Part shown: positions 1-64,000 of the stretch, one piece after another
How the letters are laid out: each line of letters opens with the position of its first letter
Position numbering within the stretch: the stretch's first letter is position 1
NCBI GenBank assembly: GCA_030647965.1
Contig: JAUSIT010000016.1
Span: 8,429 to 72,428, forward strand
Source: Nanobdellota archaeon
GTDB lineage: Archaea; Nanobdellota; Nanobdellia; Pacearchaeales; GW2011-AR1
Reading direction: 5' to 3'
DNA: 64,000 nucleotides
Program-made: the position numbers and the translations under genes
The notes under the pieces: generated by a model
What the model was told of the DNA's origin: nothing
Seen by the model: only the letters and a program-made list of their open reading frames with translations
The model's database searches: none

Positions 1-13
1 TTGAAAAAATAAA

Positions 14-511
14 TTAATCTTTTAAAAATTGCTCAAGTTTGTCAAAAGCATTTTTTCTTTTATTTTCTTCTTTTTCTATTTCTAAACTTCTTACTTTAGA
101 TTCTATAGAATTATATAATTTTTTAACGTCTTCTTTTCTTTGTTCACTTGTTTCAAAGATCTTCTCACATTCATCTGTTTCTCCATCATATACTTCTATA
201 TTATACTGAGTCCAATGTTCCCTTTCTGTTTCTCCAGCCATATCCTGATGCCAGCTTACCCCAGAACTTTTAATAATTGAGAATAATTGTTTTGTTTCAA
301 GATTATAATATTGCCAAGAATTATGGTTACCACTGCCCCCAGAAGTTGAATAGGGTAATGAATCAAATTCCTTTCGTTTTCCTGCATTAAATTGGGTGAT
401 ATGTAATCTTGAAAGTTTGTCGATAATATTCTTTTCAATTTGTTCTTTCATTTTATCTTGTTTCATTTTATTATATTGGGCAAGGTTGTTCTCTTTTATC
501 ACTTGCCTCAA
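14..511 (-). CDS. hypothetical protein, Glu/Lys-rich; overlaps upstream ORF 471..725 (possible frameshifted single gene)
   Basis: ORF track only; no recognisable motifs. Confidence 0.3.
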   Translation of the reverse strand: MRQVIKENNLAQYNKMKQDKMKEQIEKNIIDKLSRLHITQFNAGKRKEFDSLPYSTSGGSGNHNSWQYYNLETKQLFSIIKSSGVSWHQDMAGETEREHWTQYNIEVYDGETDECEKIFETSEQRKEDVKKLYNSIESKVRSLEIEKEENKRKNAFDKLEQFLKD

Positions 512-725
512 TTAGAACCTGTTGAAGAGTATAATTTGAATGTGCTCTTTCATATTCCGATTTTTGATAATCAGATGCATCATAGGGTAGACCTACAGAT
601 TCATTTCTCATGTTTCTTCCAATCATAGGTATCTTTGCCCACATCATATCTACAATCAAACTTCTTTCTTCTTCGCTAAGCTGTTTACTCGTACCATCTT
701 CTATTGAATTTGTTTTATCTATCAT
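471..725 (-). CDS. hypothetical protein (possibly N-terminal part of the gene continuing in 14..511)
   Basis: ORF track; 41-nt overlap with downstream ORF on the same strand. Confidence 0.25.
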   Translation of the reverse strand: MIDKTNSIEDGTSKQLSEEERSLIVDMMWAKIPMIGRNMRNESVGLPYDASDYQKSEYERAHSNYTLQQVLIEASDKREQPCPI

Positions 726-819
726 TTAATAATATTAACTAGCAACTATAAAAATCTTTGTTGCCACAATATAACAACAGATAATAAGATTTAAATATGT
801 TGAATGAATTAATAAGAAT

Positions 820-1551
820 ATGGAAATAGAAGAAACTCTTAGGGAAATAGGATTAACCAATGACGAAGCTATTGTTTATTTAGCTATGCTTAAAATAGGT
901 TCAAGTTTAGCAAGCAAAATATCTGAAGAAACTAAAATAAATCGTTCTCATACCTATCAATTGCTTGAAAGATTAATTACAAAAGGCTTTGTAAGTTATG
1001 TAATACGAGAAAATCGAAAGTATTTTTCAGCATTAAATCCTGTAAAGATTATTGAAATAATAAAAGAAAGAGAGCAAAAATTAAATAATATTCTGCCAAA
1101 TCTTTTACAATTGACTGCTTTTACAAAAGAAAAACCAATTGTGGAGATATTGGAAGGGAAAGAAGGGATAAAAACAATATTAAATGATATTCTAAAAATA
1201 AAAAAAGAATGGGTTGCGTTTGGAAGTTCTGGAAAAGGACAAGAAGTGCTGTCCTTTTATGCAGAGCATTTTGAAAAAGAAAGAGAAAAATTGAAGATAA
1301 ATTTAAGAGGCATACTAGATAACTCTGAGTCAGGAATAAAGAGGGGCAAGGAACTTGCTAAAAGAAAATACACTCAAATAAAACATGTACGTGAAGAATA
1401 TTCTAATCCTTCTTCAACCTGGATATATGGTGAGAGAATGGCCTTTGTAATTTGGAGTAAAGAGCATTCATTTGCTATAAGAATTGTTAGTAAAGAAATT
1501 GCAAACAATTTTAAGTCTCATTTTGAAGTTTTGTGGAAGAATGCAAAATAA
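820..1551 (+). CDS. TrmB-family transcriptional regulator
   Basis: N-terminal HTH 'LTNDEAIVYLAMLKIGSSLASKISEETKINRSHTYQLLERLITKGFV' typical of TrmB; TATA-like TTTAAATA about 25 nt upstream. Confidence 0.6.
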   Translation: MEIEETLREIGLTNDEAIVYLAMLKIGSSLASKISEETKINRSHTYQLLERLITKGFVSYVIRENRKYFSALNPVKIIEIIKEREQKLNNILPNLLQLTAFTKEKPIVEILEGKEGIKTILNDILKIKKEWVAFGSSGKGQEVLSFYAEHFEKEREKLKINLRGILDNSESGIKRGKELAKRKYTQIKHVREEYSNPSSTWIYGERMAFVIWSKEHSFAIRIVSKEIANNFKSHFEVLWKNAK

Positions 1552-1600
1552 TAATTAAATATTTTTAAGTCTAATTATTTATATTAGTTTGAAAAAAGAA

Positions 1601-2446
1601 TCAAGTAAATCTATATTTCTGATTGTCTAATTGTTCATGTGAACTAAAATTAACTTTAATATATCCTTTTCCTAAAAAGTTTTTCATATGTGTAAAAAGA
1701 TTTATCTGATCCATAACTGCCCAATTAAGAATATTTTCTTTATTTTCTCCTAAAAATTGAGAAGGGTCTAAACTGAACATTTGCTGGGTTAGCATTTCTA
1801 CTTGATTTTTTAATTCTAATGGTGGAATTGTTTGATAGTATTCTATTCCTTTTGAAGTAAGTTGATAATCAGAAATACCATATGAAGAGCATATTTTTGA
1901 AACAACTTTTGAATTTGGATTAATCATTTTAGAAAGAAGAGAACAACCAATCATTTGAACAATATCATTTGAACCTGGCACTGCAGATATAATCTTCATC
2001 ATTTTTCTATAATCTTCATCATTTATCTGTCTTTTTGAATCTAAAAACTTTGAATTAGGATGTATATGATATATTGTTAAATTATTATTTTTTTTGGCAA
2101 GGTCTGAAAATTCATCAATATTAGCAAAAATAATTGGTCCTTCATTTAAGATTTTTCCACGAATACCGATTTCATACCATATTTTTTTTTGAGGTAAATA
2201 AGCCCACATTTCTTCAGCAGCATTATTTTCAAGCAAATTTCTCATATCTTTAATTCCTTGTTCTTCGTTTTTAGGGCATATTGTCTGAATATGATCATTA
2301 TAGTTTATAACTAAATTAGGAACATATTTTGGCTTTCTTAATTTTTCAGAAAAGTTTTCAGTTTTTTCACATGAAAGTAATGAGCCTCCTGCTAAAATTG
2401 CACCCCCTGCTTCTGCAATTTTTTCTAGAAAAATTCTTCTTTCCAT
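1601..2446 (-). CDS. hypothetical secreted/lipoprotein with twin-arginine-like signal
   Basis: N-terminus MERRIFLEK + hydrophobic stretch + Cys (RRxFL Tat-like motif, lipobox-like). Confidence 0.45.
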   Translation of the reverse strand: MERRIFLEKIAEAGGAILAGGSLLSCEKTENFSEKLRKPKYVPNLVINYNDHIQTICPKNEEQGIKDMRNLLENNAAEEMWAYLPQKKIWYEIGIRGKILNEGPIIFANIDEFSDLAKKNNNLTIYHIHPNSKFLDSKRQINDEDYRKMMKIISAVPGSNDIVQMIGCSLLSKMINPNSKVVSKICSSYGISDYQLTSKGIEYYQTIPPLELKNQVEMLTQQMFSLDPSQFLGENKENILNWAVMDQINLFTHMKNFLGKGYIKVNFSSHEQLDNQKYRFT

Positions 2447-2494
2447 AGCGATTAAGGGATTAAATAGAACTATTTAAAGGTTATTATGTGTGAA

Positions 2495-2646
2495 TACAAC
2501 TGCGTTGAAATAATTTGCTTTAACAAGCAATTATACCAAGATTGTCTAGCGACAAAAGATTTCGCTCTTGCAATAAGTACGCAATATAGAAGAGCAAAAT
2601 CTTTTGAATTGACGATTTATTAATAATAGGCACCGTTAGGTGGCTT
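2495..2646. repeat. structured intergenic repeat family, copy A (inverted orientation relative to copies B/C)
   Basis: Reverse complement matches 16300-16375 and 17960-18090 (e.g. ttgtcgctagacaatcttRgtataattgcttgttaaagcaaaYtatYtcaacgYagttg); internal hairpin 2554..2605. Confidence 0.6.
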
Positions 2647-2706
2647 AATATTCTCATAAAGTGCTATCATCAGTAAATATAAAATCTTCTCTTATATGAG
2701 ATATTC

Positions 2707-4152
2707 TCAATAAGTCTTTGCAACATATAGATAGTAATCTGCAGGTTTATTACAAATAATACATTTTTCAGCTTTTTTCAGTTTTTCATCTGAAATAAAC
2801 AAAGCTTTTGCTCCGCCTGTTTCTGATTTTAAACTATCTTCACACTCAGTCATTTTACAAAAAGGTACAATCGCCACTTTTTTATCAATTATTATTTTTT
2901 TAAGTTCATTTAAGCTTGAAGCTTTTTCTGTTTTATCATAAAATAATTTTTTTGATTTTTCATACATTGATTTTTGTATATCTTCTAAAATTTTTGGAAT
3001 TTCTTTTTTTAAACTTGCTATTTTTATTGATTGTTTTTTTCCATTATCTCTTCTTACTGTAACTGCCTCTTTTTTATCTAAATCTCTTTCACCTAATTCA
3101 ATTCTTATTGGAATTCCTTTTAGTTCATATTCATTAAATTTAAAGCCAGGCCTATATTCTTCCCTATCATCTAAAATAGGTTCAAATTCTTTTAATTCTA
3201 ATTTTATTTTTTCTGCTTCTTTTAAGATTTTATTTTTATTATCCTCAGTAAATATTGGGACAATTACTATTTTATTTTGTGCAATTTTTGGAGGAAGAAC
3301 TAAACCCTTTGAATCAGAATGAATTGCAAATAAAACGCCCAACATTCTTGTAGTAATTGCAAAAGTATTTTGCCAGACATACTGCTCTTTTTTATTTTCA
3401 TCTAAAAATTTAATATCATATGCTTTTGAAAAATTTTGACCATCATGATGAAATGCAGGCCCTTCTGTTGCTTTTCCATTGGGCAAAATATAATGAATTT
3501 TTTCTGAAAAAACACCTCCGGCAAACTTTTCATTTTCTGTTTTTCTTCCAATCATGCCATATAAAGCAAGATAGTTTTCACATATTTCTTGATAGATAGT
3601 TAAAATTTCCTTACTTTCTTTTAATGAATCTTTTTCATTTGCAAATGCAGTGTGTCCTTCATTCCATAAAAATTCTCTATTTCTAAAAAATGGAACAGGA
3701 TGCTTAAATTCCCATCTTATTACATTATTCCATTGATTTAATCTTAATGGCAAATCTCTCCAGCTTCTAATCCATTTTGAATAAGATGAATACATTATTG
3801 CTTCTGAAGTTGGCCTTATTGCTAATCTTTCACTTAATTTTGTATTTCCTGTTTCTGTAACCCATGCAACTTCTGGAGAAAAACCTGCTACATGTTCTTT
3901 TTCTTTTGCAAATAATTTTTCAGGGATTAATAATGGGAAATAAACATTTTTTATTCCTGATTTTTTAAATCTTAAATCACATTCTTGTTGAATTTTTTCC
4001 CAAATTGCATAGGCTGTTGGCTTAAATACAATGCAACCAGAAACATCAGTATAATCTGCTAAATCTGCTTTTAGCATTAATTGAGTAAACCATTCTGAAA
4101 AATCATCTTTTTCAACATTTATTCCTTTTGTATCTTTTTTCTCTTTTTCCAT
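2707..4152 (-). CDS. proS: proline--tRNA ligase, archaeal/eukaryotic type
   Basis: 481 aa; class II aaRS core with C-terminal zinc-binding domain typical of archaeal-type ProRS. Confidence 0.85.
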   Translation of the reverse strand: MEKEKKDTKGINVEKDDFSEWFTQLMLKADLADYTDVSGCIVFKPTAYAIWEKIQQECDLRFKKSGIKNVYFPLLIPEKLFAKEKEHVAGFSPEVAWVTETGNTKLSERLAIRPTSEAIMYSSYSKWIRSWRDLPLRLNQWNNVIRWEFKHPVPFFRNREFLWNEGHTAFANEKDSLKESKEILTIYQEICENYLALYGMIGRKTENEKFAGGVFSEKIHYILPNGKATEGPAFHHDGQNFSKAYDIKFLDENKKEQYVWQNTFAITTRMLGVLFAIHSDSKGLVLPPKIAQNKIVIVPIFTEDNKNKILKEAEKIKLELKEFEPILDDREEYRPGFKFNEYELKGIPIRIELGERDLDKKEAVTVRRDNGKKQSIKIASLKKEIPKILEDIQKSMYEKSKKLFYDKTEKASSLNELKKIIIDKKVAIVPFCKMTECEDSLKSETGGAKALFISDEKLKKAEKCIICNKPADYYLYVAKTY

Positions 4153-4311
4153 TAATTAATCAATGATTTTACGTTTAAAAATCTGTTGAAATACTACCAA
4201 AATTTTTATATACTCTTAAAAAGCTATAGTAAAAGACCAAAATTTTGACTTTTCCTAATAAGTCAAGGCTTACGACAGAGGAAATTTCAAAGTCCTTGAC
4301 TATACAATAAA

Positions 4312-4656
4312 ATGGCTGAAATAAAACAAAATGAAAATATGCCTTATTTTTTTCTAATTAGTAATAAATATACATTAGGTACTCCCCGAGGAATAGCTAT
4401 TTCCGAAAGGACAATAGATATCCTATTTCATGATCTTGCACATAATTATAAATTACAGACAAAATTAAATTTAGCTTCAGCAATGCTTTTTGGAAGGGGA
4501 ATAGACTTAGTAAGCCATACAGCATCATATTTGGCTGCGTTTGCTAATAATCCTAATGAAGAAGGACAAAGAAGAGATTATTTAGTTAATAATGGAATAG
4601 TCAGAATTTTGGTAAAAGATGATATATTAAGAGATGAAGTTAGAAAAGCAATATAA
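4312..4656 (+). CDS. hypothetical protein
   Basis: ORF track only. Confidence 0.35.
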   Translation: MAEIKQNENMPYFFLISNKYTLGTPRGIAISERTIDILFHDLAHNYKLQTKLNLASAMLFGRGIDLVSHTASYLAAFANNPNEEGQRRDYLVNNGIVRILVKDDILRDEVRKAI

Positions 4657-4749
4657 TTTTTTATCTTTTAGCAACTTATCAATAATTTTTAATTCTAAAT
4701 TCTAAATAAAACAAATAGGGTATAGAACATTATTAACTAAAAGTGATTA

Positions 4750-5142
4750 TTATCTTTTAAGAAATGAGTTTATTCTTTCTTGTGGAACTAAAACATTCAT
4801 TTCTACTTTTCCTGAAAATGCTTCTTGACAATAATCATCGATTGCAACAGGTTTATCTTCAACCATAGGGTCATAAACAAGTCCATTTGAATAACATACT
4901 TGATGTGCGCCCCATTTTATTCTCCCCTGATATAACCGGGGAGTTATTGTTTCTCTGTTAAATTTATCAATTAAACGCCCTTCAACTACTAAAATACTAG
5001 GTTTTTTACCCTCATTGGATAATATTTTTGCAATATGTATTGCAATAAGGCCGCAGCTTTCACTATAATTTCCATCAGGAGTTTTATAATCATTTGCTAG
5101 TGTTTGATGTTTGCTAGCCATATATTCTAATATTGATTCCAT
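4750..5142 (-). CDS. hypothetical protein
   Basis: ORF track only. Confidence 0.35.
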   Translation of the reverse strand: MESILEYMASKHQTLANDYKTPDGNYSESCGLIAIHIAKILSNEGKKPSILVVEGRLIDKFNRETITPRLYQGRIKWGAHQVCYSNGLVYDPMVEDKPVAIDDYCQEAFSGKVEMNVLVPQERINSFLKR

Positions 5143-5215
5143 AAAATTTAGTCTTTTATTCCATATTTAAATGTTTTTTCAATATATTTAAAAGCCAAAT
5201 TTTCTTTAAGAAAAT

Positions 5216-5917
5216 ATGGACAAGAAAAAACTGGTGAAAAATATTTTTTTATGTTTGACAGGACCTAAAGAACATTTTTTAAAACAATTAAAAGAAGTTG
5301 AAGAATATAAAATAACAGAAGTTTGTGTGTTTTTGACTTTTCTTAATCCTGAACAAAGAAAAGAAATTTATAAATTATTATTAAAATCCTGCATTAAAAA
5401 TATTCCTTTAGTTCATATAAGGCATGATATGGTCAATGAAGAAATTGAATTTTTTATTAAAAATTTTAATACTAAATATTTTAATACTCATGAAGAAAGT
5501 TTTGATGAAAAAGAAAAGAAATTAGGATTTTTATATACTGAAAAATGGAAAAAACATTATGATAAATTACTTGTTGAATTGCGTTATCGTAATTCAGATT
5601 TTAAAAATTTAGATATGAAAAAAATAGGGGGATTTTGTATTGACCTTTCTCATTTCAAAGCTGCTGAAGATAGAAAAACAACAGAATATAATTTTATAAT
5701 GCAATATAAAACTAATAAAAATCTTTTTGTTGCAAACCATTTGAATGGTTATGATTTAAAGAAAAAACTTGAAATGCATGGTGTAAAAAATTTAAGCAAT
5801 TTTGATTATCTTAAAACAATTCCTGAATTTTTATTTGGGGAGATTATTTCATTTGAGATGGAGAATTCAATTAAAGAACAGATTGAATTTAAGAAATATC
5901 TTGTAAATTTTCTTTAA
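5216..5917 (+). CDS. hypothetical protein
   Basis: ORF track only. Confidence 0.4.
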   Translation: MDKKKLVKNIFLCLTGPKEHFLKQLKEVEEYKITEVCVFLTFLNPEQRKEIYKLLLKSCIKNIPLVHIRHDMVNEEIEFFIKNFNTKYFNTHEESFDEKEKKLGFLYTEKWKKHYDKLLVELRYRNSDFKNLDMKKIGGFCIDLSHFKAAEDRKTTEYNFIMQYKTNKNLFVANHLNGYDLKKKLEMHGVKNLSNFDYLKTIPEFLFGEIISFEMENSIKEQIEFKKYLVNFL

Positions 5918-6127
5918 TTATATTTGTCCTGTTTCTGAAAACTTTTTCATTGCTCTTTCAAGCATAACTTGAGGTGCAAAGCCTTTGTGACTGCATGCTT
6001 TCATAAAGTCATCATAGACTTTTCTGTCAACATTATAGTCAAGTCTTCTTTTTTGTGCATCTGGTGGTGTTGCTGCCATATATAGATATAATAAATTTGT
6101 TTTATAAATGTAACTGATTGTGGGCAA
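5918..6127 (-). CDS. small DNA-binding protein, ribbon-helix-helix-like
   Basis: 'KRRLDYNVDRKVYDDFMKACSHKGFAPQVMLERAMKKF' resembles RHH/CopG fold. Confidence 0.3.
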   Translation of the reverse strand: MPTISYIYKTNLLYLYMAATPPDAQKRRLDYNVDRKVYDDFMKACSHKGFAPQVMLERAMKKFSETGQI

Positions 6128-6158
6128 GATTTAAATACAAAAAATACAAATAATCTAA

Positions 6159-6908
6159 ATGAATGAAATAATCTTATATTCTATTTTAAGTGTTTTTATT
6201 ATTAGTCTTATTTCTTTGATCGGAGTTTTATTTCTTTCATTTAAAACAGATAAATTAAACACAATTCTTATTTATTTTATTAGTTTTTCAGCAGGAGCTT
6301 TATTTGGAGATGTTTTTATTCATTTAATTCCTAGTTTGGTTAAAGAAAATGAGTTTAGTGTTTTTAGTGCTTTGTTTATTTTGTTTGGAATTTTAATATT
6401 TTTTATTTTAGAAAAGATTTTACACTGGCAGCATTGCCATATGCCAATTACAAAGACACATGTTCATACTTTTGCTTATATGAATTTAGTTGGAGATTCT
6501 TTACATAATTTTATTGATGGTTTAATTATTGCTGCAAGTTATCTTGTAAGCATTCCGATAGGTATTGCAACAACTCTTGCTGTTGTTTTACATGAAATTC
6601 CTCAAGAAATCGGAGATTTTGGAGTATTATTGCATGGCGGATTTTCAAAATCAAGAGCACTTTTAGTTAATTTTATAACTGCTTTAACTGCATTTGCAGG
6701 ATTATTTATAGGATTATGGTTGGGAGAGATTATTCCTAATATAAGCTTATTTTTCATTTCAATTGCTGCAGGAGGCTTTATTTATATTGCAGGTAGTGAT
6801 TTAATACCTGAATTACATAAAGAAACCTCTTTTTCAAAGTCTTTAGTTCAAACACTAGCATTTATCTTAGGAATCTTAGTTATGTTTTCTTTGCTGTTAA
6901 TTGAGTAA
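6159..6908 (+). CDS. zupT: ZIP-family zinc/metal transporter
   Basis: Multi-TM protein with ZIP signature 'HEIPQEIGDFGVL' and His-rich loop; TATA-like element about 25 nt upstream. Confidence 0.7.
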   Translation: MNEIILYSILSVFIISLISLIGVLFLSFKTDKLNTILIYFISFSAGALFGDVFIHLIPSLVKENEFSVFSALFILFGILIFFILEKILHWQHCHMPITKTHVHTFAYMNLVGDSLHNFIDGLIIAASYLVSIPIGIATTLAVVLHEIPQEIGDFGVLLHGGFSKSRALLVNFITALTAFAGLFIGLWLGEIIPNISLFFISIAAGGFIYIAGSDLIPELHKETSFSKSLVQTLAFILGILVMFSLLLIE

Positions 6909-7036
6909 AATACTCTTAAAACAAGGTAAAATTCTAAGACACATAAATTTATAAGCGTAAAAAAAATATAAAATTATGAAAAATAGTAGATTAGGAAACT
7001 ATTCTATTATTATGAGTGTAAGGAGGATTTATACAT

Positions 7037-7240
7037 ATGGGAAGATTTAACGACGGACCAAGAAGTGGCGGAAGTGGCGGATTTGGCGGTGGAAACCGAT
7101 TTAGAAGTTTCGAACCAAGAGAAATGTCAAAAGCAACCTGCTCTGAATGTGGAAAGGAATGCGAAGTTCCATTCAAACCTACAGAAGGCAAGCCAGTTTA
7201 TTGCAAAGAATGTTATATGAAGAAAAAGCCAAGATTTTAA
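7037..7240 (+). CDS. small Gly/Arg-rich zinc-ribbon protein
   Basis: CSECGKEC...CKEC (CxxC-x17-CxxC); AGGAGG SD upstream. Confidence 0.5.
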   Translation: MGRFNDGPRSGGSGGFGGGNRFRSFEPREMSKATCSECGKECEVPFKPTEGKPVYCKECYMKKKPRF

Positions 7241-7360
7241 TTAATCTAGGTTTTATTTAATTATAATATAAGACAATTTTTATTTTTTTTATTTAATATT
7301 TTTCTAGAAAAAGGGGTTAGAAAGGGTAATCGACGACTAATTGTACGATCTATTACCACA

Positions 7361-7415
7361 ATGTTTAAATAGTGTAATAAATACACTAAGTATGTGTATA
7401 ACACACACTAAGTAA
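7361..7415 (+). promoter_or_regulatory. conserved TATA + palindromic block shared with 12470..12535 and (related) 18121..18154; candidate NAD-regulon operator
   Basis: aatgtttaaatagtgtaataaatacactaagtatgtgtataacacacactaagtaa; palindromes agtgta-N5-tacact. Confidence 0.45.
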
Positions 7416-7439
7416 AAAACATACGACAAAATAAAAAAT

Positions 7440-7618
7440 CCCAATCACAGCAAGCTGTGGGGTATTTTTTAAATGTCGAGAATCTACGGATTCTTGAGCA
7501 CACTCCAAAACAAAATTCTCCAAGGAGAATTTTTCAAAGTTTTGGATGCCTCCAAATGGGACGACGACAAATCGTAACAAGCTACGAAGTATAAGACCCA
7601 TTTAGAGTAATCAAAAAA
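7440..7618 (+). promoter_or_regulatory. long hairpin-rich leader upstream of NAD salvage operon
   Basis: Consecutive hairpins: cccaatcacagc/gctgtgggg; cgagaatc-tacg-gattcttg; aaattctcc-aa-ggagaattt; tttgga-tgcc-tccaaa. Confidence 0.4.
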
Positions 7619-8758
7619 ATGACACAAAGAAAAAATATAAACATTGCAAGAGATTACCTTGATTTTACTGATAAATATTTTCAGAGAACAAGACAAATAC
7701 TTGAAGAAGAAGGAATAAACCCTATTGTTAGATATCAATTATTTGTAAGAAAGCCGGGAATTGTAAAAGGGGTTGATGAAGCTGTTGATTTTATTAAAAG
7801 TGTTGCTGGAAACAAGGGAAAAATTTATGCTTTAAGGGATGGAAATTCTTATGATTCATGTGAACCTTTGATAAAACTAGAGGGAAGGGTACAGGATTTT
7901 GTTAATCCTGAAACAGCATATCTTGGAATTATATCAGGAGCTTTAACAGAAAACATAAATATGGTTGATGTAAGAGAAAAAGCAAGAGATATTTTCAATG
8001 CTGCACAAGGCAAACCAGTTCTTTATATGGGCGCAAGGCATTTTGATTATTCATTAGATGAAGAAATAGCAAAAATCTGTCAAGAAGAAGGATTTATTGG
8101 ATGTTCAACAGATATTGGAGCAAAAGCCTGGAATGCAAAAGGTCTAGGAACAACTCCTCATGCTTTGATTGTAAGTTATGCTGCATATATGGATGAAAAT
8201 GGAATAAAAGGAAATGCAACTGTTGAAGCAGCAAAAGGATTTGACAAATATATTGAAAAAGATGTTGCAAGAATAATGTTAATTGATACATTTAATAGAG
8301 AAATTACAGATTCAATTGAAACAGCAAAAGCAGTTCCAAGTTTAAAAGGAGTTAGAATAGATACTTGTGGAGAAAATTATACACAAGGTTCTGTTGGTTT
8401 AAAACTTCCAGAATTAGATGTTCCTGAAAAATATCTAAGAGGAAAAGGAGTTACAATTGCAGGAGTTTGGGGCTTAAGAAAAGCATTAGTTGAAAATGGT
8501 TTTGGAAATTTAGGGCAAGTAGTTTCTTCTGGATTTAATGCAGAAAAAACAAAAGCATTTTTAAAAGCAGACAAAGCATTTCAAGATATGTATGGATTTC
8601 CTTTATTTACATTATTTGGAACAGGAAGCATTGCAAATCCAACAATGGCAACCGCAGATATTGTTGCATATTTTAATGAAAAACAAGGAAAATGGAAAGA
8701 AATGCACAAAGTTGGAAGACCTGAAATTCAAACAAGCAGATTGGAGGAAATAAAATGA
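7619..8758 (+). CDS. pncB: nicotinate (or nicotinamide) phosphoribosyltransferase
   Basis: 379 aa; similarity by eye to archaeal NAPRT; first gene of NAD salvage operon with overlapping start/stops. Confidence 0.55.
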   Translation: MTQRKNINIARDYLDFTDKYFQRTRQILEEEGINPIVRYQLFVRKPGIVKGVDEAVDFIKSVAGNKGKIYALRDGNSYDSCEPLIKLEGRVQDFVNPETAYLGIISGALTENINMVDVREKARDIFNAAQGKPVLYMGARHFDYSLDEEIAKICQEEGFIGCSTDIGAKAWNAKGLGTTPHALIVSYAAYMDENGIKGNATVEAAKGFDKYIEKDVARIMLIDTFNREITDSIETAKAVPSLKGVRIDTCGENYTQGSVGLKLPELDVPEKYLRGKGVTIAGVWGLRKALVENGFGNLGQVVSSGFNAEKTKAFLKADKAFQDMYGFPLFTLFGTGSIANPTMATADIVAYFNEKQGKWKEMHKVGRPEIQTSRLEEIK

Positions 8759-9471
8759 AAGTATTTTATGATGTAGACACACAAAATGATTTTATGAATT
8801 CAAATGGAGCATTATATGTTCCTGATGCAGAGCTAATAAAACCAAATTTGATATTATTGACTGATTATGCAGAAGGCGAAAAATATAATGAAAAAAGATT
8901 TCCAATAATTGGCTCTGTTGACAGGCATTTTGGTAGTGAAGAATATAAAGAAAGAGAAGGAGAACTTGCTAAATGGGGAGGGCCTTTTCCAGACCATTGC
9001 ATGGATAAGAGTGAAGGATATAGAAAAATAGCTGAGACATTTTTATGGACAGATAATTTTAGGGGAGATGGTTGTAGTCATACTTCTCTTTATATGGAAA
9101 ATAGATTAGATTCTTTGATAGATTATAAATTAATGCAGAAAGCTCTTGAAACAATACGTTTTAAATATCAAAATTGGGGGCCATCTGCAGTTTATTTTGA
9201 AAAACAAAGTTATGATGTTTTTACAAATCCTGCAATTGATTGTTTTTTGAGATTAGCAAAAATAGATGAAGCAGTAGTTTATGGAGTTGCAACTGATTAT
9301 TGTGTTAAAGCAGCTGTTCTTGGAATGCAAGAAAGAGGAATTAAATGTTATGTTGTAGAAGATGCAATAAAAGGAGTTTTTCCAGAATCTACACAAAAAG
9401 CTCTCGAAGAAATGACTAATGCTGGAGCAGAGCTTGTAACAACACAGGATGTTTTGGAGGGAAGAATATGA
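8755..9471 (+). CDS. pncA: nicotinamidase / isochorismatase-family hydrolase
   Basis: Isochorismatase fold motif 'VYGVATDYCVKAAVLGMQERGIKCYVVEDA' with catalytic Cys. Confidence 0.65.
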   Translation: MKVFYDVDTQNDFMNSNGALYVPDAELIKPNLILLTDYAEGEKYNEKRFPIIGSVDRHFGSEEYKEREGELAKWGGPFPDHCMDKSEGYRKIAETFLWTDNFRGDGCSHTSLYMENRLDSLIDYKLMQKALETIRFKYQNWGPSAVYFEKQSYDVFTNPAIDCFLRLAKIDEAVVYGVATDYCVKAAVLGMQERGIKCYVVEDAIKGVFPESTQKALEEMTNAGAELVTTQDVLEGRI

Positions 9472-10364
9472 CTGGAATAAAACTAGCAAGAATGAATTCT
9501 GAACTTGTTGCAGATGAGATTGGGGATTTTATTATTAATGAAATAGTGCCAATTGGATATACTGGCGGGGTGATTGGTTTATCTGGTGGAGTTGATTCTA
9601 CTACTTCTGCAGCACTTGCAAAAAGAGCATTTGATAAATATAATTTAAATTCAAATAAAAAATTAGAATTAGTTGGATGCATAATGCCTTCTAATACAAA
9701 TTCAAGTGATGATGAAAGAGATGCAAGAAAAGTTGCAGATAGATTAGGAATTAGATATGAAATTATTCCTATTGAACCTGTTATTGAAGGTTTTAGAAAA
9801 GTTATTCCAAAAATAATTGAAAGTTCTTATATAAAAGGAAATTTAAAAGCAGAAATTCGTGCTACTTTACTTCATCAATTAGCAGGTTATGAAAAAAAGC
9901 TTGTTATTGGAACAGGAAATAGAGACGAAGATTTTGGAGTTGGTTATTATACTTTATTTGGAGATGGTGCTGTTCATATGAGCCCACTTGGAGGACTACC
10001 AAAAAGACTTGTTAGGCAAATGGCATGTTATTTAGGATTTTCTGATTTAGCAAATAGAATTCCAACAGCAGGACTTGAAGCAGGACAGACTGATTTTAAA
10101 GATTTAGGATATTATTATGAAACCGTTGAAGGAATTTCAGAAGGAAAATTGCAAGGATTTTCTAGATTAGAAATAATCAATGATGATTTAATTAAAGAGC
10201 TTGCAAGAAAAGATATTTCAGATTATACACAAATTTATGGAAAGAGCAAATTTTCTTCAGCAAAAGAAATAGTAAATAATGTTTTTATGAGAATGGAAAT
10301 TGCAAAAGCAAAAGGAAAAATTGTTTCACCGCCTCAACCTAAAATAAGTTTGGGGTATTTGTAA
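9468..10364 (+). CDS. nadE: NH3-dependent NAD+ synthetase
   Basis: PP-loop 'GLSGGVDSTTSAAL'. Confidence 0.75.
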   Translation: MTGIKLARMNSELVADEIGDFIINEIVPIGYTGGVIGLSGGVDSTTSAALAKRAFDKYNLNSNKKLELVGCIMPSNTNSSDDERDARKVADRLGIRYEIIPIEPVIEGFRKVIPKIIESSYIKGNLKAEIRATLLHQLAGYEKKLVIGTGNRDEDFGVGYYTLFGDGAVHMSPLGGLPKRLVRQMACYLGFSDLANRIPTAGLEAGQTDFKDLGYYYETVEGISEGKLQGFSRLEIINDDLIKELARKDISDYTQIYGKSKFSSAKEIVNNVFMRMEIAKAKGKIVSPPQPKISLGYL

Positions 10365-10365
10365 A

Positions 10366-10779
10366 ATGGAATATAAAAATCCCGGAGCAACTGTGGATTT
10401 GATTGTTGAAAAAGAAGGCAAAATACTTTTGATTAAAAGAAAAGATGAGCCATTTAAAGAAATGTATGCTCTTCCTGGCGGTTATTTAGAATGTGGAAAA
10501 GAAAATTTAAAACAAGCAGGGGCAAGAGAGTTATATGAAGAAACTAATTTAAGGACTAATTTAGAAAATTTATTTCTTGTAGGAGTTTATTCTGAACCAA
10601 ATAGAGATCCAAGAGGGCACGTAATATCTCATGCTTATTTTGTCAGAGATTACACTGGAGATGCTAAAGCAGGAGATGATGCAAAAGAGCTTGCATGGTT
10701 TGAATTAGATAAACTTCCAAAACTTGCATTTGACCATGATAAAATAATAAATGATTTTTTGAGGTTAAATGGGAGATAA
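10366..10779 (+). CDS. Nudix hydrolase (ADP-ribose pyrophosphatase-like)
   Basis: Nudix box 'GGYLECGKENLKQAGARELYEETNL'; paralogous to N-domain of 18155..18817. Confidence 0.7.
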   Translation: MEYKNPGATVDLIVEKEGKILLIKRKDEPFKEMYALPGGYLECGKENLKQAGARELYEETNLRTNLENLFLVGVYSEPNRDPRGHVISHAYFVRDYTGDAKAGDDAKELAWFELDKLPKLAFDHDKIINDFLRLNGR

Positions 10780-11221
10780 AATGAAATATATAGAATGCCC
10801 TGAAGTTTATAATAAAAAAGGAAATGAAAAATCTTTATTTATTGCTGGGGGCATAACTGAATGTGGAAACTGGCAGAATGATTTTATTGATTCACTAAAA
10901 AATGAAAATCTTATTGTATTAAATCCTAGAAGAAAAAATTTTGATATAAATGATGAAGAAATTTCTATTGCTCAAATAAAATGGGAATATGAACATTTGA
11001 AAAAAGCATCTGCAATTTCTTTTTGGTTTACATCTGAAACTCTTTGCCCAATAACATTATATGAATTAGGAAAAGTACAAGCTAGTAGAAAGCCTGTTTT
11101 TTTAGGAGTTCATCCAGCTTACAAAAGAAAATTTGATTTAGAAGTTCAGACAGGATTGATAAGACCTGAAACTAAAATTGTTTATTCACTAAATGATTTA
11201 TCTAAGCAGGTGATTGAATGA
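10769..11221 (+). CDS. nucleoside 2-deoxyribosyltransferase-like protein
   Basis: Weak resemblance ('YELGKVQASRKPVF'); placed in NAD/nucleotide cluster. Confidence 0.3.
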   Translation: MGDKMKYIECPEVYNKKGNEKSLFIAGGITECGNWQNDFIDSLKNENLIVLNPRRKNFDINDEEISIAQIKWEYEHLKKASAISFWFTSETLCPITLYELGKVQASRKPVFLGVHPAYKRKFDLEVQTGLIRPETKIVYSLNDLSKQVIE

Positions 11222-11771
11222 AGTGAAAATGACAAATAAAGAAAAATATGAAGCAACTTTGATTGGATGTGCAATTGGAGATGTTTTGGGAATGCCTATT
11301 GAAGGTTGGAAAAGAGAACAGATTAAAAAATATGTTGGAAAAGTTAGAGAGTTTATTGACCCTGTTCTTTTATATGATGAAAAAGGAGAATTGTTAAGAG
11401 AAGATGAATTTGGAAGATTAAAATATTACACAAAAAATCTTAAAAAAGGAGAGTATACTGACGATACAATTTTAACAATTGCAATTGCAGAATCAATTGC
11501 AGAAAAAAAATATCTTGATTTGGATGATAATGCAAAAAAGCAATTAGATGCATTTTTATCTGATAAGTCTCCTGATGGAAAATTCAAGAGCGGATTTGGA
11601 AAAACAACAAAAGATGGATTTTACAATTTATCAAAAGGAATTTCTCCTTTAGAATCAGGAGTTATTGGAGGACCTGGTGCTGCCCCTTCAATGAAAATTT
11701 CTCCTGTTGGATTATATATGAATGCTGTTAAAGATTATGAAAATGGATTGTTATGTCAGAAATGTGGTTAA
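11214..11771 (+). CDS. ADP-ribosylglycohydrolase family protein, N-terminal fragment (gene interrupted)
   Basis: 'LIGCAIGDVLGMPIEGW', 'YTDDTILTIAIAESI', 'GPGAAPSMKISPVGL' typical of the ARH/DraG family; ends at TAA 11769. Confidence 0.7.
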   Translation: MNEVKMTNKEKYEATLIGCAIGDVLGMPIEGWKREQIKKYVGKVREFIDPVLLYDEKGELLREDEFGRLKYYTKNLKKGEYTDDTILTIAIAESIAEKKYLDLDDNAKKQLDAFLSDKSPDGKFKSGFGKTTKDGFYNLSKGISPLESGVIGGPGAAPSMKISPVGLYMNAVKDYENGLLCQKCG

Positions 11772-11870
11772 AACCGCACCCTTTAGGGTGCTCATTTCTG
11801 AGCATCCTAAAAACAAGTGCCAATCAAACCCACACTTTTAAGTGTGGGTGGCACATTGTTTTTTTGATTT
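11762..11870 (+). other. in-frame, stop-rich, highly structured insert inside ADP-ribosylglycohydrolase gene (candidate intron / bypass element / small insertion)
   Basis: Two nested hairpin modules, each with TTTA loop: 11756-11801 (tcagaaatg...catttctga enclosing gcaccc-ttta-gggtgc) and 11814-11858 (gtgcc...ggcac enclosing acccacact-ttta-agtgtgggt); 5 in-frame stops. Confidence 0.6.
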
Positions 11871-12380
11871 TCAGAATTAATTGGAAAAATAACTCATTTA
11901 GATTCTCGTTCAATTGCAGGAGGAGTTGTTCAGGCACATTGCATTTATAGTCTGCTTCAAAATGTTTCTAAAGATGAATTTTTAGATTCTGCATCGTTTA
12001 TATGCGAGAGATTTGAAAAACCAATTTTAAAAGAATATACTCTTTCTGAAAAAGGAAATTTATTAAGCGGAATTGATTGGGTAAAAAATAATTCAGAAGT
12101 TAGTGATGAGGAAGCTTTTAAAGTTTTAAGGAATTCAAGCAATGTTTTTGAATGTCATCCATTTGCATTATTTATGTTTCAGAAATACTGGAATAATCCT
12201 ATTGAAGGCCTTATTGAAACAGTAAATTTCGGTGGGGATTGTGATACTACTGGTGCAATTTATGGTTCTCTTTGTGGTGCTAAAAATGGAATGATTTTTC
12301 CTGCTAAATGGATAGAACCTCTAAAAGACTTTGAAAAAATCAAAAAAATTGCTGATAGAATATTTGAACTTAAAGTTTAA
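11868..12380 (+). CDS. ADP-ribosylglycohydrolase family protein, C-terminal fragment (same frame as N-fragment)
   Basis: Translation from 11868: FSELIGKITHLDSRSIAGGVVQAHCIYSL...NFGGDCDTTGAIYGSLCGAKNG (conserved ARH C-terminal metal-site motif). Confidence 0.7.
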   Translation, partial: FSELIGKITHLDSRSIAGGVVQAHCIYSLLQNVSKDEFLDSASFICERFEKPILKEYTLSEKGNLLSGIDWVKNNSEVSDEEAFKVLRNSSNVFECHPFALFMFQKYWNNPIEGLIETVNFGGDCDTTGAIYGSLCGAKNGMIFPAKWIEPLKDFEKIKKIADRIFELKV

Positions 12381-12469
12381 TTTATTAATTTGTTATTTTC
12401 TCGTCGGTTTTTATAATTTCTATTTTTCCGCAATTTTCTTAAAATATTATTATCTAATTCTATACCATA

Positions 12470-12535
12470 ATGTTTAAATAGTGTATAACATACAATAACT
12501 ATGTGTATAAGTTACACTAAGGTAAGGTAATTTCT
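12470..12535 (+). promoter_or_regulatory. conserved TATA + palindromic block (second copy), upstream of NMNAT-like gene
   Basis: taatgtttaaatagtgtataacatacaataactatgtgtataagttacactaaggtaagg; outer palindrome tagtgtaac...gttacacta. Confidence 0.45.
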
Positions 12536-12570
12536 ACACAAATCAGATAAATTAGACAGAAAACAAAAAA

Positions 12571-13341
12571 ATGAAGCTTGGAAAAGTCGGATTAATAGGA
12601 AGGTTTAAGCCAGTACATAATGGAGCTGCACTTATGCTTGAAACAGTATGTGAAAAAGCAGAAAGTGTGATAATTGGAATAGGCAGCTCAAATAAGTACA
12701 ATGCACGAAATCCTTTTCTGCCTGAAGAATCAGAAGAAATGGTAAGATTAGTTCTTGAAAAATTTTCAAATCAAAAAAATCCTTTAGTTTATTCTGGGAA
12801 TTTTTTGGATGAAGGAAATTCGAGTGAATTTCCTGCCCTGAAAATTAAACAAATTTTCAGTGATCTGAAATTAAAACCAGTAAGCCTACAACCAAATTAT
12901 AAAGAATTGAATTTTAATTTCAGACATTATGAAATCTTGCATGTGCCTGATTTTTCACACATACTCCAATATAGCAACGGAGAAAAATGGAAGGAATATG
13001 TCTGTGGGCAATTTGGAGAGCTGGATAATTTTGTAACTTCAAATGATTTTGTAAAAGAATTACTAAAAGACAGATATAATATAATTCATCCTTCTGAATT
13101 AATTCCAAAAGAAAAGCAAATTTTACTGAAAGCAACAGAGGTAAGGCTTGAAATGGCCAGATTTGGAAATTGGAAAAAATTAGTTCCTGAAAAAATTTCT
13201 GAATATCTTGAAAAAAATAATCTTGTATCAAGATTTCAAAATGAATTTGGATTGCAAACTCTAGCTTTGCTGTCTGAAAATCTTAATTTAAATGAAACAG
13301 AAGATGCTGCAGAAGAAAAATTGCATGCACAGGAGTTATAA
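12571..13341 (+). CDS. nicotinamide-nucleotide adenylyltransferase-like protein (archaeal NadM family) with divergent HxGH motif and C-terminal extension
   Basis: 'LIGRFKPVHNGAAL' (HKGH->HNGA), 'IIGIGSSNKY..RNPF', 'VYSGNFL', 'YSNGEKWKEYV' match archaeal NMNAT. Confidence 0.55.
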   Translation: MKLGKVGLIGRFKPVHNGAALMLETVCEKAESVIIGIGSSNKYNARNPFLPEESEEMVRLVLEKFSNQKNPLVYSGNFLDEGNSSEFPALKIKQIFSDLKLKPVSLQPNYKELNFNFRHYEILHVPDFSHILQYSNGEKWKEYVCGQFGELDNFVTSNDFVKELLKDRYNIIHPSELIPKEKQILLKATEVRLEMARFGNWKKLVPEKISEYLEKNNLVSRFQNEFGLQTLALLSENLNLNETEDAAEEKLHAQEL

Positions 13342-14135
13342 TGGCAACAATAGGAAATTATAGAGTTTTAACTCAAATTGGAGAGGGCGGATTTGGAAGA
13401 GTTTTTCAGGCAGAACATTTAGTTCTTGGAGAAAAAGCATGTTTAAAACAAAATATAAACAGTTCTGTAGAAGATGTTGAATTATTAAAGCACGAAGTAA
13501 AACTACTTTGGAATTTAGATGAATATCATTCTATTCCTTCTGTAAAAGATTTTATCCAATTAGACAGGACAAATGCAGTGCTTGTTATGAAATATATAGA
13601 CGGAAAAACTTTGGAAGATATTGTTGAAAAAAAAGGTCCTCTATATCCTGAAGATGCATGTTGGATAACAGAAAGATTGCTTGGAGCATTATTTTATGCT
13701 CATTGTTATGGGACTATTCATTCTGATGTTAAACCTCAAAATGTATTTGTTGAACCAAGAAAACATGATATTAAATTAATTGATTTTGGATTGGCAAGTT
13801 ACAAGCCAGGCAGCCATACTAAACCTGCAGGTTATACCCCAAAATATGCTGCACCAGAACTAGTTAATGGAAATCCTCCAATTCCTCAAACAGATCTTTA
13901 TGGAGTTGGAATGGTAATGTTAAGAGCTTTAGGAGGGGATATTGCAAAAAAAAGTTTTAGAAGCGATACTCCTGAAGAAATCACTGAATTTTGCAATGAA
14001 TTATTGAGATATAATCCTCTTGAAAGGCCATCGTGGGAAAAAAATAATCCTTTAGAGAGATTAGCTAATGTTCGTGAGAAAGTTTTCGGAAGAAGACATT
14101 CCAGCGATGATAAACTGAAAGGAGGTGGAATGTAA
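13341..14135 (+). CDS. Hanks-type serine/threonine protein kinase
   Basis: Gly loop 'IGEGGFGRVF', catalytic loop 'HSDVKPQNVFV', 'DFGLA', 'APE'. Confidence 0.7.
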   Translation: MATIGNYRVLTQIGEGGFGRVFQAEHLVLGEKACLKQNINSSVEDVELLKHEVKLLWNLDEYHSIPSVKDFIQLDRTNAVLVMKYIDGKTLEDIVEKKGPLYPEDACWITERLLGALFYAHCYGTIHSDVKPQNVFVEPRKHDIKLIDFGLASYKPGSHTKPAGYTPKYAAPELVNGNPPIPQTDLYGVGMVMLRALGGDIAKKSFRSDTPEEITEFCNELLRYNPLERPSWEKNNPLERLANVREKVFGRRHSSDDKLKGGGM

Positions 14136-15099
14136 AATGTATGCATGGGGCGGCTCAACAGCAGATTGGGCAGGAAAAAGTAAATATGACTTTGGCTCTG
14201 CAAGAGCAAGATATGACAAAATTGCAGCAACTGCAGCATCAAGAACTTATACAAGAAGAAACGAGCCAGATATGGCTCTTGTTGATGCAAGAGGAAAAAC
14301 ACTTACAAGTGAAAGTGAAAATCCTTTAATAATTGCAGTAGATGTTACTGGTTCAATGGCAGAATGGCCTGCTGAAATTTTTGACAGGTTGCCTTTGTTA
14401 TATCAAACTCTTGGCAAATATAGGCCAGATTTAGATATAGTATTTGCAGCAATTGGGGATGCAACATGTGATTCATATCCTTTGCAAGTAAATGATTTTG
14501 CAAAAGACACAGGTGAGTTAGAAAAAAAACTAAAAGCACTTGGATGTGAGGGCGGCGGAGGCGGCCATATCACAGAGAGTTATGAATTATTTGGCTATTT
14601 TATGCAAGAGCATTGTAATACTCCAAAAGCAAAATCTCCATTTTTATTAATATATGGAGATGAAGCTTTTTATGACAAAGTAGACCCAAGGCAAGTTAAG
14701 CATTATATCGGAGATGATTTGCAGTCTCCATTAGATACCAAAGAAGTATGGCAAAATTTAATGCAGAAATACAATGTGTATTATATGCAAAAACCATATG
14801 GTGGTGGATATGATTCCAGCACTACTCAAAAAGTTAAAGAGCTTTGGGGAGATGCTTTGGGAAAAGAGAGAATTATACAGTTGCCAAGCATGGAGAGAGC
14901 AGTAGATGTTGCAATAGGATTAATTGCAAAGCAATGGGGGGAATTTAGCGATTTTAAGCTAAGCATGGACGCAAGACATGATGACCCTAGCCTTAAAGAT
15001 TCTGTATATAAATCTCTAAGACATATTGACGCAGATCCTGCACCAACTTCAGTAATGGCTAAAACAGGTTCAGTAAAAACCAAGTCATTATTGAGTTAA
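14125..15099 (+). CDS. von Willebrand factor type A (vWA) domain protein
   Basis: MIDAS-like 'IIAVDVTGSM'; start overlaps kinase stop. Confidence 0.6.
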   Translation: MECKMYAWGGSTADWAGKSKYDFGSARARYDKIAATAASRTYTRRNEPDMALVDARGKTLTSESENPLIIAVDVTGSMAEWPAEIFDRLPLLYQTLGKYRPDLDIVFAAIGDATCDSYPLQVNDFAKDTGELEKKLKALGCEGGGGGHITESYELFGYFMQEHCNTPKAKSPFLLIYGDEAFYDKVDPRQVKHYIGDDLQSPLDTKEVWQNLMQKYNVYYMQKPYGGGYDSSTTQKVKELWGDALGKERIIQLPSMERAVDVAIGLIAKQWGEFSDFKLSMDARHDDPSLKDSVYKSLRHIDADPAPTSVMAKTGSVKTKSLLS

Positions 15100-15203
15100 A
15101 TTTAAAGAAAAAATTTATTTTTTTATTTTTTTATTTTAATTAAGCAAGAAGAAATTAAACAAGACAGAGATATCAAAAAAATGAAACAAACAAAACAAGC
15201 AAA

Positions 15204-16112
15204 ATGAAGAAAACAATAAATGCAATTGTGACAATGCCACCATATGCACCATTTATAGACGAGGTTATAGAACATCCTCTTGTAAAAGGAATAAGGCTCA
15301 ATATAGTTATGCCTATAAAAAAAGATAAAAGAGAAGAATTATTGAAAGGCCTTTATGAAAAAACAAAAAACAAAAATAAGGAATTGTGGCTTGATTTAAA
15401 ATGCAGGCAGTTAAGAACTGAAAATTATGGAGTTCCTCCATTTACAGAAATTGAATTGAGCCATAAAATACAGGTTTATACTCCATGCAAAGCATATTTT
15501 TCAGATAGAAGCATAAGTGCAACTATTTTAGAAGTTGATGGAAATAAATTAATAATGCAAGAAGGTCCAAAAAGAGTTATTGGGCCAGGGGAGTCTGTAA
15601 CAATTCCTCATCCGACACTTCAGATTGAAGGCTATTTAACAGACAAAGATAAAGAGTATATTGAAACCGGAAATAAAATTGGGCTTAAGAATTATATGCT
15701 CTCTTTTGTTGAAAAAAAAGAAGATATCGAAGAATTAAAAAAATACTGCAAAGATGCAACTATAATTTCTAAGATAGAATCTCAAAAAGGTATTGATAAT
15801 CTCAAGGAAATTAATACTAGATTAATGGCTGCACGGGGAGATTTGTATATGGAGCTTAATTGGCCTCATGAAATAATTTTTGCAGTTGAAAAAATTCTTG
15901 CAAAAGATGAAAATGCAATGGTCGCTTCAAGAATTTTTTCCTCCCTAGAAGAAAGGCTAGAGCCATCATGTGAAGATTTAGGGGATGTAGATAATCTTTT
16001 GAGAATGGGATATAAAACTTTTATGTTCGGAGATGACATTTGCTTTAAAAAAGATTCTATAATTGGTGCATTGAATTTGCTTTCAATAATGGCAAGGAGG
16101 TATGTGGGATAA
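15204..16112 (+). CDS. pyruvate kinase-like TIM-barrel domain protein (truncated relative to PK)
   Basis: 'LWLDLKCRQLRT' (cf. LDTKGPEIR), 'ISKIESQKGIDNLKEI', 'LMAARGDLYMEL' (cf. MVARGDLG). Confidence 0.4.
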   Translation: MKKTINAIVTMPPYAPFIDEVIEHPLVKGIRLNIVMPIKKDKREELLKGLYEKTKNKNKELWLDLKCRQLRTENYGVPPFTEIELSHKIQVYTPCKAYFSDRSISATILEVDGNKLIMQEGPKRVIGPGESVTIPHPTLQIEGYLTDKDKEYIETGNKIGLKNYMLSFVEKKEDIEELKKYCKDATIISKIESQKGIDNLKEINTRLMAARGDLYMELNWPHEIIFAVEKILAKDENAMVASRIFSSLEERLEPSCEDLGDVDNLLRMGYKTFMFGDDICFKKDSIIGALNLLSIMARRYVG

Positions 16113-16184
16113 ATATTGCACTATGAAAAGTAATATTGCTACATAAAAATATTATCATTAAACTCTTTAAGTAATGCTACCAGT

Positions 16185-16375
16185 ACGGGAAAAAATTTTG
16201 CTCTTGTATCTTTATGTTATATATTATAAGAGCAAAATTTTTTGTTAGACAAGAAACAGGGTTAAGGCTTGTTCAACATTATTATCTCATCAGGTATTAA
16301 TTAATGGTGATTGTCGCTAGACAATCTTAGTATAATTGCTTGTTAAAGCAAACTATCTCAACGTAGTTGCATATC
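16185..16375. repeat. structured intergenic repeat family, copy B (with partial internal duplication)
   Basis: hairpin aaaattttgctctt-N22-aagagcaaaatttt; shared 3' block ttgtcgctagacaatcttagtataattgcttgttaaagcaaactatctcaacgtagttgcatat. Confidence 0.6.
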
Positions 16376-16437
16376 AAGTTTAGTAATTTACCTAACTCTC
16401 GCATAAAATTCATAAACACAAAAAACATTAGTATAAC

Positions 16438-17010
16438 ATGAAAAAAATAGCAATTTTTGGAGGAAGTTTTAATCCAATACATAACAGTCATGTAAATATA
16501 GTAAAAAATTTAATTGATTCTAAAATAGTTGATGAAGTCTGGATTTTACCATGCAGAAAACATGTTTTTAATAAAACTCTTGCAAAAGAAAAAGATAGAG
16601 TTAAAATGATTAAATTAGCCTTAGAAAATATAAAAAATGTTAAAATTTGCAATATTGAATTAAAATCAAAAGAAAAAAGTTATACTATAAAAACTCTTAG
16701 AAGAATAAAAAGGAAATTTGGGAAAAAATATAAATTTTTTATTATAATTGGTTCTGATATTATTTATGAAGTAAAAAAATGGTATAAATATCAAGAACTG
16801 TTTAATGAGGTTGAATTTATTGTATTTAAAAGAAAGGGATATTTAATTAAAAAAGTGAACGGCATGAAGATTTACCATATTATTAATAAAAAAGAAAGTG
16901 GGCTTTCTTCAACAGAAATTAGGAAAAGAGCAATGCAGGGCAAATCTTTTAAAGCGCTTGTTCCAGTAAAAGTTAGTAAATATATACTCGAGAAGAAGTT
17001 ATACCTATGA
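16438..17010 (+). CDS. nadD: nicotinate-nucleotide adenylyltransferase (bacterial NadD-type)
   Basis: 'IAIFGGSFNPIHNSHV' nucleotidyltransferase motif, about 190 aa. Confidence 0.65.
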   Translation: MKKIAIFGGSFNPIHNSHVNIVKNLIDSKIVDEVWILPCRKHVFNKTLAKEKDRVKMIKLALENIKNVKICNIELKSKEKSYTIKTLRRIKRKFGKKYKFFIIIGSDIIYEVKKWYKYQELFNEVEFIVFKRKGYLIKKVNGMKIYHIINKKESGLSSTEIRKRAMQGKSFKALVPVKVSKYILEKKLYL

Positions 17011-17879
17011 AAATACAAACATTTACAATTGTTGCAGGAACTGCAGCATGCAATGCAAAATGCCCATATTGTGTTTCAAAAATGACTCCTCATCAAGGAG
17101 TTGGATTTGAAAAGCCTGTTGTAAACTGGCTTAATTTTGACAAAGCATGCAGGCTTGCACAAATCAGCAATGTCAGCACTGTTTTAATTACTGGAAAGGG
17201 TGAGCCAACATTATACCCTGAACAAATTACAGAATTTCTTAAAAGATTAAAAAAATTTGATTTTCCTTTAATTGAAATTCAGACAAATGCTCTTTCTTTT
17301 GGCAAAGATTTCAAAAAATATGAAAAACATCTTAAACAATGGAGAGAATTGGGATTAAACACAATTGCAATTTCTTTTGTTAGTGATAAAAAAGAAGAAA
17401 ATAAAAAAATTTATACTCCTGATTCAGATTATATTGATTTAGAAGATACTATAAAAAAATTACATAATCTTGGATTTTCTATCAGATTAAGCTGCATCAT
17501 GCTAAAGGGAGTTATGGATAGTGTTGAAAAAGTAAAAAAATTAGCTGAAAATGCAAAAAAATGGAATGTTGAACAACTAACTGTTCGTTCTGTAAAAGCA
17601 TCTGATTATTCTGAAGATAGTGATGTTTACAAATATGCAAAAGAACACGAACTTAGTGATGGACAAATTTTAGATATAGGAAAATTTCTTGAGAAAAATG
17701 CAAAAAAATTAATGACACTAGACCACGGAGCAGTTGTATATGATTTAGACGGACAAAATATATGCATAACAGATTGTTTAACTATAAAATCAAATACAGA
17801 AGAATTAAGACAGTTAATATTTTTCCCAGATGGACATTTAAGATATGATTGGAGATATGCTGGCGCAGTGATTATATAA
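17007..17879 (+). CDS. radical SAM domain protein
   Basis: 'CNAKCPYC' CxxxCxxC near N-terminus, 'TGKGEPTL'; start overlaps nadD stop. Confidence 0.55.
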   Translation: MKIQTFTIVAGTAACNAKCPYCVSKMTPHQGVGFEKPVVNWLNFDKACRLAQISNVSTVLITGKGEPTLYPEQITEFLKRLKKFDFPLIEIQTNALSFGKDFKKYEKHLKQWRELGLNTIAISFVSDKKEENKKIYTPDSDYIDLEDTIKKLHNLGFSIRLSCIMLKGVMDSVEKVKKLAENAKKWNVEQLTVRSVKASDYSEDSDVYKYAKEHELSDGQILDIGKFLEKNAKKLMTLDHGAVVYDLDGQNICITDCLTIKSNTEELRQLIFFPDGHLRYDWRYAGAVII

Positions 17880-17934
17880 TACAAAACTATAAAATTTACA
17901 CTTGCAAATTATTGCACTTCGTTAAAATACTAGG

Positions 17935-18090
17935 TCGCTTAGTGGCTCCTATCTATTAATTAATAAATCGTGATTGAAAAAGTTTCGCCCTTATATTCTT
18001 AGGTTATTTATTGTAAGAGTAAAACTTTTTTGTTAGACAATTATATTATCCTTGTTCAGTGAACAAACTATTTCAACGCAGTTGCATATG
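17935..18090. repeat. structured intergenic repeat family, copy C
   Basis: taattaataaatcgtgattgaaaaag + hairpin + ttgttagacaattatattatccttgttcagtgaacaaactatttcaacgcagttgcatat. Confidence 0.6.
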
Positions 18091-18120
18091 AGGTCTTTAA
18101 ATTTATATCATAGATAGAAT

Positions 18121-18154
18121 AAATTTAAATAGCTTATTGTAATAATAACACTAT
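18121..18154 (+). promoter_or_regulatory. TATA (aaatttaaatag) plus element related to the 7361/12470 motif directly upstream of the NrtR-like gene
   Basis: cttattgtaataataacactat; reverse complement atagtgttattattacaataag resembles atagtgtaataaatacactaag at 7368. Confidence 0.35.
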
Positions 18155-18817
18155 ATGGAAAAAGAGTTTGAAAAGCCTTCTGTAACTGTTGACATAGTTA
18201 TTTTTACTGTATTTGAAAAAGAGTTAAAAGTTCTTCTTGTAAAAAGAAATATTGAGCCATTTAAGGGCATGTGGGCGATTCCTGGGGGGTTTGTAAGAAT
18301 GAATGAATCTTTGGAAGATGCTGCAAAAAGAGAGCTATCTGAAGAAACTGGTGTAAAAGATGTTTATCTTGAACAACTTTATACATTTGGAGATATAAAA
18401 AGAGATCCTCGAGGGAGAGTTATTACTGTTTCTTATTATGCTTTAGTAAAGCCAGAAGGAATAAAATTAAGTGCTTCAACAGATGTATCAGAAGCAAAAT
18501 GGTTTTCTATTTCTAAAATACCTAAACTTGCATTTGACCATAAAAAAATATTGGAATATGCTTTAAAGAGATTAAAATGGAAATTTGAATATAGTTTGAC
18601 TGCTTTTTCACTTTTACCTGAAAAATTTACATTAGGTCAGATTCAAAATATATATGAAATTGTTTTTGAGAAAAAATTTGACAAAAGAAACTTTGCCAAG
18701 AAATTAAAGTCCCTTAATATTTTAAAAACAGAAACAATTGAAAAAAATGTTTCATTTAGGCCCCCTCAAACATATTCATTGAAAAAAGATATAAAAGAAG
18801 TTATTGAGATTTTGTAG
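18155..18817 (+). CDS. NrtR-like Nudix-related transcriptional regulator (Nudix N-domain + C-terminal winged-helix-like domain)
   Basis: Nudix box '[24 protein letters not shown]'; C-terminal '[32 protein letters not shown]' as in NrtR family. Confidence 0.5.
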
Positions 18818-18854
18818 GATTAGGGAAATAGATGGTGAGAGCTGATTAAATTGA

Positions 18855-19259
18855 CTAATTAATAACAAAAGTATTTTTTATTCTCTCAGACTTACCCCAG
18901 TATCTTAAGAAGAACGCTGCAAGAATTATCCCCATCAAATTACCTAATGGGTCTCCACTGATAAAAAAAGATATTGCTTGAAGAACAATTATCATAATCA
19001 AAAATGATTTATTGACTTTTTTTGCATTTTTCTTTTTAGCAAGAATGCTATAAACACAATAAGTTCCTAAGACGAATATTCCTCCAAAATAAACTAAATG
19101 ACCTGCAATTATTCCAACTTCTTCGGTCGTTGTTATGTTGGACTGGATAATCTTTTCTATCAACAAAAATAAAGAACCTAAAGATAATAGGATAATTAAT
19201 ATTAGATAGACAAGTAGCCATCCCTTAATTCCAGTAATCCTCTTTGCTTTTTCAGGCAT
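18855..19259 (-). CDS. small integral membrane protein
   Basis: 4 predicted hydrophobic helices. Confidence 0.4.
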   Translation of the reverse strand: MPEKAKRITGIKGWLLVYLILIILLSLGSLFLLIEKIIQSNITTTEEVGIIAGHLVYFGGIFVLGTYCVYSILAKKKNAKKVNKSFLIMIIVLQAISFFISGDPLGNLMGIILAAFFLRYWGKSERIKNTFVIN

Positions 19260-19375
19260 GAATATTTCAGTAGTTCTTTATTTTTAAATCCTGCGAAAAT
19301 GGAAAATACGGACACTTAATGCACTAGAAAAAGTTAAAAGACATATTTATAAATTATAATCTTCTTAAATATTAA

Positions 19376-19540
19376 TGGAAAAGAGTGTGTATGAAATTGC
19401 AGGGGAACCGGGTATTGTTTTTGTTTTAGCTTTTATAATATTCTCATTTGTTTTTAAATTGAAACCAATTACTACTTTAGTTTTAAGTGTAATCTTGGGA
19501 GGGGTTGTTTGGTTTGTTCGGCAACAAACAAAAAAATAAA
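19376..19540 (+). CDS. small membrane protein (54 aa)
   Basis: MEKSVYEIAGEPGIVFVLAFIIFSFVFKL...; not in ORF track (<60 aa), read from sequence. Confidence 0.3.
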
Positions 19541-19897
19541 ATGAAGAAAATAAAACCTTTAAAATTAAAACTAGATAGATTTCATGTAACAAAAATAGGG
19601 GATAGAACATTAACTCCTGCACAAAAAAGGAAATTAAAAGAAGTAGTTGGTTATAGATGCCAAAAATGTCATAAGGAATTTGATGCAAGATATTTACAGA
19701 TACATCATAAAAAATCAATAGCAAGTTATAAAAATAAAATTACGGGTGTTGATTTACCAGTTTATACTTTAGGACGAAAACATATTCCAAACTATGATCG
19801 ACAAAAAAGCAAATTAGAAGTTGTCTGTTTAAAATGCCATGATAAGACAAAGAAAAAAAGAAAGAAGAAGAAACCTGTTTGGCAACATTATTTTTAG
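19541..19897 (+). CDS. HNH endonuclease domain protein
   Basis: 'CQKCHK...LQIHHKK...CLKCHDK' HNH/zinc motif; ORF track start 19505, ATG at 19541 more likely. Confidence 0.5.
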   Translation: MKKIKPLKLKLDRFHVTKIGDRTLTPAQKRKLKEVVGYRCQKCHKEFDARYLQIHHKKSIASYKNKITGVDLPVYTLGRKHIPNYDRQKSKLEVVCLKCHDKTKKKRKKKKPVWQHYF

Positions 19898-20083
19898 AAA
19901 AAATGACTAATCCATTAATTTTAACATTACAAGAAGAAATAATAAAAATACCTATGACTTTTAATCAAGTAATACTCTATTTCTTAATTATAATGATTAT
20001 TTGTTTAGTTTTTATTATAGTTAAAATTAAAAAAGATCGAAGAAAAAATAATAAAAGTTAGGATTTATTCCACCTTTTTATAC

Positions 20084-21667
20084 TCAAATCCTGCAACTCT
20101 CATCATCTTTTAAGTTAGTCATATAATGTAAGGCCTTAATCTGCTCTTTTATTTCTTCTAAAACTGCGTTTAAATGAGCTGGGACAAACTTTATTGTGCC
20201 TGCACATTCATGGCCTCCGCCGTCAATATTTGCTTGAGGGAATTTTTTCTTTAGATTATCCATTATCTTTTGAACAGGAAGCACTGGCTTTGTTGCTCTT
20301 ATAATAGTCATATCTGAAAGATAACCAATTGTGATTACAGGCATATTTTCTTTTCCTTCTGCAACTAAATCATGAATCATACCAACAACTTTTCCAGGAT
20401 TTGGATATTTGAATCTTACAGTGTATTTTTCAATGTCAATTGTTGAGAAAGTTATTCCTTCTATATCTTGAGTTCTTAAATAAGGCATTGTGCTTTGCAA
20501 TTGTGTTTCAACTCCTTTTTGAACTTCTTCATTTATTGTTTTAACAAGTTCTTGTTTTGTAAAAAGTTCTTCAAACAATCCCTTGCCAGCATCATATTTT
20601 AAATTATATGCAATAAAATCAATTGCAATTCCTATTTTTTCTAAAAATGCTCTTTCTTTTCCTGTATTTTTAATATAATCTTGTGTTTCTTGAATATTAG
20701 TTCGATCACTTATTGCAGCAACTGCTGGATAAAGTGGACCATCAAAATCTTCAAAAATAAATCTTGCAACTTCATAAGATAACATTCCTGCACTTGTCTG
20801 ACTATCTAAACCTTCAATGTATGGATTTAAATGAAATGAAAGATAAGGATCTACTGCTGTTTTTTTATCTTTTATAATAACTGGATTGTGATGGTCAATA
20901 ACTATTACTTCATATCCTAAATTTTTTAAAATTTTCAAACCAGTAACATCTTCTGGTGTTGAACCATTATCTAAAACAACAATTAATGGTTTTTCCTGTC
21001 CATGACCCTCTATTAATCTTTTTGAAAGAACAATGTCTCTGAAAACATCACTTACTTCATAAAAAGGAGCTTTGCTTGGGGATCTATATACATTAAAATC
21101 AGGATTAAGTCCTATTTTTTCAATAAACCTTTTACAAGAGTGTTCAATTACAAGGCCTGAAATAATCCCATCTGAATCTGCATGATGTCTTATCATAATT
21201 GATTGATTTTCAAGAATTGCTTTTCTTATTCTTCTCGCAATATCAATAAATCTATATCTTAATTTTTCATATCTTTCAGATTCAATACTAAATGTTTTTC
21301 TAACAGGCTCGCTGTTTTTTTTAATAATCTCAGAAAAATCTGCATCAGATCTTTCCATTCTGAAAATTTCAATTTGTATTTTTCCTGCTCTTTCAATTAC
21401 TTCGCCTGAAAGTTTTACAACATTTCCTGCCTGAAATTCTGAATTTTTAGTTACAGCGTCTGCTGTTCCATAACCATCACTTACTGTAAATATAACTGGC
21501 CCTGGCTGAGATTTTCTTAATATTTTTACAAGACCTTCAAAATAATCTCCATCAACTAAATCAATAATTGGTTTTGATTCATTTCTCGTAGTTCTATTGC
21601 CAGAATATTGCTGTTGTTCTCCAGGATACTCTCTTTTTTTTGGAAATGGTTTTTTATCGTATTTCAT
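20084..21667 (-). CDS. RecJ-like DHH-family phosphoesterase/nuclease (archaeal GAN/Cdc45-like)
   Basis: DHH motifs 'IRHHADSDGI', 'VIVIDHHNP'; N-terminal OB-like region. Confidence 0.65.
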   Translation of the reverse strand: MKYDKKPFPKKREYPGEQQQYSGNRTTRNESKPIIDLVDGDYFEGLVKILRKSQPGPVIFTVSDGYGTADAVTKNSEFQAGNVVKLSGEVIERAGKIQIEIFRMERSDADFSEIIKKNSEPVRKTFSIESERYEKLRYRFIDIARRIRKAILENQSIMIRHHADSDGIISGLVIEHSCKRFIEKIGLNPDFNVYRSPSKAPFYEVSDVFRDIVLSKRLIEGHGQEKPLIVVLDNGSTPEDVTGLKILKNLGYEVIVIDHHNPVIIKDKKTAVDPYLSFHLNPYIEGLDSQTSAGMLSYEVARFIFEDFDGPLYPAVAAISDRTNIQETQDYIKNTGKERAFLEKIGIAIDFIAYNLKYDAGKGLFEELFTKQELVKTINEEVQKGVETQLQSTMPYLRTQDIEGITFSTIDIEKYTVRFKYPNPGKVVGMIHDLVAEGKENMPVITIGYLSDMTIIRATKPVLPVQKIMDNLKKKFPQANIDGGGHECAGTIKFVPAHLNAVLEEIKEQIKALHYMTNLKDDESCRI

Positions 21668-21761
21668 GTTTCTGATAAATAATAGGTATTTTTAAACTTA
21701 TATAATTTACTATAAGTAATAAGAACTTTTATTAATTGTAATTTGTTCTTTATTTTAATTT

Positions 21762-21868
21762 GGGCTTATAGTTCAATGGATAGAATGCCAGGCTTCGGTG
21801 GGCTTACTTTATTTAGTTAAAGAAGATGGAGAAACCTGTTGATCGAGGTTCGAATCCTCGTAGGCCCA
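21762..21868 (+). tRNA. intron-containing tRNA, anticodon read as TCG (Arg), about 36-nt intron 3' of position 37
   Basis: Acceptor GGGCTTA/TAGGCCC, D-arm GTTC..GAAT, anticodon stem CCAGG, loop CTTCGG, T-arm CGAGG-TTCGAAT-CCTCG; intron GAAG can pair with loop CTTC; no encoded CCA. Confidence 0.6.
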
Positions 21869-21934
21869 TTTTGTTGTTTTTCCATAGTAGTTACAAAAGA
21901 AAAGATTTAAAAATACTTCTAAATTCTGTAAATT

Positions 21935-22543
21935 ATGATAAAAATAGTACCAACTGATGTTGAAGGAATGTATCAAAAACTTGTAGATATAAAAACATCA
22001 CATGAAATGCAATCTGCTTCATTAGATTTTTTGTTAGGAATGATGAATAAAGAGCAGAATATAACAACCCAAATACCTGCTAAAACAACTATTTTGCCTA
22101 AAGAAAAACATTTTTCATTTGAAGGGACTTTGCTCCCAAGCCCATTAGAAAGTATTAGTGGGGGGATGTATTCAAATGGTATTAATTATCATGGAAGATT
22201 TTTAATTTGCTTAGAAGATTATACAAAATATCATGAATTTTTAAAAAAAATTGCAAGCAAATTTCCTGATGAATTAAATTTTGGAAAATCTTTACTTTTT
22301 TGTTTAAATGAAGGATTGCCAGAAGATATTAGAAATAAAACTCCTTATTTTGAATTATCTAAATCCTCAGGTCATTCTTGGTTAGGTTTTTCATTTGGAG
22401 AATCAGGAACTGCAAAAAGAAATTTATCTTCTTTACCTGATTTTAAATCAGATATGGATTATACTACTAAGATATTAACCAAGATAATTAATTCTTGTTA
22501 TGATAAAGAATTACCTGATTTGGAATTGCCTCTTTATTTTTAA
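21935..22543 (+). CDS. hypothetical protein
   Basis: ORF track only. Confidence 0.35.
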   Translation: MIKIVPTDVEGMYQKLVDIKTSHEMQSASLDFLLGMMNKEQNITTQIPAKTTILPKEKHFSFEGTLLPSPLESISGGMYSNGINYHGRFLICLEDYTKYHEFLKKIASKFPDELNFGKSLLFCLNEGLPEDIRNKTPYFELSKSSGHSWLGFSFGESGTAKRNLSSLPDFKSDMDYTTKILTKIINSCYDKELPDLELPLYF

Positions 22544-22549
22544 TTTTCT

Positions 22550-23392
22550 TTAATTTTCAATTAAAATCGCTGCAACAACGCAAAGAACCATTATTGAGGT
22601 TGCAATTATCTGTCTTAGAGTTAGTTTTTCTTTTAAAAAGATTTTTGCAAAGGCCAGAATAAATACTGGGCTTAAAATAAATAATATTGTTGTAAATACA
22701 ATTCCATATGCCCCATATCCCCAATATAATATTATTCTATAAAAAATCCAAATAATAGCTACCCCGAAGATATATGAATATGTTTTTTTGTTAATTCCTT
22801 TTAACGAAGGCATAAATATTAACAAGCTAACTATAAAAATAAACAAGCATCTTAAAAAATAAAATGTAAATGAAGAATAATAATCTAAAATTGCTTTTGA
22901 AGCAACTAACTCAATGGCAAAAAACAAGCTTGAAATTAAAGCAGAAATTATATATTTATTACAAACAAGATGATGTTTTTTAATATGTGTTGCAACTAGG
23001 GCAATGCTTGCAATTATTGCTAAAGCAATGAGTGAAAAATTTCTTTCTGATGAATAAATTATAACTGCTAAAAAAACAGTAAATAATGGCTGAGTCAGTC
23101 TTATTGGCTCTAATTCTGAAATTTTTTCCCATTTATATGCATAAAAAAGAGTAAGATTTGCAATAATCGATGCAATTATAACTACTGAAAAAATCAAGAT
23201 ATTTTTTAATAAAAAAGCTTCAGGAGTTATTTTCCAGAAAAAATAAAGAAAAGGAAGCATAACAGCAGCTATTGCAAAAAAACTAAGAACATTATAATTT
23301 TTATAATTAAGAAATTTTTTCATCAACAGTCTTTTTTCAAAAATTGTGCCTGTTGCTTCTAACAATGCTCCTATTACTGGTAAATAAATCAT
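22550..23392 (-). CDS. EamA/DMT-family membrane transporter
   Basis: about 10 TM helices in two repeated halves. Confidence 0.5.
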   Translation of the reverse strand: MIYLPVIGALLEATGTIFEKRLLMKKFLNYKNYNVLSFFAIAAVMLPFLYFFWKITPEAFLLKNILIFSVVIIASIIANLTLFYAYKWEKISELEPIRLTQPLFTVFLAVIIYSSERNFSLIALAIIASIALVATHIKKHHLVCNKYIISALISSLFFAIELVASKAILDYYSSFTFYFLRCLFIFIVSLLIFMPSLKGINKKTYSYIFGVAIIWIFYRIILYWGYGAYGIVFTTILFILSPVFILAFAKIFLKEKLTLRQIIATSIMVLCVVAAILIEN

Positions 23393-23421
23393 ATTGCCCC
23401 TTTTTTCATTTTTAATCTAAA

Positions 23422-24804
23422 TTATTTTAAAAATTTCAACAAACAATTCTTTGTTGTTTGATAATCCGCTCTTCTGCTTGAAAGTTTCATAACTTCGCCT
23501 ATTAAAAAATTAAGAGATTCTTGCTTTCCTGCTTTAAAATCTTCAGCTGCTTTTGGATTTTTCTTTATAGCATCTTTGCAAAAATTTTCAATCTCGCTGG
23601 AATCTGAAATCTTTGAAATATCTGATTTTTGCTTTATTGAAAAACTATTTGGAATAAATTCATTCATTATCTGCTTTGCTTTTAATTCTGTAATTTCTTT
23701 TTTATCAATTGCTTTTATTAGTTCTGCTAAATGTTCTGGATTAATATTTACTTCTTCTAGTGTTTTTTTATTGTAATTTAGTATTCTTAATAATTCAATT
23801 GTAACCCATGAAATATATTTTTTTGCATCAACTTGTTTTGCTAGAGCTTCAAAAAAATCAACTAGTTCTAAATTTTTTGTAAGAATTTCTGCATTTGCTT
23901 TGTCAATTTTGTATTTTGTTAAAAGTTTGTTTAATTTTTCATCAGGAGTTTCTGGGAGATTTTGTTTTAACTTGCTAACTTCTTTTTCATCTATTTTCAC
24001 AACAGGTAAATCTGGTTCTGGAATAAATCTATAATCTTCAGCACCTTCTTTTTCTCTCATTTTTATTGTTTTTCCTTTTGATTCATCATAAGTTAAAGTT
24101 TCTCTTTTTTGCTCAATTTTATTTCTGTAATTTTCAAGCTGTCTTTTAATCTCATATTCAATTGCTCTTTTTATTTTGTCTAAAGAATTAATATTTTTTA
24201 TTTCAACTCTTTCCCCATATGTTGAAACATTTACATCAACTTTAATTCCTGCACTTTTTTTTATTGCTTTTATATAAGATAAAGCAATAACTAAATTTTT
24301 TAGCCATTCTATAACATTATCTGCTGAACGAAAATCAGGTTCTGTTACAATTTCTATTAAAGGCAGACCAGAACGATTATAATCAATTTTTCCTGTATCT
24401 GGATTCCATCTTGCAGGGTCTTCTTCTAAGTGAGTTTCTGTTATTTTTATTCCATGGAATTTTCCATCTTCTGAGCAAGGAGTTGAATAAGCTCCTGAAA
24501 TTGTATTTTGATAGCCCTTAGGTATATCTGGCCATGAATAGTGTTTTCTTTGCCAGACTAATCTTTTGTCATGATTTACTCTGCATCCTAAAATTAAAGA
24601 AATTTGAATTAATTTTTTCATTGCTTCTTTATTTGGAAGCATAGGTTTTGAACCTGGCTGACCTGTGCAAATGGGACAGATTCTTGTATTTGGTTTTTCA
24701 TCTTTTTCAGAAATTGCCTTGCATTTGCAAAATAATTTTTCTTTTGTATTTAAATATCCATGAATTTCTAATCCGATTTTCAAAGGAAAACTCTTTTCAA
24801 CCAT
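23422..24804 (-). CDS. gatB: aspartyl/glutamyl-tRNA amidotransferase subunit B
   Basis: 'LEIHGYLNTKEKLFCKC', 'PNTRICPICTGQPGSKPMLN', 'WQRKHYSWPDIPKGYQ', C-terminal YqeY-like domain. Confidence 0.8.
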   Translation of the reverse strand: MVEKSFPLKIGLEIHGYLNTKEKLFCKCKAISEKDEKPNTRICPICTGQPGSKPMLPNKEAMKKLIQISLILGCRVNHDKRLVWQRKHYSWPDIPKGYQNTISGAYSTPCSEDGKFHGIKITETHLEEDPARWNPDTGKIDYNRSGLPLIEIVTEPDFRSADNVIEWLKNLVIALSYIKAIKKSAGIKVDVNVSTYGERVEIKNINSLDKIKRAIEYEIKRQLENYRNKIEQKRETLTYDESKGKTIKMREKEGAEDYRFIPEPDLPVVKIDEKEVSKLKQNLPETPDEKLNKLLTKYKIDKANAEILTKNLELVDFFEALAKQVDAKKYISWVTIELLRILNYNKKTLEEVNINPEHLAELIKAIDKKEITELKAKQIMNEFIPNSFSIKQKSDISKISDSSEIENFCKDAIKKNPKAAEDFKAGKQESLNFLIGEVMKLSSRRADYQTTKNCLLKFLK

Positions 24805-24879
24805 ATTTTAAATATGAAATCTGGGTTTTTATTTGTTTTGAAACTTGGGTGATTGAATAAATAACTTTTTAAAATATTT

Positions 24880-25107
24880 CTAGTAAAACTTCAACTTGAT
24901 TAAAACAATTAAAGAAACTGCTAAGCTAATCAAATTTGCTATTGCTAAGCTATTTAGGCCAGAAATAAAACCATCATAAACTAAAAATGCAACACCCAAA
25001 GAATAAATAATAATAAATGAGGCATAAATTTTTTTCTTTTTACCCATAAGTAAAAATTGAATAATCCAGCCAATAATTATTAATGTTAAACCAATAAATG
25101 CAATCAT
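24880..25107 (-). CDS. small membrane protein
   Basis: two hydrophobic helices. Confidence 0.3.
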   Translation of the reverse strand: MIAFIGLTLIIIGWIIQFLLMGKKKKIYASFIIIYSLGVAFLVYDGFISGLNSLAIANLISLAVSLIVLIKLKFY

Positions 25108-25352
25108 TTTCTTTTATATACCTTCCAAGCTAAAATTAAAGCAGAAAGTGTTGCAATAAAAAATGAGGGGTATAAAATATTTGGGCTAATTTCCATGCCC
25201 CTTAATTTAATAAAATCATAAAAAACATAAATTCCAAAAGTAATTAAAAAAAACCACCCATAAATTTTTTTCTTAGAAATCATAATAATTCCTAAAACTG
25301 CTATGGCTAACTCAATTAGAATCGAAATATATTGTAAAAATTCCATCACCAT
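25104..25352 (-). CDS. small membrane protein
   Basis: two hydrophobic helices; overlaps downstream ORF start. Confidence 0.3.
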   Translation of the reverse strand: MVMEFLQYISILIELAIAVLGIIMISKKKIYGWFFLITFGIYVFYDFIKLRGMEISPNILYPSFFIATLSALILAWKVYKRK

Positions 25353-25438
25353 CTTATAAAAAAATGAGATTCAAAACTATTTAAATTTTTGCATTAAAAA
25401 TACATATATTAAATTACATTAATGCTTATAAATCTCAA

Positions 25439-25984
25439 GTGTTAATTATTAAAATGGAAAAAGAAGCAAAAATTTTAATTGCTGGAAAAAATTTAGATTA
25501 TTGCTTAATACAATCTGATGAAGAAAAAATAAAACAGATGGCTTTTCCAAAAATTTCTCCAGATTATTCTAGTTATGATTATTGGGAAAATGTCCTGGAA
25601 AGTTTGCAAATTAAAGAACAAAATCCAATAGCCGGAAACAGATTAATACCTTTTGGATTAATTCATTCTATTGAAAAGACATATGGAAATGAAAAAAATT
25701 ATGATAATCTGGTTAGTTATACTTTAAATTTTTTTAAACAAGCTGAAGATTATGGACAAAAATATAGTGCCCCTTATGTTTTAATTGGAGATTTAAGTGC
25801 AGAAAATATTGGCTCTATCTGGAGTAATGCTAAATTTTCAGGAAAAGCACAATTAATGATTGAAAATCCTAACATCGAACCTAAAGAAATAAAGATTTCA
25901 CATCATTATCCTAATAGAAGATACGATATTAGAAGAAACGCATATCCTTTAGGACATGAACCTCCAAAAGAAGAAAAATTGTAA
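25439..25984 (+). CDS. hypothetical protein
   Basis: ORF track only. Confidence 0.35.
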   Translation: MLIIKMEKEAKILIAGKNLDYCLIQSDEEKIKQMAFPKISPDYSSYDYWENVLESLQIKEQNPIAGNRLIPFGLIHSIEKTYGNEKNYDNLVSYTLNFFKQAEDYGQKYSAPYVLIGDLSAENIGSIWSNAKFSGKAQLMIENPNIEPKEIKISHHYPNRRYDIRRNAYPLGHEPPKEEKL

Positions 25985-26036
25985 AATAAATTAGATTAAT
26001 CAATAAATATTTAAATAAGATTATTATAAGATTATT

Positions 26037-26618
26037 ATGGAAAAGTGGATGAAAATATTATTAATTTCTTTAGCGGTTTTAATTGTTATTGGGGGAGTAA
26101 TTTGGGCAGTTTATTATTTTAATTCAGATGCATATAAAATAAAAAATGCTGAATCTTTTTGGAATAAAACAGTTAGTGATGCGATTAAACAAAAAGATAG
26201 TTCTATTTGTGAAAAAATGGATGACGAAAAATTACGAAATTATTTCTCACCAAGATTCGCTTGTTATATCAATGTAGCTCGTTCTTTGAAAGATAGTTCT
26301 ATTTGTGAACAATCAAATGAGCCCAATACCTGTTATGTAGAGATAGTATCTGAATTAAAAGATAAATCTATTTGTGAAAAAATAATAAACTTAGATATTA
26401 AATTAGATATTAAAAGTGAGTGTTATGATAGATTAGCTAGAGCTACTTTAGATGAATCTTTTTGTAATTTAATAACTAGTAACTATCTGAAGATGGAGGG
26501 ATTTGATTTAGTTGATAATTGTTTATTAGATATAGCCATAAAAAAGAAAGATAAATCTATTTGTGAAAAAATAAATGACACTTTTTTTAAAAAAACATGT
26601 CTTTCTAATTTTAATTAA
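26037..26618 (+). CDS. secreted/membrane-anchored repeat protein (five KDxSICE repeats)
   Basis: N-terminal TM/signal; repeats KDSSICEK, KDSSICEQ, KDKSICEKI (x3). Confidence 0.45.
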   Translation: MEKWMKILLISLAVLIVIGGVIWAVYYFNSDAYKIKNAESFWNKTVSDAIKQKDSSICEKMDDEKLRNYFSPRFACYINVARSLKDSSICEQSNEPNTCYVEIVSELKDKSICEKIINLDIKLDIKSECYDRLARATLDESFCNLITSNYLKMEGFDLVDNCLLDIAIKKKDKSICEKINDTFFKKTCLSNFN

Positions 26619-26660
26619 ATAAATATTTTATTAATTAAAATAAATTATTAGATAATTATT

Positions 26661-28244
26661 ATGAAAACTTGGTTAAAAATATCATTAAGTATATTAGTTT
26701 TTTTATTTATTAATATAATCTTCTTTGTTTCTTATAGCCAATATGGGGAAGTTCGTCAAGTTTCATTCTTATTAAGCCAAGAATATATGCATTCAATAGA
26801 TGATTGTTCAGTTTCCCGGATTATTGAACAAAAAGTAGACTATGCTAATAAAAAGATAGGTCCATATTGCTTAAATCCTTTTTTAAGGATACTTGTAACT
26901 AAAGAAAATTCTTGTGCACAACTCCAAAAAAGAATTAATAATGTTAGTGAAAATTTATTTGAATTAAAGAAATATTGTACAAAGCTAAATAATGAAAAAT
27001 CTAGTGAAAATATTGAAAAAAATAAAATCTGTGGAAATTTAACATGTTCAGAATATCAATCTTGCATTAATAATAAATGTAGTTTGGATAGCTTAGACTA
27101 CAAATTAGGATTAGTTTATGTTTATAATAATAAAGATACATATAATTCTAATTGGAAAGGAGAATTTGAAGAAATTAATAAAAAAGTAGAAAAAGGAATT
27201 AAAGAATCTACTAATAATAAAATAAATGCTTCAATTACAATTTTAGGAGAAGTTAAAACAGATAATTTTTGCTGGAATCCTGCGAGAATAGGGGTTATTT
27301 GTCAAAAAGATAATTCTTCAAGTAATAATATCTATTATGATAAACTACCGGACTCTTCGTTTGTGGGGGGAGAGCCAACATTATATTGTAATTCGATAAA
27401 ATTTATTGATTGTGAAAATTGTAAGGCTGAATTAGTTAAAAAAGAAGAAAGTAGTTATGGAAATAAAATCTGTAATAAAGGGGATGAAAAATGGGAAACT
27501 ATGCCTGGAAAATGTAATTCTAATTTTAAAACTTTTTATTGTGATGGTTCAACAGGAAATCTAACAATTGATTGTACTCTTTGTGGATGTGAAAATAATT
27601 TAATTTGTGATGAATATAGTGGGAGATGTATGAATTCTCTTGATAATAAACTTTATAAAATTAAATCTGATTGTGAAAATCCTTTATATCAAACAAGTTT
27701 ATTTGAAAGCTATAGATTTGGGTTATTAAAAGAACAAATAAGCAGTGAACTAAATTTTAATTTTGAAAATTATGATGGGATCTTTATTATAATAGGTAAT
27801 TATGGTTATCCCTTAAAAAATGATCCTCTATTTTTAGAATGGGATTGTAATAAAGGATTTGGTTATCCAATTATCGGGGGATATTCTAATTTAGTTATGG
27901 CTGAAAATTTTATAAAATCTGATGGTGGATTGATTGATTGTAGCACTACTCACAATAAAAGATTATCTTATGAAGCAAGAGGGTGGCATAGTATGGTTCA
28001 TGAAATATTGCATAAATTAGGTGCACTGGATGTTTATGATACTGGAACTGCATTTGGGTTAGAAAATGAGAAAAAAGAAGCTTCAATAATGGACTTAAGA
28101 ATAAATGAAAGTATTATGGGTAATAATTTCAAAAGTTGTATGGAAGATGGAAATCTTGAAAAAGATGATAATGTTTGCACTAACCAAGAATTAGATGAAA
28201 TTTATTTAGATGAATATAATAAACAGAAAATTGGCTTGTATTGA
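26661..28244 (+). CDS. secreted Cys-rich protein with HExxH zinc-metalloprotease-like motif
   Basis: N-terminal TM/signal; many Cys; 'MVHEILHKLGALDVYD'. Confidence 0.45.
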   Translation: MKTWLKISLSILVFLFINIIFFVSYSQYGEVRQVSFLLSQEYMHSIDDCSVSRIIEQKVDYANKKIGPYCLNPFLRILVTKENSCAQLQKRINNVSENLFELKKYCTKLNNEKSSENIEKNKICGNLTCSEYQSCINNKCSLDSLDYKLGLVYVYNNKDTYNSNWKGEFEEINKKVEKGIKESTNNKINASITILGEVKTDNFCWNPARIGVICQKDNSSSNNIYYDKLPDSSFVGGEPTLYCNSIKFIDCENCKAELVKKEESSYGNKICNKGDEKWETMPGKCNSNFKTFYCDGSTGNLTIDCTLCGCENNLICDEYSGRCMNSLDNKLYKIKSDCENPLYQTSLFESYRFGLLKEQISSELNFNFENYDGIFIIIGNYGYPLKNDPLFLEWDCNKGFGYPIIGGYSNLVMAENFIKSDGGLIDCSTTHNKRLSYEARGWHSMVHEILHKLGALDVYDTGTAFGLENEKKEASIMDLRINESIMGNNFKSCMEDGNLEKDDNVCTNQELDEIYLDEYNKQKIGLY

Positions 28245-28277
28245 AAGATTTTTATATCCTTTATTATTAATATAATT

Positions 28278-29561
28278 ATGAAAGAAAAAATATTAAATGT
28301 TGGGGACAAGGTAGTTCTTAATACTAAAGAAAAAGATTTTGAAGGATTTGTTCTAGAAAGCTATGATTCTGAAATTGTTTTATTGAAATTAAATTCAGGT
28401 TATAATATTGGAATAAGGGAAAATGAAATTTTAAATGTAAAAGTTATTGAAAAGGCAAAATCTGAAAAGAAAAAAGAATTTAGTATTAGCCAGACAAAAG
28501 GCCTACCAAATATTGCAATGATTATTACAGGAGGAACAATATCTTCAAGATTAGACCCAAAAACAGGGGGAGTTATTTATACTGATGAAGAAGAAATTTT
28601 AAATATTTCTCCTGAATTAAAAAAAATATGCAATATTATAAAAGTTGAAAAACCATTTATGAAATGGAGTGAAAATATGTCTTTTGCAGACTGGAAAGTT
28701 TTAGCAGAAACTTCTGAGAAATTATTAAATGAGGATAAAATTGAAGGAATAATAATAACCCATGGAACAGATTTTTTACACTATTCATCTGCTGCATTGT
28801 CTTTTTTCTTAAGAGACTTAAACAAACCGGTTGCAATTACATATTCTCAGAGAAGTATTGATAGAGGTTCAACAGATGCTTCACTAAATTTGCTTTGTGC
28901 TGCAAAATATGCTGCTTCTGAAATTGCAGAAGTTGCAATAATTGGTCATAAAGATTTAGATGATGAATATTGTTTAGCAATGCCTGGAACAAAAGTAAGA
29001 AAAATGCATTCTTCAAGAAGAGATACATTCAAAGTTATAAATGACAAACCAATTGCAGAGATTTCTGAAAAAGAGTTTAATATTTTAAGAGTATTTAATG
29101 CAAAAAATAAAAATAAAGTTAAATTAGATTCTGTTTATAATGATAAAGTTGCTTTAGTTATGGTTTATCCTGGCCAAGATCCTGAAATTTTAGATTATTA
29201 TATTGAAAAAGGCTACAAAGGAATTATTTTAGAATTATCTGGTTTAGGTCATGTTCCTTCTTCTGAACAGGCAAAATTTAATTGGATTCCAAAAATAAAA
29301 AAAGCAATTGATAAAGGAATTATAATTTGTGGAACAGCACAGACAATTTATGGAAGAGTTAATCCAAAAGTTTATTCAGCAGGAAGAGATTTAGAAAAAA
29401 CAGGATTGATTTTTTTAAAAGATATGCTTTCAGAAACTGCTTTTATCAAGCTTGCCTGGGTTTTAGGACATAGCAAATGGGCAAAGGATAAGGAAGTTGT
29501 AAAAGAAAAAATGCTTGAAAATGTTTCTGGCGAGTTTAATGAAAGATTAGGGTTTGAGTGA
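28278..29561 (+). CDS. gatD: Glu-tRNA(Gln) amidotransferase subunit D (asparaginase-like)
   Basis: L-asparaginase fold 'IAMIITGGTISS', 'ITHGTDFL'; N-terminal extension typical of GatD. Confidence 0.8.
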   Translation: MKEKILNVGDKVVLNTKEKDFEGFVLESYDSEIVLLKLNSGYNIGIRENEILNVKVIEKAKSEKKKEFSISQTKGLPNIAMIITGGTISSRLDPKTGGVIYTDEEEILNISPELKKICNIIKVEKPFMKWSENMSFADWKVLAETSEKLLNEDKIEGIIITHGTDFLHYSSAALSFFLRDLNKPVAITYSQRSIDRGSTDASLNLLCAAKYAASEIAEVAIIGHKDLDDEYCLAMPGTKVRKMHSSRRDTFKVINDKPIAEISEKEFNILRVFNAKNKNKVKLDSVYNDKVALVMVYPGQDPEILDYYIEKGYKGIILELSGLGHVPSSEQAKFNWIPKIKKAIDKGIIICGTAQTIYGRVNPKVYSAGRDLEKTGLIFLKDMLSETAFIKLAWVLGHSKWAKDKEVVKEKMLENVSGEFNERLGFE

Positions 29562-29624
29562 AAAACCGAAATATTTATAAATTATAGTGGTTATAACAAT
29601 TATAATAAATATAACTAATATAAA

Positions 29625-29831
29625 ATGGCTGAAACTACTATTGCTTTAACAAACGATCTTAAAGAGAAAATAAAAGAATTTGGAAATAAGGGAGAAACTT
29701 ATTCAGAAATAATTTCAAAATTAATTGTAATTGCAAAAGAAAGGCAGTTGCAGTATTTGTTAATGGATGAGAAAAATACTATTTCTATAGATGAAGCATT
29801 GTTAAATGCTAAAAAAAGATGGCAAAAGTAA
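29625..29831 (+). CDS. small putative antitoxin-like protein
   Basis: 68 aa, overlaps downstream gene by 13 nt. Confidence 0.3.
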   Translation: MAETTIALTNDLKEKIKEFGNKGETYSEIISKLIVIAKERQLQYLLMDEKNTISIDEALLNAKKRWQK

Positions 29832-30157
29832 TAGTAACTAAGAAATTAGAAGATGAAATTAATAAAAAATTTAAAGGTGAATCTGTTAAAATTTTTGAGT
29901 TAATATATTCTTTAAAAGATAATCCAAAAAAAGGAAAGCCAATTGGACAAGTTGGGGGAATTTTAATCAAAGAAATTAAGTATAAATCTTTTAGATTTTA
30001 TTTTATAACCGATGGAATGAAAATAAAACTCCTTAATATTGAAGAATTAAGTGATTTATTAATTAAATTTGTTCGAATATCTGATAAAAAAGAGCAGCAA
30101 AAGACAATAGATGAAATAAAAAAAATATTAAGAGAATTTGGAGAAAACGCTCTTTAA
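29819..30157 (+). CDS. putative RelE/ParE-like toxin
   Basis: 'NPKKGKPIGQVGGILIKEIKYKSFRFYFITDG' resembles the RelE/ParE core. Confidence 0.3.
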   Translation: MAKVIVTKKLEDEINKKFKGESVKIFELIYSLKDNPKKGKPIGQVGGILIKEIKYKSFRFYFITDGMKIKLLNIEELSDLLIKFVRISDKKEQQKTIDEIKKILREFGENAL

Positions 30158-30496
30158 ATGAAATCTATAAGCATGAAAAAAGAAAATTCATTATTAATAA
30201 ATTTTTTAGGAGAAAATCCTGTATTTAGAATTATAGATTTTTTAATTGAAAATAAAGGAATAGGTATAACAAAAAAAGAAATTATAGAAGGTGCTGGAAT
30301 TTCAAGGGCTGCTCTGTTTAAGTATTGGAATCAAATAGAAGCACAAGAAATTGTCGTTATAACCAGAAAATTTGGCAAGACAAAATTATATGCTTTAAAC
30401 TCAAGAAATCCAATAATAAAAAAATTACTTGAATTAGAAAGTATATTAATTGGAAAAGCATTGGATAAACATGCTTTAATTGAGATTAAAGTTTGA
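30158..30496 (+). CDS. winged-helix DNA-binding protein
   Basis: 'ITKKEIIEGAGISRAALFKYWNQIE' HTH-like. Confidence 0.35.
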   Translation: MKSISMKKENSLLINFLGENPVFRIIDFLIENKGIGITKKEIIEGAGISRAALFKYWNQIEAQEIVVITRKFGKTKLYALNSRNPIIKKLLELESILIGKALDKHALIEIKV

Positions 30497-30539
30497 GAAC
30501 TTTATTAAATAGCTTAATAACTTAATAGTCCGTTAGGGT

Positions 30540-30824
30540 TTGAATAAAATGAACAAGGCAAAAGGCTATGAAGCAATAGGGATAGAACTTGAGGATTTTC
30601 TTAAAAGATATAAACCTAATCATTGGAAAGAACCTTTAGGCAGTGTTTTTATAATTGATTCTGTTATGCCAAAAACGGCAAAAGAATTTGTTGCATCTTT
30701 TCAAAATGGAACATTGCCTGAAACACTAAAAAAGCAGGAAGGTTTTTTTGATAATCCTAATGTTGCACAAGCAGTAAAAGAATTTTTTGACAAAGGAGAT
30801 TATAAAAAATATTTGAAAGAATAA
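30540..30824 (+). CDS. hypothetical protein
   Basis: ORF track only. Confidence 0.3.
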   Translation: MNKMNKAKGYEAIGIELEDFLKRYKPNHWKEPLGSVFIIDSVMPKTAKEFVASFQNGTLPETLKKQEGFFDNPNVAQAVKEFFDKGDYKKYLKE

Positions 30825-30835
30825 TTTAAACAAAT

Positions 30836-31048
30836 TTATTCTGATTTCTTTAGGCTGTCAACAGGCATTATTATGTAACCATAACTTATTGGTTTAATAT
30901 TTGGAGAATAGCAAGAATCAATTAGTGCAGTTTTTTCCTGAACTTTATAAGGATATGGGATTAATCCTTCTTCTGAAGAATTGCCCGTAGGATTATTACA
31001 TGCAAATAATACTGGCAAAACTAAAATAGCTAATAATGATTTTTTCAT
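30836..31048 (-). CDS. small lipoprotein
   Basis: Signal + 'LFAC' lipobox-like. Confidence 0.35.
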   Translation of the reverse strand: MKKSLLAILVLPVLFACNNPTGNSSEEGLIPYPYKVQEKTALIDSCYSPNIKPISYGYIIMPVDSLKKSE

Positions 31049-31087
31049 AAATCTATTAATGATCTTAAATTTTTAAAGATTTAGATG

Positions 31088-31621
31088 CTATTGCAATAAT
31101 CTAATTAATTTTTCAGATATTAGCAGACTATCTCGATAACTATCTTGAGATTTATATACTAGATCATTAAAACCTGCGTCTCTTAGCATTTGATTCATAG
31201 TACTGCTTGACGGATCTGCTGATTCTCCACTTGAACAACCTGTGTAAGCCACCATAATTAAATCTGAATCTAAATCTCTTATTTTTTTTATTAGATCAAA
31301 ACTCGGTTGATATATTCTTTTTCTAATTGCATTGCTTTCCATACTCTTTACTTCATCTGAATCTAAAAAATCTTTATCATAGGGAAAATGGCTTACTAAA
31401 CCCTCGTAGGGTTTGGAATATTTTATTTTGTCAGCAATTAAATCCATAGTACTTTCTCTTAAATTGCTAGATAAATCAATGTTAAAATCTTTAGTTATTG
31501 CATTACTTATTAAATTTCTTCTATTACGAATATCATCTAATAATCTTGTATCTCCCCTTAATCTAAAACGCATAGCTTCTTCAATAGATAATTCTTTATC
31601 TACATATAGTACTGTTTTCAT
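31088..31621 (-). CDS. hypothetical protein
   Basis: ORF track only. Confidence 0.35.
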   Translation of the reverse strand: MKTVLYVDKELSIEEAMRFRLRGDTRLLDDIRNRRNLISNAITKDFNIDLSSNLRESTMDLIADKIKYSKPYEGLVSHFPYDKDFLDSDEVKSMESNAIRKRIYQPSFDLIKKIRDLDSDLIMVAYTGCSSGESADPSSSTMNQMLRDAGFNDLVYKSQDSYRDSLLISEKLIRLLQ

Positions 31622-31687
31622 AAAAAAGATAAATTTATTAGATTTATAATAATTTTCAATATTGAATATATACTAATCTTACTAAAC

Positions 31688-32686
31688 TTAAAACTCCATT
31701 TCTATTCTTAATTCTGTTAAAACTAAAACAAACTTGCTAATCATCATAAAATGTGTTTCAATGCTTTTGCTCTGGTCTTTTAGTTTTTCTTTCATTTTAA
31801 AATGCTCATTATAGATTTTATAATCGTTTTCACCTAATTCTATTGCATTTTCTCTACTAAACTTATAAAATAGATTATAATACATCTCAAAATGTTTTTT
31901 AACCATTTCAATTAGTGGAAGAACGTCTTTTACTGGCTTTTTAGATATTGCAAGATGTTTTCCAATATATTTGAATTCATCTCCAACTAATTCTAAAATA
32001 AATAATGTTGAAAATAATAATCGTTTTTTTCCTTCTGGAAATGAAGCAGATAGTTTTTTTAAAATTCTACAGCAATAATCGACAAATCTATCAACATTTA
32101 AGTCAATTGTATGAATTTCCTTACATAAATTAGAATCATTGATTTCATTTTTATCTATTGCTTCAATTACTCTTTCAAACATCTGTAAAATAACAAGAAA
32201 GACCCTTCTCATTGAGTTTTCAAATTCTTTTACAGTTGGCTCACCCATTTCTTTTACAATACAGTAATCTTTTCCTGTTTCTATAATTCCCATTCCAATA
32301 AATCTATCAACCATCCCCTGAATCATTGCTAAGGCAGGTTTTGAAGGAACTTTTTCTCCTAATTTTGAATAATCAAATTGGGTTGTATAAAAATGATAGG
32401 CATCTTTGTAATCTTTTTTATTTGAATCAAACTTAATTTTTATTTCATCAGAACCAGCCCTATATGCTGATTGGAAAAATCTCCATAATAAAGGTATTGT
32501 AAAATTAGTTATATCTATTTCGGCAATTTTTTCAGGCATATTTTGATGCCCGTTTATGACTAAAGAAGAATCTCTTTCAATTAAATCTATTTCATCCCCT
32601 GCTTTAAGATTTAACTTCTTTACCCATTCAGTTGGCAGAGTTAATGTTAAGGTATTATGGCCTTGTTTTATGATTTTTCGTTTCAT
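31688..32686 (-). CDS. AbrB/SpoVT-like N-terminal DNA-binding domain protein
   Basis: 'MKRKIIKQGHNTLTLTLPTEWVKKLNLKAGDEIDLIE' swapped-hairpin-like. Confidence 0.4.
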   Translation of the reverse strand: MKRKIIKQGHNTLTLTLPTEWVKKLNLKAGDEIDLIERDSSLVINGHQNMPEKIAEIDITNFTIPLLWRFFQSAYRAGSDEIKIKFDSNKKDYKDAYHFYTTQFDYSKLGEKVPSKPALAMIQGMVDRFIGMGIIETGKDYCIVKEMGEPTVKEFENSMRRVFLVILQMFERVIEAIDKNEINDSNLCKEIHTIDLNVDRFVDYCCRILKKLSASFPEGKKRLLFSTLFILELVGDEFKYIGKHLAISKKPVKDVLPLIEMVKKHFEMYYNLFYKFSRENAIELGENDYKIYNEHFKMKEKLKDQSKSIETHFMMISKFVLVLTELRIEMEF

Positions 32687-32817
32687 TTTGTCTAAATCCT
32701 AACACCTAATGTAAATACCTAATTCAATATATTTAAATGTTTTCACAATATATTCACTAGTGAAAGAATGTGAATATATAAAAGAGTATATTCACAATTG
32801 ATAAAAGATAAATATCC

Positions 32818-33072
32818 TTGAGTCTTGTTTTTATTATGGTTAAAGAATTAGAACAAGAAGCAACATCCAACTTTGTTAAAGAGCAATGCGGATATTGTGA
32901 TCATGTTCTTTTAATTCCAAAAGAAGTTTATAATGAAATTGCCTTGCAAAGAGAAAAAACAGGACATAATATTGGTCTTTCAATGAGGGGCAGATATAAT
33001 GATGCTTATATAAGCAATTGCGGGTATTTTTATTGTAATGACACTTGTTTTACAAGATTTACAGAAGATTAA
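32818..33072 (+). CDS. small Cys-rich protein (candidate precursor/partner of adjacent radical SAM-SPASM enzyme)
   Basis: 84 aa with CGYCDH...CGYFYCNDTC. Confidence 0.35.
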   Translation: MSLVFIMVKELEQEATSNFVKEQCGYCDHVLLIPKEVYNEIALQREKTGHNIGLSMRGRYNDAYISNCGYFYCNDTCFTRFTED

Positions 33073-34391
33073 ATTCTAGTTCTATAAATCGATTAATTTC
33101 TGACATTAGGGCATTTTTCTTTTCACTATTCACACTATTTTTTATTATTAAGATATATTGGAACAAGAAAAATATTGACAAAAGATATAATCAAAATTTT
33201 TTTGTTTTTACTATGCAAACAATAGAAAAATCAGTTATGCCTGCTGAAACAAGAGAAAAATTCCAGTATTTTTTAAATAGGGGACAGACACCATATAATT
33301 ATGAAAAACAATTTTTAAGAGGATATTTAAATCTGGCAATAGAGATTATAAATGAAAAAAATCCAGTGCCTTATGAACTTGAAATCCAACCAACTTCTCA
33401 GTGCAATGCTTTTTGCAATCATTGCTTTGGAAAAAATTCTGCAAAAATTAAAGATAAAATTAATTCAAGAGAAGCCATGGATATAATTGTTAAACGAGTT
33501 CTTGACTTTAAACAAGATGGATATGAAGTTGAAAAAGTAAAATTCTGCGGTTCAACAGGTGAACCTTTAATGAATCCATTTACACCCTATGCTATTAGTG
33601 AATTTTATAATAAAAAATACCTAAGACTTTTTACAAATGGGATAAAATTAGCTGAAAATAAAAATAACATTTACTATCTAAAAATTTTATCAAAAGTAAA
33701 TAATACTATGTTAAGTTTAGATGCAGGAACAACAGAAACATTGCATAAAATAAAACCTGGCTCAAAAAATATTATTCTTGAAGATATTTTAGCAACAATA
33801 AAACCTATAAAAGATTTAGCTCATCAAAAAATAGAATTTGATGTTAGTTATGTTATTACCCAAGATAATTATTCTGAAATTATTGAAGCAACAAAAAAAG
33901 TAAAAGAAGCAGGAGCTGATTTAATTAGATTTAGAATTGATTTAACAGATAGGCTTGTTTCAGAGCAACATAGTGATGAAATTATAAATAAACTTAATAT
34001 TGCAAAAGAATATGGGGATGAAAATTTTAAAGTTATTCCAATTCATAGTGATAAGGAAATATGTGAAACAGATGACAATCACTTTAGTTCAAGATGTTCC
34101 AAATTAAAATGTTTTACTTCAAAATTATGGACTTGTATTGGCTCTGACGGAAATTTATATCCTTGTGGGCATATGGTTGATGCAAATGTAGAAAAATATG
34201 GTAATATTTTTATCCAAAATCTTAATGAAATTTGGAATAGTCAAAGAAAAAAAGAACTAAATAATAAACTTCCATTAGAAACATGCCATACTTGCTCACC
34301 ATTTTCATTAAGAATAAATGAGTTTATGACTTTTCTTTCAGAATTGCCTAAAAAAGAAGCACAACAATTAGTTCAAGGAGTTAAAAAATGA
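33045..34391 (+). CDS. radical SAM protein with C-terminal SPASM-like Cys cluster
   Basis: 'CNAFCNHC' CxxxCxxC; C-terminal 'CSKLKC...CIGSDGNLYPCGH...CHTC'; true start may be internal (ATG about 33204). Confidence 0.55.
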   Translation: MFYKIYRRLNSSSINRLISDIRAFFFSLFTLFFIIKIYWNKKNIDKRYNQNFFVFTMQTIEKSVMPAETREKFQYFLNRGQTPYNYEKQFLRGYLNLAIEIINEKNPVPYELEIQPTSQCNAFCNHCFGKNSAKIKDKINSREAMDIIVKRVLDFKQDGYEVEKVKFCGSTGEPLMNPFTPYAISEFYNKKYLRLFTNGIKLAENKNNIYYLKILSKVNNTMLSLDAGTTETLHKIKPGSKNIILEDILATIKPIKDLAHQKIEFDVSYVITQDNYSEIIEATKKVKEAGADLIRFRIDLTDRLVSEQHSDEIINKLNIAKEYGDENFKVIPIHSDKEICETDDNHFSSRCSKLKCFTSKLWTCIGSDGNLYPCGHMVDANVEKYGNIFIQNLNEIWNSQRKKELNNKLPLETCHTCSPFSLRINEFMTFLSELPKKEAQQLVQGVKK

Positions 34392-34960
34392 ATGAGCCAA
34401 CAAAATGTTCTGGAAAATATTCAGTATGGATAATGCCTGAAAAGAAAATTTATGATAAATTTTCAAATTTAATTTATCAACTAAGCCAAAAATATGATTT
34501 TCCATTTTTTGAACCGCATATTACATTAATTGGAAAATTATCTGGAGAAAAAAAAGATTTAATTGAAAAAACTAGTAGATTAACATCTTCTGTTAATCTT
34601 GAAACAATTAAACTTAATTATATTGATAGAGTTTTTGATGATTATTTTCGTTCTGTTTTTATAAGAGCACAAAAAACAATAAATATCCTAGACGTTAATA
34701 TTAAGGCTAAAGAAATTTTTAATCAAGGTGATCCAAAAAGATATTTTCCTTTTTATCAGCCTCATTTAAGTTTGGCTTATGGGAATTTTTCACCAAAAAT
34801 AAAAGAAAGGATTGTTTCAGATATATTAAAAGAATTTAATATAACTTCAAAAACAGATTTTAATTTAGATTTAAAATTTGAAGCAGATAAAATTTGTTTA
34901 TATTCGACTGAAGGAAAAGTTGAAAATTGGTATAACTCCGGAGGTTTTTCTTTAAAATGA
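34388..34960 (+). CDS. 2H phosphoesterase (LigT/CPDase-like)
   Basis: Two HxT/SxL motifs 'PHITLIG' and 'PHLSLAYG'. Confidence 0.5.
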   Translation: MNEPTKCSGKYSVWIMPEKKIYDKFSNLIYQLSQKYDFPFFEPHITLIGKLSGEKKDLIEKTSRLTSSVNLETIKLNYIDRVFDDYFRSVFIRAQKTINILDVNIKAKEIFNQGDPKRYFPFYQPHLSLAYGNFSPKIKERIVSDILKEFNITSKTDFNLDLKFEADKICLYSTEGKVENWYNSGGFSLK

Positions 34961-35505
34961 AAAAACATTGTGTCCGATTGTATGAATTAAGTTACCCTAT
35001 TCAGAGACATGATCAGATAAGACCTGAGAATATTGGAAAAGATAAAAAATATTATGACGAACTTCAATATTTTGAACAGTATATGGAAACTCTTAAAAAA
35101 AATAATATTGATTTAAAAACTTTAAACCCTAGAGATCCTAATCTTGCCCCAGAAGAAGTGGCTGTTGCATTTTATAATCATGAAGCATCAGAAATCTTTA
35201 GAAATGATAATGATTTAGAATGGGTAGTTAAAATTTTTAAACCAAACTCTAAATTTAATGTATTGGTCGATAGATGGTCTGGTTATGATGAATTTTATGA
35301 TTCTGTAACAGAACTAGAATCTGAAAATTTAAAAGTAATTTACACATATTCATCAGTCTATTTTGGCAGTGAAACAAATCAAATTTTAGAGATAAACAAT
35401 AAAAAAAACGCAGAAAATACTTTAATTTGTGTTGAAAATAGAAATTCTCATATTAATAATGAAAAAATAAATGATTTAATCTTATATATTGACAAAAATG
35501 CTTAA
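34957..35505 (+). CDS. hypothetical protein
   Basis: ORF track only. Confidence 0.35.
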   Translation: MKKHCVRLYELSYPIQRHDQIRPENIGKDKKYYDELQYFEQYMETLKKNNIDLKTLNPRDPNLAPEEVAVAFYNHEASEIFRNDNDLEWVVKIFKPNSKFNVLVDRWSGYDEFYDSVTELESENLKVIYTYSSVYFGSETNQILEINNKKNAENTLICVENRNSHINNEKINDLILYIDKNA

Positions 35506-36334
35506 TAAAAAACTTACTAATTTTCTTAGAACATCTTTGTTGGCAGGAATGTTAACGTTTTCTTTTGGAAATACACAGGCTCAAACAAATGAAAGATTTT
35601 TTGATGCAAAACTTGGGTTAAATTATGAATCTTCTATACTAAGAAAAATAGAAAATGTTCCATTAGAAATAAGAACAGTTGATAAAAAAAATTCAGATCA
35701 AATTATAAATGGAAATGTTGCAGGAGAGAAAAATTATGAATTTCCTGATTTTTTACCAATTATTAGTTTAAGAGCAGGAAATAAAACTACTTTATCAGAT
35801 AATTTAAACCTAAATTTAGGTGTTGGTCTTGAAACAGGCCTTTCTATTATGGCTATGGGGGATGAAGAAGAAACTTCAAATGCAGCATATAAAAGAGCGT
35901 GTGAATGGCCTATTTATGATTCTCCTAGATATGAGATATATCCTGCATTTATACATCAATCAAATAAATGGGTAAAACCAAGTATTTTTTCAGAATTAGA
36001 AATAAATGTTAAAAAAAATCCTTTTGATTTAAAAGATTTACATTTAATTTTAGGGTATAGGGTATATCCTGAAAAAATAATTGCTACAAATGGATGGAAT
36101 GATGGAACAAAAACAGATATAATGAAAAAATATGAATTATCAAATCTTTTAGTTGGCGGGCCATATATTACATTTACTACAGATACAAAAGATAAAAAAG
36201 AGATAACGATTTATCTTAATGCAGGATTAAATCATTTAATAAGTAATAAGCCAAAGGATTTTGGAAATAAAGCAGATTTTGCTTTTAGAAAAGCTAGTTT
36301 ATTTATGGGTATGGGAATGTATGTAAGATTTTAA
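35489..36334 (+). CDS. secreted hypothetical protein
   Basis: N-terminal signal-like; C-terminal ...YVRF. Confidence 0.35.
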   Translation: MTKMLNKKLTNFLRTSLLAGMLTFSFGNTQAQTNERFFDAKLGLNYESSILRKIENVPLEIRTVDKKNSDQIINGNVAGEKNYEFPDFLPIISLRAGNKTTLSDNLNLNLGVGLETGLSIMAMGDEEETSNAAYKRACEWPIYDSPRYEIYPAFIHQSNKWVKPSIFSELEINVKKNPFDLKDLHLILGYRVYPEKIIATNGWNDGTKTDIMKKYELSNLLVGGPYITFTTDTKDKKEITIYLNAGLNHLISNKPKDFGNKADFAFRKASLFMGMGMYVRF

Positions 36335-36388
36335 GATTTTAAGATTTTAATTCTTTAAACTTATAAATGCTGATTACTAAACCATTAT

Positions 36389-37552
36389 ATGAAATCCTCA
36401 AATGCATTTACAATAACTGCTAAAGACAAAAAAACAAAAGCAAGAGCAGGAATTTTGCATACAAGAAAAGGAAAAATTGAAACACCTTTTTTTATGCCTG
36501 TTGCAACTAAAACTGCTGTTAAGCATATATCTCCTGAAGACTTACATGAAATGAAAGCAAAAGCAATAATCTCAAATGCATTAATTTTATTTTTAAGGCC
36601 TGGTTCTGATATAATTAAAAAAATGGGGGGAATTGGAAAATTTATGAATTACAAAGGAATTAATGTAACTGATTCTGGGGGTTTTCAAATGTATTCTGAA
36701 AAATTTTTAATTAAAACAGAAGAAAATGGAGTTTGGTTTAATAGTCCTTTTGACGGTACAAAGCATTTTATAACTCCTGAAAAAAATATGCAAATTCAGT
36801 TAGATTTGGGAGGGGATGTTGCAATGTGCTTAGATAATATGCCTTTAATGGAAAATACAAAGGGAGAAATTGAAGAAGCAATAAGAAAAACATTTAATTG
36901 GGCTCAAAAATGCAAAAAAGAACATGATAAACTTCAAAAAAATATTCCTAAAGGAAAAAAACAATTGCTTTTTGGGATTTGCCAGGGTGGAATTTATGAA
37001 GATTTAAGAAAAACTTCTGCAACAGAAATGTCTCAGATTGATTTTGATGGATTTTCTATTGGAGGACTTGCACTTGGAGAGGAAAAAAAAGATGAATATA
37101 AAATGATTGAAATACAAAAACAAATACTTCCTGAAAATAAGCCATGTTATTTAATGGGTGCAGGAAATCCTATTGAACTTTTAGAAGCAATTTCAAGAGG
37201 AATTGATATGTTTGATTCAAGATTTCCAACTCAAAATGCAAGAAGAGGAACTATTTTTACAAGCAAAGGAAAATTAAAAATTTTAAGAAAAGAGTATAAA
37301 ACAGATAAAAATCCATTAGATAAAGGGTGCAAGTGTTTTGTATGCAAAAATCATTCAAGAGCATATATTAGGCATTTATTATTAAGAGAAGAAGCAACAG
37401 GAATGAGATTAGCAACATTTCATAATCTATATTTCTTGCAAAACTTAATGGAAAAGTCGAGAGCTGAAATTAAAAAGGGGAAGTTTTTGGAATTCAAGAA
37501 TAAAATGAAGAAGATTTATCAAAAAAATAATATACCTTCGCCTGCTTTATAG
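36389..37552 (+). CDS. tgt: tRNA-guanine transglycosylase
   Basis: 'TPFFMPVATKTAVK', Zn site 'CKCFVCKNH'; no PUA domain. Confidence 0.8.
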   Translation: MKSSNAFTITAKDKKTKARAGILHTRKGKIETPFFMPVATKTAVKHISPEDLHEMKAKAIISNALILFLRPGSDIIKKMGGIGKFMNYKGINVTDSGGFQMYSEKFLIKTEENGVWFNSPFDGTKHFITPEKNMQIQLDLGGDVAMCLDNMPLMENTKGEIEEAIRKTFNWAQKCKKEHDKLQKNIPKGKKQLLFGICQGGIYEDLRKTSATEMSQIDFDGFSIGGLALGEEKKDEYKMIEIQKQILPENKPCYLMGAGNPIELLEAISRGIDMFDSRFPTQNARRGTIFTSKGKLKILRKEYKTDKNPLDKGCKCFVCKNHSRAYIRHLLLREEATGMRLATFHNLYFLQNLMEKSRAEIKKGKFLEFKNKMKKIYQKNNIPSPAL

Positions 37553-37658
37553 AATTATATTATTTTTAGGATGCCCAAAACTTAATAAGTTAAATTAGCA
37601 TGTATTATAAATAAAACTCCAAGTTTATGGACATGAATCAAAAGGCCTTAGATAATAA

Positions 37659-38411
37659 ATGATAAAAGAGAATATTCTTAAAATAAAATCTGAAATTCCT
37701 GAAAATATTAAAATTATTGCTGCAACTAAAACAAGAAGCATAGATGAAATAAAAGAAGCTCTTTATTCTGTGATAAAAATAATAGGGGAAAATTATGTTC
37801 AAGAAGCAGAAGCAAAGTTTAATTTTTTGAAAGAATTGAAAAAAACTGCTGATGTTCGAAATGTAGTTCAAATTGCTTCCCAAGAAGAGATACATTTCGG
37901 AGCATCCCAAAAACCTAATAAACCGGAGGGTTTTTCTGATTTTGAAATTCATTTAATAGGTCATTTACAAAGAAACAAAACAAAAAAAGCTGTTGAAATT
38001 TTTGATTTAATCCAGACAGTTGATTCTATGGAAATTGCAAGAGAAATTGATAAGAGATGTTCTGAAATAAATAAGATAATGCCTGTTTTAATTGAAATAA
38101 ATATTGCCAAAGAAGAAAATAAAACCGGCTGTATGCCTGAAAATGTTTTTAAATTAGCAGAAGAAATTTCCAAGCTTAAAAATATTAAATTAAGAGGAAT
38201 TATGGCAATAGGGCCAAATTTTGATGACAAAGAAAAACTAAGACCTTATTTTAATGAAGCTAAAGAGATATTTGAAGAGTTAAAAAAAACAAATAAAGAA
38301 ATTGAAATTTTATCAATAGGAATGTCTGATTCTTGCAAGATTGCAATTGAATGCGGTTCTAATATGGTTAGAATTGGAACTTCTATTTTTGGGGAAAGGA
38401 TCCCTAAATAA
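37659..38411 (+). CDS. YggS/PROSC-family PLP-binding protein
   Basis: 'KIIAATKTRS', 'HLIGHLQRNKTKKAV'. Confidence 0.65.
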   Translation: MIKENILKIKSEIPENIKIIAATKTRSIDEIKEALYSVIKIIGENYVQEAEAKFNFLKELKKTADVRNVVQIASQEEIHFGASQKPNKPEGFSDFEIHLIGHLQRNKTKKAVEIFDLIQTVDSMEIAREIDKRCSEINKIMPVLIEINIAKEENKTGCMPENVFKLAEEISKLKNIKLRGIMAIGPNFDDKEKLRPYFNEAKEIFEELKKTNKEIEILSIGMSDSCKIAIECGSNMVRIGTSIFGERIPK

Positions 38412-38475
38412 ATAGTGTAACTCTCTAGTGGTTAAAAAACATAAAGTTTATAAATAATAGGATTAATTTAATCAG

Positions 38476-39267
38476 ATGACATATAATTCATTATTTGATA
38501 AAATCCTAAAAGGAGATCCTTCATTTAGAAAAGATCTTGTACAACAACAATATTTTGGAAGCTTGGAAAATGTTTTATCGGAAATAGAAGAAAATTTAAT
38601 TTCAAGTAAACCATATAATATTAATTTAGCATTACACCCCCCAAGAATAATAAGGGCAGTAATAGATTATAAAATTGAAAATCCTTTTCAAAAAGAGCCA
38701 GAAATTCTTTTAAGAGAAGCTATACAATTAGGATTAGATGTTTACAAAGGAAATTCTAATGTTATTGAAGAAATTAAGCAATTAAAAGAAAATATTGAAA
38801 AAAATAATGATGAGCTTTTAAAAAAAACACTTGAACAACCCATAGATAAACTTAGCTGGGATGCAACTAATCCTAAACTATCAAAAAGAACTGCAGATGA
38901 ACTAATAAAAGAAACAAAAGGGCAAGAAATTTTGTATATTGCTCTTGCACATGGAGGAATTGCTGCAGGAATGGACAGTTTTTTAAGATATTGTGATAAA
39001 ACTAATAATTATGATTCTTCTTTTTATGTTTCAAGATTTTCAATGCAAAAATTAAAAGATCTAAAACCGCAATTAACCAATACTGAAATAGAATATTTAC
39101 AAAAATTAGCGATTAGAAAAAGAGTAGTTATTTTTGATGAAGATTCGTATTCTGGAACAACATTAGATGAAGCAAATTATTTTTTTAAAACAGAAGTTTT
39201 TCCAAATAAAACAATAATTAATGCAGTTAATTCTGACGCAAGAATTAATAACATTAAATTCCTATAA
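38476..39267 (+). CDS. phosphoribosyltransferase-domain protein
   Basis: PRPP-binding-like 'VVIFDEDSYSGTTL'. Confidence 0.4.
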   Translation: MTYNSLFDKILKGDPSFRKDLVQQQYFGSLENVLSEIEENLISSKPYNINLALHPPRIIRAVIDYKIENPFQKEPEILLREAIQLGLDVYKGNSNVIEEIKQLKENIEKNNDELLKKTLEQPIDKLSWDATNPKLSKRTADELIKETKGQEILYIALAHGGIAAGMDSFLRYCDKTNNYDSSFYVSRFSMQKLKDLKPQLTNTEIEYLQKLAIRKRVVIFDEDSYSGTTLDEANYFFKTEVFPNKTIINAVNSDARINNIKFL

Positions 39268-39358
39268 TTTAAAAAAATAAAGAAATTGCTTAAAATCTAA
39301 ATTCCAGCAATTTCTGTCTTTCTAATTTAAAAATAAAAAATAAAATTTATTTATTTAC

Positions 39359-39694
39359 TTATTTCTTTTTACTTGAAGAAGGTCTTATATCTTTTTCAGC
39401 AAATTCAACTTCTATACCGCCAATTTGTTTAGCAAAAAGATTGTAGATTACACTCATTACAATTCCTGCAATAAAATATAATACTCCCATTAAAATAGGC
39501 ATTATAATTAATGCTGCCCAACCCATTGTGGAATATGCAGTATAATCTGCTCCGAGTGCTGTAGCATATGTTGGGGAATTATACATTGTAGAAATTACTC
39601 CAATCATAACTCCAACTACAAAGCCATATAAAACTCCAAATAATCCTGAAATTTTAGCTATAGACAAAGATCCTAATTTTTTTATTTCTTGCAT
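39359..39694 (-). CDS. small membrane protein
   Basis: three hydrophobic helices. Confidence 0.35.
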   Translation of the reverse strand: MQEIKKLGSLSIAKISGLFGVLYGFVVGVMIGVISTMYNSPTYATALGADYTAYSTMGWAALIIMPILMGVLYFIAGIVMSVIYNLFAKQIGGIEVEFAEKDIRPSSSKKK

Positions 39695-39774
39695 TTTAAC
39701 CTCCTTTTATCTTTTATATACTAGAAAAAAAGATTATTTAAAGGTTTTTGAATTATTAATTAAACTATCTAACT

Positions 39775-39935
39775 TAGCATGCAACTCTGTTGAGATAGTT
39801 TGTTCAAATGAACAATGATAATATAATTGCCTGCGGCAATTGACGATTAATTAATAACTAATCAGGAGCTGCAAAAAGTTTTACTCTTACAATAGGTAAC
39901 TCAAGATAGAAGAGTAAAACTTTTTCTAGGCGACT
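39775..39935. repeat. structured intergenic repeat family, copy D (modules rearranged)
   Basis: hairpin aaaagttttactctt-N21-aagagtaaaactttt; reverse complement carries ttgttcatttgaacaaactatctcaacagagttgcatgct. Confidence 0.55.
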
Positions 39936-40067
39936 TCTTATAAGAACAAAATGCAATAATTGATAAATGTAAATTTTACAGATTTACTTGATATAAATAG
40001 ACAAGTATGGTTCAATCTTGATTGAAGTCATAACTGGATTTATAAATAAAAATTTGCTTAATAATCT

Positions 40068-40370
40068 ATGAAATTAAAAGAATTTTTCAGGCCAACATGG
40101 GGTAAGATTATTTTAACTTTGTTCATACCTGCTTTTTATTCTCAAATTGGGCAGACTTTTTGTTACCCATGTCATTCTGGAGAATATTGCCCACCATGCA
40201 ACCAGCCATTTTTATTTATGCCATTAATACTTGCCATATTTTCTTTTATAAATTATCCTCATCAAGACATTCAATATTTGATATTATTCTTTTTAATTGG
40301 ACTAGTTTTATCTTATACTATTTCATGTATTATAATTTTCTTTTTTAAAAAGTTGAGAAATAAGAACTGA
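40068..40370 (+). CDS. small membrane protein
   Basis: hydrophobic helices. Confidence 0.3.
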   Translation: MKLKEFFRPTWGKIILTLFIPAFYSQIGQTFCYPCHSGEYCPPCNQPFLFMPLILAIFSFINYPHQDIQYLILFFLIGLVLSYTISCIIIFFFKKLRNKN

Positions 40371-40403
40371 AAAATTTATTAACCAACTTCTTTTATTCTG
40401 ATT

Positions 40404-41846
40404 ATGGAAAAAGAACCTGAAAAAATAAATTACAAAGAACTTGGGCTTAAATCAGGTCTGGAAATACATCAACAGTTAAATACTAATAAATTATTCTGTA
40501 ATTGCCCTTCTATTTTAAGAAATGATAATCCCCTTTTTACTATTAAAAGAAAATTAAACCCAGTTATTGGAGAAACAGGAGACATTGATATTGCTGCTGA
40601 ATATGAAAAATCCAAAAATAAAACTTTCAATTATGAAGTTTATGACACAAATTGTTTAGTTGAATTGGATGAAGAACCCCCTCATAATATAAATTTAGAT
40701 TCATTAAAAATTGCATTAGAAGTTGCTATTCTTACAAATTGCAAAATCTTTCCTGTGACTCAGATAATGAGAAAAACAGTTATTGATGGTTCAAATACTT
40801 CTGGTTTTCAGAGAACAGTTTTAATTGCACATGAGGGTTATATTGAAACATCTGAAGGAAGAGTTGGAATTGAAACAATAGGATTAGAAGAAGATGCAGC
40901 TAGAATTATTTCTTCAAAAGAAAATGAAACAACTTATAGATTAGATAGATTAGGAATACCTTTAATTGAAATTGCAACAAAGCCTGATTTAAAATCTCCT
41001 GAACAGATTAAAGAAGCTGCTTTAAAGATTGGAGAAATATTAAGAATGTGTGATGTTAAAAGAGGAATAGGAACAATTAGGCAAGATTTAAATATTTCAA
41101 TAAAAAATAGCAAAAGAGTTGAAATAAAAGGTTTTCAAGAGCCAAAAATTATGATCAAAACAGTTGAATTAGAAGTCAAAAGACAGCTTGAACTTGTAAA
41201 TCAGAGCAAGAGCATAAATGAAGTGAGAAAGTCTTTGCCAGATGGCTCTACTAGTTTTTTAAGGCCTATGCCGGGAGCAGCAAGAATGTATCCTGAAACA
41301 GATTGTGTTTTATTAAAGATATCAAGAGATTTAATTAATGAAGTTAAAAAAACACTTCCACAGCCAAAAGAAGATTTAACAGGTTATTTGAAAAAATACG
41401 GCTTAAATGACGAACTTATCAAGCTTTTAGTGCAAAATGAAAAAGTTGAAGAATTCAAGTATTTAGTTCAGGTTCAAAACTATCCTAATTTAATTGCAAA
41501 AATGCTTATTGTTTTTCCAAAAGAAATTGCTGTTAAGGATAAGAAAAATATTAATGAAATTGAAAAGTTGCTTAATCAAGATATATTGGAAGCTGTTTTA
41601 AATGAGATAAACAAAACTATTTCTGAAAATGATGTTAAAATTGTTCTTCAAAAAATTTCGGAAGGCAAAAAGCTTAAAGATGCTTTAACAAAAGAAAAAA
41701 TAGATATTTCTTCTGAAATTGAAAAGCTAATAAAAGAAAAACCTGGCTTAAGTATGAATGGTTATATGGGTTTAGTAATGGCTAAATTCAAAGGCCAGGT
41801 TTCTGGCAAAGAGATAATGGATGAGCTGAAAAAAAGGATGAAATAG
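40404..41846 (+). CDS. gatE: Glu-tRNA(Gln) amidotransferase subunit E
   Basis: 'YKELGLKSGLEIHQQLNTNKLFCNCPS', 'RKLNPVIGETGDIDIAAEYE' typical of GatE rather than GatB. Confidence 0.75.
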   Translation: MEKEPEKINYKELGLKSGLEIHQQLNTNKLFCNCPSILRNDNPLFTIKRKLNPVIGETGDIDIAAEYEKSKNKTFNYEVYDTNCLVELDEEPPHNINLDSLKIALEVAILTNCKIFPVTQIMRKTVIDGSNTSGFQRTVLIAHEGYIETSEGRVGIETIGLEEDAARIISSKENETTYRLDRLGIPLIEIATKPDLKSPEQIKEAALKIGEILRMCDVKRGIGTIRQDLNISIKNSKRVEIKGFQEPKIMIKTVELEVKRQLELVNQSKSINEVRKSLPDGSTSFLRPMPGAARMYPETDCVLLKISRDLINEVKKTLPQPKEDLTGYLKKYGLNDELIKLLVQNEKVEEFKYLVQVQNYPNLIAKMLIVFPKEIAVKDKKNINEIEKLLNQDILEAVLNEINKTISENDVKIVLQKISEGKKLKDALTKEKIDISSEIEKLIKEKPGLSMNGYMGLVMAKFKGQVSGKEIMDELKKRMK

Positions 41847-41982
41847 CTTCCAATTAGGTGAAAAACCTGAAAAACCCTTGATAAATCCTTAAAATCACTT
41901 CTGATTACCCCTAATTCTTAGTAGTTTAGATGGTTATTTATGTGTCATTTCTAAAAGGTAACAAAACAAAAGGTTTATAAAG

Positions 41983-42435
41983 TTGTTATTCCATAGTTAT
42001 AACATGTTAAAAGATGATATTTCAGTGAGTGAAAAAACCTTGCTTAGCATGGAATACCCTGAAAAACCTTTTGAAGACGATTCTTTTCAAATGGGAAAAG
42101 AAAAAGTTGAATCATTAAGAGAGCTTGTTGTTGAAATTGAAGAACTGATAAAAAATAGAGAAAGTTTAAGCAAAAGCATATGTAATGAAGGTGAAAAAAT
42201 GAAAACAGACTTATCTAATTTTATAAATGAAAATAAATTTCAGGACCCACAAAATTCCAAAGAAAGAAGTGAATTAAGAAAAAAACAAATTGAAATTTCT
42301 GAATTACAATTAAAAGAAAGAGTAGAATGCTGGAAAGATATTGCATTGCTTAAAAGAGAATTAAGAGAACATGTTAAAGATTTGAAAGACAGGGAGGATA
42401 GAGTTAATAGTTTAAATAAACTCTGGGAAAATTAA
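41983..42435 (+). CDS. coiled-coil protein (first gene of FHA/kinase/ATPase operon)
   Basis: Charged heptad-rich sequence. Confidence 0.35.
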   Translation: MLFHSYNMLKDDISVSEKTLLSMEYPEKPFEDDSFQMGKEKVESLRELVVEIEELIKNRESLSKSICNEGEKMKTDLSNFINENKFQDPQNSKERSELRKKQIEISELQLKERVECWKDIALLKRELREHVKDLKDREDRVNSLNKLWEN

Positions 42436-42440
42436 ATAAA

Positions 42441-42896
42441 ATGATACAAGCATATTTAACAGACACTAATGCAAAAAGAACATACGATTTATCTAGATTA
42501 TTATTATCTAAATCTAATGATATAATCACAATAGGAAGACAAAATCAAAGAAATGATATTGTTTTAGGAAAAGATGATTTTGATGAATTAATTAGTAATA
42601 AAGAATTATTAAAAGAATTAATAAGTGTTTCTAGAATGCATGCTTCTTTAGAATATAAATTTCAAACATATACTCCTGATTGCAGTGGATTTTTTATGAG
42701 AGATGCTCATTCAACATTTGGAACAAAAATCTTAAGAGGGAAGGGATTAATTTCAATTTCTCAAAATGAAGGAATAACTTTAGCTAATGTTCCTGTTCCA
42801 ATAATTCTTGATAAAAATAAAATATTATTACAAAATGAAGACCAAATATTTTTTGCACAGTATGGTCCTGTTATTTACAAGGAGGCACAAATATGA
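42441..42896 (+). CDS. FHA domain protein
   Basis: 'ITIGRQNQRNDIVLGKD...VSRMHASLEY...DAHSTFGTKI' canonical FHA motifs. Confidence 0.7.
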   Translation: MIQAYLTDTNAKRTYDLSRLLLSKSNDIITIGRQNQRNDIVLGKDDFDELISNKELLKELISVSRMHASLEYKFQTYTPDCSGFFMRDAHSTFGTKILRGKGLISISQNEGITLANVPVPIILDKNKILLQNEDQIFFAQYGPVIYKEAQI

Positions 42897-43372
42897 AAAC
42901 TTTTGAACAAGAATTTGATTATGCAAGACCATTAGGTAGTGGAATTCATGGAAGCGTATATCAAATTTCAGATATTCATGCAGCAAAATTTTATGATGAA
43001 CAAAACGTTTCAGATCCTGATAAAGAATGTAAAATAGCAAAAGAATTATATAAAAATAATATAAATGTTCCTAAACCTGAAGGCGTTTTTAAAATAGATC
43101 TTAAAGCAAAGAATACTTTTCTTTCACAAAAACATGCTTTTGTTATGGAATATTTACCAGGATATATTTTAGAAGATGTACCTAGTAATGAAATAAAAAG
43201 ACTTGGATTAAATGAATTAGCTGAAATAGAATTAGAAAAAGCTAGAAAATTAGGATTTTTGACAATAGATTCTGAGCCTCGTAGAAATAATTCTAATCAA
43301 ATCTGGTGCCCAGACAGAAATAGAATTTACATAATTGATTTTGTAAATTGGGTAGATGGGAGGAAACTATGA
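42893..43372 (+). CDS. atypical small protein kinase-like protein (Bud32/RIO/Kdo-kinase-like fold), paralog 1
   Basis: Gly loop 'LGSGIHGSVYQ', 'AAKFY', hinge 'VMEYLPG', 'IYIIDF'. Confidence 0.45.
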   Translation: MKTFEQEFDYARPLGSGIHGSVYQISDIHAAKFYDEQNVSDPDKECKIAKELYKNNINVPKPEGVFKIDLKAKNTFLSQKHAFVMEYLPGYILEDVPSNEIKRLGLNELAEIELEKARKLGFLTIDSEPRRNNSNQIWCPDRNRIYIIDFVNWVDGRKL

Positions 43373-43911
43373 TACAAACATTTAGACAAGAATGGGATAG
43401 TGCAAAGAAACTTGCAAGAGAAGTATATCAAATTTCAGACAATCATATAGCAAAAACTTCAAAATTAATGTCAAACAAATTTATAGAACATCTAAAAAGA
43501 GAATATAGAATTACAAAAGAATTATATGAACAAGGAATAAATGTTCCTAAACCAGAAGGCATCTTTAATGTAAATCTTACATTTTTTGATTCAGTACATA
43601 AAGATTACGTATCTTTTACAAAACCTACTTTGGTAATGGAATATATCTCAGGTAAGAGTTTTGAACAAGTATCTGCGGAAACAGGATCTCAAATTGATGA
43701 AATGAATAAATTATGGAAATTAGCTTTTGAAGAGATAAACAAAGCTGAAAAATTAGGATTTGTTCCAGTAGATAGTGGTGAAGTAAATGATGGCAATCAA
43801 ATATGGTGTCCTGAAAGAAACAAAGTTTATTTGATTGATTTTGAATATTGGGGATACCATCCTCCTAAATTCTCACAAAAATTAAAATATTTTTGGAGGA
43901 ATTTAATATGA
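43348..43911 (+). CDS. atypical small protein kinase-like protein, paralog 2
   Basis: Parallels the upstream gene: 'ELYEQGINVPKPEGIF', 'VMEYISG', 'KLGFVPVDSGEVNDGNQIWCPERNKVYLIDF'. Confidence 0.45.
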   Translation: MGRWEETMIQTFRQEWDSAKKLAREVYQISDNHIAKTSKLMSNKFIEHLKREYRITKELYEQGINVPKPEGIFNVNLTFFDSVHKDYVSFTKPTLVMEYISGKSFEQVSAETGSQIDEMNKLWKLAFEEINKAEKLGFVPVDSGEVNDGNQIWCPERNKVYLIDFEYWGYHPPKFSQKLKYFWRNLI

Positions 43912-45836
43912 TACAAAAATTATCACCTGAAGAAATATGCATGAAGCTAAAACCTATATTTGGAAAAAAGATTGATGATATTTATTTAAGATATGCAATG
44001 GCTGACAGAGAAGAAAAAGAAGAAATACTTCAAGTTTTAAATACACTTTATAATAAAAATTTATCTCAATTACTTGATAATAAAATATTGTTAGAACCTC
44101 CATCTAGACTTTTAATGGATGGTGAATATCCTTTATCAATGATTAGCTATGCTGACAAACAATTATATCCATTTGCTTTAAGAGAAAAAGATTGGATAAG
44201 ACATGTATGTATTAGTGGAATGAGTGGAAGCGGAAAAACAACTTTAGCATTTCATATAATTAATAATTTTATAAAACACGAAAAGCCATTTTTAATTTTT
44301 GACTGGAAAAAGAGCTTTAGACCATTGATGTTAATTGACAATGAAATAATGTGTTTTACTGTTGGAAAAGATTCTGTAAGCAATTTATTTAAAGTAAATT
44401 TAAACAAGCCACCAAAAGATGTTTCTCCAAAAGAATGGATTAGTGTTTTATGTGACTTGCTTGCAGAAAGCTTTTTTGTTTCATTTGGTGTTCATAAAAT
44501 TTTAGTTGAAACTTTAGATGATGCATTTAAAGAATGGGGAGTTTACAATGGTTCTGAAAACTATCCAACATGGAATAATATTAAATGGTATTTAGAAGAA
44601 AGATCACATAAGGCAAAAGGAAGAGAAGCAACATGGTATGAAAGTGCATTAAGAATTGCATCTGTTCTTACATTTGGAGATTTTGGAAAAGTATGTAATT
44701 ACAAAGGCGAAGACAGCTTTTCAATTGAAGAATTATTAAATAAAAAAGTAATATTTGAATTAAACTCTCTTGGAAGTGTAGAGAAAAAGTTCTTTTGTGA
44801 ATTTTTGTTAACTTATATATACAAATTAAAAAAAGCAAGTCAGTCAAATTCAAATGGAAATTTTGAAAATGCAATTATAGTTGATGAAGCTCATAATATT
44901 TTCTTAAAAGGGGAGACACATTTTACAAAAGAATCTGTTACAGATATGATTTACAGAGAAATAAGAGAGTATGGAACAAGTTTAGTATGTCTTGACCAGC
45001 ATATATCAAAATTAAGTGATACTGTTAAAGGAAATAGTGCTTGTCATATTGCATTTCAACAGCAATTACCTCAAGATCTTTGGGATATTGGCGAATTAAT
45101 GCAATTAAAAGACAGAAAAAATTATTTTTCAATGCTTCCTGTTGGCTCTGCAATTGTAAGATTATCTGAAAGATTTAATTCTCCTTTTTTAATTGAAGTT
45201 CCTTCTGTTAAATTAAAAGATAAAGATCTAAATGACGAAGATATTAAATCAAAAATGAAATTTATATTTTCTGCAAGAGAAACTTTGAATAAAAAAGATG
45301 AGTTTCATAACTTAGTTGTTGGAAAAATTGAACAAAGATTTGAAAAAATAGATAAAAATGAAGTTTTAGATAAAGCTTTACAGGAAAATTTAGAAGTTGA
45401 GAAAGAAGCAATAAAAGGTCCATTTTCAAAAACTCAAAACAAAATATACGAAGCTGTTTTAGAAAGACTTTCAGAAGGAAAAGGACTAGCTGAAATTGAA
45501 AAAGAAATTGAAAAAGAAAGAATGCACTATGGATATAGTGTAAATGATATTTTAGAAGTTATAAACTATGTATTTGAAAACCAGTTCAGAGATATTATAG
45601 CTCAAAGAACAGAAATTGTAAAGCCAAGTGAAATGAATTTGCAAAATAAATTCTTAGATTATTTAAAACAAAACCCAGAACATAACAAAAGCACTGTTGA
45701 AATCTACAAAATTTTAGGCTTTTCAACAAGAAAGGGAAACATAATCAAAGATGAATTGCTTGAAAAGAACTTAATTAGAATTGAAGAGCAAAAAAACAAA
45801 ACAGGATGGAAGAAAATTATCACATTAAACAATTAA
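43893..45836 (+). CDS. HerA/FtsK/VirB4-like P-loop ATPase (DUF87-like)
   Basis: Walker A 'GMSGSGKTT', Walker B 'IIVDEAHNIF'. Confidence 0.55.
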   Translation: MEEFNMIQKLSPEEICMKLKPIFGKKIDDIYLRYAMADREEKEEILQVLNTLYNKNLSQLLDNKILLEPPSRLLMDGEYPLSMISYADKQLYPFALREKDWIRHVCISGMSGSGKTTLAFHIINNFIKHEKPFLIFDWKKSFRPLMLIDNEIMCFTVGKDSVSNLFKVNLNKPPKDVSPKEWISVLCDLLAESFFVSFGVHKILVETLDDAFKEWGVYNGSENYPTWNNIKWYLEERSHKAKGREATWYESALRIASVLTFGDFGKVCNYKGEDSFSIEELLNKKVIFELNSLGSVEKKFFCEFLLTYIYKLKKASQSNSNGNFENAIIVDEAHNIFLKGETHFTKESVTDMIYREIREYGTSLVCLDQHISKLSDTVKGNSACHIAFQQQLPQDLWDIGELMQLKDRKNYFSMLPVGSAIVRLSERFNSPFLIEVPSVKLKDKDLNDEDIKSKMKFIFSARETLNKKDEFHNLVVGKIEQRFEKIDKNEVLDKALQENLEVEKEAIKGPFSKTQNKIYEAVLERLSEGKGLAEIEKEIEKERMHYGYSVNDILEVINYVFENQFRDIIAQRTEIVKPSEMNLQNKFLDYLKQNPEHNKSTVEIYKILGFSTRKGNIIKDELLEKNLIRIEEQKNKTGWKKIITLNN

Positions 45837-46020
45837 CTATTACAAATCATAATCAAACAAATATAAATTAATAACAACGCAGCATAAAGACAACTTTTAA
45901 CAACACAATATAGAAATAACACAGACGCACAAGAGACAAACAGACAATAAAAATCTGAAATACCCTGCGAAACAAGATAAAAACAAGAAAGAAAGGAGAA
46001 ATATCTCAAAAGAAGATTAG

Positions 46021-46148
46021 TTTTAACTAGATTTAACCTTAATATATTCCTGAAATACCTATTTAATAGACTTCTAAATAGATTTTGAAATTGAAATAGC
46101 TTAATTTAAAACAAAAAGAATTGAAATAGCTTTTAACTGGGTTTAACA
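46021..46148. repeat. paired direct repeats at the compositional boundary
   Basis: ttttaactagatttaacc (46021-46038) / ttttaactgggtttaac (46131-46147); ttgaaatagctt at 46091 and 46121; preceded by AC-rich T-poor stretch 45840-45990. Confidence 0.5.
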
Positions 46149-46177
46149 AACAGAAACATCTCTGAAAGGAGAGGAAT

Positions 46178-46435
46178 ATGTATTATATCGCTGGGATATT
46201 TGTTCTTTTCGCATCTATCTTTCTCGGAGGAGAAAAAGAGCTAAAGATGCAGGTATTAATTGGCTGGGGAATTGGGATTATTGGCATGGCAATATGGTTC
46301 ATCGTAGGGGGGATTGAAAAGTTGGTAAAAGAAATCTCTGAACTAAGAAAAGAAATCTCCAAACCGAAGAAGGAAGAAGCTCCCCCGGAAACTGCCAGAA
46401 CTGACGAAGGTTCCCAAGCCAGCATGGTAAGATAA
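46178..46435 (+). CDS. small membrane protein
   Basis: SD gaaaggagagg; two TM helices. Confidence 0.45.
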   Translation: MYYIAGIFVLFASIFLGGEKELKMQVLIGWGIGIIGMAIWFIVGGIEKLVKEISELRKEISKPKKEEAPPETARTDEGSQASMVR

Positions 46436-46455
46436 AATTCTCTACGAAGATGATT

Positions 46456-46494
46456 AAGGGCCTTATTGCATTCAAAAGGGTGAGGCCCTTTAAT
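46456..46494 (+). terminator. intrinsic terminator-like hairpin
   Basis: aagggcct...aggccctt stem followed by taattt. Confidence 0.45.
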
Positions 46495-46522
46495 TTGAAA
46501 ATAATTATTTACCCCATATAAA
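46495..46522 (+). promoter_or_regulatory. sigma70-like promoter (TTGAAA ... TATAAA)
   Basis: ttgaaaataattatttaccccatataaa. Confidence 0.4.
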
Positions 46523-46562
46523 TAGCAATTCATAAATTGAAATATCTCTGAAAGGGGGAATT

Positions 46563-46742
46563 ATGTTAACTATAATAGTGATTTTTTCAGCATTACTTTT
46601 GAATTCATTTAAAGTATGGGGGGGTTTATGGGTATTCTTTTGGTTTATTAGAAAAGAAGGGACAATAATTTTTCCAATTATTAATCTTTATATGTGGGTA
46701 TGTTGGTATATGATTATTTTTACTCTTTTTTCAATACATTAA
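46563..46742 (+). CDS. small membrane peptide (59 aa)
   Basis: SD gaaagggggaattatg; hydrophobic. Confidence 0.35.
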   Translation: MLTIIVIFSALLLNSFKVWGGLWVFFWFIRKEGTIIFPIINLYMWVCWYMIIFTLFSIH

Positions 46743-46761
46743 CTTTTTCAAAGGAGGGAAT

Positions 46762-46905
46762 ATGTTCTTCTCATTTGTAATTCTGCCTCCCCCTGAAGTT
46801 AGCGACCCTGGAGCATATTTGGGGTGGATGATAATAAACTTCTTTTTGTGGTATTATATTCTTAATGGGATTGTAAACTTTAGTACCATGAAAAGAAAAA
46901 AGTGA
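46762..46905 (+). CDS. small membrane peptide (47 aa)
   Basis: SD caaaggagggaatatg. Confidence 0.3.
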   Translation: MFFSFVILPPPEVSDPGAYLGWMIINFFLWYYILNGIVNFSTMKRKK

Positions 46906-46951
46906 TAAAAATTAGCAAATGAGTAATTAAATCACAATCAATCTTTTTCAC

Positions 46952-47197
46952 ATGGAGAGTGTCATGAACCGCATAATATTAATTATCTTAGGCATTTTTC
47001 TTTTATCTTTTGGAATTGCATTGCTCTGCGATGTTAGTTATAATAATGAAGTTGAATCCCTGGACTTCTATTTGCTATCTGGAATGGTGCATTTTCACAA
47101 CTTTAACATAGGAGTTATTTATATTATCTGCGGGCTCATCGCACTTGGAGGCCTTTTCACTATTCGCTTTTCGAAATGCATTGCATACTTAATGTAA
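46952..47197 (+). CDS. small membrane protein
   Basis: two TM helices. Confidence 0.4.
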   Translation: MESVMNRIILIILGIFLLSFGIALLCDVSYNNEVESLDFYLLSGMVHFHNFNIGVIYIICGLIALGGLFTIRFSKCIAYLM

Positions 47198-47249
47198 TTT
47201 TTTATAGCAAACAAACAAAACAAACAACAATCAAAAAACGAGGTTTGTC

Positions 47250-47636
47250 ATGAAAAATCGGAGAGATTATATCTTTGGAATTTGTTTTGCTTGGGTAGTC
47301 TTAATCATGGTAATCTTTAGTGCCACAGATAGTTCCAAGAATTTCATCGGCTCTAATTTATTGGGTTACAGCACTTGCCCAAACTGTGGGGATAGCTGGT
47401 GGTGGAAAGAATCTAAGAGCATAACCTTTGATTCAAATATTAATGCAATCATCTTTGAAGAAGGAGTGATGATTTGCAAAGAGTGTGTTTTAAATCCCAA
47501 AACCCTTGATGAAAACAGGATTTGCAAAAATCTTTTGAAATGGAGCTGGGATGAAGAAAAAGTTCAGAAAGTCAAAGAGGCAATAATTCAATACAAAGAT
47601 TCTTCATTACAAGAACAAAATAAAATGTTATTCTAA
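47250..47636 (+). CDS. membrane-anchored zinc-ribbon protein
   Basis: 'CPNCGDSWWW...CKECV'. Confidence 0.45.
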   Translation: MKNRRDYIFGICFAWVVLIMVIFSATDSSKNFIGSNLLGYSTCPNCGDSWWWKESKSITFDSNINAIIFEEGVMICKECVLNPKTLDENRICKNLLKWSWDEEKVQKVKEAIIQYKDSSLQEQNKMLF

Positions 47637-47706
47637 CTGGAAGAATAATTTAGCAGTGAGCAAAGAGCAAATAATCAAAAACAACTTTTTTCTCTGGAGG
47701 TATATC

Positions 47707-48192
47707 ATGAATGAATATGTAAACATCTTCATTCTCGCAACAATCTGCGGGTCAATTGCTTACACCATGACTGAATCAGGGATTTTCGAGCCGTACAGAA
47801 TTTTTTGTAAAAACGTCTGCAAAAAGCTCGGAGAACTTTCCAGTTGCGGATATTGCACTGGTCACTGGGTGGCTTTCTTTTTGGTTGCAGTTTACCAACC
47901 CAGAATTGTTCACAGCAGTTTCTGGCTTCTGGATTATTTCCTGACTGCGATTCTTATTGCATGGATTTCTGGATTGTGGTGGAGATTTCATGTATTTGTC
48001 GGCCAGGTGATTGTAGCCCTGAAAGAAAAAAACAGAGTCTCTAAGGAAGAAAGACTTGCAATGATGGCATTATTTGAAGAGGGTAAAAATACAATCCCTC
48101 AAAGTAATGAGATCCCCGCAATTAAAAAGCAAAGAGCAAATAATATTATACCTTTTGAAAGAACAAACATTATTCCATTTAGAAGGGGGTGA
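47707..48192 (+). CDS. membrane protein
   Basis: SD ctggaggtatatcatg; ORF-track start 47656 lies inside promoter-like motif. Confidence 0.45.
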   Translation: MNEYVNIFILATICGSIAYTMTESGIFEPYRIFCKNVCKKLGELSSCGYCTGHWVAFFLVAVYQPRIVHSSFWLLDYFLTAILIAWISGLWWRFHVFVGQVIVALKEKNRVSKEERLAMMALFEEGKNTIPQSNEIPAIKKQRANNIIPFERTNIIPFRRG

Positions 48193-48197
48193 AAATA

Positions 48198-48371
48198 ATG
48201 TGGAAAATTAGACTAATATCTTCCCAGGAAATATTTGAATCACTTTCAGATGAAGAACCTGTTCAAGACACAATGAGCGGGGTATTATGCATTTCTTGGA
48301 CAAGTATTCAGGGAAAACCCTACACCCTTTACCCCGGGGTCGTTGCCACAGTTATCATCAAGGGAGAATAA
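48198..48371 (+). CDS. small protein (57 aa)
   Basis: SD agaagggggtgaaaataatg. Confidence 0.3.
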   Translation: MWKIRLISSQEIFESLSDEEPVQDTMSGVLCISWTSIQGKPYTLYPGVVATVIIKGE

Positions 48372-48390
48372 CTATTCAACATCTTCGCCA

Positions 48391-48426
48391 AGAGAGGCAT
48401 TATATTTCTATTATATAGTGCCTCTT
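48391..48426. repeat. 37-nt palindromic hairpin repeat, copy 1
   Basis: agagaggcattatatttctattatatagtgcctctt. Confidence 0.7.
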
Positions 48427-48481
48427 AAATTAAAAAAGCATTGAGCAATTAAACAAACAACTTTTTTCCAGGAGGCATGTC

Positions 48482-48844
48482 ATGTTAATCTTTGGAATTC
48501 TTTTGGCACTCGTTATCCTCGGGGTAGTAGTGTATCGTTTTGCACCAAAGGATGTTGGGAGCACTATCATGGTCCTCTCTTTGGGCATGATTCTTGTAAC
48601 TATGTTAACTATCCCACTCGCCAGAAATCAGTATATCCAAGAAATTTATGGTTTCAGGGATTTTAGCGAATTCTGCAAAGAAACTGGGGCCATAGGGTTT
48701 AAGCAGTCAGAAAATTATGACGAGTTTATGCAACAAGTCAAAGAAAAAAATATCTGGCTTGTCAGAACCCAACATTTTAATTCTGGCATCTGGTTTGATC
48801 TCTGGATTCCGGATGAAGTTGATTTGCTTGAACAGATTAAGTAA
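48482..48844 (+). CDS. membrane protein
   Basis: SD ccaggaggcatgtcatg. Confidence 0.45.
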   Translation: MLIFGILLALVILGVVVYRFAPKDVGSTIMVLSLGMILVTMLTIPLARNQYIQEIYGFRDFSEFCKETGAIGFKQSENYDEFMQQVKEKNIWLVRTQHFNSGIWFDLWIPDEVDLLEQIK

Positions 48845-49131
48845 CTGAAAACAATTTCACAAACAAAAACTTTTCACAATCTAAAACAAAAAAAGGAGTA
48901 GGCCATGAAAGCAATGAAATATGTTTTTATTATGGCCAGCGTTATTATCATTATTGCCGGAGCAATAGTGATGGTTATTCATCATCTCAAAAGCATAGCA
49001 GACAATCTTAACTGGATGCTCTTTGGCGATGGTGCTGGCATGAATGTTGTTCGCAAATAAATCGTTTACAAAAAACAATAATATACTAAACAAAAAAAAC
49101 TTTTCACAAAAACAATTTTCGGAGGTGTGTC

Positions 49132-49566
49132 ATGTCAAGAATGTTGGTTCTTATTATGGTTGCGCTTTTTGCGACCTGTGTTTTTAACGGCTGTGGAGAA
49201 TCTAAATATATTTACGGAGTTGTTTTAAATGAATATGGGACCATTGTCAAAAGGCAAAACTTTATTGAACGTTCTGAAGGAGCATTATTTGGAAACGATT
49301 CAATAAAGCTAAATGATCCTACCTATGTAATTCAATTTCAGGTGGTTTCTGTAAGAAGTTCTAAAAAAATATATGATTCCGGCCCTTACCTTGGAAAAAT
49401 TTATACTTTTCAAATTATGGGAGGGAGATATAATAATTTAGAAGCATTAAATATTGCAATACACAAAGGAACAAAAATCAGAATTCCCCAGAGCGAATTT
49501 AATTTTTATTTAAATGGTAATGTAGGCAAAATATTTGATTCAAATGTTAGTGTATTAGATGAATAA
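49132..49566 (+). CDS. lipoprotein
   Basis: 'LFATCVFNGCGES' lipobox-like; SD ggaggtg. Confidence 0.5.
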   Translation: MSRMLVLIMVALFATCVFNGCGESKYIYGVVLNEYGTIVKRQNFIERSEGALFGNDSIKLNDPTYVIQFQVVSVRSSKKIYDSGPYLGKIYTFQIMGGRYNNLEALNIAIHKGTKIRIPQSEFNFYLNGNVGKIFDSNVSVLDE

Positions 49567-49835
49567 TCCAATCTGAAAAAGAAAGGAGGTGAGAATAATG
49601 TTGCTAGGAACAATACTACAAATCGGAGGAGCAATAATTATGATTGTTAGTGTAATTGGTTTGAGCATTACACTATACAATAACCATAAATCAAACAAGC
49701 ATCCTGAAAGGAGGTGATCTAATCTATCTGTTTTTATTTTACAAATCTTAAAACGAAAGGAGATAAACAACAAACAAATGATTTACCTGATTCATCACTA
49801 TTTTCAAACTTCAATCATCAACAAGGAGAAATTCT

Positions 49836-50075
49836 GTGAAAGCTCTTATGATTGCTTTGCCTATCTGGGCGTGGATTATTGTTACGCTCATCGCTGTTTT
49901 TATTCTCTGGAACATTCTCGCCATCATCGGTGCGATCATCGGCCTGTTGTTCTGGGTCATCGGTTCGCTCATCCATTCCATCATCACTCTCGGCATTATC
50001 GGCCTGATTATTTGGGGCGGATACAAAGTCTGGAACTGGGTGAAAAACACCATCGGCAAGGAAACCATTTCGTAA
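49836..50075 (+). CDS. small membrane protein (GTG start)
   Basis: SD caaggagaaattctGTG; three hydrophobic helices. Confidence 0.45.
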   Translation: MKALMIALPIWAWIIVTLIAVFILWNILAIIGAIIGLLFWVIGSLIHSIITLGIIGLIIWGGYKVWNWVKNTIGKETIS

Positions 50076-50353
50076 TCTTCACACCGCCGCGAGAGAGCCT
50101 GATGATTAATTCTGAGCATTGGGCTCTCTTGCTTTTTTCAAAAAAGAAAAAGAAACGAGCAGTACATTTACAAAAAACAAAAGAGGCAATAAAATGTTAA
50201 GCTTGAAGAAAAAGATTGAAGCCAGAATCAGACTCCGTGTTTTTCTGGTAGCAAAATATGGAAAGCGCTGGTACAAACGCCCGCAATTTTTAAGATTAAT
50301 TAATAAGCGGACCAAGTGAAAACAATTTTACAATTTGAAGGGAGGTGAAAAAA

Positions 50354-50731
50354 ATGTCAAAGATGAATATCAGTACATCTCTACTGCTAATCCTTGCCAC
50401 AATGACTTTAATTCTTCTTGGTGCCGGATTTATTGAGCTGATAAAAATCGCAATATTATTAACTATAACCATTGCTTTTGTTCATGGCATAGTTAATTTT
50501 AAAATAAATTTCGGCAAAAAAGCATTGATCACATCGATTAGCAATAAAGTTACCATCTGTTTAAGTTTGGCAATACTATTGTTTTTCTTTGGAGGGCCAT
50601 TAGTGTTGCCTGTTAAATTATTTATATTAGTCTTTTTTGGAGAATTTGCAATATATGGAATCTGGATTTATGTAAAAAATAAATTCTTCAACAAGACTAT
50701 CCCGCCGACAACTCCTCCTGCATCAGCGTAA
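50354..50731 (+). CDS. membrane protein
   Basis: SD gggaggtgaaaaaaATG (track start 50345 is GTG within SD). Confidence 0.45.
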   Translation: MSKMNISTSLLLILATMTLILLGAGFIELIKIAILLTITIAFVHGIVNFKINFGKKALITSISNKVTICLSLAILLFFFGGPLVLPVKLFILVFFGEFAIYGIWIYVKNKFFNKTIPPTTPPASA

Positions 50732-50742
50732 CATCTTCGTCA

Positions 50743-50779
50743 AGAGAGGCATTATAGTTCTATTATATAGTGCCTCTCT
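50743..50779. repeat. 37-nt palindromic hairpin repeat, copy 2
   Basis: agagaggcattatagttctattatatagtgcctctct. Confidence 0.7.
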
Positions 50780-50956
50780 AAATTGAAAACAATTTAACTT
50801 TTGAAGGGAGGTGAACAATATGCGACGATGTTTCTACTCCAACCATAGAATGAGATAACCTACCTCAGGCGGTCCCCCGACATAATCCAAAGAGATTACA
50901 AGTCGGGACGCGTTACAAAAAAAGTTTTACAAAAATCGTTCTTGTTATGATTTTCA

Positions 50957-51000
50957 AAAGAGGGTTTGATATCTGAAATATTGAGCCCTCTTTAATTTTT
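50957..51000 (+). terminator. Rho-independent terminator (8-bp GC stem + T-run)
   Basis: aaagaggg...ccctcttt aattttt. Confidence 0.5.
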
Positions 51001-51027
51001 GAAAATAATTATTTGTTTTAATATAGA
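50999..51027 (+). promoter_or_regulatory. sigma70-like promoter TTGAAA-N17-TATAGA
   Basis: ttgaaaataattatttgttttaatataga; near-identical copy at 55023. Confidence 0.55.
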
Positions 51028-51084
51028 AAAAAATTAGCAGTGAGCAAACAATTTTTATAGGAGAAAAAAGAAAAGAGGTGAAAA

Positions 51085-51354
51085 ATGAAAACAATTTTTG
51101 TAGTACTTCTCCTCATTGCAGCAATTATTTTTCTAATAGTTGATTGCAATGAAAAAAGAAAAATCAGAAAGATTCAAAGGAGAAAGATCATGACCCAAAC
51201 CAAAGACGACCTCAGCATGACATCGTTTGGCATTCCTTACAGTCAACTCGATGATGAAAGGAGAAAACACATCGATCTGCTTTTTGCTCGACAGATTTAT
51301 CAAGAAGTCAAACCCCCACGAATTAACCTTAAGAAAGAAAGAGGGATGCAATGA
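51085..51354 (+). CDS. small membrane-anchored protein
   Basis: SD agaggtgaaaaATG. Confidence 0.45.
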   Translation: MKTIFVVLLLIAAIIFLIVDCNEKRKIRKIQRRKIMTQTKDDLSMTSFGIPYSQLDDERRKHIDLLFARQIYQEVKPPRINLKKERGMQ

Positions 51355-52079
51355 TAACTCGCAAAGTACAGATTATCGTCGCGCTGTTTTCTATTCTCTT
51401 TGTTTTGACTGCCCTTTCCATTGTTGGCCCTTGCAGCAAGGCTAACGGTGAAAACGCCAAGACTGAAACTCCGATTACTGCAAGCTGGGACAACACCTAT
51501 TCCAGCAAGTATGTATTCTGGGGAATCCAATTCAGCAACAAGGATGTCTATCAATCGCTCATCACTATTAACAAAGGGCATTCCACACTCTTTGTTTTCA
51601 GCAACAGGGATTTCGAAACCTCGACGTGGAATGAACACGATGTGTTTTTCGATTACACAACTCCTATCAACAAAATGGTAAATATGTCAGCGGGCTACAA
51701 CTATTACAACTGCCGGCTCGGCGACTGGGAAAGCTATAACGAAATTTACATTGGCGCCAGTTTCAATACTTTCCTCTCGCCGGCAATCAGCTATCACAAT
51801 ATTTTCGGCTTTGAAAACGGAAATTACTTCGAGGCCAGTGTATCCAAAAGCTTCCAGATCAACGACAAGATTACTCTTTTATCTTCTGGAAAACTTGGAT
51901 ACAACGACAAAGCATTCAGAACAGCCACGGATTTTAGCCATACTGAATGGGGAATATCTGCACCGATTACATATCTTCCCCATTTCATAATCTCACCGTT
52001 TGCAAAGTATTCATTTGCCCTGGCTGATGATCTCAAGAATGTTTTCTACGGCGGTGCGACTGCAAGTTACAAGTTCTGA
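51351..52079 (+). CDS. secreted beta-barrel-like protein ending in aromatic residue (OMP-like)
   Basis: Signal anchor, alternating amphipathic strands, C-terminal ...ASYKF. Confidence 0.4.
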   Translation: MITRKVQIIVALFSILFVLTALSIVGPCSKANGENAKTETPITASWDNTYSSKYVFWGIQFSNKDVYQSLITINKGHSTLFVFSNRDFETSTWNEHDVFFDYTTPINKMVNMSAGYNYYNCRLGDWESYNEIYIGASFNTFLSPAISYHNIFGFENGNYFEASVSKSFQINDKITLLSSGKLGYNDKAFRTATDFSHTEWGISAPITYLPHFIISPFAKYSFALADDLKNVFYGGATASYKF

Positions 52080-52096
52080 TTCTTTTACGGCGGACA

Positions 52097-52133
52097 AGAG
52101 AGGCATTATAGTTCTATTATATAGTGCCTCTCT
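52097..52133. repeat. 37-nt palindromic hairpin repeat, copy 3
   Basis: agagaggcattatagttctattatatagtgcctctct. Confidence 0.7.
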
Positions 52134-52198
52134 GAATTTTAGCAAACAGCAAAGAGCAAACAACATCACAAACAAACTTTTTCACGAGGAGAATCATC

Positions 52199-52684
52199 AT
52201 GTTTGGAAAATTCACATCTTTTGTGATCGCACTTATAATCACTTCCATTGTGGCGATCGGGATTTATCACAACAAAATCAATTATAATACTATTTTCAAC
52301 GAAGAAGAAATTTCGTCAAGCATTGAAGAGCCCACAAACGAATTAATTACTTTTAATATTCCTGTAATATTTGCTGATGGGGCTCAAGGACAAGTCAAAG
52401 GAATATTTTATTATCATTATTCAAATTTATTTGATTCATCAGAAATTAAAGTAATTAAAGATCGTAAAATGTTCCTCCTGAATGAAATCCACAAGGCATT
52501 ATGGATTATTGCAGTAAATTTTACTGCACCAATAACTCTTGATGAAAAAAAGAAATATGTTTCAGAGGTAATTTCTACAATCAACGAAAATCCAAGATTC
52601 AAAGATTCTAATCTCAAAATCTGGTTTATTGATTTTGGTCAAATTAAGCCCGGAGTTTTTGATCAAGGTCTTTTAATTCAGTAA
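52199..52684 (+). CDS. membrane-anchored hypothetical protein
   Basis: SD cacgaggagaatcatcATG. Confidence 0.45.
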   Translation: MFGKFTSFVIALIITSIVAIGIYHNKINYNTIFNEEEISSSIEEPTNELITFNIPVIFADGAQGQVKGIFYYHYSNLFDSSEIKVIKDRKMFLLNEIHKALWIIAVNFTAPITLDEKKKYVSEVISTINENPRFKDSNLKIWFIDFGQIKPGVFDQGLLIQ

Positions 52685-52768
52685 CCTTCCAGCGTTCAGA
52701 ATTGAGCAAAAACTTTTCTAAGAAAGGGGAACAATATGAAAATCCAAAAAAGAAGGGAGGTGAAAAAC

Positions 52769-53251
52769 ATGAAAAGATTTTTCTCATTCGCAACAATCTT
52801 GATAACATTGTTGCTTAGTTTGATTACGGGCTGTAGTGAAAATAATGAATCAAATTATAATAACTTCAGCTCAGATTCAGACTCAACAAAAACAGGGACC
52901 TCAATAGATTCGCTCAAAACCCCTGTTTCAATACTGACTGGAAAGATTGTCCAAATTCAAACAGGCAGTTTAATTGTCTATACAGGAAATGGATATGTCT
53001 TCCATGAATTCAAATATGTAATGGTCGAAGGAACTGATGGGGGATTTTATATTCTTATTTATCCCTATGCTGTGAAAGCAATCTGGGAAAAAGAAGCAAC
53101 TATAAAATTCAGGCCGTTACATAACGGGCAAATTGATTCAAACACCTTTATCAATCTTTTTCTATTCTCCCGCAATGATGCTTCATTCATTAATCATCTG
53201 CCAATCGAAGCAGATGGCATCATTATCAACAACGGAATTCAATACAAGTAA
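52769..53251 (+). CDS. lipoprotein
   Basis: 'LLSLITGCSENNE'; preceded by conserved 35-nt leader at 52733. Confidence 0.5.
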   Translation: MKRFFSFATILITLLLSLITGCSENNESNYNNFSSDSDSTKTGTSIDSLKTPVSILTGKIVQIQTGSLIVYTGNGYVFHEFKYVMVEGTDGGFYILIYPYAVKAIWEKEATIKFRPLHNGQIDSNTFINLFLFSRNDASFINHLPIEADGIIINNGIQYK

Positions 53252-53347
53252 CAGATTTTACAATCAACAGATTTTACAATCAACAGATTTTAAATTGGAG
53301 AAGGAGGAATTTATGAAAATCCAAAAACGAAGGGAGGTGAACAAATT

Positions 53348-53584
53348 ATGTGGATACTCCTCGAATGGTGTTTGGTAATCACAGTCGCAGTGTTTATCAT
53401 AAGCCAGATAATCCTCCCGCCCTTTATTAACAAGCGTTTTTTCTGGATTCTTCGGAAAAAAGAGAAAAAGCTCGATGCTGTTGGAAACGAGCTGATTGAT
53501 GCGCAGGTTGATTTAGAAGTGGCTGAAACTCGTGCGGCAGTCAAGAAAGTTCTGGATAAAACCAGTAAATTGAATCACAAGTAA
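53348..53584 (+). CDS. small membrane protein
   Basis: preceded by conserved leader at 53313. Confidence 0.45.
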   Translation: MWILLEWCLVITVAVFIISQIILPPFINKRFFWILRKKEKKLDAVGNELIDAQVDLEVAETRAAVKKVLDKTSKLNHK

Positions 53585-53643
53585 CAAAAATCTATTCATT
53601 CTTTTTCATTCACTTTTTTTCATATCTATCAAGGAGCTTTTCA

Positions 53644-54966
53644 ATGAATACTCCCACTCAGTATCGCGGGCTCAACCCCAAGGCTATTCTCCTCTCGATT
53701 CTCGGAGTAATCGCCCTCATCATCATGTTTTTCGCGTCCAAGACCATTTTCGAGAATGTCGACGCAGGGGAAATCGTCATCATCCAGGATCCGATTGATG
53801 GAGACCTTCATTTCTATACTGCCCAGGGTATGAAATTCCAGAAATTCGGCAAGGTCACCAAGTATCAGAAATCTTTCCAGTACTGGTTCAGTGTTGCGAC
53901 CGACCAGGGGAAAAAGCTTGACCAGTCCATCAAAATCCGCTACAACGACGGTGGTCATGCCCAAATCTCTGGAAGTGTGAGATGCGATCTTCCAATGGAT
54001 AATGAACATCTCACGTTGATTCATACCAAACTCGGCTCCCAAGTGGCACTTGAACACGAACTCGTTCGGCCGGTTTATGAAAAAGCCATTTATATGACTG
54101 GTCCGCTCATGTCTTCAAAAGAAAGCTATGCTGAAAAACGAAACATGATGATTTCGTACATCGAGGACCAGGCCAACTTAGGAGTTTATAAAACCGTCTC
54201 CAAAGAAGTAAAAGGAATTGACCCCATCACTGACGTCGAAAAAACTGTCACCCAGGTTGAGCTTGTGAAAGCTGACAACGCTCCTGGTAAAATCGCCCGT
54301 GAAGAAATTTCTCCTTTACAAACTTTTGGAGTCAAGGCCTATAACCTCAGTATAAATTCCATTACCTACGACGGCACTGTTGAAGCCCAGATCTCTTCCC
54401 AACAGAAAGCTATCATGGAAGTTCAAACGGCAATGGCCGAGGCCAAGAAAGCTGAACAGCGGGCGATCACTGTGACCAAAGAAGGTGAAGCCAATGCTGC
54501 CAAGTCCAAGTGGGAGCAGGAAGTCATCAAGGCCAAGATGGTTACTGAAGCTCAGCAGAAACTTGAAGTTGCTGAACTTGACCGCAAAGCGGCCGAACAA
54601 ACCAAACAACAGCAAATTCTTCTGGGCCAGGGTGAAGCTGAACGGAAGCGGCTGGTCATGTCTGCTGATGGTGCCCTCGAGAAAAAGCTCGAGACATATG
54701 CAGATGTCATGAAAACATTTGCTACTGAATTCGCTAAGCAAAAATGGGTGCCTGAAACTCTTCTTATGACTGGCGGAGAATCTGGTGGCAAGCAGTACAG
54801 CCCTGTAATGGATATGATGAATATGTTCATGGTCAAGACTGCTCGTGACCTCAATCTCGATATGACCATTCCTGCCGGACGAACAGTCAGAAGCCCTAGT
54901 TCAACCGACACATCTGAAGCGAAATCCGTGCCTGCATCTGGGTCAAGACCTTCCTCGAAGAAGTAA
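53644..54966 (+). CDS. SPFH/band-7 (prohibitin/flotillin-like) domain protein
   Basis: N-terminal TM, SPFH core, C-terminal Ala/Glu/Lys coiled coil; SD aaggagc. Confidence 0.55.
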   Translation: MNTPTQYRGLNPKAILLSILGVIALIIMFFASKTIFENVDAGEIVIIQDPIDGDLHFYTAQGMKFQKFGKVTKYQKSFQYWFSVATDQGKKLDQSIKIRYNDGGHAQISGSVRCDLPMDNEHLTLIHTKLGSQVALEHELVRPVYEKAIYMTGPLMSSKESYAEKRNMMISYIEDQANLGVYKTVSKEVKGIDPITDVEKTVTQVELVKADNAPGKIAREEISPLQTFGVKAYNLSINSITYDGTVEAQISSQQKAIMEVQTAMAEAKKAEQRAITVTKEGEANAAKSKWEQEVIKAKMVTEAQQKLEVAELDRKAAEQTKQQQILLGQGEAERKRLVMSADGALEKKLETYADVMKTFATEFAKQKWVPETLLMTGGESGGKQYSPVMDMMNMFMVKTARDLNLDMTIPAGRTVRSPSSTDTSEAKSVPASGSRPSSKK

Positions 54967-54982
54967 CACTCTGCATCGTCAA

Positions 54983-55019
54983 AGAGAGGCATTATAGTTC
55001 TATTATATAGTGCCTCTCT
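54983..55019. repeat. 37-nt palindromic hairpin repeat, copy 4
   Basis: agagaggcattatagttctattatatagtgcctctct. Confidence 0.7.
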
Positions 55020-55022
55020 GAT

Positions 55023-55051
55023 TTGAAAATAATTATTTGTTTTAATATAAA
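55023..55051 (+). promoter_or_regulatory. sigma70-like promoter TTGAAA-N17-TATAAA
   Basis: ttgaaaataattatttgttttaatataaa. Confidence 0.55.
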
Positions 55052-55106
55052 TAGAATTTAGCAATGAGCAAAAACTTTTAAAAACAATCAAAAAACGAGG
55101 CGTGTC

Positions 55107-55634
55107 ATGAAAAAGATTATTATTACTCAAGTGATTACGACAATCATTTTTCTGTCAGTATTTTTTATTGCTTCATATCTGACAAATAGTGCTATGTCGA
55201 TTTTTGCTGCACTAGCTATTGCAGGAGTAGCAATCAGTTTTGCAAGTGTTGCAATATCTCCATCTAGTAAAATAGAAGATGCTGCACTTCTTAGCGTCAT
55301 AGTAGGACTTACTGCTATGAGCGCTGCTCTTGCTTGCAGATATCCTGTTCATGATGATACATTTATCCTAACTGTTTTAATTCTTATTCTTTTAATAACA
55401 ATTTTAACAGCTTTTGGAATAAAAGCTATTGCTGAAAAACTCAATATTAATAATGAAAGGATATTATTTACTAGTTATTTAATGCAGTTTTCTGTAATAT
55501 TTTTTCCCATGCTAAACGCTGAAGTTGATTTAATATTGAAAACAATAATAATATTAATCACTCTTGCAGGTATTGGATGGATTCTGTTCAAATATCTTAA
55601 TGGTGATTTTAGCAAAAAACATGAAGGGAGGTGA
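55107..55634 (+). CDS. polytopic membrane protein
   Basis: 5-6 TM helices. Confidence 0.45.
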   Translation: MKKIIITQVITTIIFLSVFFIASYLTNSAMSIFAALAIAGVAISFASVAISPSSKIEDAALLSVIVGLTAMSAALACRYPVHDDTFILTVLILILLITILTAFGIKAIAEKLNINNERILFTSYLMQFSVIFFPMLNAEVDLILKTIIILITLAGIGWILFKYLNGDFSKKHEGR

Positions 55635-55772
55635 AAAATATGCTAGGTATAATGGTTCCAATATGCATTCTTCTTTGGATTCTCGCAGCGTTGCTGATAC
55701 TACTATGACGCTAACCCCTCAAGAAAGGAGAAAATAGTTATGAAAATCCGAAAAAGGGGGGAGGTGAATAAT

Positions 55773-55964
55773 ATGAATCTGGACGTAAACTCATGTCTTA
55801 TCGGAGTAATAATAACAGTAGCAGTTTACACTATATTGATTATCTTTTTTGCCAAGGATAATATCAACAATAACATTATCAAATTCAAAACCAAATGTCC
55901 GAGTTGTGGTCATGAAATCACCGAAGACAGAAAGGTAGAAGTGGGATTAAAAATTTCTGAATAA
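55773..55964 (+). CDS. small membrane-anchored zinc-ribbon protein
   Basis: 'CPSCGHEI'; preceded by conserved leader at 55739. Confidence 0.4.
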   Translation: MNLDVNSCLIGVIITVAVYTILIIFFAKDNINNNIIKFKTKCPSCGHEITEDRKVEVGLKISE

Positions 55965-56046
55965 CAATCAGAAAAGTAAGAAATTATTTTCACGAAAATA
56001 AAACATCAACATTTTTTCTTTAAGGAGGTGAATTTATTTGAGTGAC

Positions 56047-56316
56047 ATGAGGGCAATAGTACAAAGTATTATTCCTGTAGGAGAGCACGGGCCATATGTT
56101 GTAACAACTCTTGACCCAAACTCTGACCGTCTGATATCTGGCTCTATAACATTTTCACTTAGTTCAGATGTCTGGAAAGAAAAAAGATGGCCAACTCCAG
56201 GAACATTTGTTATGCTCAACTATCTTTCTAGAAAACCAGCAGGATGGAGAGCAGAACAAGCAAGACTTTATACTCCTGAAGACGAAGCAATGTTAACAAA
56301 ACCACCACAATCTTAA
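56047..56316 (+). CDS. hypothetical protein
   Basis: SD taaggaggtgaattt. Confidence 0.35.
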   Translation: MRAIVQSIIPVGEHGPYVVTTLDPNSDRLISGSITFSLSSDVWKEKRWPTPGTFVMLNYLSRKPAGWRAEQARLYTPEDEAMLTKPPQS

Positions 56317-56347
56317 CACAACAATCTAAAACGTGAAAGGAAAGAAC

Positions 56348-57037
56348 ATGGAATCAGAACCGAAACCTGAAAAAAGAGGATTTGGTCAAAGACTCATGAG
56401 GATAATTTTTGAAGATGAAGAAAAACCTTCCACTCAACAATCTTCCCAGGTCAACAAAAATCCTGATTCACCAACTCCGGCGCCTGTAGGAAATTTTGTT
56501 TCTCCTACGCCGACATCAACACCTGCACCTTTTATTTCTGGAAGTGCTGTGGACAAACAGCTTCTTGATTTTCTGAGAAGTCAAGTGAACAAAGCAGCAC
56601 CAGGAGTATTTTCACAATTCCAAACTCTGTTAGACAATCTTTCAAGTGTACTAACAGATCGTGCTCTTCTTTTCAGGGCTGCTTTCAAAGCTGCTGAAAC
56701 AGGCCACCAGATGAAAAAAGAAACTCTCGTGGCTGCTTTTCAGGCCAGACTTCAAATCCTCGAAAGTGAAAAACAAAAATTCGAGGAAGGAGTTGAAGCC
56801 CGGAGGAAAGAAGTAGTGGAAGGTAAGGAAAAACAAGTCAATCAGGTCAGCATTCAGATTGAAGAAATGAGCAATCAACTTTTAAAAGCTCAGGAATTGC
56901 TCAAGACCCTTACCAACGAAATCACTGAGCAAAATCAAAAAATCGAGACAAAGCAGAGAGAATTTCAGCTGGCTCATGCAGCTCTCGAAGCTGAACTCAT
57001 CAATGATCTCAACAACATCACAACTCACCTCAAGTAA
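56348..57037 (+). CDS. coiled-coil protein with Pro/Thr-rich linker
   Basis: track start 56333 is GTG; ATG at 56348. Confidence 0.4.
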   Translation: MESEPKPEKRGFGQRLMRIIFEDEEKPSTQQSSQVNKNPDSPTPAPVGNFVSPTPTSTPAPFISGSAVDKQLLDFLRSQVNKAAPGVFSQFQTLLDNLSSVLTDRALLFRAAFKAAETGHQMKKETLVAAFQARLQILESEKQKFEEGVEARRKEVVEGKEKQVNQVSIQIEEMSNQLLKAQELLKTLTNEITEQNQKIETKQREFQLAHAALEAELINDLNNITTHLK

Positions 57038-57069
57038 TAAGACAGCTTGCTGTCTAGAAAGGTTACAAA

Positions 57070-58146
57070 ATGAACTCTTCAAGTTTCACACCTAAATCGT
57101 TCTGGGAAAAACCCGAAGGAACATGGGGTATGGTTATTGGAGTTCTCGGAGCTCTTGGGCTCGGCTGGGTTCTTTACAAAGCCCTTCCGTTCATCATCGT
57201 GCTTCTCCAGAACGTTATCACTACAATACTCCTCGGCGTGGCTCTCTTCGCGATTCTCTGGGTGCTTTTTGACAAAAGATTCCAGATTCTGGTTTCTTCA
57301 ATGTACAAAAGCGCAGTGAGATTTATCGCCGGAATCTTTATCACCATCGACCCCATAGGTATTTTGAAAAACTATGTGGAGGGTCTCCAAGATAATCTGA
57401 ACAAGATGAGCACCCAGATCAGCAATCTTCGGGGGCAAATGCGCAATCTCGAAATTCTCATAAAACAAAACGAGAAAGAGCGCATCGATGCCCTTACCAT
57501 GGTCAAGAGAGCTCAAGAAGCTGGCAAAAGGGGAGTTGTTGTTCTCAAGGCCCGCAAAGCCGGCAGACTTGAAACTTCAAATGTCACGCTTCAGGACCTG
57601 TTCAATAAGATGGAATTATTGTTCAGAGTTCTGGAAAAAATGCGTGAGGCATCTGGACTTCTGATCGAAGATCTGGTTGATGAAATCGATGTCAAGTCTC
57701 GTGAGCGCAAAATGGTTTATGCTGGATGGTCTGCAATTCGTTCAGCTAAATCAATAATCAATGGTGAAAATGACAAGCGGGCAATGTTCGAGCAGACCAT
57801 GGATTATCTTGCTGCAGACTATGGTGAGAAAGTTGGCGAGATTGAAGATTTTGTCTCAATGTCTGCCGGCTTCCTCGATACCATTGACCTGCAGAACGGC
57901 GTCTATGAAGAAAACGCCATGAAGATGCTCGAAGAATGGGAAAGAAAGCCTGAGTCCATTCTTCTTGGCAATGACAACAAGCAGATTATCATCGCCGCAG
58001 CCAATGACCCGAATGATGTTTTCAATTTCGCGTTCGATATTAATGGAAAACCTGCTGACGCGAAGTTTGTGGAAATACCTCGGAAGACTGCAAAAGAGGG
58101 AGCTTCTGATGAAGGCTACCGCAAATTCCTCGACGATGATAAGTAA
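57070..58146 (+). CDS. membrane-anchored coiled-coil protein (PspA/TelA-like?)
   Basis: two N-terminal TM helices then long charged helical region. Confidence 0.35.
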   Translation: MNSSSFTPKSFWEKPEGTWGMVIGVLGALGLGWVLYKALPFIIVLLQNVITTILLGVALFAILWVLFDKRFQILVSSMYKSAVRFIAGIFITIDPIGILKNYVEGLQDNLNKMSTQISNLRGQMRNLEILIKQNEKERIDALTMVKRAQEAGKRGVVVLKARKAGRLETSNVTLQDLFNKMELLFRVLEKMREASGLLIEDLVDEIDVKSRERKMVYAGWSAIRSAKSIINGENDKRAMFEQTMDYLAADYGEKVGEIEDFVSMSAGFLDTIDLQNGVYEENAMKMLEEWERKPESILLGNDNKQIIIAAANDPNDVFNFAFDINGKPADAKFVEIPRKTAKEGASDEGYRKFLDDDK

Positions 58147-58228
58147 TCTTCAAGAATTACACCTCTGATTCATCTGCATTACTCACAGATTTATTTTCAA
58201 ACACTCAACAAAACGCAGGAGTAGTACC

Positions 58229-59812
58229 ATGAAGATGAACCCGTTTCCCAAGTTTGTGCTGATTGCAGTTATTGTCAGCGCGATTATTTTTGGCATTATG
58301 CAGCTCATCAAAGTTCCGGCAGTCAAGAACCTGGTCGCTCCCGAGGGCAAACAGGCGACAACCAGTGTGAGCAAGGACGTCAAGAAGGCCATGAAGGACG
58401 GCGCTGAAATCGTCAACGTCGGTGTTGTAACCTGGGGTGGTTATGCTGGTGGCCAGTATTTCAACAATGGCTTCAACCCCTCGAAAGATTCCCGCTACTT
58501 TAGCGAGTATGGAATCTTTGTCAAGTTCCAGGTTTTGGATGATTTCAATGCATCCAGAGCTGCATGGAAAAAAGGCGAAGTCGACCTTATGTGGGTTACT
58601 GCCGACGCCTATCCTACTGAAACTGCTGGTCTTATCGACGCTGGTTACAACCCCAGATTCATTTTTCAGGCTGACTGGTCAAGAAAAGGTGATGCAATCG
58701 TCGCGATCAACGGCATCAATTCTGTCGCAGACCTCAGTGGGAAAAAAATCGCTGTTGCACCTGGAACCCCGTCGCACAGTCTGCTTCTGAAAACTCTCGA
58801 AGCCAATAACATGAGCTATGAAAATATTACTCCTGTTATCGTTCCCTCTGCAATCGACGCTGCTGCAATGTTCAAAGCAGGCAAAGTTGATGCTGCAGTA
58901 GTATGGAGCCCTGATGATGCAGACTGTGTGCGGACTGTTCGTGGTTCGAAAGTTTTGATTTCAACAGGAACAGCTCCGTTCATCATCGCCGACGGATTTT
59001 TCGTAAATGCTCAGACTCTCGAGAAGAAACACGATGCTATTGTCTCCTTTGTCGAGGGTTTTCTACGCGGCGCTGCTGAAATTAACACAGATCCGGCTGC
59101 AAAGCAGAAAGCCATTCAGATTCTCATGACTGGTCTGAATCTTGATCAGCAGCTTGCTGAAAATGCGATTAACAACGTCCGCCTGACTACCTTTGGTGAC
59201 AATCTGAATTTCTTTGGATTGAATCAGAGCTATACTGGTGTAAAAGGTGAAGACCTTTACAATCAGATGGGCAAAATGTACAGCTCAATCAAAGTCGGTG
59301 ACTCTTTCCTGGCGCCTTCAAATCTGCCTGCCTGGAGAAATGTTACTGATTTGAGTATTATTCGTGAAATCCAGTCTCGCGGAAAACTGACTTCTGCCGG
59401 CGATGCTGCTGAAGGTGAAATCAAATTTACCAAAGCCAGCCAGAAGGATATAACTGCTACTGCATTATCCAGGAAATCCCTGACAGTTACTTTTGCGACT
59501 GGCTCGGCGGCGTTGGATCAAAATGCCAAACTCATTATTGAAATGGGTTTTGTCGATATTGCCAAACAGTTTGCCAGTGCACGTATTCGCATCATCGGCC
59601 ATACTGATAATGTCGGAAGCAGGGAAGGAAATATTTCCCTTTCCAAGAAACGCGCGAAATCAGTCGCGGACTTTCTCGTCAGTGAATATGGCTTTGATTC
59701 CAATCGCTTTATCATCGACGGCAAAGGTCCTGATGAACCGGCAAGCACCAATGACACTGAAGAAGGACGCGCTGCAAACCGGAGAACTGAATTCCAGCTT
59801 CTGAACAACTGA
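58229..59812 (+). CDS. NitT/TauT(SsuA/NMT1)-family substrate-binding protein fused to OmpA-like C-terminal domain
   Basis: SBP core; C-terminal 'IIGHTDNVGSREGNISLSKKRAKSVADFL...NRRTEF' OmpA/MotB peptidoglycan-binding motif. Confidence 0.55.
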   Translation: MKMNPFPKFVLIAVIVSAIIFGIMQLIKVPAVKNLVAPEGKQATTSVSKDVKKAMKDGAEIVNVGVVTWGGYAGGQYFNNGFNPSKDSRYFSEYGIFVKFQVLDDFNASRAAWKKGEVDLMWVTADAYPTETAGLIDAGYNPRFIFQADWSRKGDAIVAINGINSVADLSGKKIAVAPGTPSHSLLLKTLEANNMSYENITPVIVPSAIDAAAMFKAGKVDAAVVWSPDDADCVRTVRGSKVLISTGTAPFIIADGFFVNAQTLEKKHDAIVSFVEGFLRGAAEINTDPAAKQKAIQILMTGLNLDQQLAENAINNVRLTTFGDNLNFFGLNQSYTGVKGEDLYNQMGKMYSSIKVGDSFLAPSNLPAWRNVTDLSIIREIQSRGKLTSAGDAAEGEIKFTKASQKDITATALSRKSLTVTFATGSAALDQNAKLIIEMGFVDIAKQFASARIRIIGHTDNVGSREGNISLSKKRAKSVADFLVSEYGFDSNRFIIDGKGPDEPASTNDTEEGRAANRRTEFQLLNN

Positions 59813-59903
59813 TTCAACCTCACATTTAAACCAGACTGAATAAAAGAGTGGGATAAATTTTGATATTTGTCTCACTCTTTAAATTTCAGAAAGCGAGTTT
59901 TTT

Positions 59904-60722
59904 ATGAATGAGTTTCGCTTTAAAGATCTGTTTGAATTGCGAGGAGAACTTTCATCAAAGGTAAGCTTGATTTGTGAAATCATTGGAGTTGGATTTATTC
60001 TTGCTGCCTGGCAGATTATTACCCAATACAAAATTCTGCCAACAGGAATTTTTCCGTCGCCCTTAAAAATCCTGCTTGCTTTTCCTGAACTGCATTTTCA
60101 CGAGGGTCTGGTTCGCAATATGTTTTATTCATTAAAACTAAACCTCCTCGGCACTTTTGAAGCAGTTCTACTTGCAATTCCGCTCGGGTTTATCATCGGG
60201 CTTTTTCCTGGATTCAGGGCAATATCCTACAGATATATTAAGGCAGTAAGATATCTTGCCCTAACACTCCTCGTCGGGGTTTTCATTGCAATGTTCGGTA
60301 TTTTTGATATGATGAAAATTCAGTTTCTTGCATTTGCGATTTTCATCTATCTCTTGCCGACAGTGATTCAAAGAATTGATGAAACCTCGCAAGTTTACCT
60401 CGATACAATATATACTCTTGGAGCAAGAAAGTGGAAAACAATTCGTTATGTTTTCATACCTGATGTTCTTTCAAGAGTATATCCTGATATTGTAAACCTT
60501 GCTGCATTATCCTGGACTTACATTACCATCGCCGAGGTTGTCAATACTTCTTCTGGGGGCATTGGAGCACTTTCATTTCTTTCTTCAAGGCAATCAAGAA
60601 TTGACAAAACCTTTGCAATAATAATAGTCATTCTTTTAGTTGGCTTTATTATTGACAAGGTTCTCATTGCCCTTGGAAAAGCTCTCTTTCCGTATATGTA
60701 TGTAACAAAAGGAAGGAGATAA
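59904..60722 (+). CDS. ABC transporter permease (NitT/TauT family)
   Basis: 6 TM; 'LGARKWKTIRYVFIPDVL'. Confidence 0.6.
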   Translation: MNEFRFKDLFELRGELSSKVSLICEIIGVGFILAAWQIITQYKILPTGIFPSPLKILLAFPELHFHEGLVRNMFYSLKLNLLGTFEAVLLAIPLGFIIGLFPGFRAISYRYIKAVRYLALTLLVGVFIAMFGIFDMMKIQFLAFAIFIYLLPTVIQRIDETSQVYLDTIYTLGARKWKTIRYVFIPDVLSRVYPDIVNLAALSWTYITIAEVVNTSSGGIGALSFLSSRQSRIDKTFAIIIVILLVGFIIDKVLIALGKALFPYMYVTKGRR

Positions 60723-60723
60723 T

Positions 60724-61584
60724 ATGGACGTTCCTATCACTCCTGTTTCCCCTCTGCCTGCAAACGGGCTTAATCCTGTATATTTTCCTGATAGTCCTCT
60801 TCCTGATATTATTGAACTGCGTAATATTTCGCAGTCCTACGATGGAGGGAAAAATTGGATTATCAAGGATTTAAATTTCAGGATTGAAGACCAACCTGCA
60901 ATGGGCGAATTTATTGTTATCCTCGGAAGATCTGGATGTGGGAAATCAACACTGCTTCGCTATCTTTGTGGCCTTCAAAAACCAACGCAAGGTGAAGTGC
61001 TGATAAATGGAAAACCAAGAACAGAAGAAACAGTCATCGCCCAGGTTTTCCAGCAGTACTCTTCTTTTCCATGGTATAGTGTTCTTGAAAATGTCATGCT
61101 TCCTTTAATTATTCAAGGAGTTGACAGAAGACAAGCAAAAGAAAAAGCCATGGAGATGATTCAACGCGTCGGTCTTGAAGGTCATGAAAAAAAGTGGGCG
61201 CTCTATCCACTTCTTTCTGGAGGCCAACTGCAACGAGTTGCAATCGCTCGAAGCCTTATTTCAAATCCCCACATCCTTCTTATGGATGAACCATTCGGCG
61301 GTTTGGATACTTTCACAAGGCATCAAATGCAACTCATGCTTGCCTCAATCTGGGAAGTGCTTCAGTCAACTGTGATATTTGTAACTCATAATATTGACGA
61401 AGCAGTTTTCCTTGCAGATAAAATTTATATTATGTCTGCAAATCCAGGGCAGATTGTCAAGAAGTATCATGTTGATTTGCCCACGCATCGCGACAAAAGC
61501 ACAAAGCGCGACCCTCGATTCACCCAGTTAGTTTGGGAAATCGAAGATGGAATCGATGAAGTCGCGAAGGCGTGCGGGAAGTAA
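60724..61584 (+). CDS. ABC transporter ATP-binding protein
   Basis: Walker A 'GRSGCGKST', signature '[15 protein letters not shown]', Walker B 'ILLMDEPF'. Confidence 0.75.
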
Positions 61585-61832
61585 TTCCAAAAAAAATCCA
61601 GCCCTGCTGATGAGAACAACCAATAAGCAGCGTGAAACTCTGAACAGTATTCAGGTACGGCGTGAAACCAGAACATCGGGAAAGAAAACCATAAGCAGAA
61701 ATGCTAAGTGGAAATTGTTTCCTCGCCTGTGCAGTTTTATTTTTGCACATAAAAATGCTGACTAAGGGGCAAGTTGGATTTTTCAAAAAAGTAAACAATC
61801 TAACAAAAACATTTTTCAGAAAGAAGGACAGC

Positions 61833-62087
61833 ATGGAATTCATCGGTGCGTATTGGTGGTTATGGCTGATATTCTCTGTGATCTGCACAGGATATGCCAT
61901 ATTCAATCAGGTCAAGCGGATGAAAAACTTTCACCAAGTAATGCTCTCAAGAATGAACCCGGTCGCGGCATCCAATTCGTTCTTTTCTGGATTGATTCCT
62001 TTGATCATCTCGGGATTGCTGGCAACAGGGTTTAGTATACTCCTCGGGATTTCCATCGTCGTCAACATCATCCAGATGATCAAGTAA
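61833..62087 (+). CDS. small membrane protein
   Basis: ATG within ORF-track entry 61701..62087. Confidence 0.4.
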   Translation: MEFIGAYWWLWLIFSVICTGYAIFNQVKRMKNFHQVMLSRMNPVAASNSFFSGLIPLIISGLLATGFSILLGISIVVNIIQMIK

Positions 62088-62217
62088 TCTTCCGGCGTCG
62101 TCGAAGAGAGCCCAATAATAAATAAAAAAGCATTGAGCCCTCTTGCTTTTTTCAAAAGAAGCGAGCAGTTTTATGAATTTTCATTTTAACATTTCAAAAT
62201 TTTTCAAGGAGTATATC

Positions 62218-62784
62218 ATGAAATCGTTTTTGATGATTCTCGTGGCTATTTTTCTCGCCAGCTTCATGTTTCTGAATGTTCCTGAGGTTTACTGCCAGAG
62301 CAATTCTTCGAGTGAGCAGATTCTCGTCGATACCAAGGACCTTCCGGCTGACGTCGTCGCCCAGATTAAAGCGAAACAGAAAGTCGAGAGCGTCGGTAAG
62401 TGGGTTGGAATGGGCAAGGAAATCGGCGAAGCAATGAATGGTGCCATGACTGCCCTGGAAGAACATGTTGATAAAATCGGAAATACTCGCGTCGGGAAAT
62501 TCACCATGTTTCTTGTTGCTTACAAAGTCATCGGCACTGATATGATTCAGTTGCTTATCGGTCTTCCCTTACTCATCATCGGCACCATGATATTTATTAT
62601 AACTTGGTTCCGAAGCTGTGTTAAACGAAAAGTCAAAAAAATAACATACGCAGCGGTCGGTGATAAAAAGGTAATCTCTGAAACAAGCGAGACCCTTGAA
62701 AACCCCGATTATGACTACTGCTGGGCATCAGTAGTTGTATATGCAATCTTTCTTGGCATCTGCACTGCAATCATTTTCACATAA
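62218..62784 (+). CDS. secreted/membrane protein
   Basis: SD caaggagtatatcATG; signal + C-terminal TM. Confidence 0.45.
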   Translation: MKSFLMILVAIFLASFMFLNVPEVYCQSNSSSEQILVDTKDLPADVVAQIKAKQKVESVGKWVGMGKEIGEAMNGAMTALEEHVDKIGNTRVGKFTMFLVAYKVIGTDMIQLLIGLPLLIIGTMIFIITWFRSCVKRKVKKITYAAVGDKKVISETSETLENPDYDYCWASVVVYAIFLGICTAIIFT

Positions 62785-62853
62785 TCACATTCAATCTTCT
62801 AAACAAATTCAGGAGTTTAACAATCAAACGAATTTAAAGAGGAGGTGAAAAAC

Positions 62854-63048
62854 ATGACATGCTTAATATCTGCCTTTATCTGCCTGCTGGCGGCGATTGT
62901 TCTTCTGGCTCTCCTCTGGCCGATTTTCTGGGCAATCTTCAAAATCACTCTGGGGGTCTTTATCATTGCGATTATTTGGAAATGGTTGATGAAAAGGACC
63001 AAGGATAAACCTACTACTCCGACCCCGCCGACAAATCCCGCCATGTAA
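62854..63048 (+). CDS. small membrane protein with Pro/Thr-rich tail
   Basis: SD gaggaggtgaaaaacATG. Confidence 0.4.
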   Translation: MTCLISAFICLLAAIVLLALLWPIFWAIFKITLGVFIIAIIWKWLMKRTKDKPTTPTPPTNPAM

Positions 63049-63059
63049 CATCTGGCTCC

Positions 63060-63093
63060 GAGGGCATTATGATTTTAATTATATAGTGCCCTT
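63060..63093. repeat. palindromic hairpin repeat, variant copy 5
   Basis: gagggcattatgattttaattatatagtgccctt. Confidence 0.55.
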
Positions 63094-63137
63094 TTATTTT
63101 TAACAATTTAATAAAAAAGAAAAGAGGTGAAAAAACC

Positions 63138-63257
63138 ATGAAGAAAAAGAATGGAGTGTATCGGGTTTGTCCTAACTGCAAAACCGAAAACCCCAAGCAT
63201 TCCACTAAATGCCCGAGTTGCAAGCGCGATTTACGCAAGGGTAAAAGTGGTCAATAA
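63138..63257 (+). CDS. 39-aa zinc-ribbon peptide
   Basis: 'CPNCKTENPKHSTKCPSCK'; SD agaggtgaaaaaaccATG. Confidence 0.4.
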   Translation: MKKKNGVYRVCPNCKTENPKHSTKCPSCKRDLRKGKSGQ

Positions 63258-63286
63258 TAAGTAAGTTGTAAATCCTTTATTTAAAA

Positions 63287-63323
63287 AGAGAGGCACTATA
63301 ATTCTATTATATAGTGCCTCTCT
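63287..63323. repeat. 37-nt palindromic hairpin repeat, copy 6 (perfect arms)
   Basis: agagaggcactataattctattatatagtgcctctct. Confidence 0.7.
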
Positions 63324-63327
63324 TAAA

Positions 63328-63356
63328 TTGAAAATAATTCTCAATTTTTATATATA
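63328..63356 (+). promoter_or_regulatory. sigma70-like promoter TTGAAA-N17-TATATA
   Basis: ttgaaaataattctcaatttttatatata. Confidence 0.5.
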
Positions 63357-63409
63357 GAAAGAAACGAGCAGTTAAAAAACAAAACAATTTTTTTTCTTGG
63401 GGGTGTATT

Positions 63410-63829
63410 ATGAAAAAGTTTTGGTGGTGGGTGATTGGCTTGATTGCTTTGCCGTTAGTGGTTCTGGGTCTGAGTACATTTTTCGGGGCTGACAACACTA
63501 ACGAACTGGTCGTGCTTTCCACCCTTATTACAATCGGTGGGCTGATTCTGGTGGCAGCAAGTCAACAGTCCACAAAAACATTAAAGCCCCAGGTGCCTCC
63601 AGCTATAAGACATATCTATGTCTTTTCAGCCTCGGGAATTCTTCTGCTTCACTCTATTGTTGTTGGGAAAATTGGGAATAGTCCAACATGCAGCTTCCCT
63701 ATAGAATCTATTTCATGGGAAGATGATAAAGGAAATTCTCACCGACAATATCTTTCCGGTGCAGTCAGTGTTCATATTTCCAATGTTCCTCTTCCGGATT
63801 CTCTGACTCCGCCGGCACCGCAGAAGTAA
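63410..63829 (+). CDS. membrane protein
   Basis: SD ttgggggtgtattATG; three TM helices. Confidence 0.45.
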   Translation: MKKFWWWVIGLIALPLVVLGLSTFFGADNTNELVVLSTLITIGGLILVAASQQSTKTLKPQVPPAIRHIYVFSASGILLLHSIVVGKIGNSPTCSFPIESISWEDDKGNSHRQYLSGAVSVHISNVPLPDSLTPPAPQK

Positions 63830-63863
63830 TCTCCTGGCAGTAATCAATTGTTTTTCTCTGAAG

Positions 63864-63893
63864 GGGTGTCATAGTTCTATTCTATGATACCCT
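63864..63893. repeat. palindromic hairpin, variant copy 7
   Basis: gggtgtcatag-ttctatt-ctatgataccc (same loop, different stem). Confidence 0.45.
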
Positions 63894-64000
63894 TGGGATT
63901 TTAATAAAAATTTTTTTGCATTTTTTTTTTTGGCTTTCTATTATATACTTTAATATAGTATATTAAGATATATATGTTAGGATAGATAAATAACTAAGGG

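Follow-up and report, generated by a model that had tools for sequence, protein, structure and literature searches.

Among the described systems closest to the locus analysed here, the TerY-P triad combines a TerY vWA protein, a PP2C phosphatase and a Ser/Thr kinase-Zn ribbon protein, which act in defence contexts (Anantharaman et al. 2012, as summarised in PMC11090510). Other proteins use a vWA/MIDAS domain to dock a target enzyme, as in the adaptors of enzyme-remodelling systems (CbbO, NorD, CoxE, ViaA) and in the vWA-RING/U-box ligases (RGLG). Compact NAD-related gene sets around NAD depletion are known from phages, namely NARP1 (Adps and Namat), NARP2 (Nampt and Nmnat) and NARP3 (PnuC and NadR-like). 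At the level of single enzymes, the relevant references are the archaeal NadM (MJ0541/MTH150; PDB 1F9A, 1EJ2) and pyruvate kinase (E. coli PykF; PDB 1PKY, 4YNG).

The locus at positions 12571-16112 of a 64,000-nt stretch of DNA of a Nanobdellota archaeon (GCA_030647965.1, JAUSIT010000016.1:8429-72428; hereafter the window) contains four genes in a row on the same strand, g1 to g4 (Table 1), as the sequence-only reading had proposed. The families that it had assigned to them held in profile searches or, in the case of g3, in structure prediction alone. The overlapping stops and starts that it had described are real for g1 and g2 (1 nt) and nearly so for g2 and g3: the mechanical ORF of g3 begins at a GTG at position 14125, before the conserved MYxWG start, which lies 1 nt past the g2 stop. 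They do not exist between g3 and g4, which are separated by an A/T-rich spacer of 104 nt.

Table 1. Features of the locus and of the neighbouring NAD genes (positions in the window).
Feature	Position	Strand	Description
Operator palindromes	7370..7410	+	two copies, upstream of the pncB-pncA-nadE operon
Upstream NAD operon	7619..11221	+	five genes
PncB-like	7619-8758	+	type II PRTase
PncA-like	8755-9471	+	isochorismatase
NadE	9468-10364	+	
Nudix	10366-10779	+	
Nucleoside deoxyribosyltransferase-like	10769-11221	+	
ADP-ribosylglycohydrolase (ARH) gene	11214..12380	+	in-frame 114-nt structured insert at 11760-11873
g1-g4 promoter/operator	12479..12541	+	predicted; three palindromes at 12479, 12501 and 12523, 22-nt phasing, downstream of TTTAAATA box
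g1	12571..13341	+	NadM-type NMN-adenylyltransferase homolog, 256 aa; HNGA for HxGH
g2	13341..14135	+	stand-alone Hanks-type Ser/Thr kinase domain, 264 aa
g3	14137..15099	+	divergent vWA/MIDAS-fold protein, ~320 aa from the conserved MYxWG start
g4	15204..16112	+	pyruvate-kinase-like A (TIM barrel) and small B domain, no C domain, 302 aa
NadD	16438-17010	+	canonical; profile searches
Radical-SAM gene	17007-17879	+	
NrtR	18155-18817	+	Nudix and NrtR winged helix (NrtR_WHD); one operator palindrome before it, 18135-18153

Conservation extends to three of the genes, g1-g3-g4, an undescribed trio located within NAD-synthesis operons of DPANN archaea and of at least five bacterial phyla. In the 80 loci compared (48 archaeal, mostly from DPANN, and 32 bacterial, from Planctomycetota, Myxococcota, Chloroflexota, Acidobacteriota and Clostridia), the trio is near-invariant, with the same order and strand, and we found no earlier description of it in the literature. 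The co-localisation elsewhere on which the sequence-only reading had staked its proposal was evident wherever the flank was adequate, with g1 upstream of g3 in 64/64 loci and g4 downstream in 60/68. Across DPANN lineages the block is 50-73% identical. The bacterial genes form a tight operon and are translationally coupled (gap from g1 to g3, median 18 nt; from g3 to g4, median 2 nt, with 15/23 overlapping or within 10 nt). Five loci of a Myxococcota sub-clade (L061, L064, L067, L068, L069) lack g4, and in the two of them examined by Pfam (L061, L064) g3 is followed by a gene for an FAD-dependent hydroxylase.

The link of the locus to NAD, also part of the earlier proposal, is strongly supported by the presence of NadE, PncA/B, Nudix, NadK and NrtR genes nearby. 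Upstream of the DPANN block are genes for PncB (29/48 loci) and PncA (27/48), as well as NadE and Nudix, so that the families of the window's upstream operon are found again before g1 in 27-29 of 48 archaeal loci, and NAD kinase (26/48), ARH (14 loci) and NadA (6 loci) are encoded near it. In 13/32 bacterial loci the trio is followed by NadE (g1-g3-g4-NadE), which is glutamine-dependent in L070 and L065. Apart from g1, no adenylyltransferase was detected in the flanks sequenced for 47/48 archaeal loci; the remaining locus (L018) also has NadD, the single such case among the 80 related loci.

Within the window, a candidate NAD-regulon operator had been noticed upstream of g1, and both palindrome counts and promoter comparison confirmed it. 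The palindrome TAGTGTA-N5-TACACTA has nine matches in the window vs. 1.9 expected, six of them in the pncB, g1 and nrtR promoters, and the g1 promoter is 81% identical to that of pncB across ~90 nt. Judging from these predicted sites, g1-g4, the pncB operon and nrtR would form one NrtR-type regulon. A complete canonical Preiss-Handler set and NadD coexist with the trio here. The NadD/radical-SAM pair (16438..17879) is bordered on both sides by similar intergenic blocks.

The g1 protein matches CTP_transf_like/archaeal NMNAT profiles, and its family profile (A2) aligns full-length with MJ0541 NMNAT (1F9A; E=3.7e-28, profile positions 13-178). It shares with archaeal NadM the GRFxPxH start of HxGH, the overall 170-residue core and the second, S/T-x-x-R-type signature, which is kept as ATEVR (RATEVRLEM aligned with SGTEIRRRM of MJ0541). 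The altered catalytic motif had been read correctly (GRFKPVHNGA, H16-N-G-A19, with Ala for the second His). However, this loss is confined to one DPANN clade rather than being family-wide: the second His is replaced by A, G or S in 36/44 DPANN copies, and HxGH or HxAH is kept in 20 of the 22 bacterial copies whose motif could be located. Instead of the C-terminal extension of about 100 aa ascribed to g1, we found an internal insertion of 52 aa (at about aa 66-117), present in this genome's copy alone, and a short tail, ~13-25 residues beyond that of MJ0541 (168 aa); the homologs are ~205 aa long and the tail is conserved in them. Besides this extra tail, the insertion and the missing His of most DPANN copies, g1 differs from NadM in its obligatory linkage to vWA and pyruvate-kinase-like genes and in scores below the curated NMNAT cut-offs (57.2 vs. 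181.2 bits for TIGR01527; 75.7 vs. 127 bits for PRK01153). In E. coli NadD, the H19A substitution leaves 0.62% of the activity (PMC1249556). As the window also has a canonical NadD, g1 may not be the working adenylyltransferase there.

The g4 protein had been described as a 302-aa pyruvate kinase barrel without regulatory domains. The C domain is indeed missing, as the protein ends after the barrel and had no PK_C match in the profile search, but a small B domain is retained. Its similarity to the pyruvate kinase barrel is clear (2e-17; PF00224, 63.8 bits vs. a cut-off of 30), although it stays below the equivalog cut-off (76.9 vs. 306.4 bits, TIGR01064). In the AF2 model (pLDDT 93.8), the whole query can be superposed on pyruvate kinases (TM 0.76-0.82), and the best 50 Foldseek matches are all pyruvate kinases, with a target-normalised TM of ~0.5. 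The motifs LDLKCRQLR and ARGDLYMEL, pointed out previously, are present and conserved. R31, N33, D64, K66, R71, K190, E192, D213 and S242 are conserved residues; the catalytic set R, N, D, K, E, D is conserved in 57/66 orthologs, and all five motifs (RxN, DxKxRQLR, KIE, ARGD, ASR) are present in 57/66. Thus, g4 resembles pyruvate kinase in its A-domain TIM barrel, its B domain and the catalytic positions RxN, Asp-x-Lys, Lys-Ile-Glu, Ala-Arg-Gly-Asp and Ser/Thr. It is smaller (~300 vs. ~470 aa), lacks the C domain (allosteric/tetramerisation) and has a shorter B domain; moreover, its K+-site Ser is degenerate (RLNxVMP vs. RxNxSHG), and the Arg in DxKCRQLR is invariant.

The assignment of g3 as a vWA/MIDAS protein proved right, but the fold is detectable by structure prediction alone: neither g3 nor any of 25 family members gave a Pfam or NCBIfam match even at E=5. 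The best 50 PDB Foldseek matches of its AF2 model (pLDDT 85.7) are all vWA/MIDAS domains (E ~2e-6 to 5e-5), those of NorD and RGLG among them. The protein carries the motifs DVTGSM...EGGGGG...GDE, of which the MIDAS residues D73-V-T75-G-S77 and G178-D179 show no variation among archaeal, bacterial and phage members (DxTGS and GD being universal). The family is isolated in sequence, with 1,703 representatives and no Pfam model, and in this it differs from CbbO, NorD, CoxE and ViaA, as it does in its neighbourhoods, in none of which we found a MoxR AAA+ partner. The C-terminal tail of g3 is disordered, S/T/K-rich and ends with KTKSLLS. The tail ...K(S/T)K(S/P)LL is found together with the kinase and is missing from g3 copies of kinase-less loci.

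Outside the NAD operons, 69 viral loci carry g3, and many of these belong to genomes of 100-485 kb. Viral g3 is followed by a PurA-like adenylosuccinate synthetase (Adenylsucc_synt) in 56/69 loci and by g4 in 14/69, with both in L097 and L103; the only other recurrent neighbour is a kinase, which in viruses carries an N-terminal DnaJ domain. ARH genes are neighbours in some phages. As viruses carry g3-g4 without g1 or NadE, not every g3 is linked to NAD. In some eukaryotic homologs, the g3 domain is joined to a U-box, recalling the vWA-RING/U-box ligases (RGLG), or to a NUDIX domain, which agrees with g3 being a binding module tied to nucleotide metabolism.

Taken together, these results favour the interpretation of the locus as an NAD/adenylate nucleotide-synthesis module, composed of g1, the adaptor g3 and g4 and switched by the kinase, and not as an immune system; we assign it a probability of roughly 0.45. 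Its ancient core would be the three proteins g1, g3 and g4, made together and possibly forming a physical complex. In this module, g1 would act as a NadM-type (Na)MN adenylyltransferase, probably a weak one in the HxGA/G clade, and g4 as a minimal unregulated enzyme of the pyruvate kinase type, passing the phosphoryl group of PEP to a presumed nucleoside diphosphate and thus regenerating the ATP (or GTP) spent by adenylylation and amidation. The g3 protein would be a non-catalytic vWA adaptor, whose MIDAS metal site docks onto and controls the partner enzyme; in phages, the adaptor would be joined to another purine-nucleotide enzyme, the PurA-like synthetase. The Hanks kinase would have been inserted next to g3 in DPANN archaea and large phages, and most likely switches g3 through phosphorylation of the S/T-rich tail at its C-terminus. 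The g1-g4 operon of the window would be repressed, jointly with pncB-pncA-nadE, by an ADP-ribose-responsive NrtR. Against this interpretation, ATP regeneration has no obvious need of a dedicated vWA partner, and the bacteria bearing the trio very probably already own a normal pyruvate kinase, NadD and NadE. The loss of the second His in most DPANN copies of g1, the canonical NadD of the window, the viral g3-g4 pairs and the FAD-dependent hydroxylase behind g3 in the Myxococcota sub-clade also speak against it.

Alternatively, the product made or modified by the trio might be a nucleotide metabolite distinct from NAD itself. In that case, g4 would act with PEP on an acceptor resembling a nucleotide, by phosphoryl or enolpyruvyl chemistry, while g1 would nucleotidylate a phospho-intermediate other than NMN/NaMN, NadE would amidate the product, and g3 would hold the enzymes together or bind the product. 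The scores of g1 far below the NMNAT cut-offs, the altered HxGH of most DPANN copies, the presence of a full Preiss-Handler set and NadD beside the trio in the window, its occurrence in large-genome bacteria as an accessory operon that brings its own NadE, and variants in which g4 is replaced by either an FAD hydroxylase or a PurA-like ligase, as in biosynthetic cassettes, all fit such a route. A known parallel for PEP and NTP chemistry is the CofC/FbiD step in the synthesis of F420. However, the active site of g4 is that of a standard pyruvate kinase phosphotransferase, g1 appears to be needed for ordinary NAD synthesis in most DPANN loci because no other adenylyltransferase is seen in the NAD cluster, and no candidate product can be named. 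We consider this alternative unlikely.

The sequence-only reading had taken the kinase and vWA pair as a mark of a signalling or conflict system. The g2 protein is a canonical Ser/Thr kinase, as it stated (Pkinase, 1.4e-37; G-loop, HSDVKPQN, DFG and APE legible), and a Hanks kinase adjoining a vWA/MIDAS protein, plausibly as a phosphorylation switch, is reminiscent of the TerY-P triad as it appears in the summary of PMC11090510, as is the zinc ribbon carried by bacterial g3 copies. On these grounds, the locus could be a TerY-P-like signalling or anti-phage conflict system acting on NAD-type nucleotides, by sensing or modifying them, and the nearby ARH and Nudix genes, the kinase-g3 cassettes of phages and the PADLOC 2.0 matches of g2 to the defence kinases PD-T4-6 and mad6 point in that direction. 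Those matches, however, reflect generic Pkinase similarity, and g1, g3, g4 and a 290-aa accessory protein matched no PADLOC 2.0 model. PP2C was absent among the window neighbours and the recurrent families of the 80 and 69 loci, g2 is a bare kinase domain, fused to neither a zinc ribbon nor an OB fold, and effectors (nuclease, TIR, STAND or others) were not found at the locus. The g3 protein has the vWA fold but no match to any Pfam vWA/TerY model, it is partnered with metabolic enzymes, and the whole block is part of housekeeping NAD operons that are strongly conserved vertically, not of variable islands. Moreover, the kinase is dispensable: it intervenes between g1 and g3 in archaeal loci only, being missing from 32/32 bacterial loci and from two archaeal ones (L022, L026) that retain g1-g3-g4. 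The claim that the pair marks a conflict system is thus not supported, and we regard that explanation as quite improbable. Kinases of the g2 type were found only in DPANN and phages, and the best reading of g2 is a lineage-specific switch, added on in these groups.

We give equally little credence to a mobile cassette of g3 with g4 or the PurA-like enzyme (and the kinase) that would be mainly a viral or stress device for rebuilding depleted ATP/AMP/NAD pools, e.g., after NAD- or ATP-degrading immunity, and that cells would have recruited into NAD operons. The number of viral loci, many in large genomes, and the ARH neighbours in some phages are in line with it, and NARP1-3 show that such logic exists. 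However, none of the NARP1/2/3 gene-pair families is present in the module, the protein families being entirely different, and the viral cassette encodes no NAD-forming step because viruses lack g1 and NadE. Finally, that g4 is the ordinary glycolytic pyruvate kinase of the organism, incidentally close to NAD genes, is very improbable despite its database name 'pyruvate kinase' and intact catalytic residues, given that it is strictly linked to g3 and g1 in two domains of life as well as in phages, that the C domain is missing, that the score falls far below the equivalog cut-off, and that large-genome bacteria are expected to own a regular pyruvate kinase too.

Returning to the NAD/adenylate module, we suggest, as a tentative and still doubtful extension, that g3 represents an unrecognised adaptor family in all three domains and viruses, which plugs into enzymes of purine and pyridine nucleotides (pyruvate-kinase-like, NMNAT-like, PurA-like and Nudix) and puts them under post-translational control, by the Hanks kinase in DPANN and phages and by a U-box ligase in the eukaryotic members. 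Together with g1 and g4, g3 might constitute a PEP-driven step or metabolon new to NAD(P)/adenylate synthesis, or yield a new NAD-related metabolite, in either case missing from today's pathway maps. If this is true, the 'pyruvate kinase' of DPANN metabolic reconstructions would be mis-assigned. By its look, the trio belongs to unexplored NAD/adenylate metabolism rather than to a defence system.

We searched GTDB, with each species represented by a single genome, using the alignment of g3, the gene for the vWA/MIDAS-fold protein, and analysed the best 80 of the 305 relatives. Within this best 80, 48 loci were archaeal, most of them under the labels Woese-, Nano- or Pacearchaeota, and 32 were bacterial, from Planctomycetota, Myxococcota (including the cultured Chondromyces apiculatus DSM 436), Chloroflexota, Acidobacteriota and one Clostridia. 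The NadM/NMNAT-like gene g1 preceded g3 on the same strand in all 64 of these loci with enough flank, and the pyruvate kinase (PK)-like gene g4 was found downstream of g3 in 60 of 68 by a strict script criterion, so that the genes grouped in the sequence-only reading are indeed co-localised elsewhere. Two of the eight g4 misses were filter overlap artefacts (L025 and L048), one was a truncated ORF (L074), and five formed a Myxococcota sub-clade in which g3 is followed not by g4 but, as identified with Pfam in two loci (L061 and L064), by a FAD-dependent aromatic hydroxylase gene. In two loci of this g4-less sub-clade (L064 and L068) a kinase-like ORF of ~815 aa lies just upstream of g1.

The kinase gene g2 of the window encodes a complete Hanks domain. 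A kinase gene between g1 and g3 was present in archaeal loci only (0/32 bacterial loci), and among the 80 loci it was missing from archaeal L022 and L026. The kinase is optional to the conserved unit, which is g1-g3-g4 and not the kinase-vWA pair that had been taken for its core. The median gap in bacteria was 18 nt between g1 and g3 and 2 nt between g3 and g4, with 15 of 23 of the latter pairs overlapping or separated by no more than 10 nt; the bacterial triad genes are translationally coupled. The NadE gene followed g4 in 13/32 bacterial loci, and in both loci checked with Pfam (L070 and L065) it had the CN_hydrolase and NAD_synthase domains of a glutamine-dependent NadE. The identity of g3 across DPANN was 50-73%, and the triad block is vertically conserved inside housekeeping NAD operons.

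In the window, the four genes lie in a region of low GC content (about 0.27-0.34) on a contig of a Nanoarchaeota (DPANN) MAG. Their stops and starts, described previously as overlapping, do overlap in the case of g1 and g2 (one base, TAATG); the g3 start conserved in all homologs (MYxWG, ATG 14137, preceded by GGAGGTG) lies one base past the g2 stop, and g3 and g4 are separated by an A/T-rich spacer of 104 nt. Farther along, at about 46000-64000, the GC content climbs from about 0.27 to 0.35-0.45, and this rise, together with the bacterial-looking ORFs of this region, points to chimerism of the assembly, to mis-binning or to an island gained by horizontal transfer, none of which affects the triad finding. 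A 107-nt tRNA at 21762-21868, matched by Rfam (54 bits) and missed by ARAGORN, is consistent with an intron-containing archaeal tRNA.

Coordinates of the triad, its partners and other features (window positions unless preceded by L, a related cellular or viral locus; P, a g3-family protein)
Feature	Location	Details
g1	12571-13341	same strand as g2-g4; ORF
g2	13341-14135	same strand as g1, g3, g4; ORF
g3	14125-15099	same strand as g1, g2, g4; ORF
g4	15204-16112	same strand as g1-g3; ORF
Beta-barrel protein ending ...YKF	51351-52079	bacterial-looking ORF
OmpA-type C-terminal domain fused to substrate-binding protein	58229-59812	bacterial-looking ORF
ABC permease + ATPase	59904-61584	bacterial-looking ORFs
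FAD_binding_3 aromatic-ring hydroxylase, ~545-614 aa	L061:2006-3643, L064:10875-12719	Pfam; by clade L067-L069
~290-aa family	L037:11056-11946, L056:6767-7669, and 10 further archaeal loci	motifs GGRLVTTDWA, WWLEGSSD, GEVFHFxSH
NadA	L019:8095-9138, L025:4444-5469, L030:5386-6414	Pfam E=1.8e-103 for L019 copy
Thg1-like gene	L083:15251-16144, L088:12372-13220	
U-box (E3-ligase domain) fusions of g3 family	P0355, P0408, P0447, P0430, P0370, P0416 (L153-L157)	C-terminal
NUDIX fusion of g3 family	P0429	marine-eukaryote transcriptome (MMETSP)

The four genes are embedded in genes of NAD metabolism: PncB-like, PncA-like, NadE, Nudix, deoxyribosyltransferase-like and ADP-ribosylglycohydrolase (ARH) genes lie upstream of them in the window, and NadD, radical-SAM (rSAM) and NrtR genes lie downstream. 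When every ORF up to 6 kb away from g3 was clustered without bias, a similar setting emerged in the 48 archaeal loci, with NAPRTase in 29, isochorismatase in 27 and NAD kinase in 26, followed by ARH (14), nucleoside hydrolase (6) and NadA (6). The last of these, quinolinate synthase, is encoded between g1 and the kinase gene in some DPANN loci, and therefore the block is tied to de novo NAD synthesis too. A family of ~290 aa with no Pfam match was found between g3 and g4 in 12 archaeal loci (between the kinase gene and g3 in L005) and was absent from the window. A canonical NadD gene was found near the module only in L018 among the 80 related loci, and in the window itself; as a consequence, g1 would usually be the sole adenylyltransferase candidate in these NAD super-operons, of which up to 21 kb was seen per genome.

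The ARH gene of the window (11214-12380) is interrupted in frame by a GC-richer insert of 114 nt (11760-11873) with five stop codons. Upon the removal of exactly 114 nt, its protein is colinear with that of the intact ortholog in a related locus (L016:11185-12261). The insert, predicted to fold into a closing stem with three hairpins (MFE -55.9 kcal/mol, z = -6.5), had no Rfam match and no second copy in the window; it could be an endonuclease-spliced archaeal mRNA intron, or a structured-RNA/MITE insertion inactivating ARH.

The presence of an NAD-regulon operator, suspected previously, was supported by a search with up to 3 mismatches allowed, in which the NrtR-type palindrome TAGTGTA-N5-TACACTA occurred 9 times versus 1.9 expected. 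Six of these sites belong to three promoters, with two ahead of pncB, three ahead of g1 in exact 22-nt phasing, and one directly preceding the nrtR start. Over about 90 nt, a TTTAAATA box included, the pncB promoter shares 81% identity with that of g1. Uncharacterised nrtX-nrtY operons of Streptomyces, Frankia, Proteus and Hahella are among the targets in the NrtR regulon table (PMC2330246). Additionally, the intergenic regions flanking nadD-rSAM (16113-16437 and 17880-18154) share similar blocks (for example, 16349-16390 vs 18064-18105, 81%), and thus this pair may have entered the space between g4 and nrtR as a cassette.

The g1 protein matched the CTP_transf_like and archaeal NMNAT models weakly and mainly with its N-terminal part, reaching 57 and 75.7 bits against the cut-offs of 181 and 127 bits of the archaeal NMNAT models. 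Since the profile of 22 g1-family members aligned over its full length with two archaeal NMNATs of known structure, MJ0541 (E=3.7e-28) and MTH150, g1 is a true NadM homolog. Its extra length over its homologs, which are typically about 205 aa long, is not a C-terminal extension of about 100 aa, as had been thought, but a 52-aa internal insertion (residues about 66-117; 12766-12921), present in none of 21 aligned homologs, together with a conserved C-terminal tail. The window copy keeps the second signature, RATEVR, and reads R11...H16-N-G-A19 at the HxGH motif. The second His of this motif is absent in 36/44 DPANN copies and kept in 20 of the 22 bacterial copies whose motif could be located, and its loss did not correlate with the presence of the kinase. 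The equivalent change in E. coli NadD, H19A, left 0.62% of activity, which still supported slow growth (PMC1249556). The loss of this residue in most DPANN copies makes g1 the main weakness of the NAD-synthesis reading. With the second His lost, the insertion acquired and a canonical NadD gene next door, the g1 protein of the window may be poorly active as an enzyme, or may serve as a ligand-binding subunit.

The g4 protein matched the PK barrel (2e-17), and its AF2 model (pLDDT 93.8) superposed over the whole query on pyruvate kinases (TM 0.76-0.82). As proposed from the sequence, it has no PK regulatory domain: the model comprises the A barrel and a short B domain, and the C domain is missing. 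The PK catalytic set (RxN, DxKxRQLR, K-I-E, ARGD, A-S-R) was found in 57/66 orthologs.

No match to g3 was found in Pfam/NCBIfam even at E=5 with 25 members tested, or in a sequence-profile search of the PDB. However, the top 50 PDB matches of its AF2 model (pLDDT 85.7, pTM 0.86) were all vWA/MIDAS structures, including integrin beta-I, Rpn10, ANTXR2, RGLG and NorD, and the DxTGS and GD residues are invariant. An exhaustive profile search delimited a discrete family of 1,703 representatives at E<=1e-3 (1,290 at <=1e-10), which, having about 1,700 representative clusters and no Pfam model, is a well-defined candidate for a new domain family. Its members differ at the C-terminus. Bacterial proteins of Myxococcota, Chloroflexota and Acidobacteriota end with a CxxC...CxxC zinc ribbon, and kinase-adjacent DPANN and viral ones with a disordered S/T/K-rich tail (...K(S/T)K(S/P)LL or ...xRL) that is absent from kinase-less archaeal and bacterial copies. 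Ten unusually long members included seven with a C-terminal U-box, one with NUDIX and one with a zinc ribbon. The two U-box members looked up are eukaryotic, as their contigs also encode Med21, eEFSec, chromodomain proteins and a split FAA hydrolase; the combination of vWA and U-box in some eukaryotic members parallels the plant RGLG ligases (vWA and RING).

In viruses, g3 matched phrog_2971, a family with no assigned function. Bixzunavirus mycobacteriophages have genes for a Ser/Thr kinase, a g3-like protein, a small ORF and a PurA-like adenylosuccinate synthetase in this order; in Vibrio phages the g3-like gene is followed by that of adenylosuccinate synthase, and a 485-kb uncultured phage encodes a DnaJ-kinase, g3 and g4, with ARH downstream. 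Among 69 IMG/VR loci, a PurA-like gene (PF00709 at 5.6e-56 for the representative L095) followed g3 in 56, g4 in 14 and both in 2, and a kinase gene lay upstream in about 40-46. The kinases of the viral cassettes have an N-terminal DnaJ domain. Neither g1 nor NadE was present in the 69 loci, and no neighbour family recurred beyond the kinase, PurA-like and g4. A gene of the Thg1-like (tRNA-His guanylyltransferase) family recurs ~2.4 kb downstream of kinase-g3-g4 in several large phages.

Taken together, these results speak against a role in defence or signalling, as the kinase is optional, g1, g3, g4 and the ~290-aa accessory protein matched no PADLOC model, no PP2C, nuclease, TIR/SIR2 or STAND effector was found in the module, and the block is vertically conserved in housekeeping NAD operons. 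The sequence-only reading was largely correct in what it observed. It also holds as to the NAD link and the conservation of synteny, but it misidentified the core and is probably wrong about defence. The kinase-vWA adjacency is shared with the TerY-P triad, but the PP2C and the kinase fused to a zinc ribbon/OB fold that define the latter (PMC11090510) are both missing; as for its third feature, a TerY-like vWA, g3 has a modelled vWA fold but matches no vWA family at the sequence level. The module is none of NARP1, NARP2 and NARP3; it resembles the vWA adaptor systems CbbO, NorD and RGLG in logic, but is devoid of a MoxR ATPase.

In a serious, though in our estimate rather unlikely, rival reading, the product of the triad is some other nucleotide metabolite. 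Large-genome bacteria would then have a reason to retain it as an additional operon with a NadE of its own, and it would make sense that a hydroxylase or a PurA-like ligase can take the place of g4. The data argue for a metabolic assembly with g3 as its constant element, a binding module deployed alongside various nucleotide enzymes (PK-like, PurA-like, Nudix) and under various post-translational controllers (Hanks kinase, U-box). From the anatomy of the module, which is directly observed, we infer its enzyme activities and protein contacts as follows. The g1 protein would serve as the (Na)MN adenylyltransferase of the operon, and NadE would complete NAD synthesis. The g4 protein would be a minimal PEP-dependent nucleoside-diphosphate phosphotransferase, onto which g3 would dock via its MIDAS site, as it would onto PurA-like enzymes in phages, and g3 may replace the allosteric/tetramerisation domain of PK that g4 lacks. 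The DPANN and phage kinases would phosphorylate the g3 tail.

The g1-g3-g4 association is not described in the open-access text of the NrtR regulon paper, the PurZ literature or the vWA conflict-system survey, and the module apparently represents a form of NAD-operon organisation that is widespread but not yet described. The cultured C. apiculatus strain and the easily expressed bacterial operons make these hypotheses directly testable. To our knowledge, the pathways of NAD biosynthesis and salvage are considered completely charted. In archaea and no fewer than five bacterial phyla, g3 and a C-domain-less g4 are strictly linked and accompany a NadM-like gene and NadE, which points to an as yet unstudied level of nucleotide metabolism or of its control, and the PurA-like partnership in dozens of large phages points the same way. 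DPANN archaea are host-dependent and have minimal genomes, and the reading of NAD supply and of 'pyruvate kinase' in their metabolic reconstructions is affected by this finding.

Follow-up and report, generated by a model that had tools for sequence, protein, structure and literature searches.

The window (the whole 64,000-nt stretch of DNA that we analyzed, with its first letter as position 1) carries five + strand genes at 42004-45836, all encoding soluble proteins and all found as open reading frames where the earlier note had placed them. In order, these genes encode a putative coiled-coil protein, an FHA protein, two small kinases (KIN1 and KIN2) and an ATPase, of 143, 151, 159, 180 and 642 aa, respectively. 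The FHA gene starts 5 nt after the stop codon of the coiled-coil gene, and the three junctions that follow (FHA/KIN1, KIN1/KIN2 and KIN2/ATPase) are ATGA overlaps, in line with the overlapping same-strand operon that the earlier note had described. GGAGG precedes the start codons of both KIN2 (ATG 43369) and the ATPase (ATG 43908). The GC content of all five genes (0.26-0.28) matches that of their neighbours, and no transmembrane segment was predicted in any of the five proteins. A TATA-like sequence, TTTATAAA, lies at ~41974-41981 and is a candidate TATA element.

The proteins of the operon

The coiled-coil gene (42004..42435, +) can also be read from TTG 41983, but most likely begins at ATG 42004, since this is where its homologues begin. 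A further candidate start, MGKEK (42091), was rejected, as homologues mostly carry GTT, GTA or ATT at this position, none of which is a start codon. Charged residues make up 47% of the protein, which displays a helical amphipathic periodicity of 3.4-3.6 residues (p = 0.002 versus shuffles) and holds only two helix breakers, G63 and P82; its sequence is thus suggestive of a coiled coil. It matches no Pfam family, and conservation among its homologues lies in the C-terminal half.

The last gene (43908..45836, +) encodes a P-loop ATPase of the HerA/VirB4/DndH class (DUF87/HerA match, E 7e-8), as had been proposed. HerA/FtsK-class ATPases are marked by Walker A and B motifs, an Arg finger before core strand 4 and a sensor-1 Gln that ends this strand (PMC10853773). 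All of these marks are present here: Walker A (GMSGSGKT, aa 104-111), Walker B (VDEAH, aa 325-329), the Arg finger (R350/R353) and sensor-1 (Q364) are invariant across 26 homologues, and in the structural model a strand (357-362) comes before Q364. Searching the PDB with a sequence profile of the ATPase yielded P-loop noise and nothing more, while its modelled fold resembles solved members of the class, the best structural matches being DNA pumps. In this model, an N-domain (aa 1-98) is followed by the core (aa 99-440, with a helical insert at aa 174-263), a low-confidence linker (~aa 472-503), a helical bundle (aa 508-567) and a C-terminal winged helix (aa 575-642) resembling the MarR/ArsR type. 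The recognition helix of the latter, S.RKG., is invariant, which fits a conserved DNA target. In the literature that we searched, this family is undescribed in DPANN archaea.

Two other origins of the ATPase were considered and rejected. For a provirus or packaging ATPase, the viral structure matches were weak (TM 0.3-0.44) and tblastn against phage records returned two marginal matches. As for a conjugative plasmid backbone, plasmid matches reached 21-28% identity and covered the ATPase core only, the three that we inspected all lying within ~1000-aa proteins. No conjugation genes were found, so the case that the earlier note had named as refuting its view, a VirB4/TraC ATPase of a conjugative plasmid, does not come into play.

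The second gene (42441..42896, +) encodes a stand-alone FHA protein, confirmed by a Pfam match above the gathering threshold (PF00498, E 1.9e-6, 28.6 bits versus a cut-off of 20.7). Read from sequence alone, its motifs are GR (31-32), SRMH (63-66) and STFGT (91-95); G31-R32 and S63/H66 of the phosphothreonine-binding set are present, and in the turn, S-T-F-G-T, Phe replaces the usual Asn. A word-based search of 5.8 billion proteins matched this protein to itself only, and none of the 83 related loci holds a homologue.

KIN1 (42893..43372, +) and KIN2 (43369..43911, +) are tandem paralogues with 40-47% identity, varying with the aligner. KIN1 has a Gly-rich loop and the full catalytic set (K32, E45, D126, N135 and D149), stops just past IDF, its DFG equivalent, and is most likely catalytically complete. 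KIN2 retains the K/E/D/N/D residues with the Gly-rich loop deleted; it is probably a paralogue with a regulatory role or weak activity. Sequence matches of the two to RIO1, APH and Bud32 are weak, and the fold match is clear: this, together with catalytic residues that fit protein-kinase-like (ePK/ELK) enzymes, upholds the view of them as RIO/Bud32-like minimal kinases rather than metabolic small-molecule kinases. Neither is a RIO kinase proper, as KIN2 only touches the Pfam RIO1 cut-off (PF01163, E 1.2e-4, 22.1 bits versus 22, profile positions 13-78 only; PDB profile match to RIO2, E 0.003), KIN1 has no match to this profile, and a genuine RIO1 scores 181 bits.

While a word-based search with KIN1 retrieved only itself, an exhaustive profile search surfaced a mini-kinase family of 438 clusters (at 50% identity), which is undescribed in the literature searched. 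Its members span 140-220 aa, end 5-30 residues past IDF and are mostly encoded elsewhere, mainly in ribosomal, RIO1, KH, FmrO and exosome neighbourhoods, often in tandem arrays of up to 7 genes without the ATPase. A TsaD/Kae1 gene is found 1.3 kb from one relative, on the opposite strand. A recurrent pairing of mini-kinases with FHA was not borne out, since FHA is not among the families seen at least twice in 86 kinase neighbours. At ~160 aa, these RIO-derived kinases rank with OspG and NleH and belong to the smallest kinase folds seen here; the family is a tractable biochemical target.

A conserved pair, a variable slot and an oriented motif

Comparison across related loci divided the operon in two. 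At 81/83 loci, the ATPase gene is preceded by the coiled-coil gene, and the ATPase is carried by at least 201 Nanoarchaeota species (GTDB species representatives). The pair adjoins ribosomal operons in conserved synteny, and its pairwise identities (72% for the ATPase and 70% for the coiled-coil protein) compare with 77% for L10e and L35Ae and 67% for a methyltransferase, so that the pair evolves nearly as slowly as ribosomal proteins. Between the two genes is a slot, which is empty at 33/78 loci (42%) and holds 1-6 genes at the other 45. The 89 slot ORFs form ~65 unrelated families, mostly found at a single locus and with next to no Pfam matches, yet they always share the orientation of the ATPase and abut its start.

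Among the related loci compared, FHA occupies the slot of this window only, and the kinases occur in the slot at 2/78 other loci (L022/L046), having entered it in two separate sub-lineages, i.e., that of this window and that of L022/L046. The module is found without FHA or kinases at 75/78 other loci, and therefore it cannot depend on these genes. Contrary to what the earlier note had implied, the operon as a whole is not a single conserved system; it is the coiled-coil gene and the ATPase alone that stay together, and FHA and the two mini-kinases are a rare local insert, which probably regulates an uncharacterised machine.

The DNA around the pair carries an oriented motif, TGAAATACCY. Upstream of the operon, 5' of the TATA-like sequence, three one-mismatch copies lie in the intergenic region (41839..41877, +, at 41839, 41859 and 41868), and two adjacent one-mismatch copies, TGGAATACCC and TGAAAAACCT, fall near the 5' end of the coiled-coil coding sequence (42050..42069, +). 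Coiled-coil homologues carry the same DNA motif at this site in two reading frames (translated as E-I-P versus G-N-T-W), which points to a constraint at the DNA level. Just 3' of the ATPase stop is an oriented cluster of candidate binding or loading sites (45956..46131, +), with exact copies at 45956 and 46051 and one-mismatch copies at 46092 and 46122. This placement recurs: over 75 loci, the density of the 8-mer after the ATPase stop is 3.75 per kb versus 0.069 per kb elsewhere (54-fold), with 120 forward versus 19 reverse copies and at least one forward copy at 51 of the loci. Clusters consist of 2-5 copies at spacings of ~10-11, 63 and 95-106 nt, and no wider nucleotide homology surrounds them. 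RKGN and RKGT clades have distinct site architectures (Fisher p = 2e-4), a difference that may simply reflect phylogeny, and the motif could be a promoter or an operator for another factor.

Beyond a ~320-nt intergenic region carrying these copies begins a hypervariable island of co-oriented genes (46178..64000, +, continuing past the window end), which encode mostly small membrane or secreted proteins. The segment is enriched in bacterial-type genes and has a GC content of 0.34-0.45 versus 0.27 upstream. A chimeric assembly was rejected as the source of the GC jump at 46 kb, given that the order of ATPase and island genes is the same in three independent assemblies; moreover, a GC rise of > 5 points recurs at 21/53 loci. 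An integron-like cassette array (attC/lox-like) was rejected as well: the G·U wobbles by which the island hairpins keep their pairing do so for the coding strand alone, as expected of an element that acts as RNA, and no integrase was found within the window. No family is conserved downstream of the ATPase across loci.

A candidate DNA translocase and competing explanations

The most plausible reading for this genome is a phospho-regulated translocase. More specifically, we propose with moderate confidence that the locus encodes a sequence-guided DNA translocase module, laid out in the manner of TraB and clt, to which a lineage-specific phospho-regulatory part has been added. The core would be the pair of the ~145-aa coiled-coil protein and the ring-type ATPase with its C-terminal winged-helix DNA-binding domain, residing on a DPANN chromosome. 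The ATPase would assemble with its coiled-coil partner into a hexamer, and its winged helix would target the oriented TGAAATACCY repeats at the 5' end of the operon and, at higher density, after the ATPase stop at the edge of the island. From these repeats, the ATPase would pump double-stranded DNA directionally, as in TraB with clt or FtsK with KOPS. Different lineages fill the slot with different small genes, here FHA and two mini-kinases, translationally coupled to the ATPase. KIN1 could phosphorylate a threonine on a component of the module, and the FHA protein could dock on this phosphothreonine and thereby gate assembly or activity of the pump. Counting against this proposal, neither a phosphatase nor a phospho-acceptor was identified. 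Of the phospho-controlled translocation or defence machine suggested in the earlier note, phospho-controlled translocation is the part retained here; a single conserved system built of all five genes is not.

It is possible, though on balance unlikely, that the slot is merely an insertion-tolerant site in a well-expressed operon, and that FHA and the mini-kinases hitch-hike there while serving unrelated targets, e.g., in ribosome or RNA biogenesis. The sheer diversity of slot families, the settings in which mini-kinases are mainly found and their failure to recur beside FHA all favour this explanation. Against it stand the three consecutive ATGA overlaps that couple FHA, KIN1, KIN2 and the ATPase, the invariable orientation of slot genes and their abutment on the ATPase start, and the entry of kinases into the slot in two separate sub-lineages; moreover, an FHA reader beside kinases implies a local protein substrate.

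A bolder version of the translocase proposal, which we consider rather improbable, is that the pair, its TGAAATACCY sites and the island constitute an unrecognised DNA-mobilisation system across this branch of Nanoarchaeota, in which the chromosomal pump would load at the repeat cluster and move neighbouring DNA out of the cell or into it, and the slot genes would be interchangeable control modules. Such a system would explain why the downstream segment is hypervariable, higher in GC and rich in bacterial-type genes.

We give little credence to an ATP-dependent transcription regulator, whose winged helix would bind TGAAATACCY operators, autoregulate the operon and control the island with no translocation involved. 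The motif copies at the operon 5' end and in the intergenic region before the first island gene would suit this role, as would a winged helix of MarR/ArsR type. Nevertheless, the ATPase core bears a complete ring-translocase signature (Arg finger and sensor-1 Q), its best structural matches are pumps, and a regulator would not usually be so tightly conserved when the island that it controls is not. An apparatus of secretion or conjugation type (T4SS, Ced-like or T7SS-like), in which the ATPase would power export or import through island membrane proteins, appears just as improbable: neither a membrane anchor nor a pore partner is conserved with the ATPase, leaving DNA transfer across the envelope unsupported. 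HerA-type anti-phage or anti-plasmid defence (as in Nezha, HerA-DUF4297, MADS or DndFGH), in which the kinases and FHA would act as sensors and the slot genes would supply variable effectors, is likewise unlikely, as the pair is conserved at a ribosomal-protein rate, shows vertical synteny and is present in at least 201 species, the slot is so often empty, and the window holds no nuclease, methylase, Sir2 or other effector. The MADS and HerA models (PADLOC, NCBIfam) also remained below threshold, MAD6 at 13-15 bits versus a cut-off of 460, with mad8 at 43 bits (PADLOC, no cut-off); the anti-phage role raised in the earlier note is thus unlikely.

Woesearchaeota- and Pacearchaeota-type Nanoarchaeota are abundant, uncultured and reduced in genome, and their conserved genes of unknown function have for the most part resisted interpretation. 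For this group, the analysis defines a conserved unit: a ring ATPase with its coiled-coil partner, a candidate target motif, a slot for exchangeable genes and an adjacent gene-turnover hotspot. Should the pump act on the DNA beside it, it would offer a mechanistic handle on gene acquisition by these symbionts; were its role in handling the chromosome, this lineage would have its own counterpart of FtsK.

Comparison with known systems

The ATPase differs from HerA, the helicase of HerA-NurA DNA end resection, in its distinct N-domain, its helical insert and its C-terminal winged helix, which is not a HerA feature. No NurA family was detected in the window or in 78 loci, no Mre11 or Rad50 gene neighbours the ATPase, and the genes beside it are instead the coiled-coil and slot genes. 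DndH is a protein of ~1700 aa with nuclease, inactive methylase and target-recognition domains, and acts within DndFGH; compared with DndH/DptH and 'HerA/FtsK capture' defence, the nuclease, methylase and target-recognition parts are all missing here, and neither the operon nor its flanks hold a methyltransferase or nuclease. VirB4, CedB and CedD are the ATPases of T4SSs and of crenarchaeal DNA import (PMC11868833). Against the CedD model our ATPase scored 56.5 bits versus a cut-off of 600; it has no transmembrane segment, and no CedA, VirB6 or VirB2 partner genes or T4SS Pfam matches surround it. The resemblance to type VII secretion drawn in the earlier note does not hold either, as the N-terminal FHA-ATPase fusion, transmembrane helices and three tandem ATPase domains of EssC/EccC are all lacking.

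Among kinases, the mini-kinases differ from RIO1/RIO2 in having neither the RIO N-terminal helix nor the C-lobe helices, and from Bud32 of KEOPS in scoring 12-17 bits versus NCBIfam cut-offs of 125-372. Their wealth of paralogues in tandem arrays also sets them apart from RIO1/RIO2, Bud32 and minimal kinases such as OspG, NleH and HopBF1. In Sulfolobus, archaeal Ser/Thr kinases act with stand-alone FHA readers (ArnA/ArnB-ArnC/ArnD, ST1565/ST0829; PMC5007285), a pairing that our locus resembles. The Sulfolobus kinases, however, are full-length, Hanks-type enzymes that control archaellum transcription, whereas those described here are minimal, RIO-like and encoded in a putative translocase operon.

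The closest parallels are found among sequence-guided translocases. With FtsK/KOPS and XerCD, the module, as a putative translocase, shares a C-terminal winged helix and short oriented motifs. Of the 57 related loci for which 5 kb or more of upstream sequence was available, 29 carry a gene for a XerA-like tyrosine recombinase at a distance of 2.5-8 kb upstream, usually 3-4 kb. It is not FtsK/SpoIIIE proper, having no N-terminal membrane domain and no closest match to the FtsK alpha/beta motor. In Streptomyces, the FtsK-like conjugative dsDNA translocase TraB reads direct repeats of 8 bp within the clt locus (PMC4447253). Like TraB, the module combines one ring ATPase and a C-terminal DNA-recognition domain, here a winged helix, with clustered short direct repeats (8-bp class) adjoining its own gene, a layout from which binding and pumping may be predicted.

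A conserved CC-ATPase pair with a variable slot

The five-gene, same-strand operon that an earlier note had described was confirmed, with + strand ORFs running across 41983-45836. These encode a coiled-coil protein (CC, 42004-42435, whose ATG at 42004 is the point where its homologues begin), a stand-alone FHA-domain protein (42441-42896), two tandem mini-kinases (KIN1, 42893-43372; KIN2, 43369-43911) and an ATPase (43908-45836). The starts of KIN1, KIN2 and the ATPase each overlap the previous stop as ATGA, and each is preceded by GGAGG. All five genes have a GC content of 0.26-0.28, which is the local value (27% in the window up to ~46 kb), and no transmembrane segment was predicted in any of the five proteins. 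A GatB/E-like gene is the upstream neighbour of the module in the window.

Scanning one genome per GTDB species, we found a relative of the ATPase in 201 species. The 80 loci kept show 49-74% identity along the best aligned segment of the ATPase; almost all carry the label Nanoarchaeota, Woesearchaeota, Pacearchaeota or 'archaeon', and a few are labelled otherwise. Of 83 loci, 81 have a CC homologue just 5' of the ATPase. In 33 of 78 non-redundant loci the two genes adjoin each other, and in 45 the slot between them is filled with one to six co-oriented ORFs (89 in total), which fall into ~65 families, mostly confined to a single locus and with hardly any Pfam matches. Kinase-like genes occupy the slot of only two related loci, L022 and L046; these are each other's best match and distinct from the window's pair, and in L046 (slot at 8284-9996) two isochorismatase-like genes come first, then a mini-kinase immediately before the ATPase. 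Across 15 genomes sharing synteny, the ATPase and CC have median pairwise identities of 72% and 70%, where L10e and L35Ae reach 77% and a methyltransferase 67%. Taken together, these counts and the ribosomal-like identity indicate that CC and the ATPase form a core, vertically inherited module, to which the FHA protein and the kinases are a rare accessory. The operon is more interesting than a one-off, for reasons other than those of the earlier note.

The ATPase and the slot proteins

Pfam placed the ATPase in DUF87/HerA (E 7e-8), along with generic P-loop matches. An AlphaFold2 model built from 26 homologues (mean pLDDT 79) matched, in structure comparison, the C-domains of DndH/DptH (7es4, score 28.0) and VirB4 (4ag5, 25.0), followed by HerA (4d2i, 21.0), TrwB (20.4), the HerA-DUF, TdpA and HerA-Sir2 defence ATPases (14-17), FtsK (11.9) and EccC/EssC (10-12), while its last ~70 residues matched MarR/ArsR winged helices (9-10). 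A helical insert occupies residues 174-263. Walker A, Walker B, R350/R353 and Q364 do not vary among the homologues, and the invariant R350/R353 and Q364 match the arginine finger and sensor-1 glutamine that form the HerA/FtsK-class signature (PMC10853773). Based on the Pfam match, the modelled fold and these motifs, the protein is predicted to be a soluble ring ATPase of the HerA/VirB4/DndH class, carrying a putative C-terminal DNA-binding winged helix whose recognition helix, S-x-R-K-G-N/T, is almost invariant among homologues. Membership of CedD (architecture in PMC11868833) was rejected, the score of 56.5 bits lying far below the cut-off of 600, and assignments to FtsK proper, EssC or MADS were rejected as well.

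Of note, at 25-28% identity, the ATPase core has its closest annotated bacterial relatives in the C-terminal domains of ~1000-aa proteins on plasmids of Photobacterium (L084), Embleya (L085) and Acinetobacter (L086). They adjoin DUF2357, Csm6, WYL or NACHT genes, a neighbourhood that looks like a defence island.

The description of KIN1 and KIN2 as Bud32/RIO-like minimal kinases, likewise proposed earlier, holds at the level of the fold and fails as membership of RIO or Bud32 proper. Sequence matches were weak but concordant (RIO1, 1.2e-4; APH, Bud32, KdkA and MAD6, 0.003-0.02), and a PDB profile match to RIO2 (E 0.003) aligned the hinge, the catalytic loop and the IDF. In 40 aligned mini-kinases, K32, N135 and D149 never vary, conservation of E45 and D126 is at least 90%, and the chain ends just past the DFG-equivalent IDF-x-x-W; KIN2 has no Gly-rich loop. 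An exhaustive profile search expanded the family to 438 cluster representatives (clusters at 50% identity) at E <= 1e-3, of which 158 reach E <= 1e-10, and all of the best 150 matches are 141-250 aa long.

A metagenome scan recovered 25 mini-kinase loci, many with tandem arrays. Four archaeal contigs other than the window's carry arrays of three to seven paralogues each: L103 (six, 4758-8219, abutting a genuine RIO1 at 8596-9300, E 1.9e-53, and a KH-domain gene), L104 (seven, 4486-8103), L112 (five, 5495-8124) and L105 (5408-7034). One relative sits within a ribosomal protein operon, another between gyrB and a block with S28e, L7Ae and Kae1, and further neighbours include FmrO rRNA methyltransferases (four loci), exosome subunits, TFS and Tmk/ThyX. 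CC, the ATPase and any FHA match were absent from all 25 metagenome loci, and no recurrent FHA was found among 86 mini-kinase neighbours. These neighbourhoods and arrays support the view that the mini-kinases form a separate DPANN family, derived from RIO and rich in paralogues, whose link to the ATPase is facultative. The literature searched gave no account of its arrays.

The FHA protein clears the Pfam threshold and retains GR and S-R-x-H; its sequence has Phe where the NG turn usually has Asn, and it carries a helical insertion. Neither a word search nor the related loci yielded a relative.

The downstream island and an oriented motif

Two recurrent syntenies flank the CC-ATPase module. 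In type 1, the upstream genes encode L35Ae, L10e and a THUMP-type methyltransferase. In type 2, a HAD hydrolase, a XerA-like tyrosine recombinase, a small recombinase-like protein and DUF4389 are followed by S9-L13-L18e (opposite strand), CC, the ATPase, a hypervariable island and RpoD-S11-S4-S13 (opposite strand), as in L028 (5492-9553) and about 28 similar loci, and also downstream in L029 and L030. The classical archaeal gene string reads S13-S4-S11-RpoD-L18e-L13-S9, and in type 2 the module and island are inverted inside it. The XerA-like recombinase is present in 29 of the 57 loci whose upstream sequence extends to at least 5 kb, and the type 2 recombinase genes lie 2.5-8 kb, mostly 3-4 kb, upstream of the module; none was found in the window. 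Separately, Rfam detected a 107-nt tRNA at 21762-21868 (54 bits), probably an archaeal tRNA with an intron, which had escaped ARAGORN.

The island of the window (46178-64000) directly follows the operon and consists mainly of small, hydrophobic ORFs that share one orientation. Across loci, hardly any protein family is conserved for ~7 kb 3' of the ATPase. Comparing the first 6 kb in roughly 80 loci, we found that 61% of downstream ORFs have a hydrophobic segment (upstream, 24%), 76% belong to single-locus families (27%) and 82% lie on the ATPase strand (53%). In 21 of 53 loci the downstream GC is more than 5 points higher, and in the window it goes from 0.27 to 0.34-0.45. An assembly chimera at the ATPase-island junction was rejected, since three independent assemblies have the identical gene order across it.

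The downstream side is enriched in repeated 13-mers (16 loci vs 1; Wilcoxon p = 0.001), and those inspected closely are lineage-specific intergenic hairpins between island genes. The window has five copies with a 14-bp stem (48378-48453, 50730-50805, 52084-52159, 54970-55045 and 63274-63349) and a divergent sixth (63046-63108); L022 has twelve with a 17-bp stem (13335-20618). In the two sets folded, G·U wobbles on the coding strand preserve the pairing, which marks the hairpins as RNA-level elements (terminator, processing or stability signals), and their interpretation as recombination sites was rejected.

Among the island proteins Pfam matches are few; the surface-type ones include PKD, CBM96 and disaggregatase repeats. 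An ABC transporter at 58229-61584 includes a solute-binding protein with a fused C-terminal OmpA domain (E 2.5e-19), OmpA being a bacterial cell-envelope domain, and the islands of relatives encode TraT, outer-membrane beta-barrel, sigma-70 region 4 and N-methyl pilin domains. Together, these bacterial-type domains suggest acquisition from bacteria.

Between the ATPase and the island lies a short oriented motif. In the 500 nt that follow the ATPase stop, the 8-mer GAAATACC reaches a density of 3.75 per kb vs 0.069 per kb elsewhere in the loci, and TGAAATACCY is 54-fold enriched just 3' of the ATPase gene throughout the clade. Of 75 loci, 51 carry one or more forward copies and 40 carry two to five, with 120 forward vs 19 reverse copies and spacings of about 10-11, 63 or 95-106 nt; besides the motif, no conservation was found in this intergenic region. 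The only two exact TGAAATACCY copies in the 64 kb of the window, at 45956 and 46051, form with one-mismatch copies at 46092 and 46122 a downstream cluster (45956-46131). Further one-mismatch copies lie in the upstream intergenic region (41839, 41859 and 41868; 41839-41877) and the 5' part of the CC gene (42050 and 42060; 42050-42069), where homologues are also enriched (1.9 per kb). Within the CC genes of homologues the motif is kept in two reading frames, GAA-ATA-CCn (E-I-P) and GGA-AAT-ACC-TGG (G-N-T-W), which argues for constraint on the DNA and not on the protein. At least two direct copies occur in 36 of 53 loci of the RKGN clade vs 4 of 21 of the RKGT clade (p = 2e-4), the latter more often having GRAATACCT plus an inverted copy; this difference may be mere phylogeny.

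A candidate sequence-guided DNA translocase

Building on the operon anatomy, folds, conservation and motif statistics, all shown by the analysis, we give roughly even chances to the best-supported model, in which CC, the ATPase and TGAAATACCY constitute a core sequence-guided DNA-translocase module with a translationally coupled phospho-signalling add-on acquired in this lineage. The ATPase would form a ring and pump DNA, with its winged helix binding the motif. In the add-on, KIN1 would be the catalytic kinase, modifying a phospho-target, KIN2 a degenerate paralogue, and the FHA protein the phospho-reader that docks onto the mark.

Four other explanations each have some support and are each weakened by specific tests. 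That the slot genes simply hitch-hike with the pair is unlikely. We regard as very improbable, to a similar degree, that the operon is a defence system of the HerA type, that it serves secretion or conjugation, or that it acts purely as a transcription regulator. As a broader extension of the translocase model, a Nanoarchaeota-wide chromosomal system for sequence-guided DNA mobilisation, loading at a site next to a sink for foreign DNA, is improbable.

The literature searched also gave no account of the ATPase family or of the CC partner and its slot. In Streptomyces, TraB acts with clt, a cluster of 8-bp-class direct repeats (PMC4447253). The module resembles this pair in that a predicted ring translocase, ending in a winged helix, has a cluster of direct repeats of the 8-bp class next to its own gene, and its layout is similar in principle to that of FtsK and KOPS.

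Follow-up and report, generated by a model that had tools for sequence, protein, structure and literature searches.

Does the bacterial-type DNA in an archaeal assembly belong to the archaeon's chromosome? The question is raised by a 64,000-nt stretch of one contig (hereafter the window), which an earlier note had read, from ~46 kb onwards, as either an acquired bacterial-derived or mobile island or an assembly chimera. We consider it probable, at roughly 80%, that ~46.1–63.9 kb is a real ~17.8-kb island in a DPANN chromosome, gained by recent horizontal transfer from bacteria or bacteriophages.

Composition and gene starts change near 46 kb

The host is a Woesearchaeota/Pacearchaeota-like DPANN archaeon whose MAG is filed at NCBI under Nanoarchaeota; the identity of its GatE to homologues in Woesearchaeota, Pacearchaeota and Nanoarchaeota MAGs reaches 71%. 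The archaea-specific genes claimed for the upstream part (gatD, gatE and a DHH/RecJ-like protein) are indeed there, together with an archaeal-type ProRS, GatB and TGT. For the upstream tRNA that had also been claimed, Rfam gave a 107-nt match at 21762–21868 but ARAGORN gave none.

GC content is ~27% up to 46 kb and 31–47% over 46.1–63.9 kb. In 1-kb windows it ranges from 0.23 to 0.38 (mostly 0.25–0.30) at 1–46 kb and from 0.31 to 0.47 at 46–64 kb, with the rise placed at 46.1–46.3 kb at 200-nt resolution. GC3 is 0.151 (range 0.09–0.27) for 46 upstream ORFs and 0.411 (0.18–0.66) for 26 island ORFs, and the upstream tetranucleotide profile is matched least well at 56–60 kb, where the correlation with it is down to 0.61. 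These measures confirm that the sharp switch described at ~46 kb is real. The downstream GC content of 40–48% given in the earlier note holds as an upper range, but the island ORFs average ~41% and the 46–53 kb portion is just 32–39%.

Gene starts change as well. A TATA-like box lies at −33 to −24 from the start codon in 16 of 46 upstream ORFs but only 2 of 26 island ORFs (p = 0.012), whereas an SD-like motif precedes 10 of 46 upstream ORFs and 17 of 26 island ORFs (p = 4e-4). Gene starts shift from leaderless ones, with a TATA box ~30 nt before the ATG, to ones with strong SD sites; the proposed same-strand arrangement holds for all 26 tallied island ORFs, which lie on the + strand. SD sites and hairpins are not exclusive to bacteria, and archaea too place SD sites before the internal genes of operons.

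Two repeat families accompany these genes:

50999–51080, + strand: promoter-like motif and 5′-leader repeat (TTGAAA-N17-TATAGA, then AGCAGTGAGCAAAC..., then an SD site); second copy at 55023–55104, related copy at 63328–63392
48392–48426, + strand: palindrome copy 1, a 3′ hairpin after an ORF
50744–50778, + strand: palindrome copy 2, 13 nt past the stop of the ORF at 50345–50731
52098–52132, + strand: palindrome copy 3, after the porin-like gene
54984–55018, + strand: palindrome copy 4, between the SPFH gene and the promoter-like repeat, which directly follows it
63288–63322, + strand: palindrome copy 5

Exact matches to TTGAAA-N17-TATANA occur at 50999, 55023 and 63328 and nowhere else (0.31 expected), two of the three being copies of one 83-nt repeat. 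Their −10 hexamers (TATAGA, TATAAA and TATATA) lack the conserved final T, which is why our sigma-70 scan omitted them. A search for the 37-nt palindrome that the earlier note had described turned up a 35-nt core in five copies, where chance predicts 0; every copy is on the + strand and in the island, and none is in the host part. A degenerate relative lies at ~63862–63895, past the last island ORF. The hairpins are stable, with perfect or near-perfect stems lacking extrahelical bases, and a G·U pair forms only on the coding strand, but no T-run (U-tract) follows them. Hence the motif with its 17-nt spacing and the hairpins stand, but 'textbook' overstates both promoters and terminators. The island holds 78 sigma-70-like sites (45 ± 6.6 expected) and 26 terminator-like sites (13.5 ± 4 expected); the same scans found no excess of either in the upstream DNA.

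Relatives named for the island proteins are bacterial or phage

The cargo consists almost wholly of cell-envelope proteins, ~18 small membrane or secreted proteins among them, and 23 of the 26 ORFs encode membrane-type hydrophobic segments. The large ORFs that we checked are full length relative to their homologues.

46178–51354, + strand: run of short SD-led ORFs for small membrane or secreted proteins (ORFs, SD sites, TM-like segments)
51351–52079, + strand: TorF-family putative porin-like secreted protein of outer-membrane beta-barrel type, 242 aa, ending ...YKF (TIGR02001, E = 9e-5, below cutoff)
52199–53584, + strand: three short ORFs, all SD-led, that encode signal or TM segments and, in one case, a lipobox
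53644–54966, + strand: 440-aa membrane protein of SPFH/band-7-like type (below-cutoff match to Pfam Band_7, E = 5e-4)
55107–55964, + strand: two small membrane ORFs, of 175 aa (five TM-like segments) and 74 aa
56038–61584, + strand: six-gene bacterial-type operon (Pfam, NCBIfam), genes 1 and 2 of which encode a 92-aa protein and a 234-aa coiled-coil protein
57070–58146, + strand: PspA/Vipp1-like membrane protein, 358 aa
58229–59812, + strand: NMT1/SsuA-type SBP with a membrane anchor, fused to a peptidoglycan-binding OmpA C-terminal domain
59904–60722, + strand: ABC permease
60724–61584, + strand: ABC ATPase
61701–63829, + strand: four short membrane ORFs (TM-like segments)

Wherever the source names them, the relatives of island proteins are bacterial or phage, affinity being judged here from best matches and source names rather than phylogenetic trees. 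The OmpA C-terminal domain and NitT/TauT-type ABC transporter of the earlier note were recovered as OmpA_C, an NMT1/SsuA-type SBP, a permease and an ATPase. Its SPFH, PspA-like and Phe-ending beta-barrel proteins were each found with weaker or more indirect support, and only one protein is porin-like.

The gene order of the operon recurs in contigs of Moranbacteria, next to T9SS-tail neighbours in a further contig, and on ENA contig L052, which carries an 83%-identical homologue and is the closest relative of the operon, at 76.5% nucleotide identity; no other exceeds 59% identity. The four-gene core (PspA-like, SBP-OmpA, permease, ATPase) occurs in ~40 further contigs and is widespread in bacteria, and the synteny extends to bacterial contigs that also carry SmpB, IF3, TopA and DprA. 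Named relatives of the SBP-OmpA protein (50–56% identical) come from Moranbacteria, Caldithrix, Bacteroidota, Chitinivibrionales and Paceibacteria, and for this protein, as for the PspA-like one, the query is the sole archaeal entry among the matches listed. The 358-aa protein has no Pfam match of its own, but its homologues carry PF04012 and the name 'phage shock protein A', and the best PDB matches to its structural model are Vipp1 and PspA. Its predicted long helical hairpin resembles these members of the ESCRT-III superfamily; unlike them, it has N-terminal membrane helices and is always linked to the SBP-OmpA/ABC transporter, a combination for which we found no characterised example.

The 440-aa protein, annotated by NCBI as SPFH domain-containing, is only weakly SPFH/band-7-like in Pfam terms but clearly matches the crAss001 'SPFH-domain/band7-family protein' (34% identity). 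It also matches phrog_11908 over its full length (E = 2e-45) and is 56% identical to a protein of a 462-kb uncultured phage (LR756500.1), in a family present in crAss-like, Vibrio and huge phages. For the porin-like protein we found 405 relatives; of 40 aligned members (39 relatives plus the query), 16 match TIGR02001, at best with E = 4e-11. The consensus of the family has F as its last residue, and a single-sequence model is all-beta at low confidence (pLDDT 35). Among the small ORFs, those of 46178–51354 match no Pfam or PHROG family except for one weak DUF1360 match. Of the four last ORFs, one matches phrog_33832 (E = 3e-9), among phage families without assigned function, and one is weakly holin-like (PF07332, E = 2e-4, below cutoff).

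Both junctions are physically continuous with archaeal DNA

The flanks and junctions are laid out as follows:

40404–41846, + strand: gatE, which anchors the synteny on the left and lies in AT-rich DNA of host type (Pfam GatB_N, E = 5e-55); aspS follows directly in several relatives
41983–45836, + strand: accessory operon of five genes, AT-rich, encoding a coiled-coil protein, an FHA protein, an unknown protein, a RIO-like kinase and a HerA/FtsK-like ATPase that has a C-terminal tail
45837–46177, no strand: left junction, formed by a low-GC, A-rich spacer of 341 nt that holds short local repeats (TTTTAACTRGRTTTAAC twice, AATTGAAATAGCTT twice), from sequence, GC profile and motif searches
63830–64000, no strand: start of the right junction, GC down to 23–30% (GC profile; L001 continuation)

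The accessory operon has Pfam FHA, RIO1 and DUF87/Zot matches and weak CedD/TraD and HerA/mad8 ones, and lies outside the GC-rich island, with host-like composition (GC3 0.10–0.20). Its genes gave no tblastn match over 49 related loci and are missing from the relatives' flanks.

We considered, and regard as unlikely, that the island belongs to the archaeon's own mobile DNA, for example as a virus, plasmid or conjugative element of DPANN that has integrated or decayed, with bacterial-like genes as cargo. Short same-strand ORFs, repeated promoter and hairpin modules, many orphan membrane proteins and three ORFs matching phage protein families would suit such an element, and TTTTAATATA in the promoter repeat could act as an archaeal TATA box. 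On this reading the adjacent ATPase operon may be part of the element; its DNA-translocase-like ATPase, weakly similar to CedD/TraD, is encoded immediately upstream of the island. However, that operon has host composition and the island does not, and a native element would be expected to show host codon use and leaderless starts. We found no integrase, transposase, attC site, virus core gene (capsid, terminase, replication) or tRNA target, and no direct (att) repeat of at least 11 nt flanks the island. In scans of viral contigs, neither the PspA-like nor the SBP-OmpA protein had a match, nor did the palindrome, and the SPFH protein matched one locus, 35% identical.

An assembly or binning chimera, joining an archaeal contig to a bacterial one, is very improbable. 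In its favour, the step in GC and GC3 falls at an AT-rich, low-complexity spacer, the island-specific repeats are missing from the host part, and the joins were assessed on assembled contigs. Nevertheless, it would require two false joins. Both junctions lie, at 100% identity, inside Logan contigs, a separate assembly of run SRR13727527: the left in L002 (window 44939–50441) and the right in L001 (window 54992–64000 plus 1229 nt). These contigs probably share the MAG's reads, and so test the assembler rather than the sample. No repeat of at least 11 nt common to both junctions could have misled an assembler, and GatD and island proteins are annotated on the same 95,896-nt NCBI contig.

Host-type DNA also returns on the far side. 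GC content is back to 23–30% from ~0.1 kb before the window end, at ~63.9 kb; beyond it, L001 continues with an NYN gene on the − strand and then the N-terminus of archaeal aspS on the + strand, with a TATA box at about −31 from the ATG and an AspRS fragment 66% identical to a Pacearchaeota homologue. Since aspS starts 99–522 nt past gatE in several Woesearchaeota/Pacearchaeota relatives (L019, L007, L013), the island splits a gatE–aspS pair. The two closest relatives (L003, L004) have no aspS within 3–10 kb of gatE, so that this synteny argument rests on more distant ones. Within ±10 kb of gatE, related genomes contain nothing comparable to the island. Of the two options in the earlier note, these results favour the acquired island over the chimera.

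That the region is native archaeal DNA, made atypical by amino-acid or expression constraints on envelope genes, is barely conceivable: conserved upstream genes are slightly GC-richer (up to 0.38) and archaeal operons do use internal SD sites, but the rise in GC3, from 0.15 to 0.41 and in places to 0.66, is one at synonymous sites, the named relatives are bacterial or phage, and related gatE loci lack any such block.

We give equally little credence to an integrase-less integron cassette array (CALIN) with the 35-nt palindromes as attC sites, although highly similar palindromes are interspersed among short same-orientation ORFs in a Nanoarchaeota genome. Archaeal CALINs are on record, Nanoarchaeota included, as is the sharing of cassettes across domains, and integrons and CALINs have been proposed as a cross-domain transfer route (Ghaly et al. 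2022, PMC9668308). The island lacks canonical attC core sites (no R″(RYYYAAC)...R′(GTTRRRY) pair 50–150 nt apart, 1.3 expected by chance), and IntI was not found. Furthermore, attC sites are ~57–141 nt long, whereas the palindrome is only 35 nt, without extrahelical bases; copies lie 1.35–8.3 kb apart, spanning several ORFs and the six-gene operon, and the ORFs carry promoter-like sequences of their own.

Origin of the island and relation to known systems

The island, probably acquired from bacteria or bacteriophages, lies in a variable gap between gatE and aspS. Its cargo comprises an operon built on a bacterial four-gene core, whose SBP-OmpA protein would be anchored in the inner membrane, a phage-family SPFH protein, a TorF-like porin and ~18 small proteins of membrane or secreted type. 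The genes appear to keep their donor's expression layout, that is, leaders with SD sites (SD-like in 17 of the 26 ORFs), and several units are bracketed by the repeated promoter-like sequence and, on the 3′ side, by the repeated 35-nt hairpin. GC3 shows no drift towards that of the host, which suggests that the acquisition was recent, and the porin and OmpA domain point to a diderm bacterium, or its phage, as the likely donor. Some of the genes may be expressed or useful in the archaeon. The block may be a mosaic instead of a single transfer, given that its GC3 is heterogeneous (0.18–0.66) and that the SPFH, porin and operon genes never occur together in other loci examined. The searches yielded no mobility gene or flanking repeat that would mark a route of insertion, which weighs against the proposal.

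Phage 'morons' and bacterial genomic islets are self-contained promoter–ORF–terminator units. Several island units resemble them in joining a promoter-like sequence, an SD leader, one small ORF or a few, and a stable hairpin at the 3′ end, and some island ORFs belong to phage protein families; the island differs in having no surrounding phage genome, no U-tract after its hairpins and no conserved final T in its −10 elements. The palindromes recall REP elements, the repetitive extragenic palindromes of bacterial genomes, in being near-perfect, near-identical, strictly intergenic, just 3′ of stops and in a single orientation. Unlike REP elements, they number just 5–6, all within 18 kb, and we found no RAYT transposase and no GTAG-type head.

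The lateral passage of genes from bacteria into archaea is known in DPANN (Castelle et al. 2021, PMC8204110; Dombrowski et al. 2020, PMC7414124; Jaffe et al. 2019, PMC6389311), so that 'striking', the earlier note's word for an inter-domain transfer here, is too strong. As in the known cases, protein families more usual in bacteria and a cargo rich in membrane and extracellular proteins are found in a Woesearchaeota/Pacearchaeota-type genome, and murein-directed proteins in these lineages have been proposed to attach to bacterial cell walls (PMC8204110). The text of that study has no match for OmpA or PspA, and neither the PspA-like/SBP-OmpA/ABC operon nor a TorF-like porin was found there. 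What differs here is that the transferred DNA forms one contiguous 17.8-kb block whose composition has not drifted towards the host, with two mapped junctions, an empty-site comparison, retained non-host start signals and a repeat family of its own. We conclude that the island is a clean example of a known process, the transfer of genes from bacteria to archaea.

Base composition and boundaries of the island

Over the first 46 kb, 1-kb windows had a GC content of 0.23-0.38, most of them 0.25-0.30; over 46-64 kb they had 0.31-0.47. At 200-nt resolution the rise was located at 46.1-46.3 kb. The contrast was greatest at synonymous sites: length-weighted GC3 was 0.151 (0.09-0.27) for 46 upstream ORFs and 0.411 (0.18-0.66) for 26 ORFs of the GC-rich block (~46.1-63.9 kb), hereafter the island. 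The correlation of tetranucleotide frequencies with the upstream profile fell to 0.61 at 56-60 kb. All three checks, on sliding GC, tetranucleotides and codon usage, show the sharp switch at ~46 kb that an earlier note had proposed, and by the same measures the island deviates sharply from its host, as expected of an acquired genomic island. The downstream GC estimated there, 40-48%, holds for the upper range but not for the 46-53 kb part, which has just 32-39%. The highest GC3 in the island, 0.66, belongs to a 79-aa frame (49836-50075) with three TM-like segments; at 49778-50200 (+) it overlaps an alternative, His-rich frame of 140 aa.

Upstream of the break we identified archaeal-type ProRS, GatB, GatD, GatE, tRNA-guanine transglycosylase and a DHH/RecJ-like protein, in agreement with the archaeal genes (gatD, gatE, RecJ-like) previously read from this part. 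Relatives of GatE were found at 49 genome loci, with Woesearchaeota, Pacearchaeota and Nanoarchaeota MAGs at the top and identity up to 71%. The island proteins (MDO8516951 to MDO8516961) are annotated on the same 95,896-nt NCBI contig ('Nanoarchaeota archaeon', tags Q7S33_) as GatD (MDO8516916). A 107-nt tRNA match at 21762-21868 (54 bits), given by Rfam and missed by ARAGORN, is consistent with an archaeal intron-containing tRNA. GatE is short (~480 aa) here and in Woesearchaeota and Pacearchaeota relatives (L003-L019), with the GatB_N catalytic domain as its sole Pfam match; a separate GatB (23422-24804, -) has a GatB_Yqey domain, and at two related loci (L004, L005) gatB, gatD and gatE all lie within ~5 kb.

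Between gatE and the island lies an operon of host-like composition:

41983-45836: five-gene AT-rich operon encoding a coiled-coil protein, an FHA protein, an unknown protein, a RIO-like kinase and a 647-aa HerA/FtsK-like ATPase

No counterpart of this operon was found in the flanks of the 49 related loci. The ATPase has weak similarity to CedD/TraD and HerA/mad8, and an exact look-up of it with two alternative starts matched no record. Signalling, defence and DNA translocation are all conceivable functions of the operon.

The earlier note had left two options for the island, a bacterial-derived insertion or an assembly chimera. By exact-protein look-up in the Logan assembly of run SRR13727527 we obtained two contigs that match the window at 100% identity: L002, which covers 44939-50441 and spans the left junction, and L001, which covers 54992-64000 plus 1229 nt further and spans the right junction. 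These contigs were probably built from the same reads as the MAG, and continuity is judged here on assemblies. In L001, GC is back to 23-30% from ~63.9 kb, and the right flank holds a NYN gene (-) followed by the N-terminal OB-fold of an Asp/Asn-tRNA synthetase (the aspS gene). This synthetase fragment shares 66% identity with a homologue from Pacearchaeota, and its ATG is preceded by a TATA box at ~-31, the host-type layout. At three more distantly related loci (L019, L007 and L013) the synthetase gene begins 99-522 nt past gatE on the same strand, at two others (L046 and L009) the distance from gatE is 5.8 and 7.8 kb, and in the two closest relatives (L003 and L004) aspS is absent within 3-10 kb of gatE. 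In this genome gatE is located at 40404-41846, and the gatE-aspS distance is ~23 kb. The island therefore has host DNA on both sides and interrupts a conserved synteny, the gatE-aspS adjacency being that of L019, L007 and L013.

A chimera would be marked by an irreproducible junction and an unrelated far flank, and here it would require two false joins, leaving and re-entering one archaeal locus. Instead, the Logan contigs reproduce both junctions, the flanks are syntenic partners in relatives, and host-type DNA with gatE's usual neighbour resumes beyond the island. Moreover, no direct or inverted att-like repeat of at least 11 nt is common to the two junctions. We conclude that the assembly is not a chimera: junction contigs, resumed host flank and gatE/aspS synteny all favour the island.

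In the left junction spacer (46021-46147), TTTTAACTRGRTTTAAC is present twice, at 46021 and 46131, and so is AATTGAAATAGCTT, at 46089 and 46119. Rfam gave chance-level matches alone at both junctions (CRISPR-DR65, E=0.29, 46091-46127; PreQ1, E=0.52). Just beyond the window end, the AT-rich right flank contains, ahead of the NYN gene, a hairpin with a 17-bp perfect stem (AAAAAGTTTTGCTCTTG ... CAAGAGCAAAACTTTTT) at L001 9062-9118, equivalent to window 64053-64109, which has no Rfam match.

Proteins encoded by the island

Three parts of the island could be related to known families:

51351-52079, + strand: secreted protein of 242 aa with C-terminus YKF (TorF-like, TIGR02001)
53644-54966, + strand: SPFH-like protein of 440 aa (phrog_11908, crAss001 SPFH similarity)
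56038-61584, + strand: six-gene operon (Pfam, NCBIfam) encoding, in order, a 92-aa protein, a 234-aa coiled-coil protein, a 358-aa protein, a 527-aa substrate-binding protein with an OmpA domain (SBP-OmpA), an ABC permease and an ABC ATPase

The membrane-anchored 527-aa protein, encoded at 58229-59812, joins an NMT1/SsuA-type substrate-binding domain to an OmpA C-terminal domain. The OmpA part matches PF00691 at 69.8 bits against a gathering threshold of 27.2, over residues 421-518 and the whole profile, and the motifs TD...LS..RA..V and NRRTE of the OmpA domain are present in the sequence. Both the OmpA domain and the NitT/TauT ABC transporter claimed in the earlier note are thus secure, the latter from its substrate-binding domain, permease and ATPase. 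The claim of a PspA/TelA-like protein fared less evenly. The 358-aa protein has N-terminal membrane helices and does not match PF04012, but several homologues at 46-51% identity do, and some homologues bear the name 'phage shock protein A'. Its alignment-based AF2 model (pLDDT 68.6) is a long helical hairpin. Vipp1/PspA structures head its PDB matches, at E-values that are weak (~1e-2) and target TM-scores of 0.55-0.82.

The identical gene order of the operon is found in Candidatus Moranbacteria contigs, beside topA, dprA, pth and hisS, in one contig with T9SS-tail neighbours, and in an ENA contig (L052) that is 76.5% identical to the operon in nucleotide sequence over 5.3 kb. The four-gene core (57070-61584; loci L052-L056, L059, L063-L103), comprising the membrane-anchored PspA/Vipp1-like protein, the SBP-OmpA fusion, the ABC permease and the ABC ATPase, is present in ~40 further contigs with GC of 0.29-0.63, CPR bacteria included. 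The module is widespread in bacteria but apparently uncharacterised, and neither a name nor a family model was found for its PspA-like member. Named relatives of SBP-OmpA, at 50-56% identity, are all bacterial (Moranbacteria, Caldithrix, Bacteroidota, Chitinivibrionales, Paceibacteria and others), the sole archaeal entry among the matches listed being the query itself; named relatives of the 358-aa protein are likewise all bacterial. For these two proteins the homology check bears out the bacterial affinity suggested before. A metagenome scan with the permease returned relatives at ≤52% identity only, with no closer donor, and no locus in that scan united the operon with the SPFH or porin genes. 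For each of the PspA-like, SPFH and SBP-OmpA proteins, a scan of viral contigs turned up at most one distant match, and in the plasmid collection SBP-OmpA had no match and the SPFH protein one distant match.

The SPFH-like protein falls just under the threshold of Pfam Band_7 (PF01145; 20.6 bits against a cutoff of 23.6), but it matches phrog_11908 over its full length (2e-45) and shares 34% identity with the crAss001 protein annotated as SPFH and with the relatives of that protein. The SPFH assignment made earlier is supported by similarity, not by the Pfam model. It is also 56% identical to the product of a gene in the 462-kb uncultured phage LR756500.1, and no further island genes were found within ±20 kb of that match. 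The surrounding stretch of this 'huge phage' (L057, LR756500.1 149700-190875) has a local GC of 24%.

For the 242-aa secreted protein, a word-based search returned the query alone, and an exhaustive search was therefore needed, which gave 405 relatives; the best of these is on a contig of just 954 nt and so has no gene context. The query scores 22.1 bits with TIGR02001 (cutoff 47), and 16 of 40 aligned family members match the model, with a best E-value of 4e-11. The C-terminal Phe is conserved in the consensus of this porin-like family. The single-sequence structure model was too poor to confirm a barrel. Beta-barrel-like proteins ending in Phe had been predicted from the sequence: the TorF-like family and its terminal Phe support the prediction, but the sub-cutoff score and low-confidence model do not. 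An outer-membrane protein of this type would suggest that the donor was a diderm, or a phage of one.

At least one TM-like hydrophobic segment is present in 23/26 island ORFs, as against 9/46 upstream. Some 18 short island ORFs belong to no family, save for weak DUF1360, holin-like and phage-family matches. No paralogues were found among the island ORFs, which indicates that the cassettes were not made by gene duplication. PADLOC detected no defence system among the island proteins.

Putative expression signals and the repeated palindrome

In the upstream DNA the first genes of transcription units have a TTTAAATA or TTTATAAATA box 29-32 nt ahead of the ATG, which implies leaderless mRNAs, and SD-like motifs are found chiefly at internal operon genes. 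In the island, GGAGGTG, AGGAG or GAGG is present 6-10 nt before the start of nearly all ORFs. A TATA-like box at -33..-24 precedes 16/46 upstream ORFs versus 2/26 in the island (p=0.012), and an SD-like motif precedes 10/46 versus 17/26 (p=4e-4). The 26 island ORFs tallied all share the + strand; same-strand genes with Shine-Dalgarno sites had been described here, and correctly so. Several leaders have a common AGCA(A/G)TGAGCAAA...CAAAAAACGAGG pattern. Mechanical ORF starts at 50345, 52736, 53311, 55740 and 62845 lie inside the SD region or leader and produce repeated 'MKIQKRREV...' N-termini; hence, annotated N-termini may be wrong, and the true starts are probably the next ATG past GGGAGGTGAAAAA.

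Textbook -35/-10 promoters had also been claimed. TTGAAA-N17-TATANA occurs exactly at 50999, 55023 and 63328 and at no other place (expected 0.31), two of the three sites being copies of one 83-nt repeat. Their -10 hexamers (TATAGA, TATAAA and TATATA) lack the conserved final T, and for this reason the sites were not listed by our sigma-70 scan. A sigma-70 promoter would have a TTGACA-like -35, a spacer of 16-18 nt and a TATAAT-like -10 in which position 2 is A and position 6 is T. At 7 nt past the hexamer there is a conserved AGCA. The same A/T stretch, TTTTAATATA, may just as well be an archaeal TATA box. Sigma-70-like sites number 78 in the island versus 45.1+/-6.6 expected (upstream 20 kb, 124 versus 125.9), and terminator-like sites 26 versus 13.5+/-4.0 (upstream 20 kb, 3 versus 5.4); the island excess of both is located partly within repeats. 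The promoter claim is thus correct in part, the -10 falling short of textbook.

The 35-nt palindrome GAGAGGCAYTATARTTCTATTATATAGTGCCTCTC has five copies where none is expected, all in the island, all on the + strand and each just 3′ of a stop codon; a degenerate copy lies 3′ of the last island ORF. Each palindrome has a 14-15 bp stem of -19 to -23 kcal/mol, with z-scores of -4.7 to -6.6. In four copies one stem position is G.U on the + strand, where the opposite strand would give a C.A mismatch, which suggests that the palindrome acts at the RNA level, as a 3′-end hairpin. The promoter-like repeat follows directly in three copies. None of the copies is followed by a U-tract, and they are thus not canonical intrinsic terminators; other island hairpins, e.g. 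50957-50993, do have the form of a GC-rich stem-loop with a U-tract directly after it, so the GC hairpin and T-run terminators of the earlier note have candidates at such sites but not at the repeated palindrome. Exact-pattern scans for the palindrome gave 0 matches in the viral and metagenome collections.

REP elements are short imperfect extragenic palindromes, with many copies per genome and often with a RAYT transposase. The island repeat is an extragenic palindrome of 35 nt with five copies here, and no RAYT transposase was found in the window. By analogy, bacterial REP elements and phage 'moron' units would be the nearest candidate parallels.

Route of arrival, origin and meaning

We found no integrase, transposase or virus core gene in the island with Pfam and PHROG and no tRNA at its borders, so that, with no flanking direct repeats of 11 nt or more, the mobility features of a genomic island were not found. 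Nor was it found to resemble a provirus or prophage: no capsid, portal, terminase or replication genes were detected, and PHROG matches are only to accessory or unknown families (phrog_11908, 33832, 19575). By best hits, the products would nevertheless group with foreign lineages, SBP-OmpA and the PspA-like protein with bacteria, the SPFH protein with phages and the porin with TorF-like proteins.

Integrase-less integron arrays have been reported in Nanoarchaeota (PMC9668308). The island is similar to integron or CALIN arrays in its short same-strand ORFs and similar palindromes, and because of this likeness we tested for attC core sites, defined by complementary R'' and R' cores, 57-141 nt and extrahelical bases. 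There were 0 R''(RYYYAAC)/R'(GTTRRRY) pairs on either strand versus 1.3 expected. Known attC sites are 57-141 nt long, and the palindromes, at 35 nt with a clean stem, are too short and too perfect. Among the ORFs scanned, 25 from the island and others from upstream, none had an IntI or other recombinase domain. We therefore rejected an integron array.

On the best-supported reading, a variable site in a DPANN chromosome recently took up this set of envelope genes, which come from bacteria or bacteriophages. The large island ORFs checked are intact. The island may be a mosaic rather than a single transfer, since GC3 is heterogeneous and the three identifiable modules are never together in the other loci examined. 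In a cell of this kind, which is not known to have an outer membrane or murein, it is hard to see what a porin and a peptidoglycan-binding domain would do. Murein-directed proteins of Woesearchaeota and Pacearchaeota have been proposed to attach to bacterial cell walls (Castelle et al., PMC8204110); by analogy, and speculatively, the OmpA fusion might act in a comparable way. We think it very improbable that the following both hold: that an episymbiotic archaeon expresses a bacterial envelope kit (SBP-OmpA, PspA-like and SPFH membrane-remodelling proteins, small secreted proteins) with which it attaches to, or exploits, a bacterial partner's cell wall, and that the block was built or moved by an undescribed cassette mechanism using the 35-nt hairpin and promoter module.

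Lateral transfer from bacteria to DPANN archaea is well documented (PMC8204110, PMC7414124, PMC6389311), and the acquired island leaves the current picture of archaeal evolution unchanged; it is an unusually clean case of a known process. Such transfer is usually inferred from MAGs gene by gene, with mis-binning a constant worry. Here, an 18-kb block is physically inserted, with both junctions mapped and an empty-site comparison at hand. Because the block still has donor composition and gene-start style, it is a natural case for following the fate of SD-led, promoter-bearing bacterial genes, in a host that appears reliant on leaderless mRNAs. The island also brings to attention the module of PspA-like protein, SBP-OmpA and ABC transporter, and bears on the question of whether DPANN symbionts recruit peptidoglycan-binding proteins.
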